From assembly GCA_964485195.1 (NCBI GenBank), contig CAZAIK010000001.1, forward strand, positions 124,001 to 188,000: a stretch of DNA of 64,000 bases, written 5' to 3'. The stretch comes from an uncultured Methanosarcinales archaeon. Lineage in GTDB: Archaea; Nanobdellota; Nanobdellia; Woesearchaeales; CAIVOO01. The position numbers were made by a program, and so were the translations under genes. Under the pieces are notes generated by a model, which was not told the origin of the DNA, ran no database searches, and saw only the letters and a list, made by a program, of their open reading frames with translations. Of this stretch, positions 1 to 64,000 are shown in pieces; positions within the stretch are counted from its first letter, which is position 1, and every line of letters starts with the position of its first letter.

Positions 1-2
1 CT

Positions 3-1124
3 GTTGACAGGAAAGTGCTAGACGCTATGCTTCCTTATTTCTCTGAAAAATACGGCAATCCAAACAGCATGCACCAGAAAGGCCTGGAAGCAAGGGAAGC
101 TGTAGACAATGCAAGGCAAAAGGTTGCCGAACTTTTGGGAGCTGACGAGAAGGAAATCTTTTTCACGAGCGGAGGCACAGAGTCTGACAACCTTGCATTG
201 ATGGGTGTTGCGAAGGCATACAAGGAGAAGGGAAATCACATAATCACGACAAACACGGAGCACCACGCTGTTCTTGATACCTGCAAATACCTGGAAGATG
301 CGGAGGGATTCAAGGTCACATACGTTGAAGTGCAGGAAAACGGGATAGTGAATCCTGAGGATATTGAAAAAGCAGTCACCAAAGATACCATATTAATCTC
401 TGTTATGTACGCCAACAATGAGATAGGGACCATCCAGCCTATAAAGGAAATTGCAGAAATAGCCGAAAAGCACAATGTATTGTTCCATACCGATGCCTGC
501 CAGGCAGCGGGCTATCTCAACGTCAATGTTGAGGATTTAGGGATTGACTTGATGACATTGAACGGAAGCAAGATTTACGGCCCGAAGGGAATAGGAATGC
601 TCTATGCCAAAAAAGGAGTGATAGTAAAGCCCCTAATCCACGGGGGAGGGCAGGAGAGAGGCGTAAGGAGCGGGACAGAGAACGTGCCCGGAATTGTGGG
701 GTTTGCAAAGGCGCTGGAAATTGCGCAAAAGGAAAGAGAAAGAGAATCAAAAAAAGTGGCAAAGCTAAGGGACAAGCTGCTTGAAGGAATTAAAAAAAAG
801 ATTCCCCACATCAGCATAAACGGGGACATGGAAAAGAAGCTTCCCAACAACCTCAACGTGTCATTTTTGGGAGTTGAAGGGGAAGCAATGCTTTTGCACC
901 TTGACAAGGAAGGGATCTGCGCCTCAACAGGAAGCGCCTGCTCTTCCCATTCATTGGAGCCTTCCCACGTTATAAAAGCTTTGGGATTGAGTGATGAGGC
1001 TTCTCACGGTTCATTAAGATTTTCACTGGGGAAGCACACAACAGAGGAAGACATTGAAAAGGTTTTGAAGGAACTGCCAAAGATTGTTGAAAGCCTGAGA
1101 AAAATATCGCCCATAGCACCATGA
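3..1124 (+). CDS. iscS: Cysteine desulfurase IscS/NifS (5'-truncated by window edge)
   Basis: YGNPNS, FTSGGTESDN, PLP-lysine motif NGSKIYGPKG, catalytic GSACSS; frame is open back to the window start. Confidence 0.97.
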   Translation, partial: VDRKVLDAMLPYFSEKYGNPNSMHQKGLEAREAVDNARQKVAELLGADEKEIFFTSGGTESDNLALMGVAKAYKEKGNHIITTNTEHHAVLDTCKYLEDAEGFKVTYVEVQENGIVNPEDIEKAVTKDTILISVMYANNEIGTIQPIKEIAEIAEKHNVLFHTDACQAAGYLNVNVEDLGIDLMTLNGSKIYGPKGIGMLYAKKGVIVKPLIHGGGQERGVRSGTENVPGIVGFAKALEIAQKERERESKKVAKLRDKLLEGIKKKIPHISINGDMEKKLPNNLNVSFLGVEGEAMLLHLDKEGICASTGSACSSHSLEPSHVIKALGLSDEASHGSLRFSLGKHTTEEDIEKVLKELPKIVESLRKISPIAP

Positions 1125-2863
1125 GCAACAAATGGTTTTATTCGGAAGAGGTAAAGGAGCATTTCTTTAATCCCAAGAACATTATCAAGTCCAAGGAAGA
1201 GGCTGAAAAATTCAATGCAGACGGCGTCGGAATAGTTGGAAATCCTAAATGTCTATTGCCCTATGAAAGAATACACACAGATGAGAGAATTATTGAAATA
1301 TCAAAATTGAAAAAAAGGCAAAAAGTACTTACTCATACAGGAGAGTACAGTAAAATATCAAAAATACTGGAAAGAGATTATAAGGGCAAGGCAATAAAAT
1401 TCAAAAATAAACTTGGAAATTTAACACTAACCCCAGATCATCTAGTGTATGGAATTAGTGTTCCAAAAGGAAACAAATCCTACAGGAATAAGCACAAAAA
1501 AACACTGATTCCTTCATGGTACCATGCAGAACACTTAAAAAAGAATGATCTGCTTCTTTACCCAATATACAAAACAAAAAAAGATAAAAAATTTATCAAA
1601 ATAGAAATACTAAAATCAAAGTGGGATTTCAAAAGCAAAGAAGTTCCCAATAAAATTCCAGTTAATTCAAAATTTCTGAGATTGCTAGGTTATTTTTTAT
1701 CAGAAGGCAATGTTCAAGATAAGCCATCAAAAGCATATATCTCCTTCTCATTGAACATAAATGAAAAAGAGATTGTGGAAGACATAAAAAAGATATCCGA
1801 AAGTCTTTTTAATCTTGAAATAAAAATTACAGAATACCCTAAAAATAACTGTTCGGTGGTGCACATATACAATGCAAAACTTGCGAGGTTCTTTTTGGAG
1901 TTATGTGGGAACGGAGCGGCAAATAAAAAAATTCCTTCTTTTGTGATGGATCTTCCAATCAAAAAACAGGAAGCCTTGTTATTTGGACTTTGGAAAGGCC
2001 ATGGATATGTTAATATTGAAAGAACAGGTCCAAGAGCAGGTTATGCTACCACCTCTTATCAATTAGCTCAGCAGATAAAAACCTTATTATTAAGACAAAA
2101 AATTGCCCCTTCATTATACACGGACAATGGGAAAAAAGTTAAAGGAATCAGTAGAAAAACAGCATACAGAATTCATATCGGTCAAAGAGACTCTCTAAAA
2201 AAGTTATGTAAAATACTTAAATTAAAATATTGTCCAAAATCCTACGAGTCTATAGAATCTTGGTTTGATAATAATTACTTTTATACTCCAATAACAACAA
2301 AGAAACTGGTTGAATATGAAGGAAAAGTTCATAATTTAGAAGTAGAAAAAGCGCATTCTTATGTATCTGAATCTGCATCTGTTCATAATTGTGGAGATAT
2401 GATGAAGATGTGGATCAAGGTTGACAAAGGCATTATCACAGACTGCAAATACCAGACATTCGGCTGCGCATCTGCAATTGCAACCACCTCTGTGCTTTCA
2501 GAAATGGTAAAAGGGATGAAGGTGGAAGACGCATTCAAGATAACCCCCAAGGAAATTGTGGAAAAATTGGGAGGGCTGCCTGCAATAAAATTCCACTGCT
2601 CTGTGCTGGGAGACAAGGCATTGAGAGAGGCAATAAATGATTATTACAGGAGAACGGACCAGATTGAAAAAATTGTAACTGACTCCCCAATGGTCGATGA
2701 AACCCTGAGGATAACAGAAAGGGATATTGAAAACGCAGTAATTGAGGGCGCAAAAACCCTTGAAGATGTCCAGGCCAGGACAAAGGCAGGCCTCATCAAC
2801 GAAAAAGCAATCCCCAGAATAAAAGAGCTTATCAAGATTTTCAGGAAAAAGCATTCTGTTTAA
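1121..2863 (+). CDS. iscU: IscU/NifU-type Fe-S scaffold with an intein and a C-terminal BFD-like domain
   Basis: YSEEVKEHFFNPKN, GNPK|CGD after intein removal, FGCASA, KFHCSVL; directly follows iscS. Confidence 0.93.
   Translation: MSNKWFYSEEVKEHFFNPKNIIKSKEEAEKFNADGVGIVGNPKCLLPYERIHTDERIIEISKLKKRQKVLTHTGEYSKISKILERDYKGKAIKFKNKLGNLTLTPDHLVYGISVPKGNKSYRNKHKKTLIPSWYHAEHLKKNDLLLYPIYKTKKDKKFIKIEILKSKWDFKSKEVPNKIPVNSKFLRLLGYFLSEGNVQDKPSKAYISFSLNINEKEIVEDIKKISESLFNLEIKITEYPKNNCSVVHIYNAKLARFFLELCGNGAANKKIPSFVMDLPIKKQEALLFGLWKGHGYVNIERTGPRAGYATTSYQLAQQIKTLLLRQKIAPSLYTDNGKKVKGISRKTAYRIHIGQRDSLKKLCKILKLKYCPKSYESIESWFDNNYFYTPITTKKLVEYEGKVHNLEVEKAHSYVSESASVHNCGDMMKMWIKVDKGIITDCKYQTFGCASAIATTSVLSEMVKGMKVEDAFKITPKEIVEKLGGLPAIKFHCSVLGDKALREAINDYYRRTDQIEKIVTDSPMVDETLRITERDIENAVIEGAKTLEDVQARTKAGLINEKAIPRIKELIKIFRKKHSV
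1250..2389 (+). mobile_element. 380-aa intein with LAGLIDADG-type endonuclease domain in iscU
   Basis: Starts with Cys (CLLPYE), block B LTPDH, LLGYFLSEG and LFGLWKGHG motifs, block F VHNLEVE, ends VHN followed by Cys; visibly AT-richer than flanks. Confidence 0.95.
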
Positions 2864-2900
2864 TCATAAACTTTAAATAAAAAAGCAGAAACCAAGGATT

Positions 2901-4283
2901 ATGCTTCCAAAAGATGCACCGCTCAAAAAATTGTTCAAGGAAATAATAGGCATATTAAATTCCAAAGCTGTCTACAGCGATTTGCTGCTGATTGATGAAT
3001 CAGTGCTTGAAATCTCCAAGGACTTCTCAACAATGGACATCTCAAACACGGGCGAGAAAGGCGTTAAGATGCGCGCTTTTGACGGCAGGAAATGGCTTGA
3101 GAGGTTCACCACGGATCTAACCCCTGAAAATCTTAAGAACGTCGCCAGGGAACTGGCAGGCCGGATAAAAAAAGTGCAGAATCCAATGGTCTTTGAGGAC
3201 AAGAAAGCAGAGAAGGGCTTTTCTGACAATCCAAGGATAAATCCAAAAAGAGTCTCCTTAAGCGAAAAGATAAAGGTTACAGACAAGATAAGAAATTACC
3301 TTAAAAAACAGGAGCATTTGAAGAACGGCAGGGCAAGGTACGATGAGGAGGTCAGCAAAAGAATCTTCTGCTCCCAAAACAGGTATCTTGTTCAGGAAAA
3401 CTCAAAAGTAACTGTTGTGGCAATAGCATTAACCCAGGATGGGCAGGGCCATACAAGGTTTTGCTATGACAATTCATTCGGGAATGGATTTGAAGCTGCC
3501 GGTAACGCTCTTAAGGTGGCAAAGGAAGCCGCTGAAACGGCGAAAAAGCTGACAAAGGTGAAAAAGCTCAGGCCGGGCAAGTACCACTGCATCTTGGCAG
3601 GCAGAATCACCGGATTGCTCGCTCACGAATCATTCGGGCACGGGATGGAGTCCGACACAGTGTACAAGGACAGGGCCCTTGCCAAGCACTGGAAGAACAG
3701 GAAAATAGCTGCTGACTTTGTTAACATACTTGACGACCCCTCGCTTCCCAGCAAGCACGGAAGCATATACTTTGATGATGAGGGAGAAATAGCAAAGCCA
3801 ACATATCTTATCAAGAATGGGGTTGTTAATGATTACATTACTGAAATGCTCACTGCAAAAAAGCTTAATGTGCCCAGGAGCGCCAATGGAAGGACAGAGT
3901 CATTTGACCACAAGGCATATGCAAGGATGACTAACACCTTCTTCGCAAAAGGCCCTCACGATGTCAAGGATATGGTAAGCAAGGTAAAGGATGGAATTTT
4001 CCTTTTCGGCCGAGGGGGAGGGATGGAAGACCCCAAGGGGTGGGGAGTTCAGATACAGAGCGTTTTCGGCCAGAGGATTACAAACGGCAAGCTAGTGGAT
4101 GAATATTACGATGATATTGGCATTACAGGATATCTCCCCACAATCCTGGAGAACATAAAACAGGTCTCAAAGACAGAGTTCAAGATGGAAAACCTGGGGC
4201 ACTGTGGGAAGGGACACAAGGAATGGGTGCCTGTCTCAGAGGGAGGCCCTTATTTGAGAATTGAAAATCTTGATTTAGGATGA
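2901..4283 (+). CDS. tldD: TldD family metalloprotease
   Basis: HESFGHGME, DDEG, ARMTN, C-terminal CGK and PVSEGGP motifs. Confidence 0.92.
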   Translation: MLPKDAPLKKLFKEIIGILNSKAVYSDLLLIDESVLEISKDFSTMDISNTGEKGVKMRAFDGRKWLERFTTDLTPENLKNVARELAGRIKKVQNPMVFEDKKAEKGFSDNPRINPKRVSLSEKIKVTDKIRNYLKKQEHLKNGRARYDEEVSKRIFCSQNRYLVQENSKVTVVAIALTQDGQGHTRFCYDNSFGNGFEAAGNALKVAKEAAETAKKLTKVKKLRPGKYHCILAGRITGLLAHESFGHGMESDTVYKDRALAKHWKNRKIAADFVNILDDPSLPSKHGSIYFDDEGEIAKPTYLIKNGVVNDYITEMLTAKKLNVPRSANGRTESFDHKAYARMTNTFFAKGPHDVKDMVSKVKDGIFLFGRGGGMEDPKGWGVQIQSVFGQRITNGKLVDEYYDDIGITGYLPTILENIKQVSKTEFKMENLGHCGKGHKEWVPVSEGGPYLRIENLDLG

Positions 4284-5563
4284 GAGAAAGAATAACAAGC
4301 CAGCTGAAAAAGGAAAAACTGGACTTCTGGAAACTGGAGGAGCTGGAAACAGAGAGAAGCAACATCTATTTTGAGAAGGACGAGGAAGAAAGCCACCTCA
4401 GCGGCAAACGAAAGGACTATCTGGTAACTGTTTACAAGAAGTCAGGTGATTTTCTTGGAGAGTCAGCAGTCACCATAAAGGAGGGGGATGACATCAACAG
4501 GAAGATCAAGGAGGCCATAACAGCGGCAAGGCTAATCAAAAATCCCTATTATGTGCCTTTTGAAAAATTCAGGAAACACCCTTCCTTGCAAAAGGCAAAG
4601 AACCTGCCATCTTATGAGGAGCTCAAAAAAAAGGTCAAGGAGGCATGCAAGGAAACTGAAAAACCTGATGCCAAAATCAACGCCTTTGAAGTTTTCACCA
4701 AGAAATCAAGAGTGACTGTGACGACAAGCATCGGTCAGGAGCTGAGCGAGAGCCGCAATTCAGCTTATGCAGAATGTGTTATAACAGCAAAAGGCAGGAG
4801 GGGTGAGATGGAATATCTGCCCATGCGCTCGGAATCAGTGCTTGAGCAGATTAATCTAAGGGATTTTGTCAGGAAAAATCACAAGATTGCCAGGGACATA
4901 GCAAACAGCTCCCCGCCGAAGAATTTCAGGGGTAGCGTGGTCCTTACAGGGGATGCCCTGGGAGAGTTTTTCATAAACTCGCCTGTGGAAAACCCTGCAG
5001 TGATTCATTCATCTGCAAGAATAAAATATATGAACATTTCAAGATTTGAAAAGGGAAAACAGTTTGAAAAGAGCATAAAAGGGGACAGGATAACTATAAA
5101 GTCAAATCCCCTCATCAAGAAGGGGCTGAGAAGCTCGGCTTTCGACCAGAACCTTGTTCCTGCACAGGAGATTGTTTTGATAGAAGAAGGGATTTTCAAA
5201 AACTTTTTTGCAAGCAAGAAATATGCCGATTATCTGGGAATAAAACCCACAGGCCCTTTGGGAAACATAGAAGTGGAAACAGGAGATACAGCTTCAAAAG
5301 AATTTCTTAAGGATGGAAACATTGAAATCGTTTCCTTCTCCTGGTTCAGCCCCAACTCCTACTCAGGGGATTTCACTGCAGAGATAAGACTGGGTTATGT
5401 TATTAAAAACGGAAAAAAGATTCCTTTCAAGGGCGGAATGTGGGTAGGCAATTATTTCAAGGTGCTGGCAGACTGCAGACTCGCTAAGGAAAGATGGTGC
5501 AAGTCAGGCTATTACGGGCCAAAAGCGATAAGGTTTGACAATTCATTCATCAGCGGTTTGTGA
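4280..5563 (+). CDS. tldE: TldE/PmbA family protein
   Basis: Overlaps the tldD stop; SSAFD, SGDF, lacks HExxxH. Confidence 0.8.
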   Translation: MRERITSQLKKEKLDFWKLEELETERSNIYFEKDEEESHLSGKRKDYLVTVYKKSGDFLGESAVTIKEGDDINRKIKEAITAARLIKNPYYVPFEKFRKHPSLQKAKNLPSYEELKKKVKEACKETEKPDAKINAFEVFTKKSRVTVTTSIGQELSESRNSAYAECVITAKGRRGEMEYLPMRSESVLEQINLRDFVRKNHKIARDIANSSPPKNFRGSVVLTGDALGEFFINSPVENPAVIHSSARIKYMNISRFEKGKQFEKSIKGDRITIKSNPLIKKGLRSSAFDQNLVPAQEIVLIEEGIFKNFFASKKYADYLGIKPTGPLGNIEVETGDTASKEFLKDGNIEIVSFSWFSPNSYSGDFTAEIRLGYVIKNGKKIPFKGGMWVGNYFKVLADCRLAKERWCKSGYYGPKAIRFDNSFISGL

Positions 5564-5998
5564 TTCAAGAATTTTCTTGATCAAGGGGCCTATTCCATCT
5601 GTGCTTCTTTCGTCAAAGAAATAAGTGTTAGGGAGGGAGTCAAATGTCTTTTTGATTTCTGACAGCCTTTCACCGTTCGCAAGAGTGGTGTAGATAACAG
5701 GTGTTTTCTTGTTGGGATTGTCAGGCTGCCTTAATTTGTTAACAAAATAGAAAGAGTGCCATACCGGGATTTCCTCAGGATTATATCCCATTGACTTCAG
5801 CAATGTTGCTGAATCTGTGCGGGCACCAGCTGTTGTCTGCAATATTATCAAGTCCATCTGCTTGTCCAGCGAATCTTCCTCAGTGATAGGGATTGTGTTG
5901 CGCATATCTACCTCAAATCCGTTTTTTTTGAGAACATCCTCCCATTCATAGGCCACAGAGGGCACGCTGTAGAATATTGCTGCTTGCATTTTTACCAC
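5543..5998 (-). CDS. Hypothetical protein, receiver (CheY)-like fold without the acceptor Asp
   Basis: VLKKNGFEV, DLIILQ, TPVIYTT pattern. Confidence 0.5.
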   Translation of the reverse strand: MVKMQAAIFYSVPSVAYEWEDVLKKNGFEVDMRNTIPITEEDSLDKQMDLIILQTTAGARTDSATLLKSMGYNPEEIPVWHSFYFVNKLRQPDNPNKKTPVIYTTLANGERLSEIKKTFDSLPNTYFFDERSTDGIGPLIKKILESQTADE

Positions 5999-6076
5999 TA
6001 GATAATAAGTAAAGTATAAATATCTTTCTGAAAAAGTTTATAAAGGCCTCTATAAATCAAGGTTTAAGGAGGTAAA

Positions 6077-6502
6077 ATGCTTTATTTAGGCGCAGACCAC
6101 GCAGGCTACAAACTGAAGGAATTTCTTAAGAAACACCTGGAAAAGAAAGGCGTTAAATATATGGATTTGGGAACGTATTCTGAAGATTCAGTGGATTACC
6201 CTGATCTTGCCTTTAAAGTTGCCAGAAAGGCGGCTAAAGAAAAGAATGCAAAGGGGATATTAATCTGCGGGACAGGCACAGGTATGGTAATGGCAGCAAA
6301 CAAGGTGAAAGGCATAAGGGCGGCCGTGGCTTACGACGAGTACTCTGCAAAGATGAGCAGGCATGACAATAATGCAAACATCCTCTGTTTGAGAGGAAGA
6401 AAAGTTGATGTGAAAAGACAGCAAAAGCTCGTGGACATCTGGCTGAAAACACCTTTCTCACAAATTGCCAGGCACAGGAGAAGACTGAAGAAACTAAGGT
6501 GA
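6077..6502 (+). CDS. rpiB: Ribose-5-phosphate isomerase B
   Basis: GADHAG, VDYPD, CGTGTG, ANKVKGIRAA, HDNNAN. Confidence 0.96.
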   Translation: MLYLGADHAGYKLKEFLKKHLEKKGVKYMDLGTYSEDSVDYPDLAFKVARKAAKEKNAKGILICGTGTGMVMAANKVKGIRAAVAYDEYSAKMSRHDNNANILCLRGRKVDVKRQQKLVDIWLKTPFSQIARHRRRLKKLR

Positions 6503-6875
6503 AAAAATACAAAAAACTGATAAAAAAGGGATTTCAGAGCCTTTGGAGAAAATTCCTTTTCACGGCAAGGCACCCTTCAAGAGGCTCTTAATGTTTGATA
6601 ACAAGATGTTTCCAGATTCTGATTCAAAAATAAGGCATATTGCAGTCCATATGATAGAAAAAATGCCTGAGTACAGCGAGCTGCATTCCCACAAATTTGA
6701 CGAGATAAACTTGATACTAAGTGAAAAAGAAAGATTAAAATATGAGATAGTTCTTGAAGATGAAAAGTACAAGGTAGCTTCGCCTGCAACAGTTTATATC
6801 CCAAGGGGTGTAAGACATTCAGCACAGGCCATTGAAGGAGAAGGAATTTTCATCTGTTTGACAATAATAAAATGA
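6499..6875 (+). CDS. Cupin-domain protein; GTG start at 6499 needs a -1 shift at 6522-6528 (alternative TTG start 6543)
   Basis: HSHKFDE and IPRGVRH cupin motifs; GTG overlaps the rpiB stop. Confidence 0.75.
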
Positions 6876-7519
6876 GAAAGGTAATACCCGCGGTTTTGGA
6901 GAAGGACTTTGGGGAGTTCCAGAAATCCTTAGAAATTGCACAAACGCTGTCAAAAAGAGTTCAGATAGATGTGGCTGACGGCTGGTTTGTTAAGAACAAA
7001 ACCATCGGCCCCAAAGAGCTTGAAAAAATCAGGACGCGGGCCAAGCTTGAGTTCCACCTGATGGTGAGCAATCCGAAAAGGTATTTTGACGCAATAGCGG
7101 ACAAGGCGGACATTATAACAGTGCCTGCTGAGCTTGACAATGCAGAATACCTTGTTGATGAAATCATCAAGAGAAAGAAAAAGCCGGCTGTCGCCCTCAA
7201 CCCGGAAACCAACATAAAAAAGCTAATTCCTGTTATAAACAAGGTGAAAAAGGTTATAGTTATGACGGTCGCTCCCGGAAAGCAGGGCTCAAGATTTATC
7301 TCTTCTGCCCTGGAAAAGATAAAGGGAATTAAAATGATGAACAAGAAAGTCGTTGTTCAGGTTGACGGCGGGATAGACACAGACACCATAGGCAGGGCTG
7401 AAACTGCCGGCGCTGACGAGTTTGTGGTGGGGCATATGATTATAGGGGCTGAAAACCCCAGGAAAATGTACGACACCCTGCGAAGAAAAAAGAGAAGCTT
7501 TCTCAGGATGATCCGTTAG
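6872..7519 (+). CDS. rpe: Ribulose-phosphate 3-epimerase
   Basis: IDVADGWFV, HLMV, ALNPET, MTVAPG, VDGGI. Confidence 0.92.
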   Translation: MRKVIPAVLEKDFGEFQKSLEIAQTLSKRVQIDVADGWFVKNKTIGPKELEKIRTRAKLEFHLMVSNPKRYFDAIADKADIITVPAELDNAEYLVDEIIKRKKKPAVALNPETNIKKLIPVINKVKKVIVMTVAPGKQGSRFISSALEKIKGIKMMNKKVVVQVDGGIDTDTIGRAETAGADEFVVGHMIIGAENPRKMYDTLRRKKRSFLRMIR

Positions 7520-7524
7520 AGTGG

Positions 7525-9789
7525 TTAAATCTTCGGTTTGTATCTTTTCATAAACAGGGAATTCGTGACAACACTGACAGAACTGAAGGCCATTGCCGCC
7601 CCTGCTATAATCGGGGAGAGCAGCCATCCTGTAAAAGGATAAAGGACTCCCGCAGCAATGGGAATGCCAACAGAATTGTAAAAAAATGCCCAGAAAAGGT
7701 TTTGCTTTATTTTCCTCATCGTATAACTGCTTAAGTCCATCGCGTTCACAACATCCCTTAAATCCTCCTTAATCAGAACAATGTCTCCTGACTCAATTGC
7801 AATGTCTGTGCCAGAACCTATGGCAATTCCTACATCTGCCTGCGTTAAAGCGGGGGCATCATTTATCCCGTCGCCGACCATCGCAACCTGTTTTCCTTCT
7901 TGCTGGAGCTTTTTGATTGCTTTTACTTTATCCTCGGGCAGGATTTCCGCTAAAACCCTCCTTATTCCAAGCTGTTTGGCTATTGCCTTCCCTGTCCTTT
8001 CATTATCTCCTGTAATCATAATCACTTCCCTGCCCATATCTTCCAATGTCCTGACTGTATTTTTGGAATTTACTTTTAGAGTGTCCGCGACCGCTATCAA
8101 CCCCGCGGGCTTCTTGGACAATGCCACTATCATCACTGTTCTGCCTTTCTCCTCTAACTTTCGGATTTTATTTTCAAGTTTTTCCGTGCTTATTTTCTTG
8201 TCCCGCATTAAAGACCGGTTTCCCAGATGAATCAGCTTTTTGTTATATTTAGCCTCTATCCCTTTCCCTGTCATAGACTTGAACTCTTCGGCATCAGGCA
8301 CTTTAATTTTCATTTGCTTTGCCTTTTTGACTATGGCTTCCCCCAAAGGATGCTCAGAATTCTTCTCTGCTATTGCTGCTAATTTCAAGATTTCCTTTTT
8401 ACCTGATTTCCCCAGCTCAACAATATCCGTAACTTTGGGCTCCCCCTCTGTTAATGTTCCCGTCTTGTCAAAAACTATTGAACCAAGTTTATGCGCAGTT
8501 TGCAGTGCGCCTGCGCTTTTTATAAGAATCCCCCGCTCGGCCCCCAGCCCTGTTCCTATCATTACAGCTGTGGGCGTCGCGAGGCCCAAAGCGCACGGAC
8601 AGGCGATTATTATGACTGCAACAAACACTGTCAGGGAGAATGCGAATCCGAAACCGAAACCGAACCAGATTAAAAAGCTGGCAAGGGCTATTATAAGCAC
8701 TGCGGGAACAAAATATGCTGCAACCTTGTCTGCCAGCTTCTGTATCGGGGCCTTGCTGCTTTGCGCTTCCTCAACAAGCTTAATTATCTGGGCCAGCGCG
8801 GTATCTTTTCCTACTTTTGTTGCTTTAAACTTAAAAGAGCCTGTCTTGTTAATTGTGGCGCCAATAACCTTGTCCCCTTTTATCTTTTCTACAGGAATGC
8901 TTTCCCCTGTAATCATGCTCTCATCCACAGAGGATTTTCCTTCGGTAATAATCCCATCCACCGGGATTTTCTGTCCCGGCTTGACCACAACTATGTCATC
9001 CACCTGAACTTCTTCAATGGGAACCTCCTTCTCTTTTCCTTTCCTGATTACCGCCGCTGTCTTTGCCTGAAGGCCAAGCAGTTTTTTTATTGATTCAGAT
9101 GTTTTTCCCTTTGCGACCGCTTCCAGATACTTGCCCAGCAGGATAAAGGCAATTAATATGCCTGCTATTTCAAAGTATAGCTGGTCATTTCCAAAAGAAG
9201 GACTGCCCGTCCATATCATAATGGAAACAAAAAGGCTGTATACATAAGCAGCTCCTGTCCCAAGCGCCACCAAAGTGTCCATATTGGCAGCTTTTGTTTT
9301 AACAACAGAAAGAAATCCCCTGGTGTAGAATTGGTATCCTGCAAAAAGGATGGGTGTGGTGAGTATCAGCTGAATTACAGCCATATTGTTTTCAACAAAA
9401 GAAGGGATAGGCAGGGCTATGTGCGGCGCCATAGCGAAGTACAGCAAAGGCGCTGCCAGGATTATAGAGATCAGAAACCTTGTTTTGAGGCTTTTAATTT
9501 CCTTATCTCTTGCCTGTTTTTCAGCATCGTCCATACTCCCTTTATCTTTCCCGCCTTCTTTTATAACGCGGTATCCTGTAGATTCTACAGCTTCATCAAT
9601 TTCTTCCCTGGATATCTTAAAAGGGTCATATTCAATACGGGCTTTCTCGGAGGCAAAGTCCACACTTACTCTTTTTATGCCCTTGGTATTCTTTAGCGCA
9701 GATTCAATCGGCAAAACGCACGATGCGCAGTTCATTCCGCTTATCTTAATCGTTACAGATTCCTTATTTTCTTTCCTTTCTTTTTTCAT
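7525..9789 (-). CDS. copA: Cu(I)-translocating P1B-type ATPase
   Basis: GMNCASC metal-binding domain, TGES, CPC, DKTGT, HP, GDGIND, YN and MAFSS. Confidence 0.97.
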
Positions 9790-9949
9790 CTTTAATTGTT
9801 ATAGCTTTAGCGATTATTTTCATATTGCAGCTTTTATGTTTTCTGCACCAGGATTCGCATTTCTCAGCGATTGATTTCTCTTTATAGATAAAACCGCATT
9901 CGCTGCATTTAAAGCATTTCTTCCCTTTGTATTCAACTTCGTTGACCAT
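9764..9949 (-). CDS. Small Cys-rich putative metal-binding protein
   Basis: CSECG...CESWC...C; co-oriented upstream of copA. Confidence 0.7.
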
Positions 9950-9978
9950 TTTAAAAAGCACTTAAAAAAATAAAAAAA

Positions 9979-10227
9979 TCAGGCAAATTTGTTGTAGAGC
10001 CATCCGAAGACGAACAGCGCCACGAAGCTGAATATTGCTGCCTCGATCATCCCCGATATTATTCCCGCAGCGCTCAAAGAGAAAAATATGTGGTGGGCTT
10101 TCATAATCTCTATTGCGCTGAGCGCTATGCTGAAGTTTCCGAGGACGCCCATTATCAGCATCCAGATAGCTGAGAGTATTGCCCCTGCATAGCCAAGAGA
10201 CAACGCATTTAGTTTAGTTGCTGCCAT
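9979..10227 (-). CDS. Small two-TM membrane protein in the copper cluster
   Basis: Two hydrophobic helices flanking MKAHH. Confidence 0.7.
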   Translation of the reverse strand: MAATKLNALSLGYAGAILSAIWMLIMGVLGNFSIALSAIEIMKAHHIFFSLSAAGIISGMIEAAIFSFVALFVFGWLYNKFA

Positions 10228-10231
10228 TTTT

Positions 10232-10732
10232 TCACCTCTTTTTTCTTTCCTTTGCCAGCCAGTTGTATGTCAGCCAGAATATGACGGAGAATATAAATGT
10301 TGCCAAAACAAGCCAGAAAATGCTGTACAGCCAAACTCCGGTAGTTCCAAAACTCATAGACCCCATCATTCCGTAGCCCATCGTGTTGTATGCCATATTA
10401 TTGCCACCTCCTTGCATCATCATTCCTCCCATCATCCCCATATTCCTGTAATATTCTCCGCAATAAAACCTTTTTGCCATGCTGATATGCGCCAGCCTGA
10501 GGCTTTCTGAGCCTTCGCCTCCCATCATCTCATCCATAAGCTCGTGGGCCTCTCCCGGATGCATCTGCTCCATGTAATAATCACCTATCATCTCCAGCTG
10601 TTCATCACTAAGTTCATTACAGCCAACTCCAGAGTCAATCAATTCCTTTGCCTCTGTAAAATTGTGGTCGTGGGCGTAGGCCGCTGTAATTAAAGCCAGG
10701 GCCAATATTAAAATCAAGAATATTTTTTTCAT
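10232..10732 (-). CDS. Exported Met/His-rich membrane-anchored protein
   Basis: Signal peptide, MEQMHPGEAHELMDEMMGG, MGMMGGMMM, C-terminal TM. Confidence 0.8.
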   Translation of the reverse strand: MKKIFLILILALALITAAYAHDHNFTEAKELIDSGVGCNELSDEQLEMIGDYYMEQMHPGEAHELMDEMMGGEGSESLRLAHISMAKRFYCGEYYRNMGMMGGMMMQGGGNNMAYNTMGYGMMGSMSFGTTGVWLYSIFWLVLATFIFSVIFWLTYNWLAKERKKR

Positions 10733-10733
10733 T

Positions 10734-11063
10734 TTACCTTCCTCCCTTTTTGGACTTTATTATTTTTATGCAATGGTTTGACATATGAGTATCTATAAGC
10801 GCCATTAAGGGAGCGATTGTTTTTTTGTTAATTGGGTATACCCTGAATTTTCCTTTTTTCTCGACATTCGCAAATCCGCAACTTTTAAGTCTTTTAAGAT
10901 TGTGAGAGGCCGATGTTTGCTCAAGTTTAAGCCCTTTTTGCAGTTCTGAAACTGTTTTCGGCCCTTTTCTCAGCGAATTTATTATGTTCAGCCTTGCCTT
11001 GCTTGTCAGGGTGCCAAAAAAAAGCTTGTATGCATCTTCCATATCCTTTTTTGAAACTTTCAT
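10734..11063 (-). CDS. ArsR/SmtB family transcriptional regulator
   Basis: ARLNII...TVSEL...SASHNLKRL wHTH; HMSNHC tail. Confidence 0.88.
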   Translation of the reverse strand: MKVSKKDMEDAYKLFFGTLTSKARLNIINSLRKGPKTVSELQKGLKLEQTSASHNLKRLKSCGFANVEKKGKFRVYPINKKTIAPLMALIDTHMSNHCIKIIKSKKGGR

Positions 11064-11094
11064 TTTACCTTTAATAAGCTATTAACGATATTTA

Positions 11095-11565
11095 CTATTT
11101 TTCATTCCACTTAAAAACTCTCCTGGAGATTTTTGGAATGCCTTCAATTATTATTTTAAAATCAGCAAGACCCTCTGATTTCAAGTCAAATATTAGCTCC
11201 CCGTATGCATGATGGCCTCTGAGTACTGGGGCGGAGAGGGGGGTTGCTGTCTTTCCATTATATTCAAGGGTTGTTATTTGTTTCAAGTCAAACTCGCTTA
11301 AGTCCACTGAATGAGTATTTACTGCCACATCCACAACAAGCTGGCCATTGTTGAAACTTTTGGGGGTCAGTCCTATTGAAACATCGCCGTTTCCTGTTGT
11401 TCCTGTTGCGATCTCCCTGAACCTGGCTGAATCTTCCTTATCATATGAAACATAACCTGTTCCTTTGTTAGCTGCGTTTCCATTGAAAAAAGTGAATGTG
11501 AAGATTAGCATAACAGCTATTGCTATTGCTATGGATGTGAGCAGTATTTTTTCCTTATTCTTCAT
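11095..11565 (-). CDS. Membrane-anchored protein with NTHSVDL and GHH motifs
   Basis: N-terminal TM, His motifs, copper-cluster context. Confidence 0.7.
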   Translation of the reverse strand: MKNKEKILLTSIAIAIAVMLIFTFTFFNGNAANKGTGYVSYDKEDSARFREIATGTTGNGDVSIGLTPKSFNNGQLVVDVAVNTHSVDLSEFDLKQITTLEYNGKTATPLSAPVLRGHHAYGELIFDLKSEGLADFKIIIEGIPKISRRVFKWNEK

Positions 11566-11566
11566 T

Positions 11567-12106
11567 TTACCTCCAGCCAATAACCCCTATCATTAAAAGC
11601 ACGGCTGCCACAGACACCGCTGCAGATGTTTTAAGGGCGAGATTAAAATTAAAATTTTTGATTTTCTGACCAAGCTGAGAGTGGGGTATTCGGCTGGTTA
11701 TTCTCAGCATCATCAAAGTCCCCATTATGCTTGAAAAAAACCCTGTCATAAGGAAAACTGTCTGATATTTGTTTATGAAAAAAGTAATTCCAGCAATTCC
11801 TATAAAAGGCAATACATCTGAAACGTGATGTGCGCAGCAGGCAGCCATGGAGCTGGCTGAAACACTTCCTGATGCTGCCACCCCTGCAACTGTCGCACTC
11901 TTATGCATCTGCCTCACATGCGAGAAGAGGCCTATTTGAAGCCCGAATCCCGCTGAAAGAGGGATCATCCAGTACCACAGCCTGAAAAATTCATCCAACG
12001 CGTGGTCAAAAGAGTTTAACAGAGTTAGCAAGATTAGGAAAGCAGCCATAAGGATAACTGTTCCCACTACTCCCCACGTTATTGGTTTTTTGGGAATTTT
12101 CGTCAT
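11567..12106 (-). CDS. Multi-pass membrane protein with ACCAHH motif
   Basis: About five TM segments, SMAACCAHH. Confidence 0.75.
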   Translation of the reverse strand: MTKIPKKPITWGVVGTVILMAAFLILLTLLNSFDHALDEFFRLWYWMIPLSAGFGLQIGLFSHVRQMHKSATVAGVAASGSVSASSMAACCAHHVSDVLPFIGIAGITFFINKYQTVFLMTGFFSSIMGTLMMLRITSRIPHSQLGQKIKNFNFNLALKTSAAVSVAAVLLMIGVIGWR

Positions 12107-12107
12107 T

Positions 12108-12272
12108 TTAATGGCAACAGCTTGGCTTTTGTTTTTTGGCCTGCTTTACTGTTTCCTCATATTTTTTAAGGCAATTGTCTGAGCAGAACCATTTTCCGTA
12201 TTTCAGACAGCCCTTTCTCTTTTCCTGCTTCATTCCGCATATCGGGTCTGTTTTCCTGAAAAGTTTTAACAT
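12108..12272 (-). CDS. YHS/TRASH-domain metal-binding protein (54 aa, absent from ORF track)
   Basis: Own translation: MLKLFRKTDPICGMKQEKRKGCLKYGKWFCSDNCLKKYEETVKQAKKQKPSCCH; GGGTGA RBS upstream. Confidence 0.85.
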   Translation of the reverse strand: MLKLFRKTDPICGMKQEKRKGCLKYGKWFCSDNCLKKYEETVKQAKKQKPSCCH

Positions 12273-12332
12273 CCTTTTTCACCCATAAATGTTTATTAAG
12301 TACATATGTGAACAAATAACATATATTTATTT

Positions 12333-12929
12333 TTATGAATTTTTGATTCTCAATGCAACTATATTGCCCTGCTTGAACAGCAGGTAGTCCTCAATTTCAA
12401 GCCCGCTCCTGATAAGCATATTCTCCAGCCCCCCTGAATATGAATAATTCGTAAAATTCTCCCTGTTAGTGAGGAATTCCGCGCTCTTGGCAATAAGCCC
12501 AAACAAATTCTTTTTTAGGGGGATGTCAAAATCGGTAATAATCAGAACCCCTTCTTTCTTTATTACCCGCCTCATCTCAGCCAAGACTTTCGGCCTTAGC
12601 CTGCCGGGCATCTCGTGAAAACCAAGACTGATGGAAGAGCAGTAGAATGAATCATTTTTAAATGGCAATTTTGTTGCATCTGCAACCTCAAAACTTAAGT
12701 TCTTTTGCTTTTTCTTGGTTGCCACCTTAACCATTGAGGGGTCCGAGTCTATTCCCGTTACAATAGCTCCTTTCCTTGCAAAAATAGCTGCTTGCACTCC
12801 AGTGCCGCAGGCTACGTCCAATATTCTCTGCCCTTTGATGTCCCCCAAAGATTCCGCAATCATTTCCCTCTCTTTTTTCAACAAAGGATCTACAAAGATT
12901 TCGTACAGTCTTGAAATTATCCAGCTCAT
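12333..12929 (-). CDS. Class I SAM-dependent methyltransferase (UbiE-like)
   Basis: ILDVACGTG, ADATKLPF, EMRRVIKKEG. Confidence 0.85.
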   Translation of the reverse strand: MSWIISRLYEIFVDPLLKKEREMIAESLGDIKGQRILDVACGTGVQAAIFARKGAIVTGIDSDPSMVKVATKKKQKNLSFEVADATKLPFKNDSFYCSSISLGFHEMPGRLRPKVLAEMRRVIKKEGVLIITDFDIPLKKNLFGLIAKSAEFLTNRENFTNYSYSGGLENMLIRSGLEIEDYLLFKQGNIVALRIKNS

Positions 12930-12931
12930 TT

Positions 12932-13399
12932 TTACCCGCACAATGTCTCCTGGCATTCGCAAACTCCCTCGCAGGCCTTAAAAACAGGGGCTTCACATCC
13001 AACATCCTCGCAGGCGCATCCCTTCTCAGCGCATTTTTCACTGCCGCAGGTTAATTCGCCCGGATTGAAAATGCACTCTGTGGAGTGAGGGTCGCAACTT
13101 CCATATGCTGATAGGTTGTAAATGCCAATCCCTGAATATACCATACTTGCAACTAAAATAACAGTAAAGGTCCAGGAGAAAATTTCAAAATTCTTGTAAA
13201 CAAACCTCGCAGTGCCAGGACTTCTTTTCATAAACAAGCCCGTTAATTTGCTCTTTAGCTTTTTGTCCATGCCGGGCCTGCATTTTCTTAATGTTACTCT
13301 CCTGAAAACGCAGTCAAAGGATTCTTTTGCCAACTGCCTGTGGCTCGCGCTAAAGATTCCCATAACTCCGAAAACTATCAGCGCGATTATGCATATCAT
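12932..13399 (-). CDS. Membrane protein with Cys-rich C-terminal tail
   Basis: Two TM segments, CVFRRVTLRKC, many C-terminal Cys. Confidence 0.7.
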   Translation of the reverse strand: MICIIALIVFGVMGIFSASHRQLAKESFDCVFRRVTLRKCRPGMDKKLKSKLTGLFMKRSPGTARFVYKNFEIFSWTFTVILVASMVYSGIGIYNLSAYGSCDPHSTECIFNPGELTCGSEKCAEKGCACEDVGCEAPVFKACEGVCECQETLCG

Positions 13400-13426
13400 T
13401 TTTCAAAAAAAATAAAAAAATATTTG

Positions 13427-13633
13427 TCAGCAGCCTCCCACCATTGAAGGGTATGAATTCTGTGTTGAAGGAGCCACTCCTCCTCCCTCATAACCTGAAG
13501 ATGGGGCCTGCTGGCCTGAATAACTGTCCTGCTTTATTTCTGCTCTCGCAGAGCCTATCTGGAATATCTGCACCACAGATATTAACAGCAGGGCAGCTAT
13601 TACTATCCCTATTATAAGTTTTGTCTTTTCCAT
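13427..13633 (-). CDS. Small membrane-anchored protein ending MVGGC
   Basis: N-terminal TM, low-complexity linker, terminal MVGGC. Confidence 0.75.
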   Translation of the reverse strand: MEKTKLIIGIVIAALLLISVVQIFQIGSARAEIKQDSYSGQQAPSSGYEGGGVAPSTQNSYPSMVGGC

Positions 13634-13635
13634 TT

Positions 13636-14295
13636 TCAGCAACCTCCTACCATTCCGCCGCCAGCGCCTTGCTCAGCTCCCCTGTACTTGTTGGAAGCAA
13701 GGTTTATGTAGTTCAGCTCTACTCCCTGACTTTCCAAAACTCCGGCTTTCTGCGTAATCTGATTGGGGAAGAACAGGGTTTTCCATTTTCCCAGCTCTTC
13801 CAGTATTTCCTCATCAGTGTATTCCGAGTTATGCTCTGTTATGAGGTATTTTGCAAGTCCTCTCATTGCATAGCTGTGTGCGCATCCGCAGGCCGGCTGT
13901 CCGTTTGAGAATATTATTGACTCAGCTCCGCAGCAGTATTCACAGGATATTTTTGAAACCACGGAGATGTATCTTTGCAAATCCTCTCCTTCTAACTGGA
14001 TGTCAAGGTCCAGCTGGGCAAGTTTCCTTATGGTAATGTCTGCCAGCCTCCGATTCTCAGGGGAAACGTCGTCAAAGCTGATCCCGAGCTCTTCTCCGTA
14101 TATTTCAGGCACCCCTTTAGGTATCACTCCTCCTGAAAAGGAAGCTGTTGAAGGTGCTGAAGCTACAGCATTCCCATTGTTTTTTATGTCATCTGAAAGC
14201 TTGAACATTTGATACTGGTTTATCAAGACTATCAGGACCAGCACTGCCAGTGCTGCATACCATAAACCATAATTTTTCTTTTTTTGCTTGGCCAT
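13636..14295 (-). CDS. Membrane-anchored Cys-motif protein ending MVGGC
   Basis: SCEYCCG and ACGCAHS motifs, terminal MVGGC; GGAGGT RBS. Confidence 0.8.
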   Translation of the reverse strand: MAKQKKKNYGLWYAALAVLVLIVLINQYQMFKLSDDIKNNGNAVASAPSTASFSGGVIPKGVPEIYGEELGISFDDVSPENRRLADITIRKLAQLDLDIQLEGEDLQRYISVVSKISCEYCCGAESIIFSNGQPACGCAHSYAMRGLAKYLITEHNSEYTDEEILEELGKWKTLFFPNQITQKAGVLESQGVELNYINLASNKYRGAEQGAGGGMVGGC

Positions 14296-14493
14296 TCTTT
14301 AACCTCCATAAATCTTTGGAAAAAGGAAAAACCTGTTTTGATATATTTTTAATTCCCGAAACAATGAATTAGTTTAGCCTTATTTGCTTGTTTTAAGCCT
14401 GAAAAATAGCTTAAATTGTTTACAAAAGGTTAAAAATAGGCTCTAGAAACTTTAAATGACTAAATAAACTAATAAACCACAACAAATACCAAA

Positions 14494-15006
14494 TCAGCCT
14501 TTTTTAAGGTAAATATGGTTAATCTTGCCTTTTGGCACTTTTTTAAGGAAACCCTTCTTCTCAAGGTTTTTTAGGACCAAGCTAAGTTTTGTCTTTCCCA
14601 AGTCTGTCCTGATCTTTAGCGTGGACTGTGATATTCCATCCTGTTCTTTTATAGCTCTCATCACCTTTTTCTCGTCCTCCTCAAGGCCGGAAAGCATCAA
14701 CTCAAACCTTTCCTTCTCCTCTTCCTCACTTTCCTTCTCGCTAATTCTGCTAAGCTCTTTCTCTTCAACTTTTCCATAATAAAATATGAAGAATAGGCCT
14801 GTTACGAACACAGCAGCTATTAATGCCGAGAAAATTATGAAATAGGTGTAAGGGTTTTCCTCGTGATAGGGGCAGGGCTTGCCCTCTATGATTGCAGGGC
14901 AGGTTTCCTTCCCCGCTTCCTGTATCTGCAGCTGGAATGTAAGCAATAAGGTAAGCAGGGCTATGCCCACAAGCACCAGAATAAGCCCTATGTTTTTGAT
15001 TCTCAT
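14494..15006 (-). CDS. Membrane-bound winged-HTH (MarR-like) regulator
   Basis: Two TMs around a CP...CPYH loop, C-terminal GISQSTL...KLSLVLKNLEKKG. Confidence 0.8.
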   Translation of the reverse strand: MRIKNIGLILVLVGIALLTLLLTFQLQIQEAGKETCPAIIEGKPCPYHEENPYTYFIIFSALIAAVFVTGLFFIFYYGKVEEKELSRISEKESEEEEKERFELMLSGLEEDEKKVMRAIKEQDGISQSTLKIRTDLGKTKLSLVLKNLEKKGFLKKVPKGKINHIYLKKG

Positions 15007-15097
15007 ACTTCCTTCCTGGAAATGTCCATTTAAAAAGCTTATGAAACAAGCGCCGTATTGAACACTACTTCTTAATTTAATATAGTTGCTATGCCTG

Positions 15098-15230
15098 GCT
15101 TTTTTATGCGCGTCGTTCAGCCAACAGTCCACTCCCCACTGGACAGGTGGTGTCACGGGTTATTTAAACTGCCTTCTCTCCTGAGAAGACACTCCACCAA
15201 CAAAAGTTGGCTGAAATAAGACGCGAAAGC
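15098..15230. ncRNA. Candidate multi-stem structured RNA/ssDNA element upstream of the ssDNA-binding gene and radA
   Basis: Nested complementary segments CGCGTC/GACGCG, TTCAGCCAAC/GTTGGCTGAA, GTCCA/TGGAC, GGTGG/CCACC, GTGTC/GACAC, TTCTC/GAGAA. Confidence 0.55.
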
Positions 15231-15244
15231 AAGGAGGTAAAAAA

Positions 15245-15496
15245 ATGAGCGAGAAAAACAAGCCGGAAAAGAAGTTCAGGGCAGGGGCTGTGACTGCCGC
15301 AATCTGGAAAAACCAGACAGAGGATGGGAAGGAGTACAGCACAGTCTCCTTTGAGAGGAGCTACAAGGACAAGGAGGGGGAATGGCAGACTACCAACTCT
15401 CTCAGGGTTAATGACCTGCCCCGGGCAGCAATGGTGCTTAACAAGGCATACGAATTCCTTTCAGTGAAGGAATCCGGGGCAGAGGAGGTTGCTTAA
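15245..15496 (+). CDS. Small putative ssDNA-binding protein (PC4/SpoVG-like)
   Basis: PEKKFRAGAVTAAIW, RSYKDKEGEWQTTNS; AGGAGGT RBS. Confidence 0.7.
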   Translation: MSEKNKPEKKFRAGAVTAAIWKNQTEDGKEYSTVSFERSYKDKEGEWQTTNSLRVNDLPRAAMVLNKAYEFLSVKESGAEEVA

Positions 15497-15509
15497 GCCT
15501 CCTTTTTTT
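15483..15509 (+). terminator. Hairpin plus T-tract after the ssDNA-binding gene
   Basis: AGGAGG...CCTCCT followed by a T run. Confidence 0.45.
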
Positions 15510-15534
15510 ACAAAACTATAAAAAGGTGATAAAT

Positions 15535-16560
15535 ATGAAAAAAAACGAGGTAATTATGGATGAGATAGAGCTTGCAGAAGAAGAAGCTGAAAAAGACGTG
15601 GTGGAGATGGTTCCTGTTTCTAACAAAAAATCAGAGGCGATTACAGACCTTCCCGGAGTTGGTGCAGCAACAGCTGAAAAGCTTATTGCAGCAGGATTTG
15701 ACAACCTGATGTCTGTAGCGGTTTCATCTCCAGGCCAGCTGGTTGAAGCATCAGGTGTTTCTGAGTCAGTTGCAAGGAAGATGATACAGGCAGCAAGGGA
15801 CACTCTTGAGATGGGTTTTGAATCAGGCGAGGATGTCCTTAAAAGAAGGGAAAGGGTGAAGAAGATACCCACAGGGAGCAAGGCTTTTGACACCTTATTG
15901 GGAGGAGGTTTTGAAACAGGCTCCATAACAGAATGCTTCGGAGAATACGGCTCAGGAAAAACGCAGATGAGCCACATACTGGCGGTGAATGCCCAGAAAG
16001 ACGACCCTGACCCATCAATAATTTACATAGACACTGAGAACACTTTCAGGCCTGAAAGAATAAGACAGCTGGCAGAGGGTGCAAAGCTGGACCCGGAAAA
16101 GGTTCTCAGGAACATAAAAGTTGCAAGGGCATATAACTCAGACCACCAGATGCTGCTGGTAGAAAAAGTGGAGGAGCTGATAAAAAAAGACAGCCTAAAG
16201 GTAAAGGCCATAATAGTGGATTCATTAACTGCTCATTTCAGGGCGGAATTTATTGGCAGGGGAACCCTGGCTGAAAGGCAGCAGAAGATTAACAAGCATA
16301 TGCACACCCTGCTGAGGCTGGCTGACACCTATAATGTCTCAGTTTATGTAACAAACCAGGTAATGGCCAAGCCTGACATGTTCTTCGGAGACCCCACCCA
16401 GGCAATAGGAGGTCACATAGTTGCGCACGCTTCCACATTCAGGATTTACCTGAGAAAGGGAAAGAAGGGAAGCAGGGTTGCAAAACTGGTAGACTCTCCA
16501 AGCCTGCCTGAAAGCGAAGCCTGCTTTATGGTGACACAAGAGGGGTTGAAGGACATTTAA
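15535..16560 (+). CDS. radA: DNA repair and recombination protein RadA
   Basis: HhH DLPGVG, Walker A GEYGSGKTQ, IDTENTFRPER, VDSLTAHFRAE. Confidence 0.97.
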   Translation: MKKNEVIMDEIELAEEEAEKDVVEMVPVSNKKSEAITDLPGVGAATAEKLIAAGFDNLMSVAVSSPGQLVEASGVSESVARKMIQAARDTLEMGFESGEDVLKRRERVKKIPTGSKAFDTLLGGGFETGSITECFGEYGSGKTQMSHILAVNAQKDDPDPSIIYIDTENTFRPERIRQLAEGAKLDPEKVLRNIKVARAYNSDHQMLLVEKVEELIKKDSLKVKAIIVDSLTAHFRAEFIGRGTLAERQQKINKHMHTLLRLADTYNVSVYVTNQVMAKPDMFFGDPTQAIGGHIVAHASTFRIYLRKGKKGSRVAKLVDSPSLPESEACFMVTQEGLKDI

Positions 16561-16580
16561 TTTTTTATTTTTATTTTAAA

Positions 16581-16916
16581 ATGGGTTTTAAGCAGAAAGA
16601 CATAGTTTTATTCCCATTCCCCTTCTCTAATTTAGAACAAGAAAAGGTAAGGCCTGCCATAATAATTTCAAATAATAAGTTTAACAATAATTCATTAGAC
16701 CGCATTATGGTTCCTTTAACCAGCGTATTAAAAAAGAAGCCTTATTCTGCTTCAGTATTGCAAGAAGATTTAATATCTGGAAGGCTCGTGACTAAAAGCA
16801 TAATAAGAGCAGATAAAATATTTTCTCTTGAGAAGGATTTGATAAAAGTGAGAATAGGGGTTATTAGCAATAAGAAATTTAAAGAAATAATAGAGAAAAT
16901 AAAGAGAATGTTTTAA
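16581..16916 (+). CDS. PemK/MazF family toxin
   Basis: DIVLFPFPFSNL..KVRPAIIIS, VPLTS. Confidence 0.88.
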   Translation: MGFKQKDIVLFPFPFSNLEQEKVRPAIIISNNKFNNNSLDRIMVPLTSVLKKKPYSASVLQEDLISGRLVTKSIIRADKIFSLEKDLIKVRIGVISNKKFKEIIEKIKRMF

Positions 16917-17173
16917 TTTTCAATGTACCTGTTCCAAATCTCATCCTTTTTGTTATCCCATAATTTTTTTAATGATTTTTCACTTGCCTTTTTAATATCT
17001 ATAAAGTCATCCTTAATTTTTGATTCAACCTTATCGCTTTTCTCCATAAGAATCTTATCATCTGCCTGGAATAGAACCAGAGTATCCCCTTTATTTAATC
17101 CCAGCTTCACCCTTATTGAATGGGGGATTGCTATCTGCCCTTTTTCAGATATCCTAACAGTTGTTAGCGCCAA
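16913..17173 (-). CDS. AbrB/MazE/SpoVT family antitoxin-like protein (TTG start)
   Basis: ISEKGQIAIP..IR.KLGL..GD; SEKSLKKLWDN tail. Confidence 0.82.
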   Translation of the reverse strand: MALTTVRISEKGQIAIPHSIRVKLGLNKGDTLVLFQADDKILMEKSDKVESKIKDDFIDIKKASEKSLKKLWDNKKDEIWNRYIEN

Positions 17174-17233
17174 AACGAATAGTAAGAATTTTCTTACTTA
17201 TAAATGTTTTGGTTTTCCAAAATAAGAATCCGG

Positions 17234-17785
17234 TCAAAGGCCGAAACCAGCAATATTGGTTTCCCCTGTTGCCACTCCCTGCTTAAAAGCTTCATCCATC
17301 CCTTTTCTTCTTGCTCTTCTCTTATCTTCATCCTGCTTTTCATAACCTGCAAGAATTCCTTCAACCCTTTCAATCAAATCCTTTTCTTCAGCAGCGTTCC
17401 CAAACAAAACTTGATGGAGTTTTGCATTAAGGTTAGGGGTTGCTGTCCATATTTCACCAACTCTCTCAAGGTTATAGCCTTTTACCTCTGTTTCCGGAAG
17501 CTGGCAGTTCCTATAAATGATGATTCCTCCTGAAAAAAATCTTTCTCTTGTTGGTTTTATTCCTTTATCCAGGTTTGCTCTTTCTATGTCTGCGAGATAC
17601 CTTGCTGCAGATGCAATGATTTTGTAAGGTCCAATCGCTGTGTCTATTCCTTCTATTCCTTAGTGTTCTATTAGGTTTGTGCTTCTTCTATAAACTGTTG
17701 CAAACGGAGGAGTTTCCCAATGAAAGATATCCCCTTGGTTTAAGAATATTGGCTCTGATTTGTTTTCAGTATTCTCTTCTGCCAT
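17234..17785 (-). pseudogene. Hypothetical 183-codon frame interrupted by one in-frame TAA (17660-17662)
   Basis: ATG at 17785; frame continues 141 codons past the TAA to TGA at 17234; fills an otherwise empty gap. Confidence 0.6.
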
Positions 17786-17839
17786 AGTAAAACATGCATA
17801 AAAACAATATTTAAATATTGCTATATACTACTAATAAAA

Positions 17840-18364
17840 ATGAGATTATTTGTAGCGCTAAATTTCAATGAACTCAAAGATTATTTTTTTGAATTGCAAA
17901 AGCAGATTCCTGAAAAAGATGCCAAGCTTACCTTTCCAAAAGACTTTCATCTCACGCTCAAATTTCTTGGGGAAGTGAATGAAGACAGGATTGATGAAAT
18001 AAAGCAAAAATTAGGTGAAATAAATGTTGAGCCTTTTGAAACAGAAATTGATGGTATTGGATTTTTCAATGAGAATTTTCTGAGAAATGTGTGGGTAAAG
18101 GCAGATTCAGGAAACTTGTATGAACTGCAGAAAAAGATTGACCAGGCATTGCCGGAATTCAAGAACAGCAACAGGTTTCAGGCCCACATAACCCTTTCAA
18201 GGGTGAAATGGTGCAAAAACAAGAAAGAATTTGTTGAAAAGGTGAGGCAGATAAAAACAGAGGAAAAGAAAGTGAGAATTTCCGGTTTTGAGCTGGTCAA
18301 GAGCACACTAGCCCCTGAAGGGCCTGTTTATGAGGTCTTGGAGCGTTTTCCAAAAGCTTTATAA
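17840..18364 (+). CDS. thpR: RNA 2',3'-cyclic phosphodiesterase (2H family)
   Basis: MRLFVAL, HLTLKFLGE, HITLSR. Confidence 0.93.
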   Translation: MRLFVALNFNELKDYFFELQKQIPEKDAKLTFPKDFHLTLKFLGEVNEDRIDEIKQKLGEINVEPFETEIDGIGFFNENFLRNVWVKADSGNLYELQKKIDQALPEFKNSNRFQAHITLSRVKWCKNKKEFVEKVRQIKTEEKKVRISGFELVKSTLAPEGPVYEVLERFPKAL

Positions 18365-18481
18365 ACAACCCTCCTCCTCAATTTTTCATTACCGACTATT
18401 CCGGCTTCACGGTTGGGATTAACGCTTGCTGAGGTGATAAAAAACGCAAGTTCCTTCTAAGGGATTTGCTTTTGTGAAAAA

Positions 18482-19084
18482 ATGGCTGAGAAACAAGAGT
18501 TATTGGTGACAACGGACCAGTATTCCAAGGCTGGAATACACATAGGCACCAAGTTCAAGACAAAGCACATGGCTGACTTCATCTACAAGATAAGGCCTGA
18601 CGGCTTGGTCATAATGAACCTGGAAAAGATAGATGAAAGACTGAAAATAGCTACAGATATGATGGCAAGACATTCCCCTGAAGAGATAGTGGTTGTTGGC
18701 AAAAGAGAAAATGCCTGGAGACCTTTGAAACTCTTCAGCAAGCTTACAGGAATAACAGTCTTCGCAGGTAGATACGCTCCGGGAACCTTAACAAACCTTG
18801 ATTTTGCGTATTTCAAGGAATTCAAGCTCATGATAGTTGTGGATGCCTGGCTTGACAAGAACGCTGTGGAAGACGCCAAAAAAGCAGGAATTCCTATCAT
18901 CGCGCTTTGCGACACTAACAACACAGCATCTGATGTTGACCTTGTTGTGCCGTGCAACAACAAGGGAAGGAAGGCCTTGGGGCTGACATTCTGGCTCTTG
19001 GCAAGGGAATACCTTCAAAAAAAGGATTTGCTGCAAAAAGGTGTTGAGCCGGACATTTCCCTGGAAGAATTTTTCGAGGACTAG
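18482..19084 (+). CDS. rps2: 30S ribosomal protein S2 (uS2)
   Basis: GIHIGTK, GRYAPGTLTN, ALCDTNN, PCNNKGRKAL. Confidence 0.96.
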   Translation: MAEKQELLVTTDQYSKAGIHIGTKFKTKHMADFIYKIRPDGLVIMNLEKIDERLKIATDMMARHSPEEIVVVGKRENAWRPLKLFSKLTGITVFAGRYAPGTLTNLDFAYFKEFKLMIVVDAWLDKNAVEDAKKAGIPIIALCDTNNTASDVDLVVPCNNKGRKALGLTFWLLAREYLQKKDLLQKGVEPDISLEEFFED

Positions 19085-19255
19085 TTACAATTTAAAATTC
19101 TTAAGATACTTGTTTATATTTTCCAGCTCTGACTTTATTGCCTGACCTTCTGTTTTTTTACCCTCCCTGATTTCCTTAAGGAGGTCTTCATAGCAGGAAG
19201 CCACAAAGATTAACAATCCTCTTATTGCTTTCTTGCTAAAACCTGACGGGGGCAT
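19085..19255 (-). CDS. Small hypothetical protein (56 aa, absent from ORF track)
   Basis: Own translation: MPPSGFSKKAIRGLLIFVASCYEDLLKEIREGKKTEGQAIKSELENINKYLKNFKL; AGGTGA RBS. Confidence 0.7.
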   Translation of the reverse strand: MPPSGFSKKAIRGLLIFVASCYEDLLKEIREGKKTEGQAIKSELENINKYLKNFKL

Positions 19256-19303
19256 TTTGTTCACCTATGTTGATTTAGTTAAAGTCATAATTTTTATAGT
19301 TTA

Positions 19304-19324
19304 ACACCCCCCTTATAGGGGTGT
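19304..19324. promoter_or_regulatory. Inverted repeat ACACCCC-N7-GGGGTGT, candidate TrmB-family operator
   Basis: Perfect 7-bp arms between divergent TATA-like boxes. Confidence 0.6.
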
Positions 19325-19365
19325 AATGGAAAGGTATTTATACATAAAGTTGAACCCTAAAGAAG

Positions 19366-20112
19366 ATGTATGAACAGCAATTGCAGAAATTAGGGCTGAC
19401 AGCAGGGGAGGCCAAGGTCTATGAGGCTCTTCTAGCTCTCGGCTCTTCAACAGTAGGCCCAATATTGAAGAAATCAGGAGTGGCTTACTCAAAAGTTTAT
19501 CATATACTTAACAGGCTTATGGACAAGGGCTTTGTCAGTTTTGTCCTGCGTGAAAAAACGAGATATTTCAGCGCAGTTGAGCCGGCACAGATTAGGGAAC
19601 ATATTGAGAGGCAAGAGCAGCAACTGGCCAAGAACAAGGAGATGTTTGAAAAATTGCTTCCTGAGCTGGAAATGCTTAAAGCATCAGGTAAAAAGGAAGA
19701 AGCGCAGGTTTTTATTGGGGAAAAGGGGCTAATGGCCGCTTACGATAATCTCTTAAGAGGTTCAACCAAGACAGACCAAGGGATATTTTTTTATGTTCAC
19801 GACAAGACTTATTACAAACGCGCCGAGAGGTTCTATATTAAATCATGGAGTGTTGTTAAAAAGTTCGGCAATGCCTGGCGAGGAGTGGCCAACCAGGAAT
19901 TTATGAAAACAAAACTGGCCAGGAGTTATCCATCCTTCATCAAGCAAAGATATGTTTCATTTCCCCTCCCCTCAAATATTGATGTTATCGGGAACAAAGC
20001 GTTAATAACTGTCTGGAGGGAAAAACCGATCGGGATACTTGTAGAATCCGAAGAGCTTGCTGAGAACCTTAAGCAGTATTTTGAAGCTGTCTGGGAAATG
20101 GCAAATCCCTAG
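19366..20112 (+). CDS. TrmB family transcriptional regulator
   Basis: LGLTAGEAKVYEALL..G, SKVYHILNRLMDKG; effector domain ending YFEAVW. Confidence 0.88.
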   Translation: MYEQQLQKLGLTAGEAKVYEALLALGSSTVGPILKKSGVAYSKVYHILNRLMDKGFVSFVLREKTRYFSAVEPAQIREHIERQEQQLAKNKEMFEKLLPELEMLKASGKKEEAQVFIGEKGLMAAYDNLLRGSTKTDQGIFFYVHDKTYYKRAERFYIKSWSVVKKFGNAWRGVANQEFMKTKLARSYPSFIKQRYVSFPLPSNIDVIGNKALITVWREKPIGILVESEELAENLKQYFEAVWEMANP

Positions 20113-20122
20113 AACAGCTTGA

Positions 20123-20317
20123 TTATAGTTCAGGATTGTTTTCCTTCAATTTCAACCTTCCTTCCGCCCTTCCCACAAGAATCTCATGAAATTTCTTTTT
20201 TTCCTGCGATAGCTTCTCTTTATCAAGCTTATCCAGGATTTGATTTAATAAAACTAAATCGCTGTCTGAAAGCCTTATCCTGTTGATTGTTTCTTGAACT
20301 ATATCTGCCCTTTTCAA
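20123..20317 (-). CDS. Small hypothetical protein coupled to radB
   Basis: Start overlaps the radB stop. Confidence 0.5.
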   Translation of the reverse strand: MKRADIVQETINRIRLSDSDLVLLNQILDKLDKEKLSQEKKKFHEILVGRAEGRLKLKENNPEL

Positions 20318-21015
20318 AATATCTTGAAACCTTTCCCCTCCCTGCTTTTTATTATTCCTTCTGGTTTTATTTCAAAAACCATATCCCTTTCGCTCATGGA
20401 GCGGTGCTTTCTCAGTATTGCCCTCCTCTTGTTGTTTGGTGTTATCTGCAGTTCAATCAGGCATTTGGAGCCATATCTTAAAACATCCCCTCCCACAATA
20501 TTCACCTTGTCCCTTTCGTCAAAATTTGCGTAAACCTGGTTTGTTATGAGTATGGGAATGTTTTTCTTTCTTGCAATTTCTGTGAGCCAGGCCACCTGCT
20601 GCGCCAGCTCCCTGTTTATGTCGTGAATGGATTCTTCCTGCTTAAGCTCCAGGCGGTAAAGCATGGATATGCTGTCCACTATTATCATAGCTATATCTTC
20701 ATTAATCAGGCTCTTAAGCTTCTCAAAGTTACTTTTCTGTTCCTTGAAAGTGGTTGGCTTCAGGAAAAAAGTGTTGTCCAGTATCTTCTGGTAGTCCTTG
20801 GTAAGCTGCTTCAGCCTTTCAATGGAGAATCCCCCCTCTGTGTCCACATAAATGACCTTCTTGTTTTTGGCTGCAGCCACTGCGCCCAACAGGCAGATCA
20901 GGGTTTTCCCAGAGCCTGCAGGGCCGTAAATAGTTGTTATAATGTCCGGCTCATAGCCACCCGCAAGCAGCTCGTCAAATACAGCGCTTCCAGAACTTTT
21001 TCTCAGATAATCCAT
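20314..21015 (-). CDS. radB: DNA repair protein RadB
   Basis: GPAGSGKT, DTEGGFSIERL, LRKHRS motif. Confidence 0.95.
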   Translation of the reverse strand: MDYLRKSSGSAVFDELLAGGYEPDIITTIYGPAGSGKTLICLLGAVAAAKNKKVIYVDTEGGFSIERLKQLTKDYQKILDNTFFLKPTTFKEQKSNFEKLKSLINEDIAMIIVDSISMLYRLELKQEESIHDINRELAQQVAWLTEIARKKNIPILITNQVYANFDERDKVNIVGGDVLRYGSKCLIELQITPNNKRRAILRKHRSMSERDMVFEIKPEGIIKSREGKGFKIF

Positions 21016-21088
21016 AATTTATTTAAAAATCGGTATTTTTTAAATAATTTGCTAAAAGCTTTAATACTCCACACTTTTTTAAAGCAAA

Positions 21089-22567
21089 ATGTCAAAATTC
21101 AAGAAAATAGCCTGGGCAGTATTTCTGGCAGTCCTGATTTTACGCCTGACCATAGCGTTCAGCAGCCCCTATTTTGAGTATGAATCCTACTTTCACATAA
21201 GGCACATTGAGAACATCAAGGAAACAGGGCTGCCTGCCTATGATGACCCCCTCAGCTATGGGGGAGGAACTTTCTTCTTTTCGCCGGTTTTTCACTATAT
21301 TGTGGCTTTTTTCTCATTCATTATACCCCTTGGAATAATAGGCAAGGTGCTGCCCAACCTTTTTTACGCATTAGTGATCCCCTTGACTTATTATATATCA
21401 AGGGAGATCACAGGGGACAAGAAAACCTCCCTTGTGGTGCCGGTCATGGTTGCGTTCATGCCGGTCTTGTGGTCAAACATTTTCACCCTTAACCCTTTAA
21501 GCGTGGCCATCCCCCTTGTTTTCCTGGCTTTTTATTTTCTTATACAAAAGAATGGAAAAAGAAACATTAACATGTTTTTACTGTTAGCCATCATCGCCGC
21601 TTTAATAAGCCCGGTGACAATTGTGATTGTGCCTGCTTTATGGCTTTACATCCTGTTCCTCAAGATAGAAAAAATAAGGGAAAGGAAGCCCCTTGTGGAA
21701 GTGACAATTTTCCTGACATTCCTGGTATTGCTGGTGCAGTTCCTTCTATACAAGAATGCCATACTAGTTAATGGTCTCAGAGTGATATGGCAGAACATTC
21801 CCAACAGCATTCTGAGCAATTATTTTGCTGACATTGGAATACTTGATGTCATAGCCAACGTGGGAATGCTGGCGTTCCTGTTTGGGCTGTATGAGATTTA
21901 CATTTTTTCCTTTGAAAAGAAAGAGAAAACCCCAAGTTTATTCATTTCTCTGGTTATCATCGTGGGAATCTTCTTATGGGCTAAACTGGTTCCCCTCCAG
22001 TCCGGAATGATATTGCTTGGGACAGCCATATCAATAATTTCCATACCAGCAATTAAGAACTTTGCAGACTACTTCAAAAAAACAAAATTTAAGTATTTCA
22101 AATACATAACATTAGCAATAATCATCTTATTCCTTGTAACTTCCATTGCCCCTGCTGTTTATTATCTTGACGTGTCCAGGAAAGAAATGCCAAGCAATAA
22201 TGAAATAAGTGCGATGCTATGGCTCAAGGAGAATGCAAGTGAGCGGTCAACTGTTGTGGGCAGTGTCAAGGACGGGCATTTGATAACAGCAGTAGCTGGA
22301 AGGAAGAACGTGATTGACAGCAATTTCCTTATGAAACAGGACGCCAAAGAGCGTTTGGAGGACGTCTCTTCCATTTACCAAACCAAGTATGAGACCAGCG
22401 CACTTGGGCTGCTGGACAAGTACAATGCCAAATACATTTTCTTCGGAAGAAATGTAAAGAGCAGGTACAACGTCAGTGGCCTGAATTTTGAGGACCCTGA
22501 ATGTTTTGGTGAAAGGTTCGCGGAAGGAGAGGTCAGGATATTGAAAACGTGGTGTGATTTGGAATGA
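21089..22567 (+). CDS. GT-C-like multi-pass membrane glycosyltransferase
   Basis: ESYFHIR loop, many TMs, AMLWLKEN...GHLI extracellular domain. Confidence 0.65.
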   Translation: MSKFKKIAWAVFLAVLILRLTIAFSSPYFEYESYFHIRHIENIKETGLPAYDDPLSYGGGTFFFSPVFHYIVAFFSFIIPLGIIGKVLPNLFYALVIPLTYYISREITGDKKTSLVVPVMVAFMPVLWSNIFTLNPLSVAIPLVFLAFYFLIQKNGKRNINMFLLLAIIAALISPVTIVIVPALWLYILFLKIEKIRERKPLVEVTIFLTFLVLLVQFLLYKNAILVNGLRVIWQNIPNSILSNYFADIGILDVIANVGMLAFLFGLYEIYIFSFEKKEKTPSLFISLVIIVGIFLWAKLVPLQSGMILLGTAISIISIPAIKNFADYFKKTKFKYFKYITLAIIILFLVTSIAPAVYYLDVSRKEMPSNNEISAMLWLKENASERSTVVGSVKDGHLITAVAGRKNVIDSNFLMKQDAKERLEDVSSIYQTKYETSALGLLDKYNAKYIFFGRNVKSRYNVSGLNFEDPECFGERFAEGEVRILKTWCDLE

Positions 22568-23919
22568 AAAGGGACCTAGCATTTATGATAATGGGAACCG
22601 TTGTCCTGCTGTCCATAATCACGTTGTTCAAGCCAATGGACATTCTTGCAGGGGGAGAATCATACTACCATCTTATCGCGGCACAGCCTGAAAGGAATCC
22701 TGAATTAACTGTTGATGGGAGACCGGCTGTTTTTTCGCAGTATGACTATCTGTTAAGCCTTGCTTTCCTGGCTTTTGAGCCTGTCCCTTTTATGAAAATA
22801 TTCCCAATACTACTGGGCGCCTTATGCATTATCCTGGTTTATTTTATTTCAGGCAGGCTTATGCAAAGAAGAAGCGCCTTGTACACAACCCTGATTTTCC
22901 TGCTGTCCCCTGCCTTTTTGTATATTTTCAGCACGAACTCGGCAGAGATGATTTCTTTGGTTTTGTTGCTGACAGGAGCACTCTTGCTGACCCAAAAAGG
23001 CCACCTTTCTTATCTTTCCATCTTTCCCTTTATTTTCGCCTCCCTAAGCAGCTCATTCGTGGCAGTCTTAAGCATAATCATACTTGTCACCTTCTTCATT
23101 TTTAAGATGAGAAGGTTTGATTTGATTATTGGAAGCATTGTAATAGTTGGCATAGCCTTAATAGAAAGGCCTTTTTTCATCATAAATTACCAGCTTTCCA
23201 GCCTCTCCATCATCTCTGAACTCTTCTCAGATTTCGGAGGATTATGGGGGATTTCTGTATTTACAGCGATATTCTTTATTGCGGGCCTGCTGGCAGCCAA
23301 AAAAAGACGATACATCTATCCTGTTTTAATCTTCCTCATAATCTCTTTTTTCATAGAGCCCAGGACTGTTATGTATGCGAATGTTCTTGTCTGCGGACTT
23401 GCAGGCATAGGGTTGAATGTGATAATTGAAAAGAAATGGCAGTTAAAAAACCTGAAATATACAATGAACTTCCTTCTTATAACAGGAATCCTCTTTTCAG
23501 CAGTGTCCCATTTGCAAATAATCAGGAGCCTTCCTCCTGAGCCTGAATTCGTAGAAGCAGCCAGCTGGCTTAACACCAATGCTGATAATGGCACTGTTCT
23601 TTCCTCTCCCTCCAACAGCTTTTTCATAGAATACTTCAGCCAAAAAAGGGTATTAATGGATCCCTTGTCATATCACAGCAAAAGCTTTGAAAAATTCAGT
23701 AACATAACAAATGAGACATTCTACTCCCGCAGCCTGGAAAAAACAGAGAAACTTTTAAATATGCATAACATAGCTTATATAATGATTGATCCTGCAATGA
23801 TGGAAGGAGGTGTTTGGGGCAGGCCCAACCAAGGGCTCTTGTTTTTGCTCACCAATGAGCAGGTTTTCCCTACAGTTTACAACAGAGGAGGCGTTAAGAT
23901 AATCTACCATTTCAAATGA
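22564..23919 (+). CDS. GT-C-like multi-pass membrane glycosyltransferase, paralogue of the upstream gene
   Basis: GESYYHL, many TMs, AASWLN..TVLS domain. Confidence 0.62.
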   Translation: MKRDLAFMIMGTVVLLSIITLFKPMDILAGGESYYHLIAAQPERNPELTVDGRPAVFSQYDYLLSLAFLAFEPVPFMKIFPILLGALCIILVYFISGRLMQRRSALYTTLIFLLSPAFLYIFSTNSAEMISLVLLLTGALLLTQKGHLSYLSIFPFIFASLSSSFVAVLSIIILVTFFIFKMRRFDLIIGSIVIVGIALIERPFFIINYQLSSLSIISELFSDFGGLWGISVFTAIFFIAGLLAAKKRRYIYPVLIFLIISFFIEPRTVMYANVLVCGLAGIGLNVIIEKKWQLKNLKYTMNFLLITGILFSAVSHLQIIRSLPPEPEFVEAASWLNTNADNGTVLSSPSNSFFIEYFSQKRVLMDPLSYHSKSFEKFSNITNETFYSRSLEKTEKLLNMHNIAYIMIDPAMMEGGVWGRPNQGLLFLLTNEQVFPTVYNRGGVKIIYHFK

Positions 23920-25163
23920 ACCTTGCAACGGAAATAATAGTGTGGATTACTTATTTTGTGGGGCTTTACTTCGCAGTATTCTGGTTTTTGACCTTTGTAG
24001 AGAGAGGGATTCCCAGGGACCTTACAAAAAAAATAACCAAGTTTCCCTTTGTGACCATAGCAATCCCTGCTTACAATACAGGAAGGACGGTGGAGAAAAC
24101 CATAAAGTCCGCCCTTAACCTCAACTACCCCTCAGACAAGCTTGAAATAATCGTGGTGAATCACGGCTCCTCTGACAACACCAGAGAGATTATAGAGCAG
24201 TACAAGGACAAGGTGAAAATAGTTAATATAGGGAGGACGCCTGATGAAAGGAAGGGGAGGCCTATGAATGTCGCCTTAAAGCGGGCAAAAGGGGAATTCT
24301 TTGTCTGCCTGGATGCTGATTCATTAGCTACCAAGAATTCCTTGCTTAAAACCCTCCCCTATTTTGATGACAAAGAGGTGGGATGCGTGCTGCCTTCTAT
24401 GAAAGTGTACAAGCCAAGAACATTCTGGCACAAGGTTCAGCATTCTGAATACCTTGTGAATATGTTTTACAAAAGGCTGATGAGCTATATGAACTGCATT
24501 CACGTGGCTCCGGGGCCTTTCAGTGTTTTCAGGACCAAAACTTTGAGGGACGTAGGAGGTTATGACGAGAAAAATTTAACTGAGGACTTGGAAATAACCT
24601 ACAGGCTGCAGAAATACCAGTACAAGGTTATTCAGCTAATGAACACTTTTGTGTATACAGTGGCACCGAAAAACTTAAAAGAGATCTACAGGCAGAGGAA
24701 CAGGTGGTTTAAAGGAGCGTTCATCAACACCATAAAATACAGGTCAATGCTTTTCAACAAGAAATACGGGGATTTTGGATTGATACAGCTGCCCACTGTG
24801 GTAATCTCAGGGGGCATAGCGGTTTCCCTGCTGCTAATAACAGTTTATTTTGGCATAATAAAGCAGCTTGGCCACCTGTGGAATATGCGGTTCATAAACT
24901 TTGATTTTTTAACATTAATCAAGAACATACGCCTGGATTTCATTGTGTTTGACCTGAACTTCGCACTGGTCTGCACATCAATCGTGGCTCTCTTGATAAC
25001 ATCCACAATAATAATCAAGGCTTTCAAGCATACTGAAGAAAAGATTTTAAGACAGGGCATCCTGCCAGTAACATTCTTCTTTTTGTATTATTATCTCATA
25101 ATGGGAATGGCCTGGCTGGGCGTGATGTTTGATTTTTTGACCTTCAGGCACAGAAACTGGTGA
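23916..25163 (+). CDS. GT2 processive (cellulose synthase/PgaC-like) glycosyltransferase
   Basis: IPAYN, LDAD, TEDLE, QRNRW. Confidence 0.9.
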   Translation: MNLATEIIVWITYFVGLYFAVFWFLTFVERGIPRDLTKKITKFPFVTIAIPAYNTGRTVEKTIKSALNLNYPSDKLEIIVVNHGSSDNTREIIEQYKDKVKIVNIGRTPDERKGRPMNVALKRAKGEFFVCLDADSLATKNSLLKTLPYFDDKEVGCVLPSMKVYKPRTFWHKVQHSEYLVNMFYKRLMSYMNCIHVAPGPFSVFRTKTLRDVGGYDEKNLTEDLEITYRLQKYQYKVIQLMNTFVYTVAPKNLKEIYRQRNRWFKGAFINTIKYRSMLFNKKYGDFGLIQLPTVVISGGIAVSLLLITVYFGIIKQLGHLWNMRFINFDFLTLIKNIRLDFIVFDLNFALVCTSIVALLITSTIIIKAFKHTEEKILRQGILPVTFFFLYYYLIMGMAWLGVMFDFLTFRHRNW

Positions 25164-25167
25164 GAAA

Positions 25168-25857
25168 GTGAAGAGGGAAATAAAAGGGAAGTACCTGCTT
25201 GCTGCAGTAATCACAGGGCTTATATTCCTGCTTGGAATGCTTCTGGGACTGATTGTAGAGGGAAAAAGGGTTGATTATGTGCAGTCCCAGGCTGAGCAGC
25301 AGAAGCTGGATTTTGTAAGCCTGCAGCTCCAGTACCAGCTTATTTCAGAACTGAGCCAGCAAGGAAACTGCCCTGCAGTTTCTGCAACATTTGAGGAATT
25401 CCTGAAAGAGCTGGGAAGAACAGAAGAGCGGCTTATAGAGTATGAGAAAAATGCCAAAGTGAATAGGGACAGTTTTGAGAGGCTTAAGAGGGATTATGTC
25501 CAGGCCCAGGTTAATTACTGGCTGCTGGCAAAGAAAACAAAACAGATATGTGACAGGGACATAGCAACCATCTTATATTTCTACGCCCCAACTGAAAACT
25601 GCAAAGAATGTGATGCGCAGGGTTTTGTTTTAACCTATCTCAAGGACTTGTTCAAGGAGAAACTGCTGATATTCTCCTTTGACTCCAGTTTCAGGGAAGA
25701 ACCTTTGGTGGATCTTTTAATCAAGACTTACAATGTGACAGAATACCCCTCCTTGGTTTTGGAGGACAAGCTGATAACAGGATTTCGCGACAGGGATGGT
25801 TTGCTGAAGGAAATATGCCCTTTATACAAAGAGAAGCCTGAAATCTGTGCCTCTTAA
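25168..25857 (+). CDS. Membrane-anchored thioredoxin-fold protein
   Basis: N-terminal TM, ILYFY...CKEC, YP cis-Pro-like motif. Confidence 0.7.
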   Translation: MKREIKGKYLLAAVITGLIFLLGMLLGLIVEGKRVDYVQSQAEQQKLDFVSLQLQYQLISELSQQGNCPAVSATFEEFLKELGRTEERLIEYEKNAKVNRDSFERLKRDYVQAQVNYWLLAKKTKQICDRDIATILYFYAPTENCKECDAQGFVLTYLKDLFKEKLLIFSFDSSFREEPLVDLLIKTYNVTEYPSLVLEDKLITGFRDRDGLLKEICPLYKEKPEICAS

Positions 25858-26288
25858 TGCTTCTTTTTGATGAAATCTTTCAGGGTAAATGAAGGCTCTT
25901 CTGAGTTTCCCTTCTTGAAATTTGTTTTTGCAACCTCCTCAACAAGAGTAATGCCGAGCTGTTTTTTCAGCTTTTCTGCAAGTTTTAGAGTTGGTTTTAG
26001 ATGTCCTGACTCTATGCTCTGAATGACTGAAACCTTCTCATTAACAAGCTTGGCGAATTCTTCCTGTTTCAATCCCAGGTCTTCTCTCTTTCTTTTGATG
26101 ATTTCAGCATAATTCTTGATTATGATCTTTTCAGGTTCTTCCCTGACAGGCTTTTTTGCCTTGACAACAAGCTGGGGCTTTTTGAGAATTTTGCCGTGCT
26201 TTGCGCAGGCAGGACAAACCTTTAACTCTGTTCCCTCTATCAAAACAGGGTAAGTTCCAGCTTCCTTCCCGCACATCTCGCAGTGCAT
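25854..26288 (-). CDS. Archaeal multiprotein bridging factor aMBF1
   Basis: CEMCG...CPAC Zn ribbon plus Cro-HTH. Confidence 0.92.
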   Translation of the reverse strand: MHCEMCGKEAGTYPVLIEGTELKVCPACAKHGKILKKPQLVVKAKKPVREEPEKIIIKNYAEIIKRKREDLGLKQEEFAKLVNEKVSVIQSIESGHLKPTLKLAEKLKKQLGITLVEEVAKTNFKKGNSEEPSFTLKDFIKKKH

Positions 26289-26289
26289 T

Positions 26290-26673
26290 TTATTCAGGAA
26301 TTGTTTTTATTATAACTTTCCGGTTTCTGGGGCCGTCAAACTCGCAAAAGATTATTCCCTGCCACCTGCCCAGTTTTAACCTGCCATTTTCTATTATTAA
26401 CTTTTCTGAACATCCAATGATTGACGACTTGATATGGGAATCGGCATTTCCTTCTGTGTGGGAATAGCCAGAGCTTTCAGGTACCAGTTCATTCAGCTTG
26501 TTAATGATGTCCTTCTTGACGCTGGGGTCGGCATTCTCATTTATCGTGATAGCTGCGGTTGTGTGCGGGCAGTAAACAATGCAGGTTCCATTCTCTATAT
26601 TAATTAATTTCTGGACCTTGTCAGTTATGTCAATCAATTCGTTTCTATTGGATGATGAGATTGAGATTTCCAT
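26290..26673 (-). CDS. yjbQ: YjbQ/UPF0047 family protein
   Basis: HTTAAITINENADP, HTEGNADSHIKS, GRWQG..CEFDGPR. Confidence 0.92.
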   Translation of the reverse strand: MEISISSSNRNELIDITDKVQKLINIENGTCIVYCPHTTAAITINENADPSVKKDIINKLNELVPESSGYSHTEGNADSHIKSSIIGCSEKLIIENGRLKLGRWQGIIFCEFDGPRNRKVIIKTIPE

Positions 26674-26727
26674 AAATCCTTATAACAAGAAGAACATATA
26701 TAAATATTCTGGATTTGAGCAGTATTT

Positions 26728-27216
26728 ATGAGCGTTTTGATAGTAATACGAGGGCCTCTTGGCTGCGGGAAAACAACAATAGCCAAAAGGCTGGCAGACA
26801 TTCTGAAAGCCAAGGTTTTTCATATTGATGATGTTCTGGAAAAACACGGGTTGCTTAATGAAAAGGAAAATGGTTATGTTGCTCAAAGAAGCTTTCTTAA
26901 AGCAAATGAAATTATCAATCCAAAAGCAATCGAGCAATTGGAAAAAGGAACTCCTGTTATTATTGAAGGCAATTTCTACTGGAAATCGCAAGTTAAAGAC
27001 CTGATTGAGAGATTAAAATACAAAAACTATGTTTTTACCTTGAAAGCTCCGGTCAAAGTATGCATTGAAAGAGATATTGCAAGAGGGGAGACGCACGGGG
27101 CAGATGCGGCAAAGGCAGTGCACGCAAAAGTCACAGAATTTGATTACGGGATTGTAGTTGATGCCAGCAAAGGGATTGATGCTATAGTAAAGGAAATCCT
27201 TAGGCATATTAAATAA
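26728..27216 (+). CDS. P-loop kinase (AAA_33-like)
   Basis: GPLGCGKTT, CIERDIAR lid. Confidence 0.8.
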   Translation: MSVLIVIRGPLGCGKTTIAKRLADILKAKVFHIDDVLEKHGLLNEKENGYVAQRSFLKANEIINPKAIEQLEKGTPVIIEGNFYWKSQVKDLIERLKYKNYVFTLKAPVKVCIERDIARGETHGADAAKAVHAKVTEFDYGIVVDASKGIDAIVKEILRHIK

Positions 27217-27224
27217 TAGCCGGA

Positions 27225-28076
27225 CTAGAACTGCAAGATGTCTCTTAGAATTTTTAATTGGTGATCTAATTTTAGCTTATTGTTGTTATGATTATATGGA
27301 AAGGTGAATAGTATCTCCAGAACAGCATAATATTTTACCTTCTCAAGATCCACTTTATTGCCGTATCCTTCAATCAAATAATTAAATCTACCTTCAAAAT
27401 AATGAGTCAAATAGGACCTTGCAAAATCCCATTCTATCGGCCCGCTAAACAAATCGCCAAAATCAATGATTGCTATTATTTTTTTACCCTTTATTTTGAC
27501 ATTCCACTCTTCAAGGTCATAATGAAGCAATCTATAATCCTCAACTCTCAAAAAATCTTTCTGGTCATCTATGTATTTTTGCAGTTTTGAAAAGTTCTTC
27601 TTACTGACCAAATTTGACTTTCTTAATATATCCAAATGGTCATCCAGCCAACTATTAACAAAATCTTTGAAAGATTTATGCCCTCCTTTTCCATCTGTTT
27701 CAATAAACCCCGCGCCTGCTGTTTTTATTTGATGAATTCTTTTTAAGATCCTACCAAGTTCAATGTAGATTTTTCGGATTTCCTGCTCAGATAATCTCAC
27801 CTCATCTAAAAATTTACCCTCAACGTAATCCTGAATTACATAATCCTGTCCTGACACTAATAAATGAGGCATCGGAATTAATCCAAATAACTTTTGATAT
27901 GCAAACTTCTCTCTAAATGCTTTCACAGGCCAGACAGAAAATTTCACTATGTATTTCTTATCATCAGACTGCACTATTCTTACAACAGAGTGTATGCCTT
28001 TTTCTTCGCCAACAACCTTAATATTTTGAACGTTTAGTTTGTTCTCAAATAGCTTTTTTATTTTCTCATTTTGCAT
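27225..28076 (-). CDS. Aminoglycoside phosphotransferase-family kinase
   Basis: LLHYDLEEWN, IIDFGD, EWDFA; AT-rich. Confidence 0.82.
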   Translation of the reverse strand: MQNEKIKKLFENKLNVQNIKVVGEEKGIHSVVRIVQSDDKKYIVKFSVWPVKAFREKFAYQKLFGLIPMPHLLVSGQDYVIQDYVEGKFLDEVRLSEQEIRKIYIELGRILKRIHQIKTAGAGFIETDGKGGHKSFKDFVNSWLDDHLDILRKSNLVSKKNFSKLQKYIDDQKDFLRVEDYRLLHYDLEEWNVKIKGKKIIAIIDFGDLFSGPIEWDFARSYLTHYFEGRFNYLIEGYGNKVDLEKVKYYAVLEILFTFPYNHNNNKLKLDHQLKILRDILQF

Positions 28077-28106
28077 TTTAATAAGGTAGTTTAAAATATC
28101 ATAAAA

Positions 28107-28248
28107 AGCGGGGAGGGGGACTCGAACCCCCGATCATCGGGATCTGCAGGTCATTGCCTATAAGGCTCAGCATCCTGATGTTGCAGCCGATTGCCTTAGC
28201 CGCTTGGCCCTAGGGTCTTCCAAGATTGCTCTCAGAAGCTATCCCCGC
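28107..28248 (-). tRNA. tRNA-Cys(GCA) with two introns (about 28207-28237 in the D-stem; 28142-28180 at 37/38)
   Basis: Acceptor GCGGGGA/TCCCCGC with U73, anticodon stem ATCGG/CCGAT, GGTTCGAGTCC T-arm. Confidence 0.88.
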
Positions 28249-28387
28249 AAATGGCTAAGGCTGGTAAAAATGTCATATTGTGTGTTTATAAATATTTCTA
28301 AACAATTAAAAAAATGCCGGCTATAGGGTGTTCTTAATCCGCTTTTCTTGCTTTCAGGATTCTCTCTGCTGCCAGAACAGCATTAAA

Positions 28388-28440
28388 CCTCCCTGAGCGT
28401 TAGCGAAAAGAGACCAGCAAATCTGTGATTTGCGCTGCCT
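28388..28440 (+). repeat. Dispersed palindromic repeat, copy 1
   Basis: GCGAAAAGAGACCAGCAAATCTGTGATTTGCGCTGCCT matches the reverse complement of 36132-36169 with one mismatch. Confidence 0.85.
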
Positions 28441-28525
28441 TCAGCAGTTAATAATTCCCTTGCAGGGCAATAGAGCAGAAGAAGCAAAACAAAACAGCAA
28501 GGCTAATGCAAGAACTGGCAACGAT

Positions 28526-28936
28526 TTATTTTAATTTATTTGCCAGCTCCTGCTTTTCTTCCTCAGAAAGCTTTGTCCTGTCCAGTTTTCCCTTCTTCTG
28601 GTAAATCTGGTCATTGAAGCTTCTTGGGATCAGATGGAAATGGACGTGCTCCTTTTTCAGCCTGCTTTCTTTGACAAAGGGCTTGTAATTCTGGATTATT
28701 TCTATCCCTTCAACTTTCAGCTTCTCGAGCATTCTTTTCTCTGTTTCTTTTATTGTCTTGATAATATCACACAATTCAGAATCAGGAATCTCTATGATGC
28801 TCTTGTAATGCTTTTTTGTAATCACAAGCAAGTGCCCCTTTGCAACGGGGTGCTCGTCAGGGATAACATAGCAGTGTTCAGTCTCAATAATGACATTTGC
28901 TTTTTCCTTAATATTGCAAAATGCGCAGTTGTTCAT
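28526..28936 (-). CDS. HIT family hydrolase
   Basis: CAFC, HPVAKGHLLVI, HVHFHLIPR. Confidence 0.92.
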   Translation of the reverse strand: MNNCAFCNIKEKANVIIETEHCYVIPDEHPVAKGHLLVITKKHYKSIIEIPDSELCDIIKTIKETEKRMLEKLKVEGIEIIQNYKPFVKESRLKKEHVHFHLIPRSFNDQIYQKKGKLDRTKLSEEEKQELANKLK

Positions 28937-29709
28937 TTTAATCTTGTTTTGAATATGCAAAAAGCAGGCAATTTCTTATTCCTCTCATACTCTGACTTAT
29001 TAAACTTTTTTGCAGCCGGAACCGGTTTGCAGTCAGCATAGCCTATAATTTCAAAGTCATCGTCCACCAGCATATTTATATAAGTCTGGTAAGTCCTGTG
29101 TATCATAGTTACAAACTGCTTTTTGCCGCTCTTCATTCCGAACTCTACCTTTCTGGGGCCTTCCTTAAAATAATTGCCATATATTATCCTTTTTTTATTC
29201 TTGTCAAAAACTTCTCCCAGAAGATAAAGGAAAGAATGGTTTTTTGGATTGTATTTTTTAAGCCCTGAAGAGAGCACAGGGTTAGGAACAGAAAAACAAA
29301 AAATGCCTTTGGGCTTCAATACTCTTTTAATTTCCTTTATCAATCTTTTCAGGTTTTTGATGTAATGCAGACTAAGGCTTGCCACAACAATGTCAAAATA
29401 ATTGTTTCTAAATTTTAATTTTTTGTTCAAATCATAAACTGAAAATGCTGTTTTGGGAATATTCCTTTTTTTAGCCGTCTTGACTAGTTTCCCGGAAATG
29501 TCAATTCCGTATACTTTCCTTGCGCCTTTTTTGATATATCTCTCAGCGTGATCTCCAAAGCCGCAGCCCAGGTCAAGGATTGTTTTATTTTTAACCGGGC
29601 CTAATATTTTAATCATGCAGGGTATTTCTATGTGTGTATTGTAGCTGAAAACCCCTTTTTTTGTCCGCCTCTCTGCATAATCCTCAGCGATTTTGTCGTA
29701 TTCTGCCAT
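28933..29709 (-). CDS. Class I SAM-dependent methyltransferase
   Basis: ILDLGCGFG, SLSLHY, RVLKPKG. Confidence 0.88.
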   Translation of the reverse strand: MAEYDKIAEDYAERRTKKGVFSYNTHIEIPCMIKILGPVKNKTILDLGCGFGDHAERYIKKGARKVYGIDISGKLVKTAKKRNIPKTAFSVYDLNKKLKFRNNYFDIVVASLSLHYIKNLKRLIKEIKRVLKPKGIFCFSVPNPVLSSGLKKYNPKNHSFLYLLGEVFDKNKKRIIYGNYFKEGPRKVEFGMKSGKKQFVTMIHRTYQTYINMLVDDDFEIIGYADCKPVPAAKKFNKSEYERNKKLPAFCIFKTRLK

Positions 29710-29821
29710 TTCAAACCACTCCAACAAGACCCTGGTTCTTTGGAGTCTAAGGACAATCCTGAATTCCCAGGGATTATATCCCAAATAATTCCGACTTCAT
29801 CGAAATTCTACATTTTTTTAA

Positions 29822-29938
29822 TGGGCCCGGAGGGATTCGAACCCCCGACCTACAGCTCTCTCCGCATAGCGTAGAAGGCTGCCGCCCTATTTGCACGAGC
29901 GCAGTGTTCTGCTGCCCACCAGACTAGGCTACGGGCCC
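29822..29938 (-). tRNA. tRNA-Arg(TCT) with two introns (29891-29918 in the D-loop; 29858-29871 at 37/38)
   Basis: GGGCCCG/CGGGCCC acceptor, anticodon TCT, BHB-like folds; 75 nt after removing both introns. Confidence 0.9.
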
Positions 29939-30062
29939 ATACTCTGAAAACAAAATATGACGTTTATAAATTTATACCAAAATTTTATATATCCGCTGGT
30001 TGTAATCCCGCTTAGGGGCGAAATGCGCTCTAATTTGCTTAGAGCCGGGAGGTTTGGGAAAA

Positions 30063-31361
30063 ATGGTAAGATTGAACCCTAATTTTGATAAGCTGACAGC
30101 TGGCTATCTGTTTCCTGAAATAAGCAGGAGGGTTAAAAAATTTCAGGAAGAGAACCCTGCTGCGGAGGTTATTAAGCTGGGGATAGGCAATACAACAGAG
30201 CCTTTGGCTCCTGTGGTTGTTGATTTTATTGCGGAAAGCGCGAAAAGGCTTGGTTTCAGCGAGGGTTATGATTTTTCAACAAATAAGGATACAACTCTGG
30301 TTCAGAAAGTGCTGGCTGAGGCAGATTATGGCAAATACACAGGATACGGGGATGAGCAGGGAAACACCTTCCTGAGGCACTGCATGGCTCAATGGTACAA
30401 AGACAAGATGGGTGTTTCTTTGGAGCCGGACGAGATTTTCATTAGTGACGGGGCAAAATGCGACGGCGCCCACATCGGAGAAATCTTTGCCATTGACAGC
30501 AAAGTTGCGGTGGAAGACCCTTCCTATCCTGTTCCTGTTGACAGCAATGTTATTGACGGGAGGACAGGCGGTTTTAACCATAAAACTGGCCAGTATGAAG
30601 GCCTTGTTTATCTGCCCTGCACAGAAGAAAACAGCTTCTTTCCAGAAGTTCCTGGCCAGAGGGTTGATTTAATCTACCTCATCAGGCCGAACAATCCCAC
30701 AGGCGCTGTGGCTACCAAGGAGCAGCTCAAAAAATTTGTTGATTTTGCGCTGGAAAATAATTCTTTTATAATTTTTGACAGCGCCTACTCCCCTTTTGTA
30801 GCAGACTCTAGAATACCCAGAAGCATTTATGAAATTGACAGGGCTGATGAGTGCGCTATTGAGACTGGAAGCTTTTCAAAATGGGCTGGTTTCACAGGAG
30901 TGAGGGGAGCCTGGACTGTTGTGCCTAACAAACTCAGGGCTGCTGATGGTGAATGGGGCAAGCCAAACAGGTTGTGGAACAGGCTTCAATGCACTGAATT
31001 TAACGGCGCTTCCATTACTTCACAGGCAGGGATGTTAGGAGTGCTGACGCCAGAAGGGCAGGAGCAATGCCAGCGCATAATAAATTTTTATATGGGAAAT
31101 GCCACTATCATCAAAAGGGGCCTTAGGGACATCGGATTAAAGGTGTTTGGAGGGCAGCATTCACCTTATGTGTGGGCGCAAACCCCCAATGAAATGGATT
31201 CCTGGGAATACTTTGACACAGTATTAAGAAAAGCGCATATTGTATGCACCCCTGGAGGGGGATTTGGGCCGAGTGGAAGAAAGTATGTAAGGTTCAGCGC
31301 TTTTCAAAGCGGGGAGAATATTGAAAAGGCTGTTGAAAGTATGCAAAAGAACTTGGGATAA
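30063..31361 (+). CDS. dapL: LL-diaminopimelate aminotransferase
   Basis: GYLFPEI, LGIGN, ISDGAKCD, PNNPTG, SFSKWAGFTGVR. Confidence 0.93.
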   Translation: MVRLNPNFDKLTAGYLFPEISRRVKKFQEENPAAEVIKLGIGNTTEPLAPVVVDFIAESAKRLGFSEGYDFSTNKDTTLVQKVLAEADYGKYTGYGDEQGNTFLRHCMAQWYKDKMGVSLEPDEIFISDGAKCDGAHIGEIFAIDSKVAVEDPSYPVPVDSNVIDGRTGGFNHKTGQYEGLVYLPCTEENSFFPEVPGQRVDLIYLIRPNNPTGAVATKEQLKKFVDFALENNSFIIFDSAYSPFVADSRIPRSIYEIDRADECAIETGSFSKWAGFTGVRGAWTVVPNKLRAADGEWGKPNRLWNRLQCTEFNGASITSQAGMLGVLTPEGQEQCQRIINFYMGNATIIKRGLRDIGLKVFGGQHSPYVWAQTPNEMDSWEYFDTVLRKAHIVCTPGGGFGPSGRKYVRFSAFQSGENIEKAVESMQKNLG

Positions 31362-31362
31362 A

Positions 31363-32652
31363 ATGGCTGACAAGACACTGCCTTTTGACAGGGGGTTCAT
31401 CGAGGATATTATAGAAAGGTATCCGACACCTTTTCATCTTTACCTGGAGCAGCCAATCCAGGAGAATTTCAGGAATTTACTAAAAACATTTTCCTGGAAT
31501 GATGGGTTTAAGGAATTTTTTGCTGTGAAAGCCCTCCCCAACCCTTTCATACTCAGGATTTTGGGGCAGGAGGGTGCTGGCACTGACTGCAGCTCTGCCC
31601 CAGAGCTTACCTTGTCAGAGAAAGTGGGTATTGTCGGGGAGAATATAATGTTTTCCTCCAACGATACGCCTGCAGAGGAATATCGGAGAGCTGCGCAGTT
31701 AGGGGCGATAATAAACGTGGATGAGTTTACGCACCTTCCTTTCCTAGAAAATTGTTTAGAAGGCTACGGTGGCCTTCCCGACCTTATTTGTTTTCGCTAT
31801 AATCCCGGCCCTGCAAGGGAAAAAGGAGGTTCAATAGCCCAATTCGGAAAGCCGGAAGGACAAAAGTATGGCATGACAAGAAAGCAGTGCTTTGAAGCAT
31901 ACAAGATAATGAGAGATAAGGGAGTCAGAAGGTTTGGGGTCCACACAATGATTGCCTCTAACGAGCTTAACCCCCAATATTTCGTGGACACAGCCAATAT
32001 GCTTTTTGACCTGGTTGCAGAATTTTCAAAAGAGCTGGGGATGAATTTTGAGTTCATAAATATTGGAGGGGGTATTGGAATACCTTACAGGCCGGAACAG
32101 GAGCCGGTTGATTTGGAATTTGTTTCTGCAGGCATCAAAAAAGGTTACGAAGCAAAGATAATAGCAAACGGCCTTCATCCCCTAAAGCTTTTCATGGAAA
32201 ACGGCAGGATGATAACAGGGCCTTATGGCTTCCTTGTAGCAACTGTCAGGCACGTAAAGGATACTTACAAAAGATTTGTCGGGCTTGACGCGTGCATGGC
32301 AGACCATATGAGGCCGGGAATGTATGGTCCTGACTGTTACCATCACCTTACTGTGCTGGGCAAGGAAGACTGGCCTTTAAATCAGGTTTGTGATGTCACT
32401 GGATCCCTTTGCGAGAACAATGACAAGTTTGCAGTTGACAGGCCAATGCCCAGAATTGATGTCGGCGATATTGTGGTAATCCATGATACAGGTGCTCATG
32501 GGAGGGCTATGTGTTTCAATTATAACGGGAAATTAAGGCCTGGAGAATTGCTTGCAAGGCCTGACGGGGGAATATTACAGATAAGAAGGCCCGAAACAGA
32601 GAATGATTATTTTGCCACGCTTGATTTTGAAAAACTGGAAAGGTTTTCCTAA
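31363..32652 (+). CDS. lysA: Diaminopimelate decarboxylase
   Basis: FAVKALPNP, NIGGGIG, ENGR, GSLCENNDKF, GAHG..MCFNYN. Confidence 0.93.
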   Translation: MADKTLPFDRGFIEDIIERYPTPFHLYLEQPIQENFRNLLKTFSWNDGFKEFFAVKALPNPFILRILGQEGAGTDCSSAPELTLSEKVGIVGENIMFSSNDTPAEEYRRAAQLGAIINVDEFTHLPFLENCLEGYGGLPDLICFRYNPGPAREKGGSIAQFGKPEGQKYGMTRKQCFEAYKIMRDKGVRRFGVHTMIASNELNPQYFVDTANMLFDLVAEFSKELGMNFEFINIGGGIGIPYRPEQEPVDLEFVSAGIKKGYEAKIIANGLHPLKLFMENGRMITGPYGFLVATVRHVKDTYKRFVGLDACMADHMRPGMYGPDCYHHLTVLGKEDWPLNQVCDVTGSLCENNDKFAVDRPMPRIDVGDIVVIHDTGAHGRAMCFNYNGKLRPGELLARPDGGILQIRRPETENDYFATLDFEKLERFS

Positions 32653-33740
32653 GGCAGCCAGCTTTTTGAGTCCTTTAACTTCTTGGGGAGATAGTCAGAA
32701 ATTACAAAGTTCAGGCCGTGGGCTGCCAGTGACTGCTGTTCCGCCCTTTTTTTCATCTTAATCATCTTTTCAAGCTCCTTTTGCCAGGGCTTGTGATGCT
32801 TTACAAAAGGGTCATTTTTTATCCCGTCTTTTATCCTTTTGATGTCAATTTCCTTTAGAGGGTGGGATGGCAGGTTGTAATCCAGTATGTCCTGCGCAGT
32901 AATCCCCAGGAATTTTGCGTTGGGTACACAGAAAAAACGGTTTATGTGGGCTGCGTTCCCTGAGCCGACCTTGAGGGTTCTGTAAATGTTCAGCCATCCG
33001 TACGGGTCGCCGTCTGTGAATACATAAACAGGAATTTTCTTCTCATCTGATAACTTCCTGATAAATCTCCTGCAGGCCCTGGAAGGGACTCCGTTTAAGG
33101 AAATTAATATGCAGTTGGCCTTTTTCCAGTAGGAATGTTTAACAAGCCTTTCATACATACCCTGGGTTTCTATGGCCAGCACGAATTTTGCCTTAGTCTC
33201 AAACTTGAGATGCTCAACCTTGCTGGGAACTGAATAAGAGCCAGTTCCCATTTTGGTGCAGTCAATCTTTATCTCATTGCCAGTTGCAGGGTCTATGTCC
33301 ACAACTTTCAATTCTCCTGCCACGCTTCCCCCGTGTTCATCAGGGATAAATCCCAATTGCTCCCTGTTTACCATAAACATTGCTTCAATGTCATCCATTA
33401 CTGAATCTGATTCTGACTGCTCCACAAACTTTGCCTCGTCCCAGTTTTTTGAGATATAATAAGCCTCCCTTTTTGTTGAGATGTCATCAGTCTGCACCAG
33501 TGTCTTGGAAAGGGTGAGCATTCTCAGTGTTTGTGCAAATGTTTTGATTGTGTTGACTGTTAATGTTCTCTGTTTGAACTGGTCATTCAGCTCAAAATAG
33601 CCGTCCTCAGAATCGTAGCTTACATTAGACAGGGAGCGTATGGGCATTTTCACGCTCGGCTTTTTATGCGCCATAATGTCCTTGTAAATCTTGGTTGCTT
33701 TTTCCTTTATCTTTTCAAGGATATTGTTGTCTTTTCTCAT
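32649..33740 (-). CDS. top6A: DNA topoisomerase VI subunit A
   Basis: TKREAYY catalytic Tyr, Toprim IET and DGDPYG. Confidence 0.96.
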
Positions 33741-35371
33741 TCTTCTTCCTCTTCAGCCCCTTGCAAAATTCCAAGTCTTTCTCCTGATTCATTATGCTCA
33801 ACCTTTTCCAGTTCATCAACTTTTCTTGATTTTTCCAGAATCTCCCTAAGGGACGTGTTAATCCTGCTTTCCTCTTTTTCAGACAGGTTCAGGAGTTCTC
33901 TTAAGGAGCCTCCTATGTGGTTAAGGTACCTTTCAATATAACCCTTCTTTTTTATGGCTTCCTGAACCCTTTTTTTCTTTCCCACATATCTGGAAAGCTC
34001 CCTTCCGCATTCCTGAATGGCGAGTTTCATTTCCTTTATTATCTCAGGATAGTGAGCTATGGCTTCCTTTGCCTCTGAGGTAAAGGGGGGCCATACAGAT
34101 GCGAGATGGACAAGGATTACTGCCGGGCCTACTGGCATTGCCCCTGCGCTTTGGGAAAGCCCGTAGGAGCGCCAGGATGTGGATATTATTGATTTTGTTA
34201 TTGCGCAGGCCCCTCCCTGGTAAAGAAGGGGGACCCTGTTGGCAAACCGCATTATCTTAACTGAGCTGTCTTTCTCTAATTCCCCTCCGTAAGCAACGGC
34301 GCATTCTATAACAAAAGGCATTCCCCTGTAGACTGATGGGGGCCTTGTTGTTGCAGTGTAAAATTCTGCAGGTATCTCCTTTTTCATTCCAGCGAGAAGC
34401 AGCTCTTTCCCTATGGGCGATATGCAATCAGTTGGAGGGGCCATAATCCTTGTTTCCCTTATTGCCTTGATGAGCTTTTCAGCTCCGGACATAGTAATCT
34501 CAGAAGGTTTCGTATTGGGAGGAATTGCAGCTTTTTCGCAGACTTCCTTCACAGTGCCAGCACCCATTCTGGAGAATTCGTTCGTGAAAAAACTTTGCAA
34601 TGTGCGGCTTTCCGATGACTTGAGCATTTTTACCAGCATTCCCAGCTCAACACCATAAGGATGCGGCTTTATCTCCCTTGGTTCCTTCGGAAGCTCCTTT
34701 GTGGATTTTGTGAAGATTAGCTGTTCAGCCTTGGGATTGGTATATATTATTGTTGCGTGAGGATTAACTACTGCAGTTTCCTTGAGGTATTCATCAACAC
34801 TCTGCCCGCCCTTTAGATATGTTGCCTCTATGTCCAGCTCTATTTTTGTACCATGGTCCTTTTTCCACTCTATAACCTTGTCCTTGATTATTTCGGGGCT
34901 GTTTTTTTGGGTGTTAATGTGAAGTTCGTAATAATGCGCCTCCTTTTCAGAAGAAATCCTGGAAGTGATTTTTGTGGGCCTGCCCGTGGTAAGCTGCGCA
35001 TACAGCACTGCCGCGCTTATCCCTATTCCCTGCTGTCCCCTTGCCTGCTTTAAAGTGTGGAACTTGCTTCCGTAAAGTAATTTTGCAAATATGTTGGGGA
35101 TTTGCTTTTTTATGATTCCCGGTCCGTTGTCCTCCACAATTACCCGGAACCTATCACCTTCCATGTCTATGATCTCTATTTTTATTTCAGGAAGGATGTT
35201 TGCTTCCTCGCAGGCATCAAGGGAATTGTCAACTGCTTCCTTGATTACTGTCAGAAGTGCCTTTCTTTTATTGTCAAATCCCAGGAGATGCCTGTTTCTT
35301 TCAAAAAATTCAGCTACCGAAACAGCTCTTTGCTTTTCTGCAAGCTTATATGCTATCTCTTCCTCTGCCAA
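33737..35371 (-). CDS. top6B: DNA topoisomerase VI subunit B (probable TTG start)
   Basis: [36 protein letters not shown]. Confidence 0.96.
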
Positions 35372-35912
35372 TCCGGTCCACCTCAAGTATGTCCTTGCGA
35401 GCCTCTTCCTTGTTTTTTTTCAGAATCCTTCCGTAAATTTTGTTGTGAGGGCTTCCTTTTAAAAGGCTTTCTACGGCCTGCTTGGCCAAAGCAACTTTCT
35501 CTATATTTCCAATTATCCCAACAGTTCTCCCGTAAACTGAGATGTTTGTATCTGTTAATTCCTCTATCCTCTTCCTGGCCTTCCCTTCCTTTCCTATTAT
35601 CCTGCCCCTGACCCTTGCCAGGTCCTTGGTGTTTTTTGTGAAATCTGAAAGGTCTATTATTTCAAAGCAGTAATCCTGCTTTGTCAGCCTTAATGCTATT
35701 TCAGGATTAAATCCCCTTGCAATTGCCTTGACTATGTCCTTTGCGCTCATCAGCCCCACACTGTCATTTCCGTGGATAAATACTTCCCCCTCTTTGGAGT
35801 CCACATCCAGCCTGGAGTTTGTAGCTTCCTCTATCTCCTTCTTAATCTCTCCTTTCGTGCCAATAAGGACCGCTATCCTTTCCTTTGGAATCTTGAGCTC
35901 GTGCTGGTACAT
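35346..35912 (-). CDS. KH-domain rRNA-processing protein (Dim2/Pno1-like)
   Basis: [26 protein letters not shown]. Confidence 0.92.
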
Positions 35913-36131
35913 ATTGCTTAAAGATAAGAGGTTATTTATAAATCAAACCATCTATTTTAGCCCCTAACAAGTAACAAAAATCGAAAGGTTTAAATATAAG
36001 CTATCACTACTTACTAGTTACACTCATCTAAACACCTCTTTACCCAGCAAGCCAGGCCTTTCGGGGCCTGCTTGTATGGTTTAGACAACATTCAACCCCA
36101 AACCCCCAAAAAGCGCCGAAAACCAAAAAGG

Positions 36132-36188
36132 AGGCAGCGCAAATCACAGATTTGCTGGCCTCTTTTCGCCCTGAAGGGCTCAAAGAGG
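36132..36188 (-). repeat. Dispersed palindromic repeat, copy 2
   Basis: Inverted copy of 28388-28440 with the variable loop expanded from GTTA to CCTTCAGG. Confidence 0.85.
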
Positions 36189-36207
36189 CGAGTAGGCGGC
36201 TTTTTCT

Positions 36208-36738
36208 CTAAGAATTCTCAATCGCTACTGGCTTGCATCCAGCCATTATCAAAACCTGCTCAATCGTTCTTGTGCCCCTAAAAGTAGGCTCAGGATATCT
36301 TGCCCTGCCAGGAACAGCCCAATGCAGCAATTCAACATCACTGTAATAATCGCATTTTGTAATGTCCGGGTCATATGTCATCAAGCCTGCTTTGGAGCAA
36401 TTGGTTAAATTATTGTCATATTTAACAGTAATGTGCTGAAATAAAACCCCTAACAATTCCCTTTGTCTTGAACAATCATGCTCTGTGCTACAATAAAGTT
36501 CAACATTCTTATTTCTAAAACATTTCTCAGCCTTTTTCATATCAATCCTTTTACAGACCCCTGTTCCATCAACAATATCTTCAGGGACATCTGTGCAAAA
36601 ATAGCCATTGGGGCACCTTCCTGCCCAACCCCCGCAAGCAATTTCTTCTGAACCTCGCATATCAGTTGAGGATTTTCCGGCACAGCCACTGATCAAAACA
36701 GCCAGGATTATTGCTGAAAACAAAATTATTTTTCGCAT
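36208..36738 (-). CDS. Putative Cys-rich lipoprotein
   Basis: Signal ending LISGC; CGGWAGRCPNGYFC module. Confidence 0.7.
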   Translation of the reverse strand: MRKIILFSAIILAVLISGCAGKSSTDMRGSEEIACGGWAGRCPNGYFCTDVPEDIVDGTGVCKRIDMKKAEKCFRNKNVELYCSTEHDCSRQRELLGVLFQHITVKYDNNLTNCSKAGLMTYDPDITKCDYYSDVELLHWAVPGRARYPEPTFRGTRTIEQVLIMAGCKPVAIENS

Positions 36739-36809
36739 TTTAAATTAAAAATTGTTTCATATTTTTAAATCCTGTTTTTTGTTTAGCCAAATCCCTAACT
36801 GAACAAAGG

Positions 36810-37250
36810 TTACATCAGCGTAAAAAAGAAGATTATGGCGTAGCTGACAGCATTCACCATAATTGAAAGTTTCAGCAGGTTTGTTTTCCTGATATGGTTT
36901 TTCCTGAAAAAAGGAAGGTATATTCCCCATTCTATAACAACAGACATTGCGAAGGTCAGCAACAAAAACGCAAGAGTGATGTTGTTGTAAAAGGAATAGC
37001 TGACAACCTCAATAAAGGTGCCTGTAATGGAAGTCACAATATTTGCAACAAGAACAACAAGCAAGGACTTCCAAAACCCGGCGGAAAATCCAAATATTTT
37101 ATTTATTAACAGCCAGAACAAAAAAGCTTCTATTAAGATTATAAGCGGGATGAGTGTTAAGTTTGTGTAGGAGACAGACACAGCCACGTCTGCCAGGACT
37201 ATCTTCGGGATCAGCAAAAATATCAGTATTGCCAGCAGAGCCTTTTTCAT
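36810..37250 (-). CDS. Hypothetical membrane protein
   Basis: Multiple TMs with paired IE and AN/VN motifs. Confidence 0.7.
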   Translation of the reverse strand: MKKALLAILIFLLIPKIVLADVAVSVSYTNLTLIPLIILIEAFLFWLLINKIFGFSAGFWKSLLVVLVANIVTSITGTFIEVVSYSFYNNITLAFLLLTFAMSVVIEWGIYLPFFRKNHIRKTNLLKLSIMVNAVSYAIIFFFTLM

Positions 37251-37306
37251 CAGATAAAAAAATTAATGGAAATTTAAATAATGATTTTTTTGTTTAGGGG
37301 TTTCCC

Positions 37307-37837
37307 TTAGCTTTTTTTCAGGATTCTGCTTTTGAAAAGGAAAATCAACAAAAGTATTGTCAGCACTGCCAATGCTATGGCAACAATAACCTCAACATAT
37401 GGAAAAGGCGCTTTTGTTACTGTTTCAGCCTGTGCCAAAATCTCTCTCCTTGCAGGGGCTGTCTCCATTGCTGTTTTTGCCACACTTATGCTTCCTGTTA
37501 AAAACTTGGAAATGAAAACAAAGCCTGCCCCTGCAGCAGCCGCAATCCAGAACCCCAGCAGAATCCACACCTTCTTTCTTTCAGGGTCAAGTATGCACTT
37601 GGCTTTCTCGGTCAGTTCATAATACTTCCACTTATACCCCTCATCTATCCGCTTAACCAAACCGGCCTTTTCCATGGCCAGAAGATGTTCTTTGATGGTG
37701 GGGATGGAGAACTTTAAATTGTGGGCGATTTCAGACTGGGTGTGCCTTCTCCCTTCAAGGACCTTTAAAATGTTTATTCGCGTGTCTGAAGCGAGAGTCT
37801 TGAAAACGTCCTTTTCCAAAGTAACCTTATCTTCCAT
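37307..37837 (-). CDS. Membrane-anchored ArsR-type wHTH regulator
   Basis: FKTLASDTRINIL, KEHL..MEKAGLV, KWKYYELT, two C-terminal TMs. Confidence 0.85.
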   Translation of the reverse strand: MEDKVTLEKDVFKTLASDTRINILKVLEGRRHTQSEIAHNLKFSIPTIKEHLLAMEKAGLVKRIDEGYKWKYYELTEKAKCILDPERKKVWILLGFWIAAAAGAGFVFISKFLTGSISVAKTAMETAPARREILAQAETVTKAPFPYVEVIVAIALAVLTILLLIFLFKSRILKKS

Positions 37838-37887
37838 ACCTGGAAAAATGCGCAAAACTTTAAAAAGCTTGATATTTCAGGAGTGGT

Positions 37888-38637
37888 ATGAAAAAATTAT
37901 TCAAGGATTTCAGGGAAATAACAAAAACAAAGCGCAACCAGCTATTCTTGATTTCACTCCTTTATGCCACTATTTTCATAACAGCGTTTTTGCTGGGCAA
38001 GCTTTTCTCAGCCTTGTTTTTCCAGCAAAAAAATGTGATTAATCCCTTTGCATTCCTCTTCATAGGGCTTGTTTACTTCCTCCTGCTCCTCTTCATATAT
38101 TCCGCTCTCAAGCTGGGAATTTTGCAGACAGCCCTGGGCAGAAAAATCAGCAGGAAGAATTTTAATGTCCTGGGGGGATTTTTTCTTTTTAACCTTCTCA
38201 CAGGGATACTCGCCTTTCTGGCAATTGCGCTAGTGGGCTCTTTCATCACTTACAGCTTCAATGATTCTGTTATTGCAGGCGCGATATTTCTGGTTGTGTT
38301 TTCCATATTCTTTTATCCATTCCTTTTCTTCTCGCAGTTTGAATTTTTGAAAACAAGAAGGATAATAAAAAGCCTGGGAATCGGCTGGAACAGGCTTTTT
38401 TCCGGGAATATTATCAGCTATTTTAAACTTCTCTTGTTTAATGTTCTGTCAGTGGCGGTTTATTTTGTCTTGTTCTATTTAATTGGCAGCTTGTACAAGA
38501 TGGCGTTTATAAAGGACAATGCAGAGCCGGCAACAGCAATACTTGTTTACAACTCTGTCTTTAATATCCTGCTGGCTGTGCTTGTGCTTTTTCTTCTTTC
38601 TTTCAACGTGCTTTATTTCAGAAAAATCAAAGATTGA
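37888..38637 (+). CDS. Hypothetical multi-pass membrane protein
   Basis: About six TM segments. Confidence 0.7.
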   Translation: MKKLFKDFREITKTKRNQLFLISLLYATIFITAFLLGKLFSALFFQQKNVINPFAFLFIGLVYFLLLLFIYSALKLGILQTALGRKISRKNFNVLGGFFLFNLLTGILAFLAIALVGSFITYSFNDSVIAGAIFLVVFSIFFYPFLFFSQFEFLKTRRIIKSLGIGWNRLFSGNIISYFKLLLFNVLSVAVYFVLFYLIGSLYKMAFIKDNAEPATAILVYNSVFNILLAVLVLFLLSFNVLYFRKIKD

Positions 38638-39076
38638 CTGTTTTATAGGCTGCTAAGATGATTATCAAAAAGAGGAATACATATTCAAACGCCCCCCCTG
38701 TCCTGACAAAACCTTTCAATCTCAGCCTGGTGAATGGGTGCAACGGCATTATGCCCTCCCTGGTTATTGCGTCTGCAACTAGATGGGAGGCATACCCAAT
38801 TCCCAGGGGGATTAGATAAGTGTATGAATTGGTAAAGTAGTATATTAGCAGAGAGATAACAGGTATCATCAGAAAGCTATGGAAAAAGCCCCTGTGCTCA
38901 AAAAGCCATCCTATGATTTTGAAATTCCTGCCCATTTTTGACTTTGGATGGTCTATGTCAGGCAGCATCGCCCCTATCATCACGATGACCATAAAAAGAA
39001 CCTGATTGGCAGAAGCAAGGTATGGAATGAATAATATTCCTGAGAGAAACCCAAAAACCGCGTGGGTCTTGAACAT
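38627..39076 (-). CDS. YdjM-like membrane metal-dependent hydrolase
   Basis: TH, LPDIDHP, HRGFFHS, SHLVAD. Confidence 0.9.
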   Translation of the reverse strand: MFKTHAVFGFLSGILFIPYLASANQVLFMVIVMIGAMLPDIDHPKSKMGRNFKIIGWLFEHRGFFHSFLMIPVISLLIYYFTNSYTYLIPLGIGYASHLVADAITREGIMPLHPFTRLRLKGFVRTGGAFEYVFLFLIIILAAYKTVNL

Positions 39077-39085
39077 CAAGAGAAA

Positions 39086-40084
39086 TCACCCCTTAACTGC
39101 AAGAGCTTCCTCAACCCTTTTTGTCTCTTCCTGAATGTCTATGTCCCTGAAAACCTTGTTGGCTATGAGTTCCTGCCTGTCAAAGAAGGAGTTGGTCCGG
39201 ATGGTTCCCTGCACCTTGACTGTCTTGCCAAAGATTTCGCTTTTCAGGGCCTCTGTTTTCTGCGGGTCGTCTTTTGCAGCAAGTATTTCCTCTTCCAGCT
39301 TGCTTAACAGCTCCTCTGCACGTTCCTTGTAGAGCACGACCCTTATGTTGTCTGTGCCGTCGTCAAGCACGGCATTCAGGACATAAGACATTTTGGGATT
39401 TTCCACCTTTCCGTGAATCTCGCAGAAGAATCCGTCCTCCTTCTGCCTGGCCCTCTTCATACAGTCAGGGCATAGCTCAAAATACCTTGGGTCAAAAACC
39501 TGGACTATTGTTCCTACAACCTCAACCCTTTCCCTTTCCTGGGCCTCAGAAAGATATTTCCTCTCGTGAGTGTTTATCTTGACTTCGTCTATCTTCTCCC
39601 CTTCAGGGTTGATTATGAAAATGCTCTTGTCATTAAGGTGGATCTCAGTGAAATTATTGTTCAGCCTGGTGTAAGCTTCCTTTATCTTGACAACATCCCC
39701 CTCTTTTATTTTCTTTACATTCTCTGCCATATCCCCCCACAATGTGACTCTTATCGTCCCTGTCTCGTCCCCTATGAACAAGGAGCCCACCTTACCCTGG
39801 CGCTCTGCCTTGGTGAATTCTCTCATCTCAAAAACCCTGGTGACCTTGCCAGTTACTTCAACATTTCTCACGCCTTCCTTTAGCTCCCCAATCTTAAGCT
39901 TCTTGGAAACATCCATAAGCTGTATGCCCAGCTGATTTGCCACTATGTGTGCTGCGCCTTCCTTTGAAACCAGCTCAGAAAGCTGCTTTACCTTCTCCTC
40001 AACCTTCTGTTTTATGTCCTGCTCAGAAAGCCCTGATTTGTTCTTTATGATTTCAATTATTTTCTCATACGGCAGATTCAGCAT
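39086..40084 (-). CDS. Replication protein A (OB folds plus Zn finger)
   Basis: GDETGTIRVTLW, CPDC...CEIHG, LDDGTDNIRVV. Confidence 0.9.
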   Translation of the reverse strand: MLNLPYEKIIEIIKNKSGLSEQDIKQKVEEKVKQLSELVSKEGAAHIVANQLGIQLMDVSKKLKIGELKEGVRNVEVTGKVTRVFEMREFTKAERQGKVGSLFIGDETGTIRVTLWGDMAENVKKIKEGDVVKIKEAYTRLNNNFTEIHLNDKSIFIINPEGEKIDEVKINTHERKYLSEAQERERVEVVGTIVQVFDPRYFELCPDCMKRARQKEDGFFCEIHGKVENPKMSYVLNAVLDDGTDNIRVVLYKERAEELLSKLEEEILAAKDDPQKTEALKSEIFGKTVKVQGTIRTNSFFDRQELIANKVFRDIDIQEETKRVEEALAVKG

Positions 40085-40121
40085 TTTAAACCCCACACAA
40101 AGCAGATTTATAAATATTTAT

Positions 40122-43100
40122 TTACTCCAGCAGATAGTTTATTATCTCAAGGTCAGAGGGATGGTAAGGGTTGATTTTGTCTGGGGTGAACACAGGCTGC
40201 AGAGGCAGTTTCACAAGCTTCTTCGCTATTACCCCCTCTAGTTCGCAGTTGCTCTCTATAGCTGACTGGAGAATTGCAGTGTTCTCCCCATAAGGAACTG
40301 TGTCTTCTTTTCCGTCTTGGCAAGAGATTATTCCGTCAAAGTTTATCACAGCTTCCTCATCCAGGGGCTGCCCTGCAATGTCCAGTTGAGGAATTTTCCA
40401 TTCAATAGTTAACTCTTCAGGAGTTTCCCCAGGCACTCTTGTTATTTCAACATATCCCGGGGGAACGTCATCGTAGCTTTGTCCTCTGGGTGTCTCAAGG
40501 ATGTTAACGCTTTCCAAGTCCCTGTTGTTCACAGCTGTTATCCCATAATAAATTTCCGCCCCTTCCGCAAGGCTGTCAATATAATAATATCTATTGGTGT
40601 CAGACTCATAAACCAGCATTCCTTCCCTGGGTCTTATATTTTGCGTGGCCACAGCTCCTTCAGTTTCCTCCACCTGGGCTTCCAGCTCAAAAACGCACTG
40701 CTTGAATCCTGTTGGAGAGCATTCCGGTACCAGGGTTATGGACTTCACTGCCATCTCATTTTGCGCATTTATGAATTCAGGATTGGCAGTTTCCTTAACA
40801 TCCTCTGATTTCTGGTTTGGAAAGCTGGTGTCCTGCTTGTACACATTGTATCCCACAACATTCCTTGCAGGGCTCCTGAACCAGCTTATTACCGTCAAGT
40901 CCCTGGCTCTAATGAGACTTTGGGATTCCACCCCCCTGACATCAGGAGGGGGGACATTGGGAGGCAGGAACGCAAATCTTATGGTGAGAGGCACTTCCTC
41001 AAATCTTTCCAGAGTCGGGTTTCTTGTTTCTATCTTGAGATTGTCATCCTTGCTCACAGCGCAGACCTTTATCATCTGGCTCTCGGCCTGGTGCTCAGGA
41101 AGGCCTGCCATAGGCTCCTGTGAAAAGGAGATTATGCCTGAGTTTTTGTTCATAACAATCCTGGACAAAGGACCTATCCTCTCATCCTGATAAACTAATT
41201 TTATTCCTCCTTCATTTATTATCTGCGAAGGAAATTCAACAACGTTCTCCATGGTAAAAAGAGAAAAGACATTCTCATCCCCTGTCAAGGACATATCATA
41301 TCTCTCTTCCGACACCTGCGTGAATGTTATGCTGTTTCCGGATTCCAAGGCATAATCGGGGTCAAAATCCTCCATCACGCAATAACCATTCTCGCCTGCC
41401 TGCAGGCAGGTATCATAAAACTCTGCAAAGTCGCTGAAAAACGCCTCGTCCGCATTCTCGCAATATGTTTCCCAGCCTATCTTTCCCCCAGAAGAGGGCG
41501 TTTCCTCCTCAAAATAATACTCCCTGTTCTGCTTGAAGAAATAGTGAAAGTCCTCATCTTCAGCTGTTTGCAGGGCAAAGCAGTCAATAGTCTGGGTCTC
41601 GCCGCACTGCTCCTCATCCTCAATCATATTTTTCATTCTGTCCTGCACTTTCCTGTAAGGCTCAAGCGAATAGTCCAAGACTGTGGAGAAAGAACCTGCT
41701 ATCAGGTAAGTTGCGAAAAGGATTTCGTCCTTTGCAGATGTTCCTGCATAATTTATCAAGGTTCCCGGAAGGCAGGGCTGAAGCTGCCTGCTTGCGTATG
41801 AAGTTTGCGTTCTGGGAACAACCGCAACAAAATTTGCAACCTTTCTCCCATCCCCGTCTGTCAGCTGCCTCTCACCTGCCCAGTTGTAATAATGCATTGT
41901 TGAGCCTCCCCCGTCAAGATTAACAACCTTCTCACAATTTTCATTGGCTTTAAGATAATCTTTTAGTTCATCTACATTTGCGCTGGTGGCAGTCACTAAT
42001 TTCACCTTATAATCAGGAGTTACGCAAACCTGGGTTCTGGGTCTTATGTCCGAAGCACTTTTAGCGCCGGCAACTGCGGAAGTAATTGAAGGGTTATCAA
42101 CTGCCATCTGCTTGAAATCCTTTTCAGAAAGTATCCTGGGAAGGTTATTTTCCACAAAAAAATACTCCTCAGCGAAATCGTGCGGGCCTTTTACCAGTTC
42201 GCCGTCTTCCACAAACCAGCCTAAAATCTTGCCCTGTTTGACCCACTCCTCACCCCCTTCTTCCCTGGCCCCGAAAAAGGCGCCGTTTACTCCGGCAACA
42301 AAATCAAGTCCGGGATATCTTTCAACTGCTGTCTTGAGATTGATAAGGCAGTAGCTACAGGTTCCTCCACCTATGTCCTCAATTATTGTCTTGGCAGACA
42401 ATGTTTTAATATCAAAATACTGGGGATCTGCCTCTATTATTCTTGTTCTTCCAAAGATGTTCAGCTCTTTGAGATTCAGTGCCGACTGGGGTATGCTTTC
42501 AGGGGCTCCGCTTTTTTCAAAGTCAAATTCAGGCTCTTTTTCCAGCTGGTCAAACCTTATGGCAAGGTGGCCTTCCTCAAACTCTTTGTTTTCGCCTGCC
42601 CTTGAAGCTGCCTCAGGCCACTGGCAGAGCTTTTTTGAAAAGGCATTTTTCCAGGAATTGGTTCCGTATTCAAAAACAGCTCCGTTGTTGTGAATATTAA
42701 CCCAGCCTGCCTGGCAAGCCAGTTTTATCCTCTTCTCGTAAGGAGCGCACAGGCTGGTGTCTATTGTTATGGAATCCCCTGATGCTGAGACAGAAACTAT
42801 TTTCAGCTGGCAGTTGTTTGCCCTGAAAACGCTGTTTAAGGAGTATAACGCGTCAGAGACAGGTTTTTTGAATTCGCATTTCCCCGCGCAGACAGTTTCC
42901 CCGTTTATTTCCTTGAGGGTCACCATAGGCTCGGCTTCAACATTCACATTGAGAGGCCCGCCTCCGAAAAAAGAGCCCGGCTGGCAGTTCTGGAACTGTA
43001 TTCCCGGTCCCGGTGCGGTTCTTTGATAATCTGCCACATATTTTTTTTTCAGTGCTTCAATTCTTGCCACAGACTCATCTATTCTTGACTCAGTAATAAT

Positions 43101-45335
43101 CCCCTTATTCACAGCTTCTTCTATGCCATCAATAAGTGTTTTAATGTTCGCCTCTGTTTGGGTATCTGATTTTTTATAATTAACAATCAAAAGTATGTCA
43201 ATCCCCGCTTCAACAGCGTCAACTGCGAGTTTCTTGTGGTCTTCCCTGTATTTAGGGCTGTCCCAGATGGAAACAGCCCCCAAATCATCGCTTATTACCA
43301 CACCATTGAAATTCTGCCTTGCCATCTGCACTATTGACGGGGAAACAACTGCTTGGTTTTCAGAATCTGTATTTTGATAGACAATATTAGACATCATTAT
43401 CGCGTCTGTATGCGGCTTGAGCGAATTAAAAACCTGCAGCTCTGCCTGGTCTAATGACAGCACTGCAACGCGCTCCTCATCGCTGTTCCTGGATTCGTCA
43501 CCATAACCCGGGAAATGCTTTATTGTGGCTGCAACATTATTCTGGTGAAGCCCCTTGATATATGCCCTTGACTTTTGCTTCACCACAGAAGGGTCTCCGC
43601 TGAAGGAACGGTCTATCTTTACCATCAAGGCATCTGGATCAGAAGCGACATCAACAACAGGAGCAAGGTCCATATTAATGCCCAAATCTTTCATTACTTT
43701 GCTCGCCTCAGACATCTTTTGGATTATCTGCTGTGCATTCCCCATATCTCTCGGGGCACCGGGATTGTAAATATGGGATATCCTGTTTATCCTGCCTCCT
43801 TCTATATCGCTTGAAACAAGCAAGGGGATGCTTGCCTTTGACTGGTAGCTTGATATCCTGCTGGTAATTTCCTGCACAGATGCTCTTCCCCCCGCACCCT
43901 GTGAATGGGGCACGGTCCCTGTCCCTTCATTGTCCTTCATTAATATTACTCCTCCCACCTGGTATTTCTCCACAAACTCCCCATTAGGGCCTGGGGTTGA
44001 CATTATCATCTGTGCAATCTTTTTCCTCAAGGGCAGGGAAGCCAGACTGACCTGCTGGAAAAGGTTTATTCCATTGCATCCAAAAACATCCCCAGTCTCA
44101 ACAACATTGCCGCAGACAGTAAGGGAATCTGCACTGACCTCAACTGTTGCAAAGATATGTTTGTTCTTGAGGTTTCTTTCATACTCAGTGTCCCCTCTTG
44201 GGTATCTTATGTTATTTGAGGAAACTGTGCCAGCAACTACCTGAAGTATCTTCCCCGAAGAAAAAGTTTTTTTGACATAGCAGTGCTGGTGCCCTGAAAA
44301 AACAGCCTTTATATGGGGATTTGCCTCAATTACTCCTTTCAGCCCATTAAGCCTGTCGTGTTTGTGCAATCCGCAGTCAATGCTGATGGCAGGCAGATGG
44401 GAAAGGATAATCGTGGGCTTGTCCTGATTCCCTGACAAGTCCTTTTCCAGCCAGTTTGAAAGGCTTCTGGACAGGGAAACGCCAGTGTAATCCAAAGCAA
44501 CAAAGTGATATCCTTCATAGTCAAAAGAGTAATATTCCGGCCAGTTGGAATCGTCAACAAAGTTGATATCAGCGGGTTTTTTGTCATTCCAGAACTGCTC
44601 ATATTCTCCCGGAGCATCGTTAAGGTCGTGGTTTCCCTTTACAGGGAGAATTGGAACTTTGGAAAGTTTTTCATAATCTTCAAACTTAAACTGGTCCTCC
44701 AGGGTGAAATCGCCAGCGTGGACTATGAAATCAGGATTTGTGTTAAGTATAGTGTCTGGGTTCTTAATGGGTGTTGTGTGGGTGTCGCTTATGACTGCAA
44801 AACTGAAATCCTGGGCTGAGGCAAAGCTGGCTGACAAGACTGCAATGAAGATGAAAACAGCGATTTTGGCAGGAATTTTCCTTTTTTTCCTGTGTCTTAT
44901 GAATAAAATTACCAAAATGAGTATTAATGCAACCATTATAAGAGCAAGTACAAGTATCCTGCTGCTTTCTTCCTCCTCTCCAATTAAATCTGAAAATGCC
45001 TCTTCAAGTAAGTTCCCCCCTTCCGCTTCAAATTCTTCCGGCCCTGTATAATACTGGTCTGCCCTGAATTCAGCCTCGTCCTTGCCATACTGTTCAGACA
45101 GCCTTTCAACAGCTTCCTCCTTGGAGAGGGTTATGCAGGTTCCGTTGCAGCAGTTCTCCCCTGCATAGTCCGAGGTGTTCCACATTGAAATTCCCACGCA
45201 CTCCTGGAATTCGTTGCACACATCCTTCCCACCCATATTCACGCAGGAATAATCCCAGTCTGCCTGCGCAGAAACATTTAAGGTTAAAAGCAAGATAAAA
45301 GCTGCAACTATTCCTGTTAATGAAATTTTCTTCAT
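40122..45335 (-). CDS. 1737-aa exported mosaic: metallophosphoesterase, GH3 (NagZ-like), eroded M15-like, phosphodiester glycosidase (NAGPA/DUF2233), C-terminal beta-rich domains
   Basis: DTH/HAGD/GNHD/GHQH; DIEGG/LAPVVD/KHFPGYG/ISDDL; VNGAFF/RPRT/NLDGGGST. Confidence 0.85.
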   Translation of the reverse strand: MKKISLTGIVAAFILLLTLNVSAQADWDYSCVNMGGKDVCNEFQECVGISMWNTSDYAGENCCNGTCITLSKEEAVERLSEQYGKDEAEFRADQYYTGPEEFEAEGGNLLEEAFSDLIGEEEESSRILVLALIMVALILILVILFIRHRKKRKIPAKIAVFIFIAVLSASFASAQDFSFAVISDTHTTPIKNPDTILNTNPDFIVHAGDFTLEDQFKFEDYEKLSKVPILPVKGNHDLNDAPGEYEQFWNDKKPADINFVDDSNWPEYYSFDYEGYHFVALDYTGVSLSRSLSNWLEKDLSGNQDKPTIILSHLPAISIDCGLHKHDRLNGLKGVIEANPHIKAVFSGHQHCYVKKTFSSGKILQVVAGTVSSNNIRYPRGDTEYERNLKNKHIFATVEVSADSLTVCGNVVETGDVFGCNGINLFQQVSLASLPLRKKIAQMIMSTPGPNGEFVEKYQVGGVILMKDNEGTGTVPHSQGAGGRASVQEITSRISSYQSKASIPLLVSSDIEGGRINRISHIYNPGAPRDMGNAQQIIQKMSEASKVMKDLGINMDLAPVVDVASDPDALMVKIDRSFSGDPSVVKQKSRAYIKGLHQNNVAATIKHFPGYGDESRNSDEERVAVLSLDQAELQVFNSLKPHTDAIMMSNIVYQNTDSENQAVVSPSIVQMARQNFNGVVISDDLGAVSIWDSPKYREDHKKLAVDAVEAGIDILLIVNYKKSDTQTEANIKTLIDGIEEAVNKGIITESRIDESVARIEALKKKYVADYQRTAPGPGIQFQNCQPGSFFGGGPLNVNVEAEPMVTLKEINGETVCAGKCEFKKPVSDALYSLNSVFRANNCQLKIVSVSASGDSITIDTSLCAPYEKRIKLACQAGWVNIHNNGAVFEYGTNSWKNAFSKKLCQWPEAASRAGENKEFEEGHLAIRFDQLEKEPEFDFEKSGAPESIPQSALNLKELNIFGRTRIIEADPQYFDIKTLSAKTIIEDIGGGTCSYCLINLKTAVERYPGLDFVAGVNGAFFGAREEGGEEWVKQGKILGWFVEDGELVKGPHDFAEEYFFVENNLPRILSEKDFKQMAVDNPSITSAVAGAKSASDIRPRTQVCVTPDYKVKLVTATSANVDELKDYLKANENCEKVVNLDGGGSTMHYYNWAGERQLTDGDGRKVANFVAVVPRTQTSYASRQLQPCLPGTLINYAGTSAKDEILFATYLIAGSFSTVLDYSLEPYRKVQDRMKNMIEDEEQCGETQTIDCFALQTAEDEDFHYFFKQNREYYFEEETPSSGGKIGWETYCENADEAFFSDFAEFYDTCLQAGENGYCVMEDFDPDYALESGNSITFTQVSEERYDMSLTGDENVFSLFTMENVVEFPSQIINEGGIKLVYQDERIGPLSRIVMNKNSGIISFSQEPMAGLPEHQAESQMIKVCAVSKDDNLKIETRNPTLERFEEVPLTIRFAFLPPNVPPPDVRGVESQSLIRARDLTVISWFRSPARNVVGYNVYKQDTSFPNQKSEDVKETANPEFINAQNEMAVKSITLVPECSPTGFKQCVFELEAQVEETEGAVATQNIRPREGMLVYESDTNRYYYIDSLAEGAEIYYGITAVNNRDLESVNILETPRGQSYDDVPPGYVEITRVPGETPEELTIEWKIPQLDIAGQPLDEEAVINFDGIISCQDGKEDTVPYGENTAILQSAIESNCELEGVIAKKLVKLPLQPVFTPDKINPYHPSDLEIINYLLE

Positions 45336-46534
45336 GATGTTATTCCTCTCAGCTGGTTTTCTGCCTCTGCCTGGAAATTGAGTATGGCTGGAACATAGCC
45401 CCTGATTTCCTTTGCCTTGGATCCGCTCATACCAACGCTTCTTGTTAACCCCGGGGTTATGTGGGCTGATACAGTTTCCCAGGAAGGGTCCTGTTCCCCT
45501 GTCCTCTTGATAGCTCTTCTGATAGTGTCAGGCCCTCCGTTGTAAGCTGCCAGCCCGAATTTTACCTTGTCAGTATAGCCATCAAATCGTGAAGTGTAAT
45601 CATAAAGGAGCTGGCAACCTGCGCGGATTGATTTCTCAGGGTCAAACCTGCCGTCATTGGCAGCATTGCAGGCTGCAGTTCCGTAAGTGCAGCTGCTTCC
45701 TGAACAGCTGCAGGGAGTGATATCCCCAAGGATATGAGAATATTCCCTTGCTGTTCCAAGGCAAAACTGGTTCAGGCCTGCACAGCCCGTCCAGGATATG
45801 GCAAATTTCTTTCCCCTGGACTCCTGGGTTATTAGCCCCACCATAAGGGAATCCTGCACTCCCAGGGGCGCGCAGTAATTTGAGACAAGATGACCGTATG
45901 TGTTTATGATAAAACTTATTGCTTCCTTGTTGGACTTGCCTACTGGGCCTGCAGGATAAGAGGCAGGAGGCAACGTGTAAGTGGTATAGCCTGTTTCTAT
46001 ATCATACTTTTTCATATCAAAGCTCAGGGGAACTATTGCATCTCCTGACACTATTGTTTTTTCTCTGCCTTCTTCCTCAAAGATGTTTATTTTGTAATTG
46101 TTGAACTGGGTGACGGGGCTTTCGGGAATCCTGAAAAAGTTGTCAATCTCTTCATTCATCTTGATTTCAAAAAGGTCTTTCACTGGTTTTCTGTTTTCAG
46201 AGACAGGAATGCACTCTTCCTCATCAAAGTCCCATATCATAAAATTGTAATGATTTCCGCAGGGGGAGTCAAAGGGCAGGCCGCCTTCATAAGCTGTCAG
46301 GAAATAGGCGTCCGGAGCTGCATATCCTGCTGCCATATCTATGTAGAACAAGGAGGATTCCGCTTCCTGATATGTCTGCGTTATCAGTTTGGACTTCATC
46401 CCCACATCCCCTTTCCTGGCGCTTTCATCCTGGTTCTTGTTGATGAAATAGAGCATAGCCCCTAAGGAAATTATCAGGAACACGCTTACCAAAGTGATGA
46501 AATATTTTCCTTTCTTGTTTTTGAACAGTTTCAT
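45332..46534 (-). CDS. Pilin-like protein with C-terminal lytic transglycosylase (SLT/GH23) domain
   Basis: KKG-hydrophobic N-terminus; ITQESRG, AGLNQF, LAAYNGG, EIRGYV. Confidence 0.88.
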   Translation of the reverse strand: MKLFKNKKGKYFITLVSVFLIISLGAMLYFINKNQDESARKGDVGMKSKLITQTYQEAESSLFYIDMAAGYAAPDAYFLTAYEGGLPFDSPCGNHYNFMIWDFDEEECIPVSENRKPVKDLFEIKMNEEIDNFFRIPESPVTQFNNYKINIFEEEGREKTIVSGDAIVPLSFDMKKYDIETGYTTYTLPPASYPAGPVGKSNKEAISFIINTYGHLVSNYCAPLGVQDSLMVGLITQESRGKKFAISWTGCAGLNQFCLGTAREYSHILGDITPCSCSGSSCTYGTAACNAANDGRFDPEKSIRAGCQLLYDYTSRFDGYTDKVKFGLAAYNGGPDTIRRAIKRTGEQDPSWETVSAHITPGLTRSVGMSGSKAKEIRGYVPAILNFQAEAENQLRGITS

Positions 46535-47118
46535 TCTAAATACACTTCTGCCTTTACAATATTTTGTTGGCCTGTGGGATATTGCACCTCTGCCATTAAT
46601 GTCTGTCCTGTTGTGCCGCAAATGCCTGTGCCGGGTCCCAGGGGGGACAGGATGGTTTTCTTTTTAATGAACCCCACTACATAAGGGGTTTTGGAACAAT
46701 GTAGGCTTTGCAAAGAAGGGTAAAAGACTGACAAGCAGGCACCTTCGCTGTCAAGCTTTTGTATATATGGCCTTATCTCTTCCATAACTGAATCAAAAAA
46801 TTCCGGCTTTTCAGCAACTGGATACCGGCCTGCCTCCACCTTGCTTATGCACTCGTCTTCATCTGCAACTTTCCCCAGGTATTCAGCGAACATTAATGTC
46901 CTGCCGTCTTCAAGGGTTACCGGGGCTCTAAGAACATTTAACAATTCAAGGCTGTAATCCGCCTTTAACGACTGCACATCCACCTCTGCCTTTGATTTGG
47001 TGTTTGTTGATACTATCAGTATTATGACTATTATGAAGAAAACAAAATATGCGAGCAGGGCGAAAACATCTGTAATGACTGATGTTCCTATTCCCTTTTT
47101 TGATTTTGAAATTTTCAT
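46531..47118 (-). CDS. Class III signal peptide (pilin-like) protein
   Basis: KSKKG|IGTSVITDVFALL. Confidence 0.75.
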   Translation of the reverse strand: MKISKSKKGIGTSVITDVFALLAYFVFFIIVIILIVSTNTKSKAEVDVQSLKADYSLELLNVLRAPVTLEDGRTLMFAEYLGKVADEDECISKVEAGRYPVAEKPEFFDSVMEEIRPYIQKLDSEGACLSVFYPSLQSLHCSKTPYVVGFIKKKTILSPLGPGTGICGTTGQTLMAEVQYPTGQQNIVKAEVYLE

Positions 47119-47636
47119 GTCCTGGGCACCAAGATTTCTGTAAGCAGCATTCCCTGCTCCCTGTTCCCTTCTTCATCCACATACAGCACGTAAGTCCTGT
47201 TGTCTGCCTTGAGCACAGTTCCCCTTCCCAGGAATGTTTCGTGGGAGAGGGGCAGCCAGTCCAGATATCTTTCTCTGTTGTAATATGCCTGCTTAACTAT
47301 GTTATCTTCAAAGTCAAGGAGTGTTATGTTCGCCGCAATCATTTCCTTGCCCCCGCTGAAATTGGCTGCTGACTCCAGTATTTCAGGGTCAAAATTTTGA
47401 AGGTCAACAATTCCAGGGTAAGTCCTGCCTGTGTAAGGGTCGCTGTATGACAGGGCATTGGGATTGTATAAAAGATAGTCCTTGAAAACACTTGCTTCTA
47501 TGTCTGCTGTGTCGCTTTGCTGTGATTCATAAATCCTTGCTACGAAATAAATCGAGACCAGCATCATTACTACAAAGAGTATCCTGGCAATCCAGTAAAT
47601 CATGTCATAAGCTCCCATTGCTTTTTTTGATTTCAT
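47115..47636 (-). CDS. Class III signal peptide (pilin-like) protein
   Basis: KSKKA|MGAYDMIYWIARILF. Confidence 0.78.
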   Translation of the reverse strand: MKSKKAMGAYDMIYWIARILFVVMMLVSIYFVARIYESQQSDTADIEASVFKDYLLYNPNALSYSDPYTGRTYPGIVDLQNFDPEILESAANFSGGKEMIAANITLLDFEDNIVKQAYYNRERYLDWLPLSHETFLGRGTVLKADNRTYVLYVDEEGNREQGMLLTEILVPRT

Positions 47637-48544
47637 TCAAAATACTCCCTTATTGATCCTGCAATGCTGCTGATGATTTCTCTTTGAGGTGCTGTGGGGC
47701 TGATTTCCACCCTTAATGAAACAGGGTTCATCATATTCCTGTTGTCCTGCTGTGAAGTTGCCAGCACAGTCGTTTTAATGTTCTGCTTCATCAGGCTGTT
47801 TCTTATAAGGCAGGAGAGCTTTCTTGCCTTTTTTTCCGGCAGGCTAAGAATGTTAACATTTGAATCTATGACTGGCTGTCCTATCTCCAGTATTATTGCG
47901 TCAGGACTTGCCTCTGCAACGGTTTGAAAATTGGCTGTGCTGTCATAGTAGTTGGCACTTATTCCCGCTGCTGTAAGGCTGGGGGCAAGGACGGAATTCC
48001 TCAGCATTTCCTGCACAGATTCGTCACCGGTCCTGTCCAGGAGAATGACTTTTTTTGCGTCCCCGGAAGTGTCAACCTTTTCGCAGTTTGTGGATGCAAA
48101 GGAAATGTCATTCTGGTCAAATGCAAAGTTAGGATGGCTTTTTTTCATTGAGACAACAGTCTTCTCTGTTATTCCCGGGCCTAATGCTGCGGGAGGGAAT
48201 AAGAATTTAAGCTGGGAATCCTGCGGAAACAGATAGTATGTCAAGGAAGGGGTAATTGTGCTTTCTTCCATAAGGTAGACATCAACCCTGTTTGTAGTGA
48301 ACCTGTACTGGAAGCCGAACGCGTCTGCGTAAGAGAAGAAGACAGAGCCAGGGGCTGCCTCTGCAGACTCTATGGTCAGGGACAAGTCCCTGGCAGACTT
48401 CTGCTTCATTATTCTCAAGTCAGAGCCCACCGCCACTCCGTAAGCAAGGGCTGCTATGAAAACTATTAGCGCAAGAATAACCTCAATAATCTGACGGCCC
48501 AGTATCTCCCATTGCCCCTTTTTTTGTCTCAGCGGCCTTAACAT
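47633..48544 (-). CDS. Pilin-like protein with eroded Amidase_3-like C-terminal domain
   Basis: QKKG|QWEIL; KKVILLD...PDAIILEI...RKLSCLIRNSL...SLRVEI...IAGSIREYF. Confidence 0.7.
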   Translation of the reverse strand: MLRPLRQKKGQWEILGRQIIEVILALIVFIAALAYGVAVGSDLRIMKQKSARDLSLTIESAEAAPGSVFFSYADAFGFQYRFTTNRVDVYLMEESTITPSLTYYLFPQDSQLKFLFPPAALGPGITEKTVVSMKKSHPNFAFDQNDISFASTNCEKVDTSGDAKKVILLDRTGDESVQEMLRNSVLAPSLTAAGISANYYDSTANFQTVAEASPDAIILEIGQPVIDSNVNILSLPEKKARKLSCLIRNSLMKQNIKTTVLATSQQDNRNMMNPVSLRVEISPTAPQREIISSIAGSIREYFE

Positions 48545-48581
48545 TGCTTTTCAAAAAGAAGGTTTATTTAAAATATTTGTG

Positions 48582-49424
48582 CTAATTGTCGGCTTCGCTA
48601 CAGGTTTGCTTGTCATCTCCCAACGCTTTCCAAACACAAGTTATACCTTTTGCAGACAACCCGCAAGGGTCGGATTTACACTGGGAAGCTGCCTTGTCTA
48701 TGTGGCTGTGTTCGTAAGGTATTCCAACACTATCACTATATTCCCAATCACCCATAGGCTCTTTGATTCTCCTCTGCCTGTGATATGCATATCTTTCACA
48801 GCTCATATCCCCCACAAGCACGTTAGAGCAGGGCTTGCACTGGAATGATTCTCTTTTTGCTCCACCAATTGTTGCAGAAGGTTCATCATTTGTAAGCATT
48901 ACAAAGCACTCGTCTCCTGCCATGCAGTCCTGGAAATTGTCAAAGTTGCATTTCCCTGCATATTCCCCTGAAACCTGTATGCCTTCATCAGTTCCTTCAA
49001 CCTCCAAAATGACAACGTCATTAGCTCCTGTTGGTGAAAATTCCCCCTGTAAATCTACTGAACTCCTGAAGCATCTTTCTTTGTAAATTTTTGAAAGGCA
49101 GCCAAAAGGCTGTATTAAGGAGGAAGGACTTCCCTGCTTGCAAAGGCAGATGCAGTTTTCCACGCAGTTGCTATCAAACTTGTTCGTTGTTATCTTGAAC
49201 CCGCTCCTTATGTCCACAGGAACATAAACAGGAGCGCCCCACTCATCCACGTTTCCCATTGCATTTTCCAGCCTTTCAAAGCCCTGGATGGTTGAATAAT
49301 CAGGCCTGGGGATTATAATCCTGTAGCCTGCTGAAAGCAAAGGCATGACAACATAGATTATAACAATGGAGGCTATCACAATCCCTATGATGGTGGACCA
49401 TACAATGCCTTTCTTGCCCTGCAT
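48582..49424 (-). CDS. Pilin-like protein with Cys-rich domains
   Basis: GKKG|IVWSTIIGIVI; CICLC and further Cys. Confidence 0.75.
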   Translation of the reverse strand: MQGKKGIVWSTIIGIVIASIVIIYVVMPLLSAGYRIIIPRPDYSTIQGFERLENAMGNVDEWGAPVYVPVDIRSGFKITTNKFDSNCVENCICLCKQGSPSSLIQPFGCLSKIYKERCFRSSVDLQGEFSPTGANDVVILEVEGTDEGIQVSGEYAGKCNFDNFQDCMAGDECFVMLTNDEPSATIGGAKRESFQCKPCSNVLVGDMSCERYAYHRQRRIKEPMGDWEYSDSVGIPYEHSHIDKAASQCKSDPCGLSAKGITCVWKALGDDKQTCSEADN

Positions 49425-49466
49425 TTTATCCAATATTATTCTTATTTTTAAAAAGATTTGTTAAAA

Positions 49467-49733
49467 TCAAGAATCAGAGACAGGAATGCAGCATTGTTGC
49501 CCTTCTTCACAGCTGAACTTTCCAAGGCTTATCTCATTGCCTGAGCAGGGGGAAACTCCTGGCTGAATCTCAGTTTTGCACTCCCCTCCTCTTGCCTCGC
49601 ACCTTGCAATTCCAGAGGCCTGCTGTGCAGAGCTGGTGGAATACTTCCAGAAAATGAATGCAATTATGGCAAGGGCTATGACCCCTATTACCATCGTGAC
49701 AATCACCCAGTTGACATCAGCTTTTTTCTTCAT
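49467..49733 (-). CDS. Small pilin-like protein with six-Cys C-terminus
   Basis: KKKA|DVNWVIV; CEARGGEC...CC. Confidence 0.82.
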   Translation of the reverse strand: MKKKADVNWVIVTMVIGVIALAIIAFIFWKYSTSSAQQASGIARCEARGGECKTEIQPGVSPCSGNEISLGKFSCEEGQQCCIPVSDS

Positions 49734-49999
49734 CCTTCCTCCCTTTCTATGGGAACACAGCATCCCACTGTTTCAGTCCTTTCATCATTGGGAGCGTAAG
49801 TGAAATAACTGTCAGGGCCGCATTCTGTGCTTGAAGCTGCCTCACCTCCTCCCCTTTCAGAGCAGGTAGGCCCTTCCAGGCTCCTTCCGAAAATGCTGGC
49901 TCTCTGCGTGAAGATGTAAACAAGAACAACAAGCACTATAATCACAAGTATGGCTATAATCATCGTGTTCAATGACAATGAAACACCTTTTTTCCTCAT
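49730..49999 (-). CDS. Small pilin-like protein
   Basis: RKKG|VSLSLNTMII; CSERGG...CC. Confidence 0.85.
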   Translation of the reverse strand: MRKKGVSLSLNTMIIAILVIIVLVVLVYIFTQRASIFGRSLEGPTCSERGGGEAASSTECGPDSYFTYAPNDERTETVGCCVPIEREEG

Positions 50000-50241
50000 T
50001 TAATCACCTCAAGGCAGCATATCTGGCTTCCCTCGCATTCAGCGTCAAAAATCCTTGTCGAGCCCGGAGGGCATTCGCTTTCTTCAGTGCAAAAGCCTCC
50101 CTGTGTTTCGCAGCTGGCTGTTGTCCTCCCGAAAATACCCAGCCTTCCGCTGAAAATCACGACAAGAACAACAAGCACTATGAGGACTATTACAGCCACT
50201 ATTATCACATTCAAAGACAGCTCAGCTCCTTTCTTGTTCAT
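49996..50241 (-). CDS. Small pilin-like protein with six-Cys C-terminus
   Basis: NKKG|AELSLNVIIV; CETQGGFC...CC. Confidence 0.87.
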   Translation of the reverse strand: MNKKGAELSLNVIIVAVIVLIVLVVLVVIFSGRLGIFGRTTASCETQGGFCTEESECPPGSTRIFDAECEGSQICCLEVIK

Positions 50242-50243
50242 TC

Positions 50244-50552
50244 TTACTCTTCTTCAAACGGCGTGAACTTGCAGCAGCAGCACCTTTCAATGCCCCTGCT
50301 GGTGTCTGCGCAGGTAAAGTCATCTCCTATGTTAACCTCCCTATCTCCTGCAAGGCAGTTTGAAGAGCAATACCTGCCAGTGCCGGGAATGTCGCATCTG
50401 CTTGTTGCGAACTGTTCGGCGGTCTCTTCAGTTGACTTAGCAAATATACTGCTTCTCTGTGAGAAGATGATTACCATAACAACAAGAACTATGAGAACTA
50501 TCACTGCTATTATTATCACATTCAAGGACAGAGATACTCCTCTCTTTCTCAT
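50244..50552 (-). CDS. Small pilin-like protein
   Basis: RKRG|VSLSLNVIII; ends ...CCCCK. Confidence 0.85.
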   Translation of the reverse strand: MRKRGVSLSLNVIIIAVIVLIVLVVMVIIFSQRSSIFAKSTEETAEQFATSRCDIPGTGRYCSSNCLAGDREVNIGDDFTCADTSRGIERCCCCKFTPFEEE

Positions 50553-50553
50553 C

Positions 50554-50853
50554 TTACTCTGCGCCTGTGTTGCCTACTGAAATACAGCAATAGCCGTCAT
50601 CGTCCTTATTATTGTACTGGAATTTGCCGTCACCGTTCAGGTCACAGGCTCCCCAGCCAATCCTTTCATAGGTGCCGGTGCACTGGTCCTCTGACTCAAC
50701 GCACCTTCCGCCCTGCACAACGCATTTGTCAGACTCCTTTACAAAAACACCTGTCCTGCCTGTGAAGATTATGGCCAGAATCACGAGAACAAGCAGCCCC
50801 AATGCTGCTATGATGATAACATTCAAAGATATTCCCTGGGCTTTCTTCCTCAT
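50554..50853 (-). CDS. Small pilin-like protein (candidate major pilin)
   Basis: RKKA|QGISLNVIII; GAGGTGA RBS; first gene after its own TATA box. Confidence 0.87.
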   Translation of the reverse strand: MRKKAQGISLNVIIIAALGLLVLVILAIIFTGRTGVFVKESDKCVVQGGRCVESEDQCTGTYERIGWGACDLNGDGKFQYNNKDDDGYCCISVGNTGAE

Positions 50854-50911
50854 CAAATCACCTCTTTTGAGCTTTTAAAAACATTATTTTATGACTCCTT
50901 AATAATGTCTA

Positions 50912-50927
50912 GTATTTAAAGGTTTCG
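50912..50927 (-). promoter_or_regulatory. BRE/TATA promoter for the small-pilin array
   Basis: Minus strand CGAAACCTTTAAATAC about 60 bp upstream of ATG 50853. Confidence 0.6.
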
Positions 50928-50932
50928 GGCTG

Positions 50933-52080
50933 TCAAGAAGGTGTTACGCATTCCACAAAAAAGTCTCTGAATAGGTCAGATGTTGAAGGCCTGATAAGGG
51001 TATTGCATCCAGTTCCGCTCACGTTGCAAACATCATTTATGCATTCTGGAAAACGGTAATATGGCTTGCCTAATTGAGGATAATAACCTATCACCTCTTC
51101 ATAGTCTTCGCATTCTTCAATAGATTTGCAATCAATTCCAAAAGTTGAACCTTCCTCCCTGCAAGTCCAATAGTTTCGGTAGTTAATTTTATAGGCAACG
51201 CATTCTCCATTTATTTCGCAAGGATTTTCCAGGCACGCTTCTTTATTCAACCCATAATCAGCACAGGTTGTGGCATCAGCGCAGGATCCGCATTCATCAA
51301 AGCTACTTTCATAACCATACTTCAAATAGCACAGCTGATTTTGGTTGGCAATTGCCTCGCACAACTCTTCATCCGCCCCCTTGCAAATTGCCGGTTTGCA
51401 TTTGAAANNNNNNNNNNNNNNNNNNNNNNNNNNNNNNNNNNNNNNNNNNNNNNNNNNNNNNNNNNNNNNNNNNNNNNNNNNNNNNNNNNNNNNNNNNNNN
51501 NNNNNNNAACGCAATAATTCTTTGTGGTTGCCGACTGGCATTCCAGCTCTTCAAAATCGCAGTCTTTTATCTTGTCTATCCTTTCTATGTACTCCTTGGC
51601 ACGGATTACTGCCTGGAATTCCGCCTTGCCTTCAACCTTGTCAAATTCCTGCCTGGCCTCATCAAGGAATCCGGGATTTGTGCCGTCAAATTCTGCCTGT
51701 TCCCAATTAACTCTTGCTATGCAGAACTGCCCGTTCGCCCTTGCCTCTGCAAGGAGGTTGGTGAACCTGTTGAGCATGTACTCGGCATTCTCAGGCATTT
51801 GCTGTATCTTCATTCCTATGCTATCCTTTGCTCTGCCCGCCCTTGTCCTGCACTCATCTTCTGTGCCTGCTTCAAGGATTGCGTTCACGTCCTTCTGCAA
51901 GTCCTGCAATGCCTTCCATTCCTTTCCGTATTGGTATTTGTTTATGAATTCAAGAAGCCAGTTGGGAGCTGCATCAGGCCCGATATATGTTTCATAGATT
52001 ATTATGCCTCCTATGGCCACCACTATCACTACTATAACTGCTGTGACAACCACGTAGCCAACTGCGCCTTTCTTTTTCAT
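50933..52080 (-). CDS. Pilin-like protein with helical middle and Cys-rich tail, spanning an assembly gap
   Basis: KKKG|AVGYVVV; open Cys-rich frames on both sides of the N-run. Confidence 0.68.
51408..51507. other. Scaffold gap (100 N)
   Basis: Run of N. Confidence 1.
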
Positions 52081-52232
52081 GCTGCCCCTAATGTCAGTAT
52101 TGCCTTTATCCTGTCCCACACGCCTTCAGCCCCTCCGAATAACAAGGCAATCACTACCAGGAGTGCTATTATGAGCAGGAGGAACAGGATCCATTTTCCT
52201 ATCTCGTCCCAGGCGAGGGATGCCCTTTTCAT
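52077..52232 (-). CDS. Minimal Flp-sized pilin-like protein (51 aa, absent from ORF track)
   Basis: Own translation: MKRA|SLAWDEIGKWILFLLLIIALLVVIALLFGGAEGVWDRIKAILTLGAA; ATGA overlap with the next gene. Confidence 0.82.
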   Translation of the reverse strand: MKRASLAWDEIGKWILFLLLIIALLVVIALLFGGAEGVWDRIKAILTLGAA

Positions 52233-52261
52233 TTTTTATGCTAATTTTTGATTGTTTTTAT

Positions 52262-53164
52262 TTATTGCGGTCTTGTGCCCAATGCGATGGGGAAGTTCTC
52301 GCACTCTATCGCCTGCAAGTCCTCAGCTGTGTTGTATCTCGTGAACAGGACCTGGGCTGCCACCCGGGGTTCTTCAGAGTATCTGTTTATGAAAACTCCT
52401 GTTGTGGCTCCTCCTAAAACAGCCCCTCCCGCGCCAATTCCCAAAAGGATTATTCCTGCTGGTATTCCCACTCCTGAGGCCATTAGCATAACTCCTGCAG
52501 CGCCTATCACTGCCCCTCCTCCCACAGCCGCTATCCTTCCTGTTGCCTTTGCCTGCGGTGAACGTCCGCTAATTGCGTTTCCCAATTGATTTAGAGCTGC
52601 ATCCATTCCTGAATACTCTTTCTTGTACCAGAACAGCACAGCGTACCTGTCCTTTGCAGGCATTTCTGAATACCCCAGCCTTGAAATCAGGTTGCTTGAA
52701 AAGCCTGCCCTGGCATTTGCAAAATAGTCCATATAGCTCTGCTCTGAAAGGGCGGAATGCCTTTTCTCTGCAAGGAACTTTTCAAAATTCTCTATCTTTC
52801 CTTCTTTTTGGGTAAAGTCCACTATGGCATAAACTGCGCAGAAAACCCCTGATCCCACTTCAAAAAGCTCGCTTCCCTCCCAGGCAATTGAGTAAATGTC
52901 CCTGACGTCTTTCATAAGGTCAGCAATCCTTCTTTTTGTCCCATCTGCATTTGGGTCAGACTTTAGGGTAACGTTGGTAATGGGGCAGTTGATGCTTGCC
53001 TGCAAGGTCGGTGAGGTTGCGTGTATTTCCACCTGCCTCTTGCATATCTCCTTGTTTGACTCTCCCACCCCAAAGTTTTTCACTTCCTCAAAAAAGACAA
53101 GCAGCAGGATTCCTGCAATTACCAGGATTATGAATCCGAGCAAAAACTTTTGTTTCACGTCCAT
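52262..53164 (-). CDS. Membrane-anchored pilin-associated protein with glycine-zipper-like hairpin
   Basis: N-terminal TM; Cys pattern shared with 53166-53936; AAVGGGAVIGAAGV...GAGGAVLGG. Confidence 0.75.
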   Translation of the reverse strand: MDVKQKFLLGFIILVIAGILLLVFFEEVKNFGVGESNKEICKRQVEIHATSPTLQASINCPITNVTLKSDPNADGTKRRIADLMKDVRDIYSIAWEGSELFEVGSGVFCAVYAIVDFTQKEGKIENFEKFLAEKRHSALSEQSYMDYFANARAGFSSNLISRLGYSEMPAKDRYAVLFWYKKEYSGMDAALNQLGNAISGRSPQAKATGRIAAVGGGAVIGAAGVMLMASGVGIPAGIILLGIGAGGAVLGGATTGVFINRYSEEPRVAAQVLFTRYNTAEDLQAIECENFPIALGTRPQ

Positions 53165-53165
53165 T

Positions 53166-53936
53166 TTAGTTCAGCAATGCCTCGCATCCTATGTGCTCAA
53201 ACTGCTCCTCAGGAACCACAATCACTTGGGGGAACCACCTCTCTTCCAGCACTTCTCTTATTACTTTCGCCACATCCCCTATAATGTTCAATTTTCCTAT
53301 TATCCCTCCCTCCTCAAAAGAGGCCCAGAACACAACATAGTAATCCTTGGAAGGGTCAATTTCGTCAGCGATCCTTATCCTGTCAGGGTCTGAGGCGTCT
53401 ATTATGAAGAAAGCCCTCTTGTTTTCGTAAGTCAAGTGCGTGAAATAGGATTTTGAGGATTCAGGGGGGTTGTTAACAGTAAGCCAGCTGGTCATTCCTC
53501 CCAAGTCCTCCTTGTTAAGCGCCTCATCAATATCGTGAAGGTTTATCCGGGAATAAAGAAGGCAGTGGACATTTCCTTTTGTGAAGATTCTTTGCTGGAA
53601 CGTCCTGTGCTCCCCCTGGGCAGAGACATACCAGGTGTCATACATTGCCTGGGCAAATTCCCTTTTCACAAGGTCAGCAGCCTTTGCTTCGTCTTTAGGC
53701 AGGTCGTCCTTTTCAATGTCTGTGACGCTCATCGGGCAGTCTATCTGGGGCTTCAGGGTTTCAAGAGTTGCTTTCTTGGCGAGCTCCACCTCTGCTATGC
53801 TTAATCTGCAGACCTCCCTGTGCCTTGCCTCTGACAATGTTGCGTTTATCACGTTGTTAAGGCCGAGCATAAGGATAAAGATAACCACCCCTATTATCAT
53901 TGTGAGTAACGATTCCTGCATTGCTTTCTTGTTCAT
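53166..53936 (-). CDS. Class III signal peptide (pilin-like) protein
   Basis: NKKA|MQESLLTMIIG. Confidence 0.78.
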   Translation of the reverse strand: MNKKAMQESLLTMIIGVVIFILMLGLNNVINATLSEARHREVCRLSIAEVELAKKATLETLKPQIDCPMSVTDIEKDDLPKDEAKAADLVKREFAQAMYDTWYVSAQGEHRTFQQRIFTKGNVHCLLYSRINLHDIDEALNKEDLGGMTSWLTVNNPPESSKSYFTHLTYENKRAFFIIDASDPDRIRIADEIDPSKDYYVVFWASFEEGGIIGKLNIIGDVAKVIREVLEERWFPQVIVVPEEQFEHIGCEALLN

Positions 53937-54064
53937 GTTAAAGTCCTGCTAAGCACCTGCCGTATTATAATTATTAATATTATGAGGCCTGCGATGACTA
54001 ACGCAAGTATTATCAGGTTTTTCGCTATGCTTTTCTGCGCCTTCCTTGATTTTTTCAGCTGCAT
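53933..54064 (-). CDS. Minimal pilin-like peptide (43 aa)
   Basis: SRKA|QKSIAKNLIILALVIAGLIILIIII. Confidence 0.7.
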   Translation of the reverse strand: MQLKKSRKAQKSIAKNLIILALVIAGLIILIIIIRQVLSRTLT

Positions 54065-54597
54065 AATCCAAGCTCCACGGTCATTGTTCCAGGGTAAAGG
54101 GGCAGGTAATAAGAGTCTTTCTGTATGTATCTCAAGCCTGTTCCGCCCCCTGTAAGGCATTCCTCTATTGAATCATTAATCTCTATTATTGGCTCGTCGG
54201 GGTTTGTGTAAGCCAGGAACTGATATTTCTTGTTCCAGCTTTTTAATGTTCCATTAAGCATTGCATCTACTGCTATGTCCAGGTATGTGCAGATTATTGT
54301 GTTTGGCAGTATTGTAATGCCCATAAAATCACCCCCGCAGGTTCTGCAGGTGCTTGGGCTGTCCCAGCAGTTGCCGCAGTCTATCAGCAAGGTGCTTATC
54401 TTGTCATTCTGGCAGGTGGATGTTGTGGAGAGCATTGACGCCAGGATGTTTGTTGCCAGCTGCTGCTCTGAAAACTCCCTTTTGGAGGTTGTTTCCCCAG
54501 AGCTCCTTAACGCGTTGCTCACTATGAAAAGTATCCCTATGGATATCAAGATTACAACTATTGCTATTCCAAGCATCTCTGTCTGTGCTTTTTTCAT
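54055..54597 (-). CDS. Class III signal peptide (pilin-like) protein
   Basis: MKKA|QTEMLGIAIVVILI. Confidence 0.85.
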   Translation of the reverse strand: MKKAQTEMLGIAIVVILISIGILFIVSNALRSSGETTSKREFSEQQLATNILASMLSTTSTCQNDKISTLLIDCGNCWDSPSTCRTCGGDFMGITILPNTIICTYLDIAVDAMLNGTLKSWNKKYQFLAYTNPDEPIIEINDSIEECLTGGGTGLRYIQKDSYYLPLYPGTMTVELGLCS

Positions 54598-55085
54598 CTT
54601 GTGTAAACTCTCACGTCAATGTATCCAAAGGAAAACTGGTTGAATATGGGATCCTGTATTGAAACAGGCACCTGCGTTGAAACATAGCCTGTTATGTTCC
54701 CTCCGGGAAAATCATAAATATTGTAGGTTTTTTGCTCAGGGTATATTGAATATACTGTTATGTTGCTGAACCCGAATATGTCAAAATAATAATCTGTCCT
54801 GTTCTCTGCAGGATTGTTCAACAGCAAATCCTGCATTGCCCTGATTTTGTAGATGTCAAAGCAGTTGAACTGTATCACCTCAAGGGTTGAGCACTGGAGC
54901 TCTGAGAGAAAAGTAGCAGTCTGCGAAATTGTTATTGCCCTTGACAATAAATCTGTTTCCTGCTGTTCTCCGAGCTGCACCTGGCTGTATCTTGACCAGA
55001 AGATTATCCCCACTATTACCAGAATGAAGAATATCATAAGCACTGCAACACTCTCTCCAATCTTAATCTGAGATTTTTTTCTCAT
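54594..55085 (-). CDS. Class III signal peptide (pilin-like) protein
   Basis: RKKS|QIKIGESVAVLMIFF. Confidence 0.85.
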   Translation of the reverse strand: MRKKSQIKIGESVAVLMIFFILVIVGIIFWSRYSQVQLGEQQETDLLSRAITISQTATFLSELQCSTLEVIQFNCFDIYKIRAMQDLLLNNPAENRTDYYFDIFGFSNITVYSIYPEQKTYNIYDFPGGNITGYVSTQVPVSIQDPIFNQFSFGYIDVRVYTR

Positions 55086-55086
55086 T

Positions 55087-56124
55087 TTAGTATATTGGGG
55101 CGCAGGATGCCCTTAATGCGTTGTTGTTCCTGCTCATTACTTCACTCTCTGTTAATTGTATTGTGGTTACATCCCTTTCAAGGGCTGCCTCAGCTATTGC
55201 TTCTACCTTCGATGGCGCTCTGGTAATTGGGTCCTTGCATTCATCCAGATAAGAATCCACATATTCCTGGTTAAGGGCAGTTTCTTTCTCTGCATAAACC
55301 TCGCTCACGTAATGCAGCTTTTCAAACGCCTTTGTCACAGAGCAGTTGAACTCATCCTTGTCTGCCGAGAACACTGCACCTATAATCATCGGCTGCTTGT
55401 AGATCTTTATGGGAGCTCCCTTGAGCACCAGCTTTTTCTCCCCTCCAAAATCCTCTTTTTCATAATACTGGACAAACTGCTCATCTTCATTTATGTAAAC
55501 CCCGCTGACAGCGTTGTCAGGCATTTTTTTCAAAAATTCCGGAAGCTCTTTTGTATTGGTTTTAGCGTGAATTTCGCTCAGGAATATCAGCCTTACCCTG
55601 TAATTGTTCTGGTCTGTGAAGCCGGCATCGTTAATGACTGCCACTTCCTTGGTGATGTTGTCCGGCAATGATTCATAAAAATCAACAGCCACTTGAACAT
55701 CCGGCCCTGAGACTATGACATATCTCACATTGGATGTGGTCATGTAAAGGAAATTGGCAATTTTATAAGGAACGTTCCAGTTCTGGCTGTAAACAACAAG
55801 CTGTCTTCCCTGCAAGGTATCTGGGCCGAAGACAACCTTGTCCGGGAACTGCCTGCTCACCCCCAAAGTGGAAATTCGGTTGCATTCAATGTTAAAGGGG
55901 AGATTGGGCATGTCAAAAACCTGGCCTGTCTGCGGGATTGTAAGGGCCCCGCTCATTATGAGGTCAACTTTTGAGAGCAGTTCAAAAGCCAGCTGCTGGT
56001 CCGCGTTCCTCCTCTGCACATTAGATATGTTAATGAAAAAAACAAGGATAAGAGCACCAACTATCAGGACAAATACCCAGTTAAACTGTATCTCTATGGC
56101 CCCTTTTTTCATTGAGAACTTCAT
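55087..56124 (-). CDS. Class III signal peptide (pilin-like) protein
   Basis: MKKG|AIEIQFNWVFVLIVGALIL. Confidence 0.85.
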   Translation of the reverse strand: MKFSMKKGAIEIQFNWVFVLIVGALILVFFINISNVQRRNADQQLAFELLSKVDLIMSGALTIPQTGQVFDMPNLPFNIECNRISTLGVSRQFPDKVVFGPDTLQGRQLVVYSQNWNVPYKIANFLYMTTSNVRYVIVSGPDVQVAVDFYESLPDNITKEVAVINDAGFTDQNNYRVRLIFLSEIHAKTNTKELPEFLKKMPDNAVSGVYINEDEQFVQYYEKEDFGGEKKLVLKGAPIKIYKQPMIIGAVFSADKDEFNCSVTKAFEKLHYVSEVYAEKETALNQEYVDSYLDECKDPITRAPSKVEAIAEAALERDVTTIQLTESEVMSRNNNALRASCAPIY

Positions 56125-56603
56125 TGTATTGTGACTTTTGCTTCATCCCCCAGGCCTTCAATCCTCAGGGTTATTGTTCCCCTGGTAACGTCTGCGCAGG
56201 CAAACCCCTCGTCCAGCTGGAGGTTTTCTATGTAAAACGGGGCTCCCCCCGGCAGGACAAAAACATTTGCCTGAACCCTGTCCTGGACGCTGTCGTATAT
56301 CAGGGGATATTCATTTTCAGGTATGGATGAAGCATCTCCTGTTATTATTAAATCAGGGTCTACCAAACAGAGCTCATCATAGCCTGAAGGCACCAGGAAC
56401 TCTTCTATCCTCACAGTCCCGTAATCCGAGCTGGTGTAGTCAATCATGTCTGAAAGCCCTGTCTGGAACTTGACATAAGACAGTTCCTGCTGTTTTTCGC
56501 CTATGTTCCTGATAGCGCCATAGCCGTAATAAAGCACTAAGATGATTATCAGTGTTGCAATTAAATAAATGAATATCTGTCCTATCTGGGCTTTATTTCT
56601 CAT
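56121..56603 (-). CDS. Class III signal peptide (pilin-like) protein
   Basis: RNKA|QIGQIFIYLIATLII. Confidence 0.85.
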   Translation of the reverse strand: MRNKAQIGQIFIYLIATLIIILVLYYGYGAIRNIGEKQQELSYVKFQTGLSDMIDYTSSDYGTVRIEEFLVPSGYDELCLVDPDLIITGDASSIPENEYPLIYDSVQDRVQANVFVLPGGAPFYIENLQLDEGFACADVTRGTITLRIEGLGDEAKVTIQ

Positions 56604-59600
56604 TTTTCTTCTTTTTCTTTTTTTGAAGTTTTTCTATTTCCTCCTCCTTTTTTCCCCTGCCCACTCTTTCCAGCTTCTCAAACTCGGTTTCTCCCTTGAG
56701 CTTGCCCAGTTTTTCAAAGTAATCCTCTGCCTCCTTTTTCACTTTTCCCAGCTTTTCAAAAACACCCTTCTTTTCCGGGGCTTTCTTGGCAGGCCTTTTC
56801 AGGGGGAGTTTCTTGGCAGGCTTTGCAGCCTTTTTAACAGGAGGCTTCTTCGGCGGTTCGAGCTTCTCAGGCTTTTTCTCCGTCCCTTTCTTTGGCGCGC
56901 CGAATGCCTCGAACAGGCTTTTCCTTTTCTTTTCCTTCTCTTCCCTCTCCCTTCTCAGCTGTTCCTGAACAGTCATCCTTTTTATCTTTTCCTCGGGCGT
57001 TAGCTCTTTTTTCTCTGGCTTTGCTGTGGGCCTGGCTGGGGGGCCAGCAGGTCCTGGTGCAGGTGCTGAGGGTTTTGTCGGCTGATGTTTTTTGTAGAAC
57101 AGGTAGCCAGACCCCCCAAGAATGCCCAAAGCGCCCAAGATAAGGAATACTACTTTCAGTATGCCAAGCAGTCCCAGCCCTTCCTCTCTTACCGGTGCAG
57201 GCCCTGCCTCTCCCGGCTCCAAAGGTTCCTGCACGCACTTGCCCCCGAAGCAGCTGTTAGTTATGCAATCAGAATCCACTTCGCAAAACTTTCCTCTTGC
57301 ACACGCGTTGCACACAGGGCCTCCGCAGTCAACATCAGTCTCGTTTCCGTTTGTAATATTGTCATTGCAGGAAGGCAGCTGGCAGGTTTCTGTTGATGGC
57401 GCGCAAAATCCTGACTGGCAGTCTGAATTCCTTTCACAGCTCTGGTTTACAGAGCATTTCGGGCAGAGGAAACCCCCGCAGTCAACATCTGTTTCGTGCC
57501 CGTTTTTCATCTGGTCTGAGCAGGAGGCCTGCTGGCATATTCCTTCAAAACAGTAATTGGATGTGCAGTCAGAATCCACCTCGCAGTTTTCATTTATATC
57601 GCACCTCACGCAGGTAGTTTCACCACCGCAGTCAACATCTGTTTCCCCCCCGTCCTGTATGTTGTTGGAGCAGCTTATGCTGCTTTCAAATTTAATCCTT
57701 TCCGCTCCTGCCCTTACATTGCCTGCGACATCCTCAGCCCTGTAGCAGAAATACCCTTCCTGGGATACTGAAGCGGCAAATGCTTCTCTTTCTGAATCAT
57801 AGGCCAGGCTCTGATAGTTTCCTGTGCAGTTGGCATCGTCAGAAAGCTGGTATTCATATGTTAAGTTATTGCAGCTGGTTTCTGCGTCAATGCATACAAG
57901 TGTAACTATAACTCTTGTGGCTGTTGTGTTCTGCCTCAAAAAAACTGAAGGGGGTGTTTTGTCACAGAGCACTCCGGTCTCATCGTAAACTATGTCATTG
58001 CCCCTTCCTTCTGTGCTTGAAAGCCCTGCATTGTTGACAGCGACTGCGGTGAAATAGTATTTGGTGTGGTTTGAGAGGTTCAGGTTTTCTTCAGTGGCTG
58101 AAGAGGATGACGTGAACTTGTTGGTGACATTAACCCCCTCGCCAATGATGCTGTAGTTATAACCCCTGATGCCTGACTGGTTGTCAACTGCGCTGAAATC
58201 CGCGGACATCTTTTTGCTGCAGGTTGCGTTGGGAGAGATTATTGAGGGTGATGAAGGAGGTGATTTGTCGATAGTAACTGAAAATTCTCTTGTGGCTGAT
58301 GTGGCAGCCCTCCCTACGCAGCTGACTTCAAGGGTGTATGTGCCTTCAGGATATTCTCCAGGGATGCTTCCTGTATGTGCTGTCTGCTCCTCATCTGACT
58401 CCAGGTTGCCCGAAGTCTCGTTAAAGACATAAGAGCAGTCAGCCAGCCTGTTAGTTGTTATATTAATAAATAGTGTGCTGTTCTGGGTGAAGCTCGGGGG
58501 GCTTATCTTGTTTATTTGCAAAGGACGTAAAAGGTTCACTGAAATGGTTACCTCCCTCGTGTCTGAAACCCTTTTAGGCCCGTAGTCATTTACATCAAAG
58601 GTCGCCCTGTTGATGCAGGCCACGTTAAAGACAAACTTGTATATTCTTGAAACATCTGTGACGTTATCTGTCAAATCTATTGTCGTGGAAGGGTTCTTCA
58701 CGTATTTGCTTTCATTTGATTCATCCCCAAAGCTTCCGAAATAATTGGGCATTTGAGAGAAATCATCCTGTATTGGAGTGTAAATTTCCGTGTTGTCCTC
58801 TGTTCGGGAGAAGTTAAAGTCGCTGTAGCGGCAAACCGCCTTGTCATCAGACGTCAGTCTTAATGTTGACCTTATTTTTCCCTCTACCCTGTCAGTCACC
58901 ACTTCAGGGTCTGCTTCCAGGGAAAGTATCTTGGGAGGGGTGGTGTCGTAAGAGATCTTCAGTGTTTTTGGGTTAATCCTTCCCCGAGGAACATCTATGC
59001 AGAAAATGTATATGGGCTTTTCCTTTCCGTCCAGAAGGCCAAAGCCGGTATTTGCAGAGGCGTTATTGAAATTAGCTATGGTATGGACAGTGGAGGTAAT
59101 GTCAGGAAAGCTGAATGTTGCATCCTCATAATGTGCTGGGTAAGAATCGTACTTGCACCCGTAGGAAGTTTCCTCAGTTTCAATGGAAAAGTCAAAAACA
59201 GGAGTGGGAGAGACTGACAGTGGAGGGTTGTTGAACCTTATGTCCATGTACGGAACATCCACTGTTATGGTCTGGGTGGTGTTTATGGTGTTGCCCACTA
59301 TGTCAGAGGCAAATACATAAAGAGTGTAGTTGCCGTTGCCCAGGGGCACTGTGGTGTTAAGTTCAAACTCATCACTTACCCCGCCTTCAGGAACATTGAT
59401 GAATTCCAAGGGATAATTCCGGCCTGTTTCGTCAGTGAGATTTACCTTAATGTCGCTCACATTCACCAGGGTAACAGCATTCATTGAAGTCTTGGAAAAC
59501 TTTATGGTTATCTTTGGAAAAACAGAGGTTTTTTCCACAAGCGCGTGGGAAATGTAGATTGAGCTAATTAAAACAGCCAGTATTATTATAGACAATGAAA

Positions 59601-59613
59601 TTATTTTTTTCAT
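56593..59613 (-). CDS. Large surface protein: Ig-like repeats, three ETDVDCGG Cys-rich repeats, TM, Pro/Lys-rich cytoplasmic tail
   Basis: Signal peptide; DxxGN and DTTPP Ig motifs; TM ending YLFYKK. Confidence 0.85.
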   Translation of the reverse strand: MKKIISLSIIILAVLISSIYISHALVEKTSVFPKITIKFSKTSMNAVTLVNVSDIKVNLTDETGRNYPLEFINVPEGGVSDEFELNTTVPLGNGNYTLYVFASDIVGNTINTTQTITVDVPYMDIRFNNPPLSVSPTPVFDFSIETEETSYGCKYDSYPAHYEDATFSFPDITSTVHTIANFNNASANTGFGLLDGKEKPIYIFCIDVPRGRINPKTLKISYDTTPPKILSLEADPEVVTDRVEGKIRSTLRLTSDDKAVCRYSDFNFSRTEDNTEIYTPIQDDFSQMPNYFGSFGDESNESKYVKNPSTTIDLTDNVTDVSRIYKFVFNVACINRATFDVNDYGPKRVSDTREVTISVNLLRPLQINKISPPSFTQNSTLFINITTNRLADCSYVFNETSGNLESDEEQTAHTGSIPGEYPEGTYTLEVSCVGRAATSATREFSVTIDKSPPSSPSIISPNATCSKKMSADFSAVDNQSGIRGYNYSIIGEGVNVTNKFTSSSSATEENLNLSNHTKYYFTAVAVNNAGLSSTEGRGNDIVYDETGVLCDKTPPSVFLRQNTTATRVIVTLVCIDAETSCNNLTYEYQLSDDANCTGNYQSLAYDSEREAFAASVSQEGYFCYRAEDVAGNVRAGAERIKFESSISCSNNIQDGGETDVDCGGETTCVRCDINENCEVDSDCTSNYCFEGICQQASCSDQMKNGHETDVDCGGFLCPKCSVNQSCERNSDCQSGFCAPSTETCQLPSCNDNITNGNETDVDCGGPVCNACARGKFCEVDSDCITNSCFGGKCVQEPLEPGEAGPAPVREEGLGLLGILKVVFLILGALGILGGSGYLFYKKHQPTKPSAPAPGPAGPPARPTAKPEKKELTPEEKIKRMTVQEQLRREREEKEKKRKSLFEAFGAPKKGTEKKPEKLEPPKKPPVKKAAKPAKKLPLKRPAKKAPEKKGVFEKLGKVKKEAEDYFEKLGKLKGETEFEKLERVGRGKKEEEIEKLQKKKKKKNEK
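57240..57675 (-). repeat. Three tandem Cys-rich ETDVDCGG coding repeats (about 50 aa each)
   Basis: CCGCAGTCAACATC recurs near 57325, 57476 and 57627. Confidence 0.85.
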
Positions 59614-59628
59614 GCTTCATCTCATTCC

Positions 59629-62600
59629 TTATCCTGCACCGCTTATGCACTTCTCATAATCCGAAGGTGAGCCTTTGAAAACATCGCACAAGTCCGTGGC
59701 TCCTGATGCAGCCACGAAATCCATTATGCATTTTTTCTTGAAGCCAGGCACATACGCATCGTCACAGAGCTCTGCCAGCCTAACATCTTTTGTAATGCCT
59801 CCTGCAGCTGCCAATAGAGAAACATAGCATTCATAATCTATAAGTTGTGTGTCTTCTTCTGTGCACATACTTGAAATGTGGGAGTTGTAGCAATCCAAAA
59901 ATGTCTGTTGATCTGCCGCGCAGATGTCCACCACTTCCTCAATGGTTTGCGGGGGATCAGGACCCTCTCTTATTATCTCGCTGCACTCGGTGGGGGAGAT
60001 GCAGATAACTATTGAAGGCTTTTCTATATCTGAATATATGAGTTTTGATGTTTCCCCTGTGTTGCCTGCCCTGTCCCTTGCAATTATCTTTATCTTGTTT
60101 GTTATTACCTCGCCTTCCCTCCCCACGACTGTGGTGTTAATAGCGGGCATTACAAAGGCGCCTGTCTCATTGTTGATGCAGGCCACTTCCAAAGAGGACT
60201 TGCACGGGAACACCCTTCCTATCAGTTCCCTGCTGGCGTCTCCTGTGACCCTGTAAAATGATAACTCTGCAACATCTGTAGGCACTATTCCGGAGATGTT
60301 CACTATGTCTTTCTGGACAATGTAAATTAAAGACTCATTTCCGCTAACAGAGGGCAAGGAGTACCTATAAATAGGCCTTGCGTTTATTTCTATATTTACG
60401 GGGTTGAGGGCTGGCGCTGTCTCGTCAATTGTTATCCTGGCTGTCTGGCTGTCATCGTAATTCATCCCGTAATCTGACAGGTTCAGCCTTATTGCGTATG
60501 ATTGCCCGTCTTCAAGGTCCATTCCATCCAGAAAGGCTTTCTGCATGTTGCGGGGAGGGACTCTTCCCCTGATGTCCTGCTGGGTTATTTTCAGTGTTTC
60601 ACCCTCAAGGTTGAATGTCTGTCCGTCCTGGTCTGTTATGCTGATGTCTGCAATCACGTTGTGCTTTTCGTTCAGCACCATAGCTGAAAAGTTAATGCCT
60701 GCGTCGCGCCTCATATACTCATTTGCTATGGTGAAGTTCTGCACTATGGGGGCTTCTGTGTCCCGCACGAAGTAGAATATGTCAGGAGAGCCCTTTGAGA
60801 CAAATGTTTCGTCTGCAAAGACTTTAATGGGCATTATTTTGAGGTGATAGTCGCCGTCCTCAAATGATGGAATCTGCATGGTGCACCTGAAATTGTCAAA
60901 GCTTCCCGTCCTGGCGCACTCAACAGTCCCGTTTCCCACAGGAACGTCCAGCTCTGCCCTGCCTATCTCCACTATGGAAGTGGTGAATTCTTCTTCCTCC
61001 ACATAGCTTGCCCCCACTATGGGTATTCCGTTGACGAAATGATACTTGGTGTCGTTGGCTATGAAAACATCGTTCAGTATGGTGAAAGTAGGAATCCTCG
61101 GAAGCTTTGAGTCAACTGTCAAGTTCCAAGCGTGATTGACAAAGTTGTTTGCCTTGTCGCCCGCCTTCATCTTTATCAGGTAATTGCCGTCCTGGTCTGC
61201 CTCAAAATTGTAGGAGATGCTATAAGAAGCTGTAACTCCTGCATTTTCATCAAATTCAAAGGATTTTGTGGTTATGTTTATCTTGTCATTTTTTACGCGC
61301 GCCCCGTTGATGGTGAGGTTTATGTTGTCCTTTCTCAGGCCAGAGCCCTTTTCCAGCACAGTCATTGTTATCCTGTCTATCTTCTTCAGCCTGCCCTGAC
61401 TGACTTCAGGCTCTAATCCTGTGATGTTAGGAGGGACTGCGTCCACAATTACGTCCAGCTTGTTGGTGGGAACTCCCAGGTTGCCTAGTTCATCATACTG
61501 TATTAGCTGGGCTGTGTGCATTTCATACCTTGCGTTTGGGTTTATGGGTATGGACATGTTAAACCTGTCCGGCTTGATGTGCATATTGCTGAATATCATT
61601 TGCTCTCCCTGCCCCACCTCTTCTTCAAGCGGTATGTCAAGGGTTATTACTGTTCCCTGGCCTTCCACAAACTGCACATCATTTACATTGTATGCCTCCT
61701 TGTAATGGCCGTATTCCTTCCTGTGATGGCCTCCGAATCTGACATAAGTTTCTCCGAGCGTGTTGATCCTTGTAACCTCATCTCCTGGTATTAATACCTG
61801 GCTTTCCCCTTTCCTTGCCCTGGCTCCTGCTTCCAGGTTGGTTATTTCTGCGTATTGCTCTAGCGAAAGCTGCTGGTATTCAGCTACAAGAGAATCATCT
61901 GCAAACAGTTGCAGCTTAACCCCTGGTTCAGATGTGTGGCCTGTGAGGTAAGCCCTGCCTTCCCTTGCGCCCACATAATACCTGTCCTCTTTCTCGTCGT
62001 AATGAAGGGGATATCCTAAAATGTCGTAGTTTTCCCCTAAACTGTTCTGCTCGTTGGTGATGGGCGGGTCAAATGCTGGGGGCTTCAAAGGACCTACCTG
62101 GTCTATTATCACAAACACGTTGTCTTCTCCCATATTGCCTGCTGCGTCTCTTGCCCTCACAGACAATAATCCTTGATTGTTAAGAAAGAGCAGTGCTGAA
62201 ACATTAACGTCGGCCCTGAAGCTTCCGTCACTCTGTATTTGCGTCTTTTGCGCCTGCTCCACCCCATTGATTGCGAAAGACACCTCTCCGCTAAGTGCTG
62301 AGGTTGAGGAATTGTCAATTATTACCAAGTTGGAGAAGGAATCATTTCTGGTTAAGTTCATATACCCCTCCTGTGCAATTCTTTCAAAAGTGCCGTAGGT
62401 TAATCCGTTTATTATAATCTCTGCACTTGCTCCCTGCGCATTGATGGTCACATTTACAGGGGGCCCTGCAGTGAAGGATTCTGTGCCCAAGACCTGTCCT
62501 GCCTGACCATACCTTATCAGGTCATCATCAAAGTCAATCTGCACAAAGTCGTAGAAGTTTTCAGAGCTGTAGTCAAAGATTATTTCTGCAAAGTCCTGAG

Positions 62601-64000
62601 CATTCACCTCTGCATCAAGCAGGAAGTCCCTGAAATAAACAGGGAGGAATCCTCCGCGGTCAGCCCAGTAAGCAGGGTTCTGCACAATACCTTCAACTGA
62701 GATTGTTTCGCCGGGAACTCTGCAAGCTGGCACCCCTCCTGGATTTGTGCACTTGCCTGACAAGCCCGTGATGGTAATTCTTGGGGAGGACACATCCACC
62801 TTTATCTGCTCGCATTCTGTATCTCCTGCATTACCTCCCCTGTCCATTCCGTTAAAGCACAATGTTTGCGTCTGGTTAATGGAAAGCTGGACCTCTGTTC
62901 CATTAACCTCTCCCTCCGAGGATTCTGCAATGACGGGCTGGGGAGTGCATTGTGACTGCAATGCCGTGCAGTAATTTAACACTTCACAGCCGAACTCGCC
63001 TATTGGATAATTAGGCACTGGGTCTATGGCGGGCGTGGGAGGGTCAACGCACTTCAGCAGTATGCTGGCCTGGTTTTTCCACCTGGAAAGGTTATACTCC
63101 TTCTCTACAATTCTTTCCCCTGCCTCAAATATCTTTATTTCAGGCGCAAGATTGTCAACAGTGAACCTTATCCCTGCAACCTCGCTGCTTGTGAGATTCC
63201 CTGTCTCCACAAGCCTGCACCTCACAAGATACATCTTTGCAATCGCGTCTTCCACTATTGAAACTGGCGAGGAGTGGAGTTTGCCGTTGGTCTGCTCAAA
63301 GGTAACCATTTCGTCAAAGCTTATGCCCTGCAGTGTGGTGAATGCAAACTTGCCGTTTGCGTCCAGAGGCACGTCCATATATCTGCAGGCGGCGTCTGCC
63401 CTTGTCCTTATTGAAATTTCAGAAACATCCTCTTTCTTGACAGTGGTGTTTGGCTGACCGTCATAAATCATGTCCTCTGTGTCCACCACTATCAGCTGTT
63501 CCTCTGAAATTTTGTTTCCAACCCAGTCTGTGCAGTTGTACTGGTATGTGTAAACTCCTGAAAGCACGTCAAAGGAGTCTGAGAATGATTTCCCTATCCT
63601 TCCCTGGACTCCTGCCTCTCCTGCGACAATGCTTCCTGAATCATCATAAATGTTCGCAGTGCAGTTCAGGTATTCTGTTGAGTTTATTGTTGTTCTTAGC
63701 AAGGCATTGGCCTTTTCATAATAGTAGGAGAATGTTACAGGAGGGGGTACAAAGTCTATGTATATGTTGAATGATTTCACGACTTCAAGGTTGTCTGCAT
63801 CATCCCTTGAATAGAAGAACACTGTATAGTTCTTATCACTGGCAGGCAAGCCTGCCCAGGAGATAAACCCGTTTTGGGCGGACAGGTTGGGCCTTGTATA
63901 TGCCATAGGACGGCCTTCAATCACCTCTGCTATCTGGAAGAAGGTTTCTGCATTGGGACTTATGAAGCTCCTGTCCTGGTCATCCCATACTGTGACAGGA
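59629..64000 (-). CDS. Giant Ig-like repeat surface protein (5' end outside window)
   Basis: Repeated DxAGN and DxxxP motifs, Cys-rich C-terminus; frame open to the window edge. Confidence 0.82.
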   Translation of the reverse strand, partial: PVTVWDDQDRSFISPNAETFFQIAEVIEGRPMAYTRPNLSAQNGFISWAGLPASDKNYTVFFYSRDDADNLEVVKSFNIYIDFVPPPVTFSYYYEKANALLRTTINSTEYLNCTANIYDDSGSIVAGEAGVQGRIGKSFSDSFDVLSGVYTYQYNCTDWVGNKISEEQLIVVDTEDMIYDGQPNTTVKKEDVSEISIRTRADAACRYMDVPLDANGKFAFTTLQGISFDEMVTFEQTNGKLHSSPVSIVEDAIAKMYLVRCRLVETGNLTSSEVAGIRFTVDNLAPEIKIFEAGERIVEKEYNLSRWKNQASILLKCVDPPTPAIDPVPNYPIGEFGCEVLNYCTALQSQCTPQPVIAESSEGEVNGTEVQLSINQTQTLCFNGMDRGGNAGDTECEQIKVDVSSPRITITGLSGKCTNPGGVPACRVPGETISVEGIVQNPAYWADRGGFLPVYFRDFLLDAEVNAQDFAEIIFDYSSENFYDFVQIDFDDDLIRYGQAGQVLGTESFTAGPPVNVTINAQGASAEIIINGLTYGTFERIAQEGYMNLTRNDSFSNLVIIDNSSTSALSGEVSFAINGVEQAQKTQIQSDGSFRADVNVSALLFLNNQGLLSVRARDAAGNMGEDNVFVIIDQVGPLKPPAFDPPITNEQNSLGENYDILGYPLHYDEKEDRYYVGAREGRAYLTGHTSEPGVKLQLFADDSLVAEYQQLSLEQYAEITNLEAGARARKGESQVLIPGDEVTRINTLGETYVRFGGHHRKEYGHYKEAYNVNDVQFVEGQGTVITLDIPLEEEVGQGEQMIFSNMHIKPDRFNMSIPINPNARYEMHTAQLIQYDELGNLGVPTNKLDVIVDAVPPNITGLEPEVSQGRLKKIDRITMTVLEKGSGLRKDNINLTINGARVKNDKINITTKSFEFDENAGVTASYSISYNFEADQDGNYLIKMKAGDKANNFVNHAWNLTVDSKLPRIPTFTILNDVFIANDTKYHFVNGIPIVGASYVEEEEFTTSIVEIGRAELDVPVGNGTVECARTGSFDNFRCTMQIPSFEDGDYHLKIMPIKVFADETFVSKGSPDIFYFVRDTEAPIVQNFTIANEYMRRDAGINFSAMVLNEKHNVIADISITDQDGQTFNLEGETLKITQQDIRGRVPPRNMQKAFLDGMDLEDGQSYAIRLNLSDYGMNYDDSQTARITIDETAPALNPVNIEINARPIYRYSLPSVSGNESLIYIVQKDIVNISGIVPTDVAELSFYRVTGDASRELIGRVFPCKSSLEVACINNETGAFVMPAINTTVVGREGEVITNKIKIIARDRAGNTGETSKLIYSDIEKPSIVICISPTECSEIIREGPDPPQTIEEVVDICAADQQTFLDCYNSHISSMCTEEDTQLIDYECYVSLLAAAGGITKDVRLAELCDDAYVPGFKKKCIMDFVAASGATDLCDVFKGSPSDYEKCISGAG

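What the first reader, a model, noticed from the sequence alone, without database searches (positions are those of the whole stretch)
40122..64000. Archaeal type IV pilin supercluster ending in a peptidoglycan-attack module: candidate pilus-borne system against bacteria
Seen: about 24 kb of co-oriented, mostly overlapping genes. About 18 carry class III (KK[GAS]-hydrophobic) signal peptides, two are giant Ig-like proteins, and the distal genes encode SLT, Amidase_3-like, GH3, M15-like and phosphodiester glycosidase domains. Established: SLT, NagZ-type GH3, Amidase_3 and M15 act on bacterial murein, which archaea do not make, and many DPANN archaea are host-dependent. Inference: the cell displays wall-binding and wall-cutting domains on a pilus to attach to, breach or scavenge bacteria, implying a bacterial host or prey. 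No assembly ATPase or prepilin peptidase lies in this window.
Basis: partly seen in the sequence, partly recalled or inferred. Interest (0 to 1): 0.92.

Follow-up and report, generated by a model that had tools for sequence, protein, structure and literature searches.

The report
Woesearchaeal pilin-like operon ending in wall-cutting enzymes
A tiny, probably host-dependent archaeon carries a conserved operon of about 17 pilin-like surface proteins whose last member is fused to an enzyme that cuts bacterial cell wall, which fits the published idea that these archaea attach to or feed on bacteria and gives it a concrete machine to test.

Summary
The gene cluster is real, lies on the minus strand and is archaeal. 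One rule for a short basic leader, [KR][GAS], then a hydrophobic helix is met by 16 of 17 consecutive genes (45335-56603) and by 2 of 51 other ORFs in the window. The last of the 17 carries an SLT lytic transglycosylase with an invariant catalytic Glu-Ser. The next gene is a membrane-anchored 1737-aa protein with Metallophos, NagZ-like GH3 and NAGPA domains.

The M15 domain is only a decayed remnant here, but its signature motifs are kept in the ortholog.

A Candidatus Woesearchaeota MAG (L001) holds the same locus gene for gene, including the flanking RPA and YdjM genes. Metagenomic relatives of the SLT protein often add M23, Amidase_2 or M15_4 domains behind the same N-terminus, which points to bacterial murein as the substrate.

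That Woesearchaeota and Pacearchaeota SLT proteins may attack bacterial walls is already in print. The link to pilin-like leaders and a conserved operon appeared in none of the papers I found or read.

Membership in the type IV pilin family is unproven: no pilin HMM hit, inconclusive folds, and no assembly genes in the window. Display on a pilus is inference. I rate it a new variant of a known kind.

The parts
59629..64000 (-). Giant secreted surface protein, at least 1456 aa; its 5' end lies beyond the window
   Evidence: Open frame to the window edge. Weak Big_13 hit, E 6.3e-7. Weak OmpL47-type and Ca_tandemer hits, all below cut-off.
56593..59613 (-). 1006-aa surface protein: N-terminal signal or anchor, Ig-like region, three Cys-rich repeats (NGxETDVDCGG...), a C-terminal membrane helix and a Lys-rich tail
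   Evidence: Sequence read directly. Big_13 E 2.6e-7.
56121..56603 (-). Pilin-like protein, 160 aa (MRNKA|QIGQ...)
   Evidence: Meets the motif rule. 57% identical to L001:38-526.
55087..56124 (-). Pilin-like protein, 345 aa (MKFSMKKG|AIEIQ...)
   Evidence: 48% to L001:486-1568. Atlas neighbours are hypothetical-protein clusters, 91-100% Archaea, commonest phylum Nanobdellota.
54594..55085 (-). Best-conserved pilin-like protein, 163 aa (MRKKS|QIKIGES...)
   Evidence: 19 homologs at 56-82% identity, two of them named Ca. Woesearchaeota. Leader length varies while the K[KR][SA]Q motif is kept. The AF2 model has a long helix 4-58 and four strands but low confidence, pLDDT 62.5. No Foldseek hit at E<=0.001.
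54055..54597 (-). Pilin-like protein, 180 aa (MKKA|QTEMLG...)
   Evidence: 54% to L001:2115-2672. Weak NCBIfam PilV hit over the N-terminal helix, E 0.0088, below cut-off.
53166..53936 (-). Pilin-like protein, 256 aa (MNKKA|MQESL...)
   Evidence: 34% to L001:2800-3516.
52262..53164 (-). N-terminally anchored protein, 300 aa. It is the one cluster gene without the KK[GAS] motif in this genome
   Evidence: Fails the rule. Its L001 ortholog (30% identity) has MNKKA|L....
50933..52080 (-). One pilin-like gene (MKKKG|AVGY...) split by the 100-N scaffold gap at 51408-51507; Cys-rich C-terminal part
   Evidence: N run located. The N-terminal part matches L001:4598-5581, E 7e-5. The neighbours on both sides of the gap have L001 orthologs in the same order.
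49467..50853 (-). Five tandem small subunits (81-99 aa): M.KK[GA] leader, hydrophobic helix, and a 6-Cys knob. Candidate shaft subunits
   Evidence: Aligned with the five L001 counterparts. A knob HMM finds only these ten in both loci. Best hits are collinear except 49730-49999, whose best hit is a neighbouring paralog.
48582..49424 (-). Pilin-like protein, 280 aa (MQGKKG|IVWS...)
   Evidence: 32% to L001:7057-7953.
47633..48544 (-). Pilin-like protein, 303 aa (..RQKKG|QWEIL...)
   Evidence: 39% to L001:7989-8915.
47115..47636 (-). Pilin-like protein, 173 aa (MKSKKA|MGAY...)
   Evidence: 47% to L001:8932-9480.
46531..47118 (-). Pilin-like protein, 195 aa (MKISKSKKG|IGTS...)
   Evidence: 27% to L001:9477-9971.
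45335..46534 (-). Modular pilin-like lytic transglycosylase, 400 aa: leader MKLFKNKKG|KYF..., carrier domain about 40-170, disordered linker 178-195, SLT domain about 200-400
   Evidence: Pfam SLT E 4.5e-16. E238, S239, G253, Q256, Y331, N332 and G334 are invariant in 34 of 34 aligned relatives. AF2 pLDDT 87. Foldseek top hits are MltF, MltE and Slt70, with 56 hits at E<=0.001. The family has 690 cluster representatives at E<=0.001.
40122..45335 (-). Membrane-tethered multi-enzyme, 1737 aa: Sec signal, Cys-rich ectodomain, membrane hairpin (about 125-146 and 156-173), Metallophos 178-353, NagZ-like GH3 436-760, decayed M15 remnant about 780-900, NAGPA 1013-1172, and about 560 aa without a family
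   Evidence: The L001 ortholog (1698 aa, 33-36% identity) has a second NAGPA in the GH3 slot and keeps the VanY/M15 signature motifs.

Best explanation
This is a conserved Woesearchaeota operon for a surface assembly related to type IV filaments.

Most likely steps (all inferred):
1. A class III signal peptidase encoded elsewhere in the genome trims the short basic leaders of about 17 pilin-like proteins.
2. Their hydrophobic N-terminal helices are assembled by an ATPase and platform protein, also encoded elsewhere.
3. The five small Cys-knob proteins form the shaft. The larger ones form base or tip complexes.
4. The last subunit is a modular pilin-like protein whose grafted module is an active family-1 lytic transglycosylase. 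On contact with a bacterium it cuts the glycan strands of murein.
5. The next gene product stays tethered to the archaeal membrane. It processes what is exposed or released: GlcNAc-terminated muropeptides (NagZ-like GH3) and phosphodiester-linked wall polymers such as teichoic acids (Metallophos, NAGPA).

The outcome would be attachment to, local breaching of, or feeding on a bacterial partner.

Shown here: the genes, motifs, domains, catalytic-residue conservation and synteny. Inferred: leader cleavage, filament assembly, tip display, the substrates and the bacterial partner.
For: (1) Motif enrichment: 16 of 17 cluster genes against 2 of 51 other ORFs. The [KR][KR][GAS] motif is kept between orthologs while leader length varies. 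That pattern is expected for a cleavage site, not for a plain membrane anchor.

(2) L001 has a counterpart, in the same order, for all 17 pilin-like genes, the SLT gene among them. Sixteen match at 27-69% identity and the gap-split gene matches at E 7e-5. The giant enzyme and the flanking RPA (65%), YdjM (51%), ArsR (40%) and KH (60%) genes are collinear too. The locus is therefore old, vertically inherited and under selection as a unit. Homologs of the SLT gene and of the 163-aa gene also share 'longest contig' lengths in two more cases, 117,842 and 17,571 bp. This is indirect.

(3) The SLT module looks active. Its Pfam score is above cut-off. The ES, G..Q and YN.G positions are invariant in 34 of 34 relatives. 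The fold matches MltF, MltE and Slt70.

(4) Murein as substrate. Of 64 family representatives scanned, 59 have SLT, 17 have Peptidase_M23, 9 Amidase_2 and 3 Peptidase_M15_4. In all, 21 of 64 carry at least one further murein hydrolase, and 17 of those 21 have a class III-like N-terminus by my regex. The giant enzyme of L001 keeps the VanY/M15 signature motifs.

(5) The carrier N-domain also occurs without SLT, for example in a 210-aa protein matching query residues 1-181. That fits a modular carrier-plus-effector design.

(6) Literature, passages read. In DPANN the T4F ATPase and platform lie apart from the scattered pilins, and class III signals can 'functionalize' T4F machines (PMC13705601). 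Modular pilins carry grafted modules, probably at pilus tips (PMC8179133). Extracellular calcineurin-like phosphoesterases are fused to NAGPA in bacteria, and PhoD degrades teichoic acid (bioRxiv 10.1101/2024.03.27.587046).
Against: No Pfam or NCBIfam pilin model matches any of the 17 proteins above its cut-off. Full-length scans were run at E<=0.01. For the 50-residue N-termini at E<=10, 0 of 17 hit an archaeal pilin or class III model. The best related hits are TadE at 0.053 and PilV at 0.0088.

The confident SLT-protein model (pLDDT 87, pTM 0.55) shows helices 7-41 and 46-82 broken at a conserved glycine, not one canonical alpha-1 helix on a sheet.

The 163-aa model has a pilin-like topology but is low-confidence (pLDDT 62.5) and finds no pilin in the PDB: 0 hits at E<=0.001.

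No ATPase, platform protein or prepilin peptidase lies in the 64-kb window or within 10 kb of the L001 match. The rest of either genome could not be searched. He et al. 2020 (preprint, passage read) state that T4P components are missing in DPANN.

The giant enzyme is cell-tethered, not pilin-like.

In the GH3 domain the D-S-H triplet of solved NagZ enzymes reads N-S-D, so its activity or mechanism may differ. The role of that triplet is recalled, not tested here.

The M15 domain is decayed in this genome.

Only one syntenic genome was located. The taxonomy of the metagenomic family members is unknown (searches gave nothing).

No bacterial partner is shown.
Confidence: 0.5

Rival explanations
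1. Bindosome-like 'hydrolasome'. The class III-type proteins form a short, cell-proximal pseudopilus or envelope scaffold. It holds the murein hydrolase at the cell surface to scavenge free peptidoglycan, teichoic acid fragments and necromass for GlcNAc, MurNAc and phosphate. No dedicated bacterial host and no long pilus are involved.
For: Class III signals on non-filament proteins are established for the Sulfolobales bindosome and were recently proposed to be widespread (PMC13705601, passages). The giant enzyme is tethered to the cell. Its domain set (phosphoesterase, exo-GlcNAcase-like, NAGPA) suits processing of fragments better than breaching a wall. The SLT-protein N-domain is not a canonical pilin fold in the model.
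Against: An operon of 17 conserved subunits, with five conserved small paralogs, is far more than known bindosomes need (three pilins are named in the passage). No ABC transporter or binding protein lies in the cluster. Relatives stack endo-acting M23, Amidase_2 and SLT domains, which is typical of enzymes that attack intact sacculi.
Confidence: 0.27
2. Not type IV filament proteins at all. The KK[GAS]-hydrophobic N-termini are uncleaved signal anchors of type II membrane proteins. The operon encodes a lineage-specific envelope complex in which the SLT and giant enzymes are ordinary membrane-bound exoenzymes.
For: No pilin HMM hit. No pilin in the structure searches. No assembly genes nearby. 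He et al. 2020 say T4P is missing in DPANN.
Against: K[KR][SA]Q is kept behind leaders of 2 to about 25 residues in 20 homologs. [KR][GAS] is kept across orthologs and K8 in at least 90% of 34 SLT relatives. A plain anchor would not need this. Many have Q at +1 and an acidic residue a few positions later, as I recall for archaeal pilins. PMC13705601 reports T4F core genes in 2942 Nanobdellati genomes, scattered away from the pilins.
Confidence: 0.15
3. Self-directed remodelling. The enzymes act on a glycan wall of the archaeon itself, or on a pseudomurein or other glycan wall of an archaeal host, to let the apparatus pass. Bacterial specialised lytic transglycosylases of pili and secretion systems work this way.
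For: In bacteria, SLT genes in pilus, flagellum and secretion clusters serve exactly this role (recalled). The best NCBIfam hit for the SLT protein is a flagellar-assembly lytic transglycosylase, far below cut-off. GH23, GH3 and NAGPA enzymes can also act on other GlcNAc polymers; MltE was crystallised with chitopentaose (entry title).
Against: No murein synthesis gene is in the window. Published passages state that murein transglycosylases are normally absent from archaea, which lack murein. From established chemistry, lytic transglycosylases need the C6-OH of MurNAc to form the 1,6-anhydro bond, and pseudomurein has a uronic acid there. Amidase_2, M23 and M15 partners in relatives target the D-amino-acid peptide stems of bacterial murein.
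Confidence: 0.05
4. Assembly artefact: a bacterial fragment joined to an archaeal contig at the N gap, or a chimeric bin.
For: A 100-N scaffold joint lies inside the cluster. The catalytic domains are of bacterial type.
Against: The same gene order spans the equivalent of both sides of the gap and continues into archaeal RPA, YdjM, ArsR and KH genes in an independent Woesearchaeota MAG. GC content stays between 0.43 and 0.48 across 38001-64000.
Confidence: 0.02

Closest known systems
Large extracellular SLT-domain proteins of Woesearchaeota and Pacearchaeota ('fam00969' of Castelle et al. 2021, PMC8204110; GH23 genes of Vigneron et al. 2022, PMC9723730; three ODZ MAGs in PMC10936187). Passages read
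   Same: Same phylum-level group, same catalytic domain, and the same proposed role: binding and degrading bacterial murein, with an episymbiotic or 'vampiristic' lifestyle. The long relatives found here (up to 2730 aa) fit 'proteins up to 3,000 aa'.
   Different: The words 'pili' and 'pilin' occur 0 times in the first two papers, and 'pili' and 'pilus' 0 times in the third. None of the passages read describes a conserved multi-gene operon, the class III-like leader, or the neighbouring Metallophos/GH3/NAGPA enzyme. Whether the 400-aa protein belongs to fam00969 could not be checked, because the family's sequences were not at hand.
Bacterial modular type IV pilins, e.g. PilB of Streptococcus sanguinis (Raynaud et al. 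2021, PMC8179133; passages read)
   Same: An N-terminal carrier with a class III-type leader, joined by a linker to a grafted functional module. That paper lists more than 1,200 such proteins in 264 architectures, some with a peptidase module, and suggests display at the tip.
   Different: Those are bacterial, are recognised by the IPR012902 pilin signature, and carry mostly binding modules. Here the host is an archaeon, no pilin signature is detected, the carrier fold is not canonical in the model, and the module is a murein-cutting enzyme aimed at another organism's wall.
Sulfolobales bindosome and the class III-signal substrate-binding proteins proposed to 'functionalize' archaeal T4F machines (PMC13705601; passages read)
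   Same: Archaeal non-pilin proteins given a class III leader so that a T4F base machine places them at the surface. The cargo genes lie away from the ATPase and platform genes.
   Different: That cargo is binding proteins next to ABC transporters. Here the cargo is a hydrolase that closes a 17-gene pilin-like operon, and no transporter lies in the cluster.
Specialised lytic transglycosylases encoded in bacterial pilus, flagellum and secretion clusters (recalled; sub-threshold NCBIfam hit to a flagellar-assembly lytic transglycosylase)
   Same: An SLT gene embedded in the operon of a surface appendage.
   Different: Those enzymes open the producer's own sacculus. An archaeon has none, so the target must be foreign.
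Extracellular calcineurin-like phosphoesterases of bacteria (the ShfP radiation; PhoD) with NAGPA fusions (bioRxiv 10.1101/2024.03.27.587046; passages read)
   Same: A secreted or membrane-anchored Metallophos domain combined with NAGPA and adhesion-type domains. Proposed or shown substrates are teichoic acids and other surface phosphodiesters.
   Different: Here the protein is in an archaeon, is fused in addition to a NagZ-like GH3 and an M15 remnant, and follows a pilin-like operon.

Membership tests
Type IV pilin / archaeal T4F subunit | Short basic leader ending in [KR][GAS], followed at once by a hydrophobic helix of about 20 residues | tested here: met
   16 of 17 cluster genes against 2 of 51 other ORFs by one rule. 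The motif is kept in L001 orthologs and in 20 homologs despite variable leader length. The rule is my own, not a published predictor.
Type IV pilin / archaeal T4F subunit | Match to curated pilin or class III signal models | tested here: not met
   No such Pfam or NCBIfam hit above cut-off in full-length scans. 0 of 17 N-termini hit an archaeal pilin or class III model at E<=10. The best related hits are TadE at 0.053 and PilV at 0.0088.
Type IV pilin / archaeal T4F subunit | Pilin fold: a long N-terminal alpha-1 helix packed on an antiparallel sheet | tested here: inconclusive
   The 163-aa model has helix 4-58 plus four strands, but pLDDT is 62.5 and Foldseek gives 0 hits at E<=0.001. The SLT-protein carrier domain has two helices broken at a glycine plus small sheets.
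Type IV pilin / archaeal T4F subunit | [quoted passage not shown] | tested here: inconclusive
   None in the window or in the L001 stretch. The rest of both genomes could not be read. A scattered layout is reported as usual in DPANN.
Type IV pilin / archaeal T4F subunit | Leader removed, and subunit found in a filament | not testable with these tools
   Needs proteomics and imaging.
Family-1 lytic transglycosylase (Pfam SLT, CAZy GH23) | Domain model above the curated cut-off | tested here: met
   58.7-58.9 bits against a cut-off of 21.3. The L001 ortholog scores 86.4 bits.
Family-1 lytic transglycosylase (Pfam SLT, CAZy GH23) | Catalytic Glu-Ser and the G-L-x-Q and A-Y-N-x-G motifs (motif names recalled) | tested here: met
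   QES at 237-239, GLNQ at 253-256 and AAYNGG at 329-334 in the mature-start numbering. E238, S239, G253, Q256, Y331, N332 and G334 are invariant in 34 of 34.
Family-1 lytic transglycosylase (Pfam SLT, CAZy GH23) | Goose-lysozyme-like fold of solved lytic transglycosylases | tested here: met
   Foldseek gives 56 hits at E<=0.001, topped by MltF (4p0g), MltE (2y8p) and Slt70 (1qte). Sequence search of the PDB alone found none.
Family-1 lytic transglycosylase (Pfam SLT, CAZy GH23) | Cleaves murein to 1,6-anhydromuropeptides | not testable with these tools
   Needs an enzyme assay.
NagZ-type GH3 beta-N-acetylglucosaminidase | GH3 N-terminal domain closest to solved GlcNAcases | tested here: met
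   Pfam E 9.7e-52. PDB 6k5j at 7.3e-27, then YbbD/NagZ and LpqI. NCBIfam equivalog score is 104.7 against a cut-off of 207, so it is not an equivalog.
NagZ-type GH3 beta-N-acetylglucosaminidase | KHFPG motif, nucleophile Asp, and the Asp-x-His acid/base dyad (roles recalled) | tested here: not met
   KHFPG and the Asp in GVVISDD align with the solved enzymes. The D-S-H of all three aligned enzymes reads N-S-D here.
NAGPA phosphodiester glycosidase | Domain model above cut-off | tested here: met
   49.9 bits against 25. The L001 ortholog has two stretches and scores 97.1 bits.
Calcineurin-like phosphoesterase (Metallophos) | Domain model above cut-off and the five metal-binding motifs | tested here: met
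   53 bits against 21.5. SDTH, AGDF, GNHD, SH and GHQH are read directly (motif list recalled; the passage speaks of five conserved motifs).
Peptidase M15 (VanY-like) | Domain model, with the H-x6-D and final His metal ligands | tested here: not met
   No hit in the window at E<=5 or E<=1. The H-x6-D segment is deleted and WH reads AV. The L001 ortholog keeps the motifs but scores below cut-off (E 0.007-0.012).
Amidase_3 (MurNAc-L-Ala amidase) | Domain model | tested here: not met
   No hit in any cluster protein. Some relatives of the SLT protein carry Amidase_2, a different family.

The most novel reading that the evidence does not exclude
Woesearchaeota build a dedicated, unusually complex type IV filament of 17 or more subunit types. 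Its terminal subunit is a murein-cutting enzyme, which would make it an archaeal 'drill' for cross-domain attachment to and parasitism of bacteria. Lineage-specific swaps of the warhead (SLT alone; M23, Amidase_2 or M15 plus SLT; GH3 or NAGPA in the companion enzyme) would track the wall type of the bacterial host.
Probability: 0.3. Interest if true: 0.85.

Novelty: new variant of a known kind. Interest (0 to 1): 0.62.

Why it matters
No Woesearchaeota or Pacearchaeota has a cultured host, to my knowledge. All cultivated DPANN archaea live on archaeal hosts (PMC11291902, abstract in the search listing).

Published work has noted SLT genes in these lineages and guessed at bacterial partners. 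This locus turns that guess into a defined apparatus: a conserved operon, a likely delivery route (class III leader), an enzyme with an intact active site, and a companion enzyme set.

It yields direct tests:
- leader cleavage;
- enzyme activity on sacculi of different chemotypes;
- antibodies or tags for cryo-ET;
- HMMs to map which lineages carry which warhead.

It also bears on the statements that DPANN lack, or rarely show, ordered T4F loci. Current pilin models miss all 17 proteins, so such systems may be under-counted.

Tried and rejected
(1) Amidase_3 and M15 in the window. Pfam at E<=0.01 on all ORFs, at E<=5 on the unexplained segments, and NCBIfam gave nothing.

(2) Synteny search. 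The search for related loci with four close SLT homologs found no relative. An 8-sequence alignment found one locus, L001. The synteny claim therefore rests on one genome plus two indirect contig-length coincidences.

(3) Word-indexed homolog searches. The SLT protein gave three hits besides itself. Residues 770-1737 of the giant enzyme gave only itself, so the distribution of that architecture is unknown beyond L001.

The Atlas gave no usable hit for P0045. It stays unchecked whether the M23/Amidase_2/SLT forms are archaeal.

(5) Pilin fold. The 163-aa model is low-confidence, and Foldseek returned ribosomal and sensor-domain noise. The search with the SLT-protein model was dominated by the SLT domain, so its carrier domain was not compared on its own.

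(6) By eye, the Cys-rich N-terminal domain of the giant enzyme resembled the knob of the small subunits. An HMM built from the ten knobs does not find it at E<=10. Rejected.

(7) No complex-prediction job was sent; filament subunits are a poor case for it.

The wider distribution of the operon in metagenomes stayed unchecked.

(9) Supplementary tables of PMC8204110 and PMC13705601 were not opened. They may list this family, or Woesearchaeota T4F components.

Full report
WHAT IS THERE

From 40122 to the window end at 64000, every long ORF is on the minus strand. Most junctions are 4-nt overlaps or gaps of a few bases. In the direction of transcription the order is:
- a giant secreted protein cut by the window edge (59629-64000, at least 1456 aa);
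- a 1006-aa surface protein with Ig-like signal, three Cys-rich repeats, a C-terminal membrane helix and a Lys-rich tail (56593-59613);
- 17 consecutive genes from 56603 down to 45335 (sizes between 81 and 400 aa);
- a 1737-aa gene (40122-45335).

Directly downstream lies an archaeal RPA gene (39086-40096). A 100-N scaffold gap at 51408-51507 splits one of the 17 genes.

THE CONTIG IS ARCHAEAL AND WOESEARCHAEAL

The other 40 kb encode RadA, RadB, topoisomerase VI A and B, a KH/Dim2-like protein and ribosomal protein S2. A 117-nt tRNA is seen only by Rfam, which suggests an intron.

The one related locus found in the GTDB genome collection is from a Candidatus Woesearchaeota MAG (L001). Two homologs of the 163-aa protein are named Ca. 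Woesearchaeota. The Atlas neighbours of the 345-aa protein are Nanobdellota hypothetical proteins.

THE CLASS III-LIKE N-TERMINI

One explicit rule asks for at least two K/R, then [KR][GAS], then 16 or more of 18 uncharged residues. It is met by 16 of the 17 genes and by 2 of 51 other ORFs in the window. The exception is 52262-53164, whose L001 ortholog does carry MNKKA.

Between orthologs, and among 20 homologs of the 163-aa protein, the leader varies from about 2 to 25 residues while K[KR][SA]Q stays fixed. That is what a peptidase recognition site would look like.

Against family membership:
- No curated pilin model matches above its cut-off, and 0 of 17 N-termini hit an archaeal pilin or class III model at E<=10.
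- The 163-aa model has the right topology (helix 4-58 and four strands) but pLDDT 62.5 and no PDB match at E<=0.001.
- No ATPase, platform protein or peptidase lies in the window or in L001.

A 2026 survey reports that in DPANN these core genes are usually apart from the scattered pilins (PMC13705601, passages). Their absence here is therefore weak evidence.

THE FIVE SMALL GENES

The genes at 49467-50853 encode 81-99 aa proteins. Each has a leader, one hydrophobic helix and a six-cysteine knob. All five have counterparts in L001. A knob HMM finds only these ten in both loci. I take them as shaft-subunit candidates. This is inference.

THE SLT PROTEIN (45335-46534)

It starts MKLFKNKKG|KYF. 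A conserved domain of about 130 residues follows, then a disordered linker (178-195) and an SLT domain. The model is confident (pLDDT 87). Its C-terminal half matches MltF, MltE and Slt70, with 56 Foldseek hits at E<=0.001.

An exhaustive profile-free search found 690 cluster representatives at E<=0.001, of which 42 are at E<=1e-30. Many align over residues 5-390. My regex of 153 N-termini class III-like. In 34 aligned members the Glu-Ser pair and the G..Q and YN.G positions are invariant.

Pfam scanning of 64 representatives found:
- SLT in 59;
- Peptidase_M23 in 17;
- Amidase_2 in 9;
- Peptidase_M15_4 in 3;
- a GDSL lipase in 2, one of them below cut-off;
- a sub-threshold Glucosaminidase in 1.

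Together, 21 of 64 stack a second or third murein hydrolase behind the same kind of N-terminus. Enzymes for the glycan, the amide and the peptide bonds of murein, combined again and again, are hard to explain by any substrate other than bacterial peptidoglycan. The organisms that encode those relatives could not be established.

THE 1737-AA PROTEIN

It is not pilin-like. It has a Sec-type signal, a Cys-rich ectodomain and two hydrophobic helices around RHRKKRK, which looks like a membrane hairpin. After that come:
- Metallophos, with all five metal motifs readable;
- a GH3 domain closest to solved beta-N-acetylglucosaminidases;
- a remnant of a VanY/M15 domain;
- NAGPA;
- about 560 residues without any family.

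In the GH3 domain, KHFPG and the putative nucleophile Asp align with solved enzymes, but their D-S-H reads N-S-D.

The L001 ortholog is 33-36% identical. It has a second NAGPA where the window has GH3, and it keeps the SPFRS, HYNGYAMD and EGWHFEY signatures that the window copy has lost. The enzyme set is therefore modular and changes between lineages.

Bacterial extracellular calcineurin-like phosphoesterases are also fused to NAGPA, and PhoD degrades teichoic acid (passages). This makes wall phosphodiester polymers a reasonable target. That is inference.

SYNTENY

L001 matches the window gene for gene from the KH gene through ArsR, YdjM, RPA, the giant enzyme and the SLT protein. All 17 pilin-like genes have a counterpart in order: 16 at 27-69% identity and the gap-split gene at E 7e-5. 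RPA is 65% identical.

L001 ends before the two giant upstream genes, so they are untested. The match on both sides of the N gap argues against a chimeric join.

INTERPRETATION

The best reading is a type-IV-filament-like surface assembly whose terminal, modular subunit presents a lytic transglycosylase to a bacterial wall, backed by a cell-tethered enzyme array (confidence 0.5). Confidence by element:
- murein as substrate: about 0.75;
- class III processing and co-assembly: about 0.6;
- display on an extended pilus tip: about 0.35.

The main rival is a bindosome-like, cell-proximal scaffold for scavenging wall debris (0.27). Then come plain signal anchors (0.15), self or archaeal-host wall remodelling (0.05) and an assembly artefact (0.02).

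WHAT IS KNOWN

SLT proteins in Woesearchaeota and Pacearchaeota, and the idea that they bind and degrade bacterial walls, are in print (PMC8204110, PMC9723730, PMC10936187; passages). Modular pilins (PMC8179133) and class III 'functionalization' of archaeal T4F machines (PMC13705601) are also published.

Six full-text searches were run. Four bore on this question. One search covered DPANN pilins and class III signal peptides, and one search covered NAGPA, NagZ and teichoic acid. Neither their listings nor the passages I read in the papers I opened mention an archaeal pilin-like protein fused to a murein hydrolase, or this operon. Supplementary tables were not opened. I rate the finding a new variant of a known kind, with interest 0.62.

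Noticed in passing
window 1121-2863 (+): The NifU/IscU-like gene is interrupted by an intein with a LAGLIDADG homing endonuclease (NifU_N E 1e-36, LAGLIDADG_3 E 4e-18, weak Intein_splicing). It sits next to a class V aminotransferase (cysteine desulfurase-like) gene at 15-1124.
   Followed up: no
window 29822-29938 (-): Rfam finds a tRNA spanning 117 nt against a 71-position model (49.6 bits). ARAGORN finds no tRNA anywhere in the window. It probably carries an archaeal-type intron.
   Followed up: partly
window 51408-51507: A run of 100 N (a scaffold joint) lies inside a cluster gene. The frames on its two sides differ, so the real gap length is unknown.
   Followed up: yes
window 16581-16916 (+): A MazF/PemK-type toxin gene (E 7.8e-18) lies directly after radA. 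The next two small ORFs (16923-17533) have no family and look low-complexity, so no obvious antitoxin was identified.
   Followed up: no
L001 13150-14200 (+), inside the 1698-aa ortholog: The ortholog of the giant enzyme keeps a full VanY/M15-type signature (SPFRS, HYNGYAMD, EGWHFEY) and has a second NAGPA domain where the window has GH3. The catalytic cassette is exchanged between lineages.
   Followed up: yes
window 56593-59613 (-), residues about 640-800: Three tandem Cys-rich repeats (NGxETDVDCGG..C..C....C..DSDC.S..C) precede the C-terminal membrane helix. The cytoplasmic tail is about 190 residues long and extremely rich in Lys, Glu and Pro. No family was assigned.
   Followed up: no
window 7525-14295 (-): A copper/heavy-metal P-type ATPase with an HMA domain and an ArsR-type regulator are followed by several small membrane or secreted proteins without a family. 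One of them (13636-14295) also has a basic leader and hydrophobic helix, but it does not meet the KK[GAS] rule.
   Followed up: no
window 43026-44048 (-), GH3 domain: The D-S-H triplet conserved in the three best solved NagZ-type enzymes reads N-S-D here, while KHFPG and the GVVISDD aspartate are kept. The domain may use a different acid/base or act on a different substrate.
   Followed up: partly

What the first reader, a model, noticed from the sequence alone, without database searches (positions are those of the whole stretch)
40122..64000. Archaeal type IV pilin supercluster ending in a peptidoglycan-attack module: candidate pilus-borne system against bacteria
Seen: about 24 kb of co-oriented, mostly overlapping genes. 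About 18 carry class III (KK[GAS]-hydrophobic) signal peptides, two are giant Ig-like proteins, and the distal genes encode SLT, Amidase_3-like, GH3, M15-like and phosphodiester glycosidase domains. Established: SLT, NagZ-type GH3, Amidase_3 and M15 act on bacterial murein, which archaea do not make, and many DPANN archaea are host-dependent. Inference: the cell displays wall-binding and wall-cutting domains on a pilus to attach to, breach or scavenge bacteria, implying a bacterial host or prey. No assembly ATPase or prepilin peptidase lies in this window.
Basis: partly seen in the sequence, partly recalled or inferred. Interest (0 to 1): 0.92.

Follow-up and report, generated by a model that had tools for sequence, protein, structure and literature searches.

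The report
Archaeal pilin with swappable wall-cutting enzymes
A tiny archaeon that makes no bacterial-type cell wall has a conserved cluster of pilus-like genes whose last member has a slot that different relatives fill with different enzymes for cutting bacterial cell walls, which points to a surface tool for attacking or feeding on bacteria.

Summary
The cluster is real, archaeal (Woesearchaeota-type, inferred) and about 40 kb long, running past the window. Its end gene is a pilin-like scaffold with an internal slot. The scaffold occurs in 244 of 301 genomes of the order, nearly always once. In samples not chosen for SLT, 25 of 38 loci and 56 of 88 long homologues carry a murein hydrolase (SLT, M23, M15, Amidase_2, NlpC/P60, GH73, M74) and the 88 carry no other enzyme. 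Other long cluster proteins do so in 1 of 41. Here the scaffold is split between a pilin-SLT (catalytic Glu intact) and the 1737-aa GH3/NAGPA protein; a model re-joins the halves (0.86, best control 0.00). Prepilin peptidases, ATPases and platform genes lie elsewhere in the genome. No filament, activity or host is shown. Murein hydrolases in these archaea are published; the pilin slot was not found in nine paper searches. This scan noted similar loci in other genomes.

The parts
40122..45335 (-). 1737-aa multi-enzyme protein: Sec-like leader, a TM helix and a second signal-like segment (res about 128-175), then Metallophos, GH3, dead M15, NAGPA, and the C-half of the split pilin scaffold
44277..44804 (-). 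calcineurin-like metallophosphoesterase domain (res 178-353)
   Evidence: Pfam PF00149 E 7.5e-14
43056..44030 (-). NagZ-like GH3 domain (res 436-760); nucleophile Asp kept, acid/base His replaced
42603..42887 (-). degenerate M15/VanY-like remnant, Zn-ligand motifs lost
   Evidence: E 1e-27 in a 7-sequence set to the intact VanY domain of same-genus G003
41820..42299 (-). NAGPA phosphodiester glycosidase domain (res 1013-1172)
   Evidence: Pfam PF09992 E 5.6e-13
40941..41744 (-). C-half of the pilin-like scaffold (res 1198-1465)
   Evidence: (E 6e-27)
45332..46534 (-). 400-aa pilin-SLT: class III-like leader, scaffold N-half (res 1 to about 185), lytic transglycosylase cargo with invariant Glu238
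46531..47118 (-). 195-aa class III-leader protein; positional counterpart in relatives but sequence poorly conserved
47115..47636 (-). 173-aa class III-leader protein, the best conserved neighbour (51 of 140 loci)
47633..48544 (-). 303-aa class III-leader protein with degenerate Amidase_3-like C-domain
48582..49433 (-). 283-aa Cys-rich class III-leader protein (variable region)
49467..50856 (-). five small paralogous pilin-like genes (81-102 aa): 30-residue helix plus acidic six-cysteine head; candidate major pilins
50933..52119 (-). class III-leader gene broken by the assembly gap at 51408-51507
52262..53936 (-). paralogous pair, 300 and 256 aa (class III motif only on the 256-aa gene)
53933..56603 (-). 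conserved block of pilin-like genes, 44/180/163/345/160 aa
56593..59613 (-). 1006-aa Ig-like surface protein with Sec-like leader and C-terminal TM anchor
59629..64000 (-). 3' part of a 2453-aa Ig/CarboxypepD_reg giant (starts at window 66990). Upstream, outside the window: 130, 925, 666, 164 and 2342-aa genes to 80090, then a divergent Peptidase_A24 gene at 80203
39086..40096 (-). RPA gene, conserved downstream landmark (not a part of the apparatus)
   Evidence: 50 of 71 scaffold loci, 1 of 89 other loci

Best explanation
The locus encodes the subunits of a lineage-specific type IV filament (pilus or short pseudopilus) whose terminal minor pilin is an enzyme carrier. The carrier is a scaffold of about 260 aa with a slot between two beta-strands. 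Across the order the slot is empty or holds a murein hydrolase, and the cargo has been exchanged many times. In this genome the scaffold gene is split: the pilin half carries an SLT, and the other half sits at the end of the 1737-aa protein and probably re-docks on it, bringing GH3, NAGPA and phosphoesterase domains along. Class III peptidases process the subunits and an ATPase/platform pair encoded elsewhere assembles them. On contact with a bacterial cell the displayed enzymes cut the wall locally for attachment and feeding. SHOWN by sequence: leaders, synteny, slot, cargo identity, split, machinery in trans. MODELLED: re-docking of the halves. INFERRED: cleavage, filament, activity, living bacterial target.
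For: Scaffold in 244 of 301 genomes, single match in all but 5 of them. Cargo in samples not chosen for SLT: 25 of 38 evaluable loci, 22 over Pfam cut-off; 56 of 88 long homologues, 54 over cut-off, with no non-murein enzyme family. Of the other 32, 17 have no insert and 10 of 15 inserts match my profiles of NlpC/P60, M15, GH73 or M23. Control: 1 of 41 other long cluster proteins. Tree of 108 scaffolds needs 43 label changes against a minimum of 6, and strongly supported sister groups differ in cargo (quick tree, 15 of 105 branches strongly supported). SLT Glu invariant in 19 of 19, fold matches Slt70/MltF. Class III motif in 110 of 129 new homologues. The Atlas model of an empty scaffold resembles a TadE minor pilin (TM 0.61 by target, 0.37 by query) and, weakly, GspI (lead only). 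Split halves: ipSAE 0.86, best of 3 controls 0.00, runs agree in 97% of contacts, partner pLDDT at least 83; the mark was reached by 116 of 157 solved and 2 of 215 mismatched pairs. No Mur ligase in this 99.5% complete genome. Second fixed position with an Amidase_3 domain.
Against: No filament, cleavage, expression, activity or host was observed. No cluster protein hits a pilin family over cut-off. The ATPases and platform genes are not in the locus and there are two pairs to choose from. Many scaffolds are empty: 9 of 38 loci, at least 42 of 129 homologues, and all 18 listed matches in other orders of the class have open frames of 192-295 aa (not fetched). The apparatus therefore does not need this cargo. 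Several cargo domains are degenerate (Amidase_3 and M15 here; 9 of 20 M23 domains lack one or both crude motifs). 88 of 119 sampled SLT genes are outside this locus. The complex pass concerns halves of one domain and used my own alignments with fused relatives, so it shows fit, not binding in the cell. Outer membranes of diderm bacteria would shield murein (own knowledge).
Confidence: 0.6

Rival explanations
1. Scavenging only: the same surface display digests murein from dead cells and debris for sugars, amino acids and phosphate, as a bindosome-like feeding device, with no living bacterial host.
For: The partner proteins carry exo-acting or tailoring domains: GH3, NAGPA, metallophosphoesterase, polysaccharide deacetylase in G003, GDSL esterase. 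Class III-leader cargo proteins are known as scavenging devices (PMC13705601).
Against: Mostly one endo-acting enzyme per scaffold, swapped among unrelated chemistries, fits a local cut matched to a partner better than full digestion (inference). Uptake and catabolism of muropeptides were not examined.
Confidence: 0.2
2. Adhesion only: the hydrolase folds act as wall-binding modules on a pilus and catalysis is incidental.
For: Degenerate Amidase_3 in most orthologues (8 of 37 still hit Pfam), dead M15, non-canonical GH3.
Against: SLT Glu invariant; 11 of 20 M23 domains keep both motifs; dedicated wall-binding domains such as LysM, SH3b or PG_binding did not appear among the hits.
Confidence: 0.1
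3. No filament: the proteins stay as a membrane-anchored surface complex that merely uses class III processing; the wall-cutting function could be the same.
For: No ATPase or platform gene in the locus; no pilin family hit; small-pilin heads match no pilin structure.
Against: Five paralogous small helix-plus-head proteins with conserved N-termini; peptidase gene at the head of the cluster; scattered T4F genes are the rule in Nanobdellati (PMC13705601).
Confidence: 0.25
4. The target is not bacterial murein but an own glycan layer, pseudomurein of a methanogen host, or chitin.
For: NlpC/P60, GH3, deacetylase and a GH19-like insert seen by eye have wider substrate ranges (own knowledge).
Against: SLT, MurNAc-L-Ala amidases, D-Ala-directed M15, M23, M74 and GH73 have only murein as common substrate; pseudomurein lacks MurNAc and D-amino acids (own knowledge). 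No Mur ligase in the genome.
Confidence: 0.05

Closest known systems
Large murein-like lytic-transglycosylase proteins of Woesearchaeota/Pacearchaeota (fam00969, module 98; Castelle et al. 2021, PMC8204110)
   Same: Same lineage, SLT/GH23 domain on a surface protein, same hypothesis of bacterial hosts (passages).
   Different: fam00969 has median length 1947 aa, 79% SignalP-positive and GH23 only (supplement row); the scaffold here is 170-1860 aa with a class III leader and many cargo families. Sequence identity of the two families was not testable. The main text has no 'pilin' or 'pili', and the supplement no PF01551/PF01520. Other module-98 families of unknown function may be the cluster genes (16 of 51 family rows seen).
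Sulfolobales bindosome and class III-leader substrate-binding proteins (PMC13705601)
   Same: Functional cargo domains behind a class III leader, assembled by T4F machinery encoded elsewhere (passages).
   Different: Cargo here is enzymatic, aimed at a polymer of another domain of life, inserted inside the pilin fold, and not linked to an ABC transporter in the locus. The paper's main text has no 'peptidoglycan', 'hydrolase' or 'amidase'; its supplements were not opened.
Archaeal modular peptidoglycan hydrolases that kill bacteria (Strock et al. 2025, PMC12352652) and GH23 in 'vampiristic' Woesearchaeota (Vigneron et al. 2022, PMC9723730)
   Same: Archaea encoding murein hydrolases, prominent in Nanoarchaeota; predation proposed (passages).
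   Different: Neither text contains 'pili'; no conserved locus, pilin carrier or swappable slot is described in the passages seen.
Modular minor pilins and Tad-like contact-killing systems of bacteria
   Same: Effector modules grafted onto pilin subunits; contact-dependent action.
   Different: No sequence relation tested; only weak model-to-model likeness to TadE/GspI.

Membership tests
Archaeal type IV filament (T4F) system | Subunits with class III signal motif and hydrophobic N-terminal helix | tested here: met
   16 of 18 vs 31 of 101; 110 of 129; own regex, not FlaFind
Archaeal type IV filament (T4F) system | Class III (A24) peptidase encoded | tested here: met
   two genes, C2:128887 and C1:204233 at the head of the cluster
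Archaeal type IV filament (T4F) system | Assembly ATPase and platform protein | tested here: met
   in trans only: T2SSE hits on C2 and C3, each next to platform-like genes judged by eye from translation and position; which pair serves the cluster is unknown
Archaeal type IV filament (T4F) system | Pilin-family or pilin-fold match of the subunits | tested here: inconclusive
   no hit over cut-off; TadE TM 0.61/0.37 for an empty scaffold; none for the small pilin
Archaeal type IV filament (T4F) system | Cleavage and assembly into a filament | not testable with these tools
   needs experiment
Named archaeal T4F subsystems (1, 2, 4A-4I) | Ordered locus with subsystem-specific arCOG components | not tested
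   no arCOG or MacSyFinder models available; DUF7286/7287/7288 were only the nearest named clusters at 0.76-0.82
Family 1 lytic transglycosylase (SLT/GH23) | Catalytic Glu (ES motif), GLxQ and AYNxG motifs, SLT fold | tested here: met
   motif names recalled
NagZ (GH3 beta-N-acetylglucosaminidase) | Nucleophile Asp | tested here: met
   aligned
NagZ (GH3 beta-N-acetylglucosaminidase) | Asp-x-His acid/base dyad after KHFPG | tested here: not met
   His replaced; 104.7 bits vs cut-off 207 for PRK05337
Amidase_3 | Zn ligands (His, Glu, His) | tested here: not met
   histidines absent in the window gene, present in L123, L162, L144, L082, L170
Peptidase M15 (VanY) | SxHxxGxAxD and ExxH motifs | tested here: not met
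   lost in the window, present in G003 and G006
Bindosome | Substrate-binding cargo linked to ABC transporters | tested here: not met
   no binding-protein or ABC family among cluster genes or cargo
fam00969 (Castelle 2021) | About 1950-aa signal-peptide protein with GH23 | tested here: inconclusive
   length and leader differ; the two giants here have no SLT hit; family sequences not available

The most novel reading that the evidence does not exclude
Most Woesearchaeales carry one conserved pilus-type machine for attacking bacteria, with a polymorphic murein-hydrolase cassette at its tip that is swapped to match the wall chemistry of the host. These abundant DPANN archaea would then be cross-domain parasites or predators of bacteria, and the cargo would predict the host type.
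Probability: 0.4. Interest if true: 0.95.

Novelty: new variant of a known kind. Interest (0 to 1): 0.83.

Why it matters
The hosts of Woesearchaeota are unknown, and the idea that some live on bacteria has rested on scattered SLT genes. A single-copy, order-wide pilin scaffold whose slot holds at least seven unrelated murein-hydrolase families, and almost nothing else, turns that idea into a defined apparatus. It names proteins to express, assay and localise, gives a genomic marker that separates armed from empty lineages, and may guide co-cultivation. It is also a pool of divergent lysin-like enzymes (1669 clusters at 50% identity hold the scaffold).

Tried and rejected
Chimeric or bacterial contig: rejected. 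Active Amidase_3 and M15 in this genome: rejected. Cargo spread over all pilins: rejected, 1 of 41 long proteins, with one more M15_4 on another cluster protein among 37. SLT in the giants: none. Word-indexed homologue search with the scaffold returned only 4 proteins. Sigma-70 promoter and terminator scan is not suited to an archaeon and was not used. No RNA holder listed. Fold search of the small pilin gave no hit at E<=0.001, only weak beta-defensin-like matches. The wide VIA fold search was not obtained. The careful tree did not finish; the quick tree was used. Scaffold loci from other orders and 8 of 48 drawn loci of this order were not fetched, so cargo outside the order rests on open-frame lengths. 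Paper searches with no description of the system; most subscription journals are not in the library, and Rinke 2013 and Castelle 2015 were not read. PMC12992704 was irrelevant (passages). Look-ups of earlier notes by place and by sequence were empty.
Full report
Setting. The window is G000:C1:124001-188000 of a 1.13-Mb genome, 99.5% complete and 0.6% contaminated. Flanking genes are archaeal. A scaffold homologue from a genome of the same order is named Ca. Woesearchaeota by NCBI and the nearest Atlas clusters are Woesearchaeota/Nanobdellota, so the order is inferred to be Woesearchaeales. The two runs that hold the DNA are microbial-mat metagenomes of one study, one of them possibly the source. 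Depth is flat across the distal 15 kb and no joint is listed.

Anatomy. 21 minus-strand genes lie in 40122-64000, tightly coupled. The cluster continues to window position 80090 with 130, 925, 666, 164 and 2342-aa genes, followed by a divergent Peptidase_A24 gene cut by the contig end. Class III-like leaders are enriched well above the genome background, 16 of 18 against 31 of 101. A second A24 peptidase and two secretion ATPases, each beside platform-like genes, lie on C2 and C3. Scattered T4F genes are reported as typical for Nanobdellati (PMC13705601, passages). The cluster gene families tested have no close copy elsewhere in the genome, apart from two weak hits of the small-pilin profile and six distant paralogues of the 925-aa gene.

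Domains in this genome. The 400-aa gene has a class III leader, a 185-aa N-domain and an SLT domain with the catalytic Glu invariant in 19 of 19 aligned relatives; its model matches Slt70 and MltF. The 1737-aa gene holds Metallophos, GH3 and NAGPA domains. The GH3 is closest to beta-N-acetylglucosaminidases but lacks the acid/base His. The M15-like stretch is a deleted remnant of a domain that is intact in G003 and G006. The 303-aa gene is an Amidase_3 homologue: 8 of 37 relatives hit the family (37 of 44 found were scanned; 7 short forms were left out), five visibly keep the Zn ligands, this copy does not.

Conservation. SLT occurs in 174 of 301 genomes of the order. I fetched 120 of the 150 listed SLT places; 119 gave an ORF, and 26 of 113 with an intact 5' end had a class III motif, mostly inside runs of 3-15 co-oriented class III genes (274 on the same strand, 32 on the opposite). 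The gene order is conserved: giant, 160/345/163/180 block, small pilins, 300/256 pair, variable genes, 303, 173, about 190, terminal gene, then RPA. 88 of the 119 SLT genes lie outside this locus.

The slot. The terminal gene's N-domain profile hits 244 of 301 genomes in the order, with one match in all but 5, and 187 of 251 in a phylum sample, 35 of them in other orders. These tallies include genomes flagged unpublished; no other claim rests on them. Minimal forms of about 260 aa show N- and C-halves joined directly, with the insertion point between two strands. To avoid selecting on SLT I drew 48 of 103 scaffold places not yet fetched and obtained 40. Two were cut by contig ends. 25 of 38 carry a murein hydrolase in the scaffold gene or a following gene (22 over cut-off): M23 in 13, also SLT, M15/VanY, Amidase_2, NlpC/P60 and weak GH73. 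Of the 13 without, 9 have no room for cargo and 4 have unannotated inserts; one of these matches my NlpC/P60 and SLT profiles, two have SLT-like partner genes, one stayed unassigned. The profile finds 1669 clusters among 1.84 billion representatives. Of the best 150, 21 duplicates of my loci were dropped; 88 of the other 129 are at least 300 aa. 56 of 88 hit murein-hydrolase families (SLT 23, M15 types 16 plus one fused with M23, M23 8, Amidase_2 3, NlpC/P60 or CHAP 3, GH73 2 plus one fused with SLT, M74 1); the only other hits were fn3 and SLT-related lysozyme models. 17 have no insert, 10 of the remaining 15 match profiles built from confirmed cargo at E<1e-5, one weakly, three are Cys-rich repeats and one is unassigned. 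The profile was seeded from SLT carriers, which may inflate SLT. As control, 1 of 41 other long cluster proteins (41 of 52 found were scanned) has such a domain. On a quick tree of 108 scaffolds the seven labels need 43 changes (minimum 6, shuffled mean 58.7), so cargo is clustered but exchanged often; support is weak on most branches. All 18 listed matches in other orders have open frames of 192-295 aa, the size of an empty scaffold; this was not verified by fetching.

The split. Residues 1165-1522 of the 1737-aa protein match the C-half profile built from one-piece relatives (E 6e-27). The same split occurs in G003 and G006, with different extra domains (deacetylase, VanY, NAGPA; Metallophos, NAGPA twice), so the partner's cargo turns over within a genus. 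A co-fold of the two window halves scored 0.86 against 0.00 for the best of three controls, with 97% contact agreement and pLDDT of at least 83; this mark was reached by 116 of 157 solved and 2 of 215 mismatched pairs. Halves of a split domain tend to pass and my alignments held fused relatives, so this supports but does not show docking.

Reading. The common substrate of SLT, MurNAc-L-Ala amidases, M15, M23, M74, NlpC/P60 and GH73 is bacterial murein (established enzymology, own knowledge), and this genome has no Mur ligase. Repeated replacement of one murein hydrolase by an unrelated one in the same slot is hard to explain unless murein is the target. Whether it is met on living cells (0.6) or as debris (0.2), whether cutting or binding matters (0.1), and whether a filament exists at all (0.25 against) is open. 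Empty scaffolds and degenerate domains show that the apparatus also works without this cargo.

Prior knowledge. Large SLT proteins in Woese-/Pacearchaeota and the hypothesis of bacterial hosts are published (PMC8204110: passages and supplement rows), as are GH23 in Woesearchaeota (PMC9723730: passages) and archaeal hydrolases that kill bacteria (PMC12352652: passages). Class III cargo proteins are known as bindosomes (PMC13705601: passages and sections 13, 15, 16; supplements not opened and they may list such loci). None of the passages links hydrolases to pilins, and nine searches found no such description. Three earlier AI notes of this scan report similar loci in other genomes; they are not independent evidence, and two of them led me to PMC8204110.

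Verdict. A real, order-wide pilin-like locus with a swappable murein-hydrolase slot: a new variant of cargo-bearing archaeal type IV filament systems, interest 0.83.

Noticed in passing
window 49467-50856: The heads of the five small pilin-like proteins have a six-cysteine pattern whose model resembles beta-defensins (best Foldseek E 0.5, TM up to 0.68 by target; not significant). They are acidic, not cationic.
   Followed up: partly
G000 C2:89660-90409 and C5:95621-96445: Two more murein-hydrolase genes outside the cluster: a stand-alone SLT (249 aa) and an M23 peptidase (274 aa) with a twin-arginine-like leader.
   Followed up: partly
G000 C9:1431-14054, C15:1-6246, C2:132515-141206: Paralogues of the 925-aa cluster gene with class III-like leaders, each beside 1200-1450-aa or 744-aa surface proteins; possibly further pilin-giant modules.
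   Followed up: no
G000 C2:148199-156848: A second, classical-looking pilin group (five genes) next to an ATPase and two platform-like genes.
   Followed up: partly
L067, L081, L094, L110, L122, L134, L141, L147: SLT domains in 730-1130-aa proteins without a signal peptide and with charged N-termini, outside the pilin locus; possibly another family.
   Followed up: no
L179:4390-5727, L184:236-1729, L156:12018-13388: Slot or partner inserts not hit by Pfam: two related hydrolase-like domains of unknown family and one GH19-like domain judged by eye.
   Followed up: partly
L136 (G005:C2): Rearranged cluster: the SLT sits on a different class III-leader protein upstream of the Amidase_3-like gene.
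   Followed up: no
window 1121-2863: NifU/IscU-like gene apparently interrupted by an intein with a homing-endonuclease-like domain, judged from the translation.
   Followed up: no
window 30054-32652: Aminotransferase and decarboxylase pair resembling the DapL/LysA lysine route, judged from the translation; of interest because diaminopimelate is a murein component.
   Followed up: no
window 36132-36169: A 38-bp stretch shared with another contig in both runs; a short repeat.
   Followed up: no

Follow-up and report, generated by a model that had tools for sequence, protein, structure and literature searches.

A protein of the SLT family, P0001, is encoded on the minus strand of the window, the 64,000-nucleotide stretch of DNA analysed here. 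Its ORF begins with ATG 46534 and ends with the stop codon at 45332. In a mechanical ORF list the start is instead put at TTG 46621 (429 aa). The ATG is to be preferred, because three close homologs start at most 3 residues from it, and because it overlaps the stop of the upstream gene as ATGA. The gene, its parts and its neighbours are listed in Table 1.

Gene run and related loci

P0001 closes a run of 17 genes. The same leader occurs in 16 of them: in 14 of the 15 minus-strand ORFs kept after filtering in the 45.3-56.7 kb interval, and in two small paralogs that the overlap filter had taken out. Elsewhere in the window the leader is found in 3 of 54 ORFs. Gene 52262-53164 has no small residue after the basic ones. 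Five tandem Cys-rich paralogs, with leaders such as RKKG-VSLSLN..., are by these leaders candidate major pilins. Two giant genes are located directly upstream of the run on the same strand, and we infer that their Ig-like products may belong to the same system, possibly as adhesins.

Table 1. Features of the SLT-family gene and of the surrounding gene run
Feature	Position	Strand	Remarks
Coupled gene, 1737 aa	40122..45335	-	ATG overlaps the SLT stop (ATGA)
Domains of the 1737-aa protein (residues)		-	Metallophos 178-353; NagZ-like GH3 436-760; NAGPA 1013-1172; C-module about 1207-1650
SLT-family gene P0001, 400 aa	45332..46534	-	leader, N-domain and predicted lytic transglycosylase domain
Leader, residues 1-9, MKLFKNKKG	46508..46534	-	short, basic, K-K-G end; class III-like
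Hydrophobic helix, residues 11-31	46442..46504	-	membrane anchor or pilin-type alpha1-N
N-domain, residues 42-200	45935..46411	-	conserved; predicted docking surface
Predicted lytic transglycosylase domain, residues 202-399	45338..45931	-	Pfam SLT match 225-349
Catalytic Glu238 codon (QES)	45821..45823	-	invariant, 40/40 aligned sequences
Cys-rich insertion CSCSGSSCTYGTAAC, residues 275-289	45668..45712	-	between GLNQ and AYNGG motifs
Gene Y, 195 aa	46531..47118	-	KKG leader; predicted contact with SLT N-domain
Gene X, 173 aa	47115..47636	-	KKA leader; predicted contact with SLT N-domain
Run gene, 303 aa	47633-48544	-	KKG leader
Run gene, 283 aa	48582-49433	-	KKG leader; Cys-rich
Five tandem small paralogs, 81-102 aa	49467..50856	-	Cys-rich; 49467-49763, 49730-49999, 49996-50241, 50244-50552, 50554-50856
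Seven further run genes	51322..56603	-	six of seven with leader
Run gene	51322-52119	-	broken by an N gap
Run genes	52262-53164, 53166-53936, 54055-54597	-
Run genes	54594-55085, 55087-56124, 56121-56603	-
Giant surface protein	56593-59613	-	Ig-like (Big_13) repeats
Giant surface protein	59629 to window end (63999)	-	Ig-like (Big_13) repeats

Genes for RadA, topoisomerase VI A and B, RPA and KH-domain proteins confirm that the window comes from an archaeon. The host, a small archaeon of the symbiont type, is a Woesearchaeota-like member of the DPANN: RadA and RadB are 65% and 59% identical to those of a Nanobdellati MAG locus, RPA 50% identical to that of a Woesearchaeota MAG locus.

A search of 185,579 species genomes for the motif TGC[ACV]GLxQFC identified 35 confirmed loci. 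Of these, 25 are bacterial, 17 bearing Bradymonadales, Myxococcota or Deltaproteobacteria labels. The archaeal loci recovered are labelled Woesearchaeota or Nanobdellati. In six of the ten archaeal loci (L001-L006) the SLT-family gene directly follows small leader-type genes, though the L002 contig begins just upstream of the SLT gene and shows only one partial small gene. Across these loci, homologs of X and of further genes of the run can be detected. In L001, L003 and L005 the X homolog is separated from the SLT gene by one gene, on its upstream side; in L002 it is found on a partial ORF where the contig begins, again upstream of the SLT gene. The gene next upstream of the SLT gene in related loci is a positional ortholog of Y. 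Several of the seven genes farthest from P0001 have homologs in L004 and L005. In the remaining archaeal loci (L007, L020, L022, L034), the SLT domain is found behind other N-termini and in other contexts. The Bradymonadales and Myxococcota SLT membrane proteins share the search motif with the archaeal family. They are 316-533 aa long and lack the KK[G/A] leader, and in most of them a hydrophobic segment is seen among the 60 N-terminal residues. Their SLT domains and the archaeal ones are split by a single branch (SH-aLRT 96) in an unrooted tree of 36 rows, in which long branches were flagged.

Transglycosylase domain and coupled gene

Pfam SLT (PF01464) matches residues 225-349 of P0001 at E=4.5e-16 (58.9 bits, cut-off 21.3). 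The sequence-only reading had described a KKG-hydrophobic N-terminus, the motifs QES (E238), GLNQ and AYNGG with the catalytic Glu intact, and the Cys-rich insertion CSCSGSSCTYGTAAC; all are present. The profile aligns the QES of P0001 to the QES of Slt70 and MltC. In an alignment of 40 family members, residues E238, S239, G253, R296, Y331, N332, G334 and W352 do not vary, while C275 and C289, within the insertion, are conserved in at least 90% of the sequences. With an AlphaFold model of the protein (mean pLDDT 86.4) as query, the PDB yielded 55 matches at E<=1e-3. MltF, MltE, Slt and MltC rank first, and the matches listed are lytic transglycosylases (MltF, MltE, Slt, MltC and MltD). As judged from profile and model, P0001 carries an intact family-1 (GH23/SLT) lytic transglycosylase domain with a lysozyme-like fold. 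The Pfam match, the invariant residues, the fold matches and the archaeal markers RadA, topoisomerase VI and RPA thus bear out the claim that an archaeon encodes such an enzyme.

Bacterial MltF, MltE, Slt70/Slt, MltC and MltD share fold and catalytic motifs with P0001, but are only 15-22% identical to it in fold alignments. Unlike them, P0001 has a Cys-rich insertion between the motifs, a different N-terminal module and an archaeal host, and lacks a lipoprotein or periplasmic context. The activity predicted for P0001 is GH23-type chemistry, the non-hydrolytic cleavage of MurNAc-GlcNAc bonds yielding 1,6-anhydroMurNAc.

P0001 is translationally coupled to the 1737-aa gene. The encoded protein has a Sec-type signal, a Cys-rich segment and two hydrophobic segments. 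Its GH3 domain matches Pfam Glyco_hydro_3 at 9.7e-52, and its best PDB sequence matches are beta-N-acetylglucosaminidases (6k5j, 7.3e-27; B. subtilis YbbD/NagZ, 1.6e-23; LpqI, 1.3e-22). The NCBIfam NagZ model is matched at 5.3e-30 with 104.7 bits, below its cut-off of 207. Long SLT-family proteins have C-terminal extensions to which the C-module shows homology (E=1e-15 and 1e-7), and the two coupled genes therefore resemble a single architecture divided in two.

Leader, N-domain and predicted docking

P0001 fits a class III-type layout: a short basic N-terminus, [KR] followed by G/A, and a hydrophobic stretch of about 20 residues, YFITLVSVFLIISLGAMLYFI, modelled within a helix spanning residues 7-41. 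The [KR][KR][G/A]-hydrophobic leader is conserved across the SLT family. Of the 153 family proteins collected, 126 show a hydrophobic segment near the N-terminus with K/R before it. In 89 of the 126 the last K/R is followed by G, A or S (background G+A+S = 0.225), a further 18 have KKGKY- or RRGKV-type leaders, and a Phe is conserved three residues on in 53. A stricter leader rule selects 88 of the 153 proteins.

The pilin-type N-terminus attributed to P0001 by the sequence-only reading is only partly supported. The leader is family-wide and dominates the run. On the other side, no curated pilin or class III profile matches P0001 or 13 neighbours (Pfam E<=10; NCBIfam E<=0.1), the sole pilin hint being PilV TIGR02523 on gene 54055-54597 (E=0.0088, below its cut-off). 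A FlaFind-like pattern fits 18 of the 153 family proteins but not P0001, which has Lys at +1. A Pfam scan of 62 window ORFs detected no pilus ATPase, platform protein or prepilin peptidase; according to PMC13705601, DPANN rarely have type IV filament loci in ordered form.

Residues 42-200 had been taken for a spacer domain. This reading is rejected, as the segment is a conserved, folded domain: modelled alone it reaches a pLDDT of 85.2, G45 is invariant and C92/C108 are conserved in at least 90% of the 40 aligned family members. The model features helices 46-82 and 116-134 and beta strands, and found no match, pilin-like or other, at E<=1e-3 in either PDB or BFVD.

The N-domain (42-205) is moreover predicted to dock onto the products of the two upstream genes. 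A complex of the three chains, modelled with Y (40-195) and X (35-173) after removal of the membrane helices, has a median score of 0.61, and the best of three controls 0.00. That mark is reached by 116 of 157 solved complexes and by 2 of 215 mismatched pairs, a calibration unlike the present job, which comprised three chains and used custom-made alignments of little depth (4 and 5 rows in the case of two chains). Contact agreement between runs was at least 78%, with a partner pLDDT of only 52-55. The heteromeric contact is predicted to be made by the helix that immediately follows the membrane segment. The model speaks for docking of the N-domain onto X and Y.

Minor-pilin tip or initiation complexes, such as GspI-J-K and PilV-W-X, are known in bacterial type IV pili and type II secretion. 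Like the run, they comprise several small leader-bearing proteins and one larger, encoded together, and the heteromeric contact predicted here through the helix is a second point of likeness. The likeness is one of analogy; no sequence or fold similarity to those proteins was found.

A plainer reading, which we regard as possible but rather doubtful, is that P0001 is a membrane-anchored ectoenzyme with an uncleaved signal anchor (N-in, C-out), and that there is no pilus or filament. P0001 and the GH3 giant would digest free murein debris, scavenging amino sugars and peptides, and the neighbours would be other surface proteins. The positive-inside rule by itself yields a basic N-terminus, as expected for such an anchor. 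Profiles, the FlaFind-like pattern, the fold search with the N-domain and the absence of type IV filament core genes from the window ORFs scanned are all in its favour, and the activity of the coupled NagZ-like enzyme would be of a recycling type. However, a simple anchor needs neither the small residue after the basic pair nor the Phe. The occurrence of one leader in 16 of 17 consecutive genes, the gene order kept in six loci and the modelled docking to X and Y also argue against this reading.

Class III signal peptides are also found on proteins other than pilins, as in the substrate-binding proteins of the Sulfolobales bindosome, an arrangement proposed to functionalise the base of a type IV filament (PMC13705601). 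As in P0001, a functional extracellular domain is placed behind a basic leader and a hydrophobic helix. The bindosome cargo is a solute-binding protein encoded beside ABC transporters, whereas that of P0001, whose processing is predicted, would be a glycan-cleaving enzyme encoded in a pilin-like run. The terms 'enzym', 'transglycosylase' and 'peptidoglycan' do not occur in PMC13705601.

Target and possible role

The family has 110 proteins with a length of 560 aa or more, and the domain scan covered 52 of these. SLT was found in 51 of the 52, and murein-specific domains are added in 21: Peptidase_M23 in 15, Amidase_2 in 8, Peptidase_M15_4 in 3, VanY in 1, and Amidase_3 combined with YkuD and Polysacc_deac_1 in 1. 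The Pfam scan of 62 window ORFs revealed no family for murein synthesis, and no publication that ascribes peptidoglycan synthesis to Woesearchaeota came up in a literature search. As the sequence-only reading had proposed, a foreign target, bacterial murein, is the best reading. It is strengthened because relatives add M23, amidase and D-Ala-D-Ala peptidase domains, and because a NagZ-like gene is coupled to P0001.

It is improbable that the target is another glycan. This could be chitin, a polymer in the wall of an archaeal host, such as pseudomurein, or the archaeon's own envelope while the apparatus is being assembled. Chitin is a substrate of some GH23 enzymes, and dedicated transglycosylases serve bacterial secretion and pilus systems at their own wall. 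The DPANN hosts known so far are archaea (PMC8204110). Yet MurNAc-L-Ala amidases, M23 endopeptidases and D-Ala-D-Ala peptidases, to which relatives fuse SLT, act on murein bonds, the partner protein is NagZ-like, and the searches for murein synthesis in the 62 window ORFs and in the literature found none. That the SLT domain is mainly a murein-binding adhesin, which holds the archaeon on bacteria and catalyses little or nothing, is very improbable: binding and attachment are one role proposed by Castelle 2021 (PMC8204110) and giant Ig-like proteins are encoded next to the leader genes, but neither the catalytic Glu-Ser nor any of the SLT motifs varies among 40 sequences, and catalytic partner domains are common in the family.

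SLT/GH23 proteins in DPANN, with bacterial murein as the proposed target, have already been published (Castelle 2021, PMC8204110; Vigneron 2022, PMC9723730). The Woesearchaeota and Pacearchaeota proteins concerned, described as murein-like lytic transglycosylases (fam00969 of Castelle 2021, GH23 genes of Vigneron 2022), are likewise extracellular and were proposed to bind or degrade bacterial walls. They are large, up to 3000 aa, whereas P0001 is a 400-aa split form accompanied by a separate multi-enzyme protein. P0001 is likened to fam00969 through the description of that family in PMC8204110. In the accessible text of the two papers, leaders of the pilin or class III kind, clusters of pilin-like genes and docking N-domains are not mentioned, and 'pili' and 'pilin' do not occur. 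The family-wide leader, the 17-gene run with the SLT gene last, its order recurring in six of ten archaeal loci, and the predicted docking of the N-domain were not found in print.

Taken as a whole, we slightly favour the view that P0001 is a murein-cutting enzyme mounted on a type-IV-filament-like surface apparatus of a DPANN archaeon. Export and surface retention would rely on the class III-like leader, common to 15 other genes of the run. The N-domain would be a docking module that binds the products of X and Y, much as in a minor-pilin or tip complex, and the enzyme would therefore be one subunit of the apparatus, presented to the bacterial wall. P0001 would be extracellular, and would cut bacterial murein rather than the envelope of the archaeon. 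The anhydro-muropeptides released may be processed by the 1737-aa protein (GH3, NAGPA and phosphoesterase), which possibly acts also on phosphodiester links of wall polymers. Cleavage by a prepilin peptidase, a place in a filament, the complex as a physical entity, what P0001 cuts and what it is for are all points that we infer. P0001 may help the archaeon to break through the wall of a bacterium that serves it as host or prey, or to obtain amino sugars by scavenging. To our knowledge, life on a bacterium has yet to be demonstrated by experiment for any DPANN archaeon. The leader and the position of P0001 at the end of the run suggest a surface apparatus for attacking or feeding on bacteria.

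The SLT gene and its product

The SLT gene encodes a 400-residue protein (P0001), and is preceded by two smaller genes, denominated X and Y. What the sequence-only reading had observed is confirmed, as all its motifs are found: MKLFKNKKG and the 21 hydrophobic residues that come after it, QES, GLNQ, AYNGG and CSCSGSSCTYGTAAC. A mechanical ORF list extends the frame to a TTG at 46621 (429 aa). This start has been rejected in favor of the ATG at 46534, which overlaps the stop codon of the upstream gene in an ATGA and lies at most 3 residues away from the starts of three close homologs (48-53% identity, 403-417 aa).

Residues 225-349 match the Pfam SLT model far over the curated cut-off (E=4.5e-16). 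P0001 alone retrieved no PDB entry by phmmer at E<=0.01, and a profile was required; the one made of P0001 and its three close homologs found MltC and Slt70, with the QES aligned to theirs. An alignment of 40 family members shows no variation at E238, S239, G253, R296, Y331, N332, G334 and W352, and C275 and C289, in the Cys-rich insertion, are conserved in at least 90% of the sequences. The AlphaFold model of P0001 (mean pLDDT 86.4, pTM 0.59) has 55 matches in the PDB at E<=1e-3, and those listed are family-1 lytic transglycosylases (MltF, MltE, Slt, MltC, MltD). Profile score, invariant E238/S239 and fold matches bear out the notion of a lytic transglycosylase retaining the catalytic Glu, and, as judged from alignment and model, the SLT/GH23 domain is intact.

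The tract separating leader and SLT domain had been taken for a spacer. It is not: residues 42-200 make up a conserved domain (N-domain), in which G45 is invariant and C92 and C108 nearly so, and which folds alone with a pLDDT of 85.2. No fold match at E<=1e-3 was found in the PDB or among the predicted viral structures of BFVD, a result that speaks neither for nor against a pilin fold.

Features of the window
Feature	Position	Strand	Description
NifU-like gene	1121-2863	+	Split by an intein that carries a LAGLIDADG homing endonuclease domain
MazF/PemK-like toxin gene	16581-16916	+	Directly after radA; two small ORFs of unknown function downstream
tRNA (Rfam)	29822-29938	-	117 bases for a 71-position model
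Giant gene	40122-45335	-	1737 aa; coupled to the SLT gene
SLT gene	45332-46534	-	400 aa
Gene Y	46531-47118	-	Directly upstream of the SLT gene
Gene X	47115-47636	-	Next upstream
Run	45.3-56.6 kb	-	17 genes, the SLT gene being the last
Five tandem Cys-rich paralogs	49467-50856	-	81-102 aa; leaders RKKG/NKKG/KRG, e.g. RKKG-VSLSLN
Antisense ORF	49972-50580	+	Longer; masks two of the Cys-rich paralogs in ORF lists; probably spurious
Broken coding region	50933-52119		100-N scaffold gap at 51408-51507; one or two run genes incomplete
Giant Ig-repeat protein	56593-59613	-	1006 aa; Big_13/OmpL47-like repeats; directly upstream of the run
Giant Ig-repeat protein	59629-63999	-	>1431 aa, runs off the window; Big_13/OmpL47-like repeats

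The leader and the gene run

The SLT gene is the last of a run, 16 of the 17 members of which start with [KR][KR][G/A/S] followed by a hydrophobic helix. In a filtered count, such leaders were found in 14/15 ORFs within the run vs 3/54 elsewhere in the window; two small tandem paralogs, masked by the antisense ORF, carry the leader as well and have been added to this count. The five Cys-rich paralogs are obvious candidates for the major filament subunit, and the two giant Ig-repeat proteins encoded upstream are possible adhesins.

The leader is a trait of the family. When 1.84 billion representative proteins were searched with a profile, hits numbered 3856 at E<=1e-3, 561 at E<=1e-10 and 98 at E<=1e-30. 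In many of the best ones the alignment starts at residue 1 and stops near residue 385, the protein extending for hundreds of residues more. Of 153 family proteins analyzed, 126 have an N-terminal hydrophobic segment with K/R before it. In 89 of these, G (46), A (35) or S (8) comes right after the last K/R, against a background of 0.225 for G+A+S; a further 18 are of the KKGKY- or RRGKV-type, in which the scoring rule takes the later K. Phe is found three residues further on in 53/126 proteins. Under a stricter rule, the leader motif is present in 88/153 proteins.

At the sequence level the leader resembles a class III (prepilin-type) site, and this part of the claim of a pilin-type N-terminus stood; support from established models did not follow. 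No pilin or class III model of Pfam (E<=10) or NCBIfam (E<=0.1) matched P0001 or 13 neighbors, and a FlaFind-like pattern fits only 18/153 family proteins, P0001 not being among them. The main rival explanation, a plain membrane-anchored enzyme used for scavenging, fits the failure of these models. It is held to be rather unlikely, as the order conserved in the family leader looks like more than a signal anchor needs. A pilus ATPase, a platform protein and a prepilin peptidase were looked for among 62 ORFs of the 64-kb window, which is part of a contig of 204,572 bases, and none was found.

Conservation of the run was monitored in 185,579 species genomes, one genome per species. Patterns derived from a 4-sequence alignment were too specific, and gave 261 pattern matches and no relatives. 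Patterns derived from a 12-sequence alignment led to only 35 loci in which the motif TGC[ACV]GLxQFC was confirmed. Ten are archaeal by title (five Woesearchaeota, one Nanobdellati, four labeled 'Methanosarcinales' automatically). Six of the ten, L001-L006, have their SLT-family gene directly after small genes with the same leader, only one partial leader gene being visible in L002, the contig of which begins just upstream of the SLT gene. Homologs of gene X are found two genes upstream of SLT in L001, L003 and L005, and as a partial ORF at the L002 contig edge; an L006 ORF of poor quality, containing ambiguous residues (letter X), was left out of the alignment. L004 and L005 feature homologs of four other run members. 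The gene next after SLT is an RPA homolog in L002 and L005, and the same holds for the window, save for the inserted giant gene. In the other four archaeal loci (L007, L020, L022, L034) the SLT domain is part of large proteins with other N-termini. The loci titled 'uncultured Methanosarcinales archaeon' (L003, L004, L006, L022) share both the run of leader genes and the SLT family with the Woesearchaeota or Nanobdellati loci; the automatic label looks doubtful.

The window encodes archaeal markers, among which RadA, topoisomerase VI A and B and an RPA-type protein. RadA, RadB and ribosomal protein S2 are 65%, 59% and 55% identical, respectively, to the products of one Nanobdellati archaeon MAG locus, and RPA is 50% identical to the product of a Candidatus Woesearchaeota MAG gene. 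The nearest ESM Atlas clusters, to be taken as leads only, are from Nanobdellota or Woesearchaeota (0.85-0.88 for the N-domain, 0.91 for a small paralog). We read the window as DNA of a DPANN archaeon of the Woesearchaeota kind. The span of the tRNA found by Rfam, compared to the length of the model, suggests an intron; ARAGORN reports no tRNA in the window, though Rfam does.

The N-domain has been modeled together with the products of genes X and Y, membrane helices being removed, so that the chains spanned residues 42-205 of P0001, 35-173 of X and 40-195 of Y. The docking score had a median of 0.61 (runs 0.74, 0.61, 0.61), and the best of three controls scored 0.00. The 0.61 mark is reached by 116/157 solved complexes and 2/215 mismatched pairs, a calibration unlike the present job, which has three chains and custom shallow alignments. 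Contacts agree between runs by at least 78%, and the partners have a pLDDT of at least 52. The predicted interface involves the helix located just past the membrane segment in all three chains, and a C-terminal strand of Y; predicted contacts fall at residues 59-71 of P0001 and 177-187 of Y. The model gives support, not proof, to the docking of the N-domain onto X and Y.

Substrate, coupled giant gene and bacterial relatives

The nature of the substrate is hinted at by the longer members of the family. The first 52 by id of the 110 proteins of at least 560 aa have been scanned. SLT is present in 51/52, and in 21/52 murein-specific enzymes are lodged between N-domain and SLT. Insertions correspond to Peptidase_M23 (15 proteins), Amidase_2 (8), Peptidase_M15_4 (3) and VanY (1); Amidase_3, YkuD and a polysaccharide deacetylase are found in one protein, and a GDSL lipase also in one. 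Since the inserted enzymes cut bonds existing in murein, these domain assignments make it less likely that the enzyme acts mainly on chitin or pseudomurein. The foreign murein target proposed earlier is a sound inference, already found in print.

The stop codon of the SLT gene overlaps in an ATGA the start of the giant gene. The giant protein features a Sec-type signal, a Metallophos domain, a GH3 domain and a NAGPA phosphodiester glycosidase domain. GH3 appears closest to NagZ-type beta-N-acetylglucosaminidases, the best solved relatives being 6k5j, YbbD/NagZ and LpqI; the NCBIfam NagZ model scores 5.3e-30, under the family cut-off. NagZ enzymes remove GlcNAc from the anhydro-muropeptides produced by lytic transglycosylases, and the pairing of SLT and giant genes is therefore functionally coherent. 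The last ~450 residues of the giant protein are homologous to C-terminal extensions of long SLT-family proteins (P0012, E=1e-15; P0018, E=1e-7). The window thus plausibly hosts a split form of the family architecture, in which extra enzymes are set on a second gene. A sequencing frameshift has been rejected as the cause of the split, as the giant gene possesses a start codon and a signal peptide of its own, and the close homologs of P0001, three in number, are equally short. Residues 1-175 of the giant protein begin with the Sec-type signal (...NVSAQA/DW), behind which come a segment rich in Cys, a hydrophobic helix, the sequence RHRKKRK and another hydrophobic segment, signal-like and ending in ASAQ/DF; they may be either an unusual hairpin-type anchor or the sign of an older gene fusion.

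Twenty-five of the 35 motif loci (within L008-L035) are bacterial, and 17 of these are labeled Bradymonadales, Myxococcota or Deltaproteobacteria. The SLT membrane proteins that have the TGCxGLxQFC motif in common with the DPANN family are mostly from MAGs labeled Bradymonadales or Myxococcota, groups known as bacterial predators. The bacterial relatives are 316-533 aa long, carry the SLT domain at the C-terminus, and most have a hydrophobic segment within the first 60 residues. In a quick tree of 36 SLT domains, archaeal and bacterial rows split at one branch (SH-aLRT 96). The phylogeny called for earlier thus separates the two sets, and no direction of transfer or donor is claimed from it, because the tree is unrooted, has long branches, flagged as such, and was sampled via a single motif, which biases it.

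Proposed mechanism and significance

The enzyme and its foreign target are already known. PMC8204110 and PMC9723730 describe SLT-domain proteins of Woesearchaeota and Pacearchaeota, inferred to bind or degrade bacterial murein. The family reported by Castelle et al. 2021 (PMC8204110), fam00969, has members of up to 3000 aa, and earlier sightings are credited there to Rinke 2013 and Castelle 2015. GH23 genes of five Woesearchaeota MAGs received a 'vampiristic' reading by Vigneron et al. 2022 (PMC9723730), and such SLT proteins are noted in three MAGs in PMC10936187. Other archaeal peptidoglycan hydrolases kill bacteria, as reported by Strock et al. 2025, who also refer to the Woesearchaeota proteins (PMC12352652). 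The closest parallel to a functional domain placed behind a class III leader is the Sulfolobales bindosome, lately extended to thousands of binding proteins (PMC13705601); the terms 'enzym', 'transglycosylase' and 'peptidoglycan' have 0 occurrences in that paper, which describes ordered type IV filament loci as rare in DPANN. Literature searches turned up nothing relevant on a link between pilin leaders and SLT. What appears new, as a variant on a known background, is that the leader is conserved, that the enzyme gene has a fixed position as the last of the run, that a docking complex is predicted, and that the architecture is split and coupled to a NagZ-like gene. On the whole, the sequence-only reading is partly supported.

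The basic-hydrophobic leader would direct the export of P0001, probably handled as a class III substrate; from this point onward the steps are those we infer. The hydrophobic helix and the N-domain would join X, Y and perhaps further products of the run in building a surface structure resembling type IV filaments. The SLT domain would cut bacterial glycan strands, and the coupled giant protein would trim the products. We lean slightly towards this reading, an exported class III-like enzyme held in a filament-like surface structure and cutting bacterial murein. It is possible, if doubtful, that the conserved 17-gene run specifies a type-IV-filament-like organelle peculiar to DPANN, the terminal subunit of which degrades murein, with its N-domain docked on two minor-pilin-like partners, and drills into bacterial hosts or prey. 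In relatives, such a subunit would combine amidase, M23 endopeptidase and transglycosylase in one cassette.

Were the leader a plain anchor, the finding would shrink to another member of a published family. The idea that DPANN of the Woesearchaeota/Pacearchaeota type may live on bacteria has so far rested on the mere presence of SLT genes. The locus offers a testable mechanism, made of a leader motif, a conserved run with a fixed enzyme position, a predicted three-protein interface and a coupled set of enzymes (NagZ-like, NAGPA, phosphoesterase) suited to what a lytic transglycosylase releases. If the filament-like reading is true, the recently proposed idea of functionalized type IV filaments, of the bindosome type, would be extended from binding proteins to enzymes. 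The enzyme-armed pilus would then carry a pilin-like subunit with catalytic activity, a first for archaea, and would offer a concrete molecular entry point to parasitism between DPANN and bacteria, across domains.
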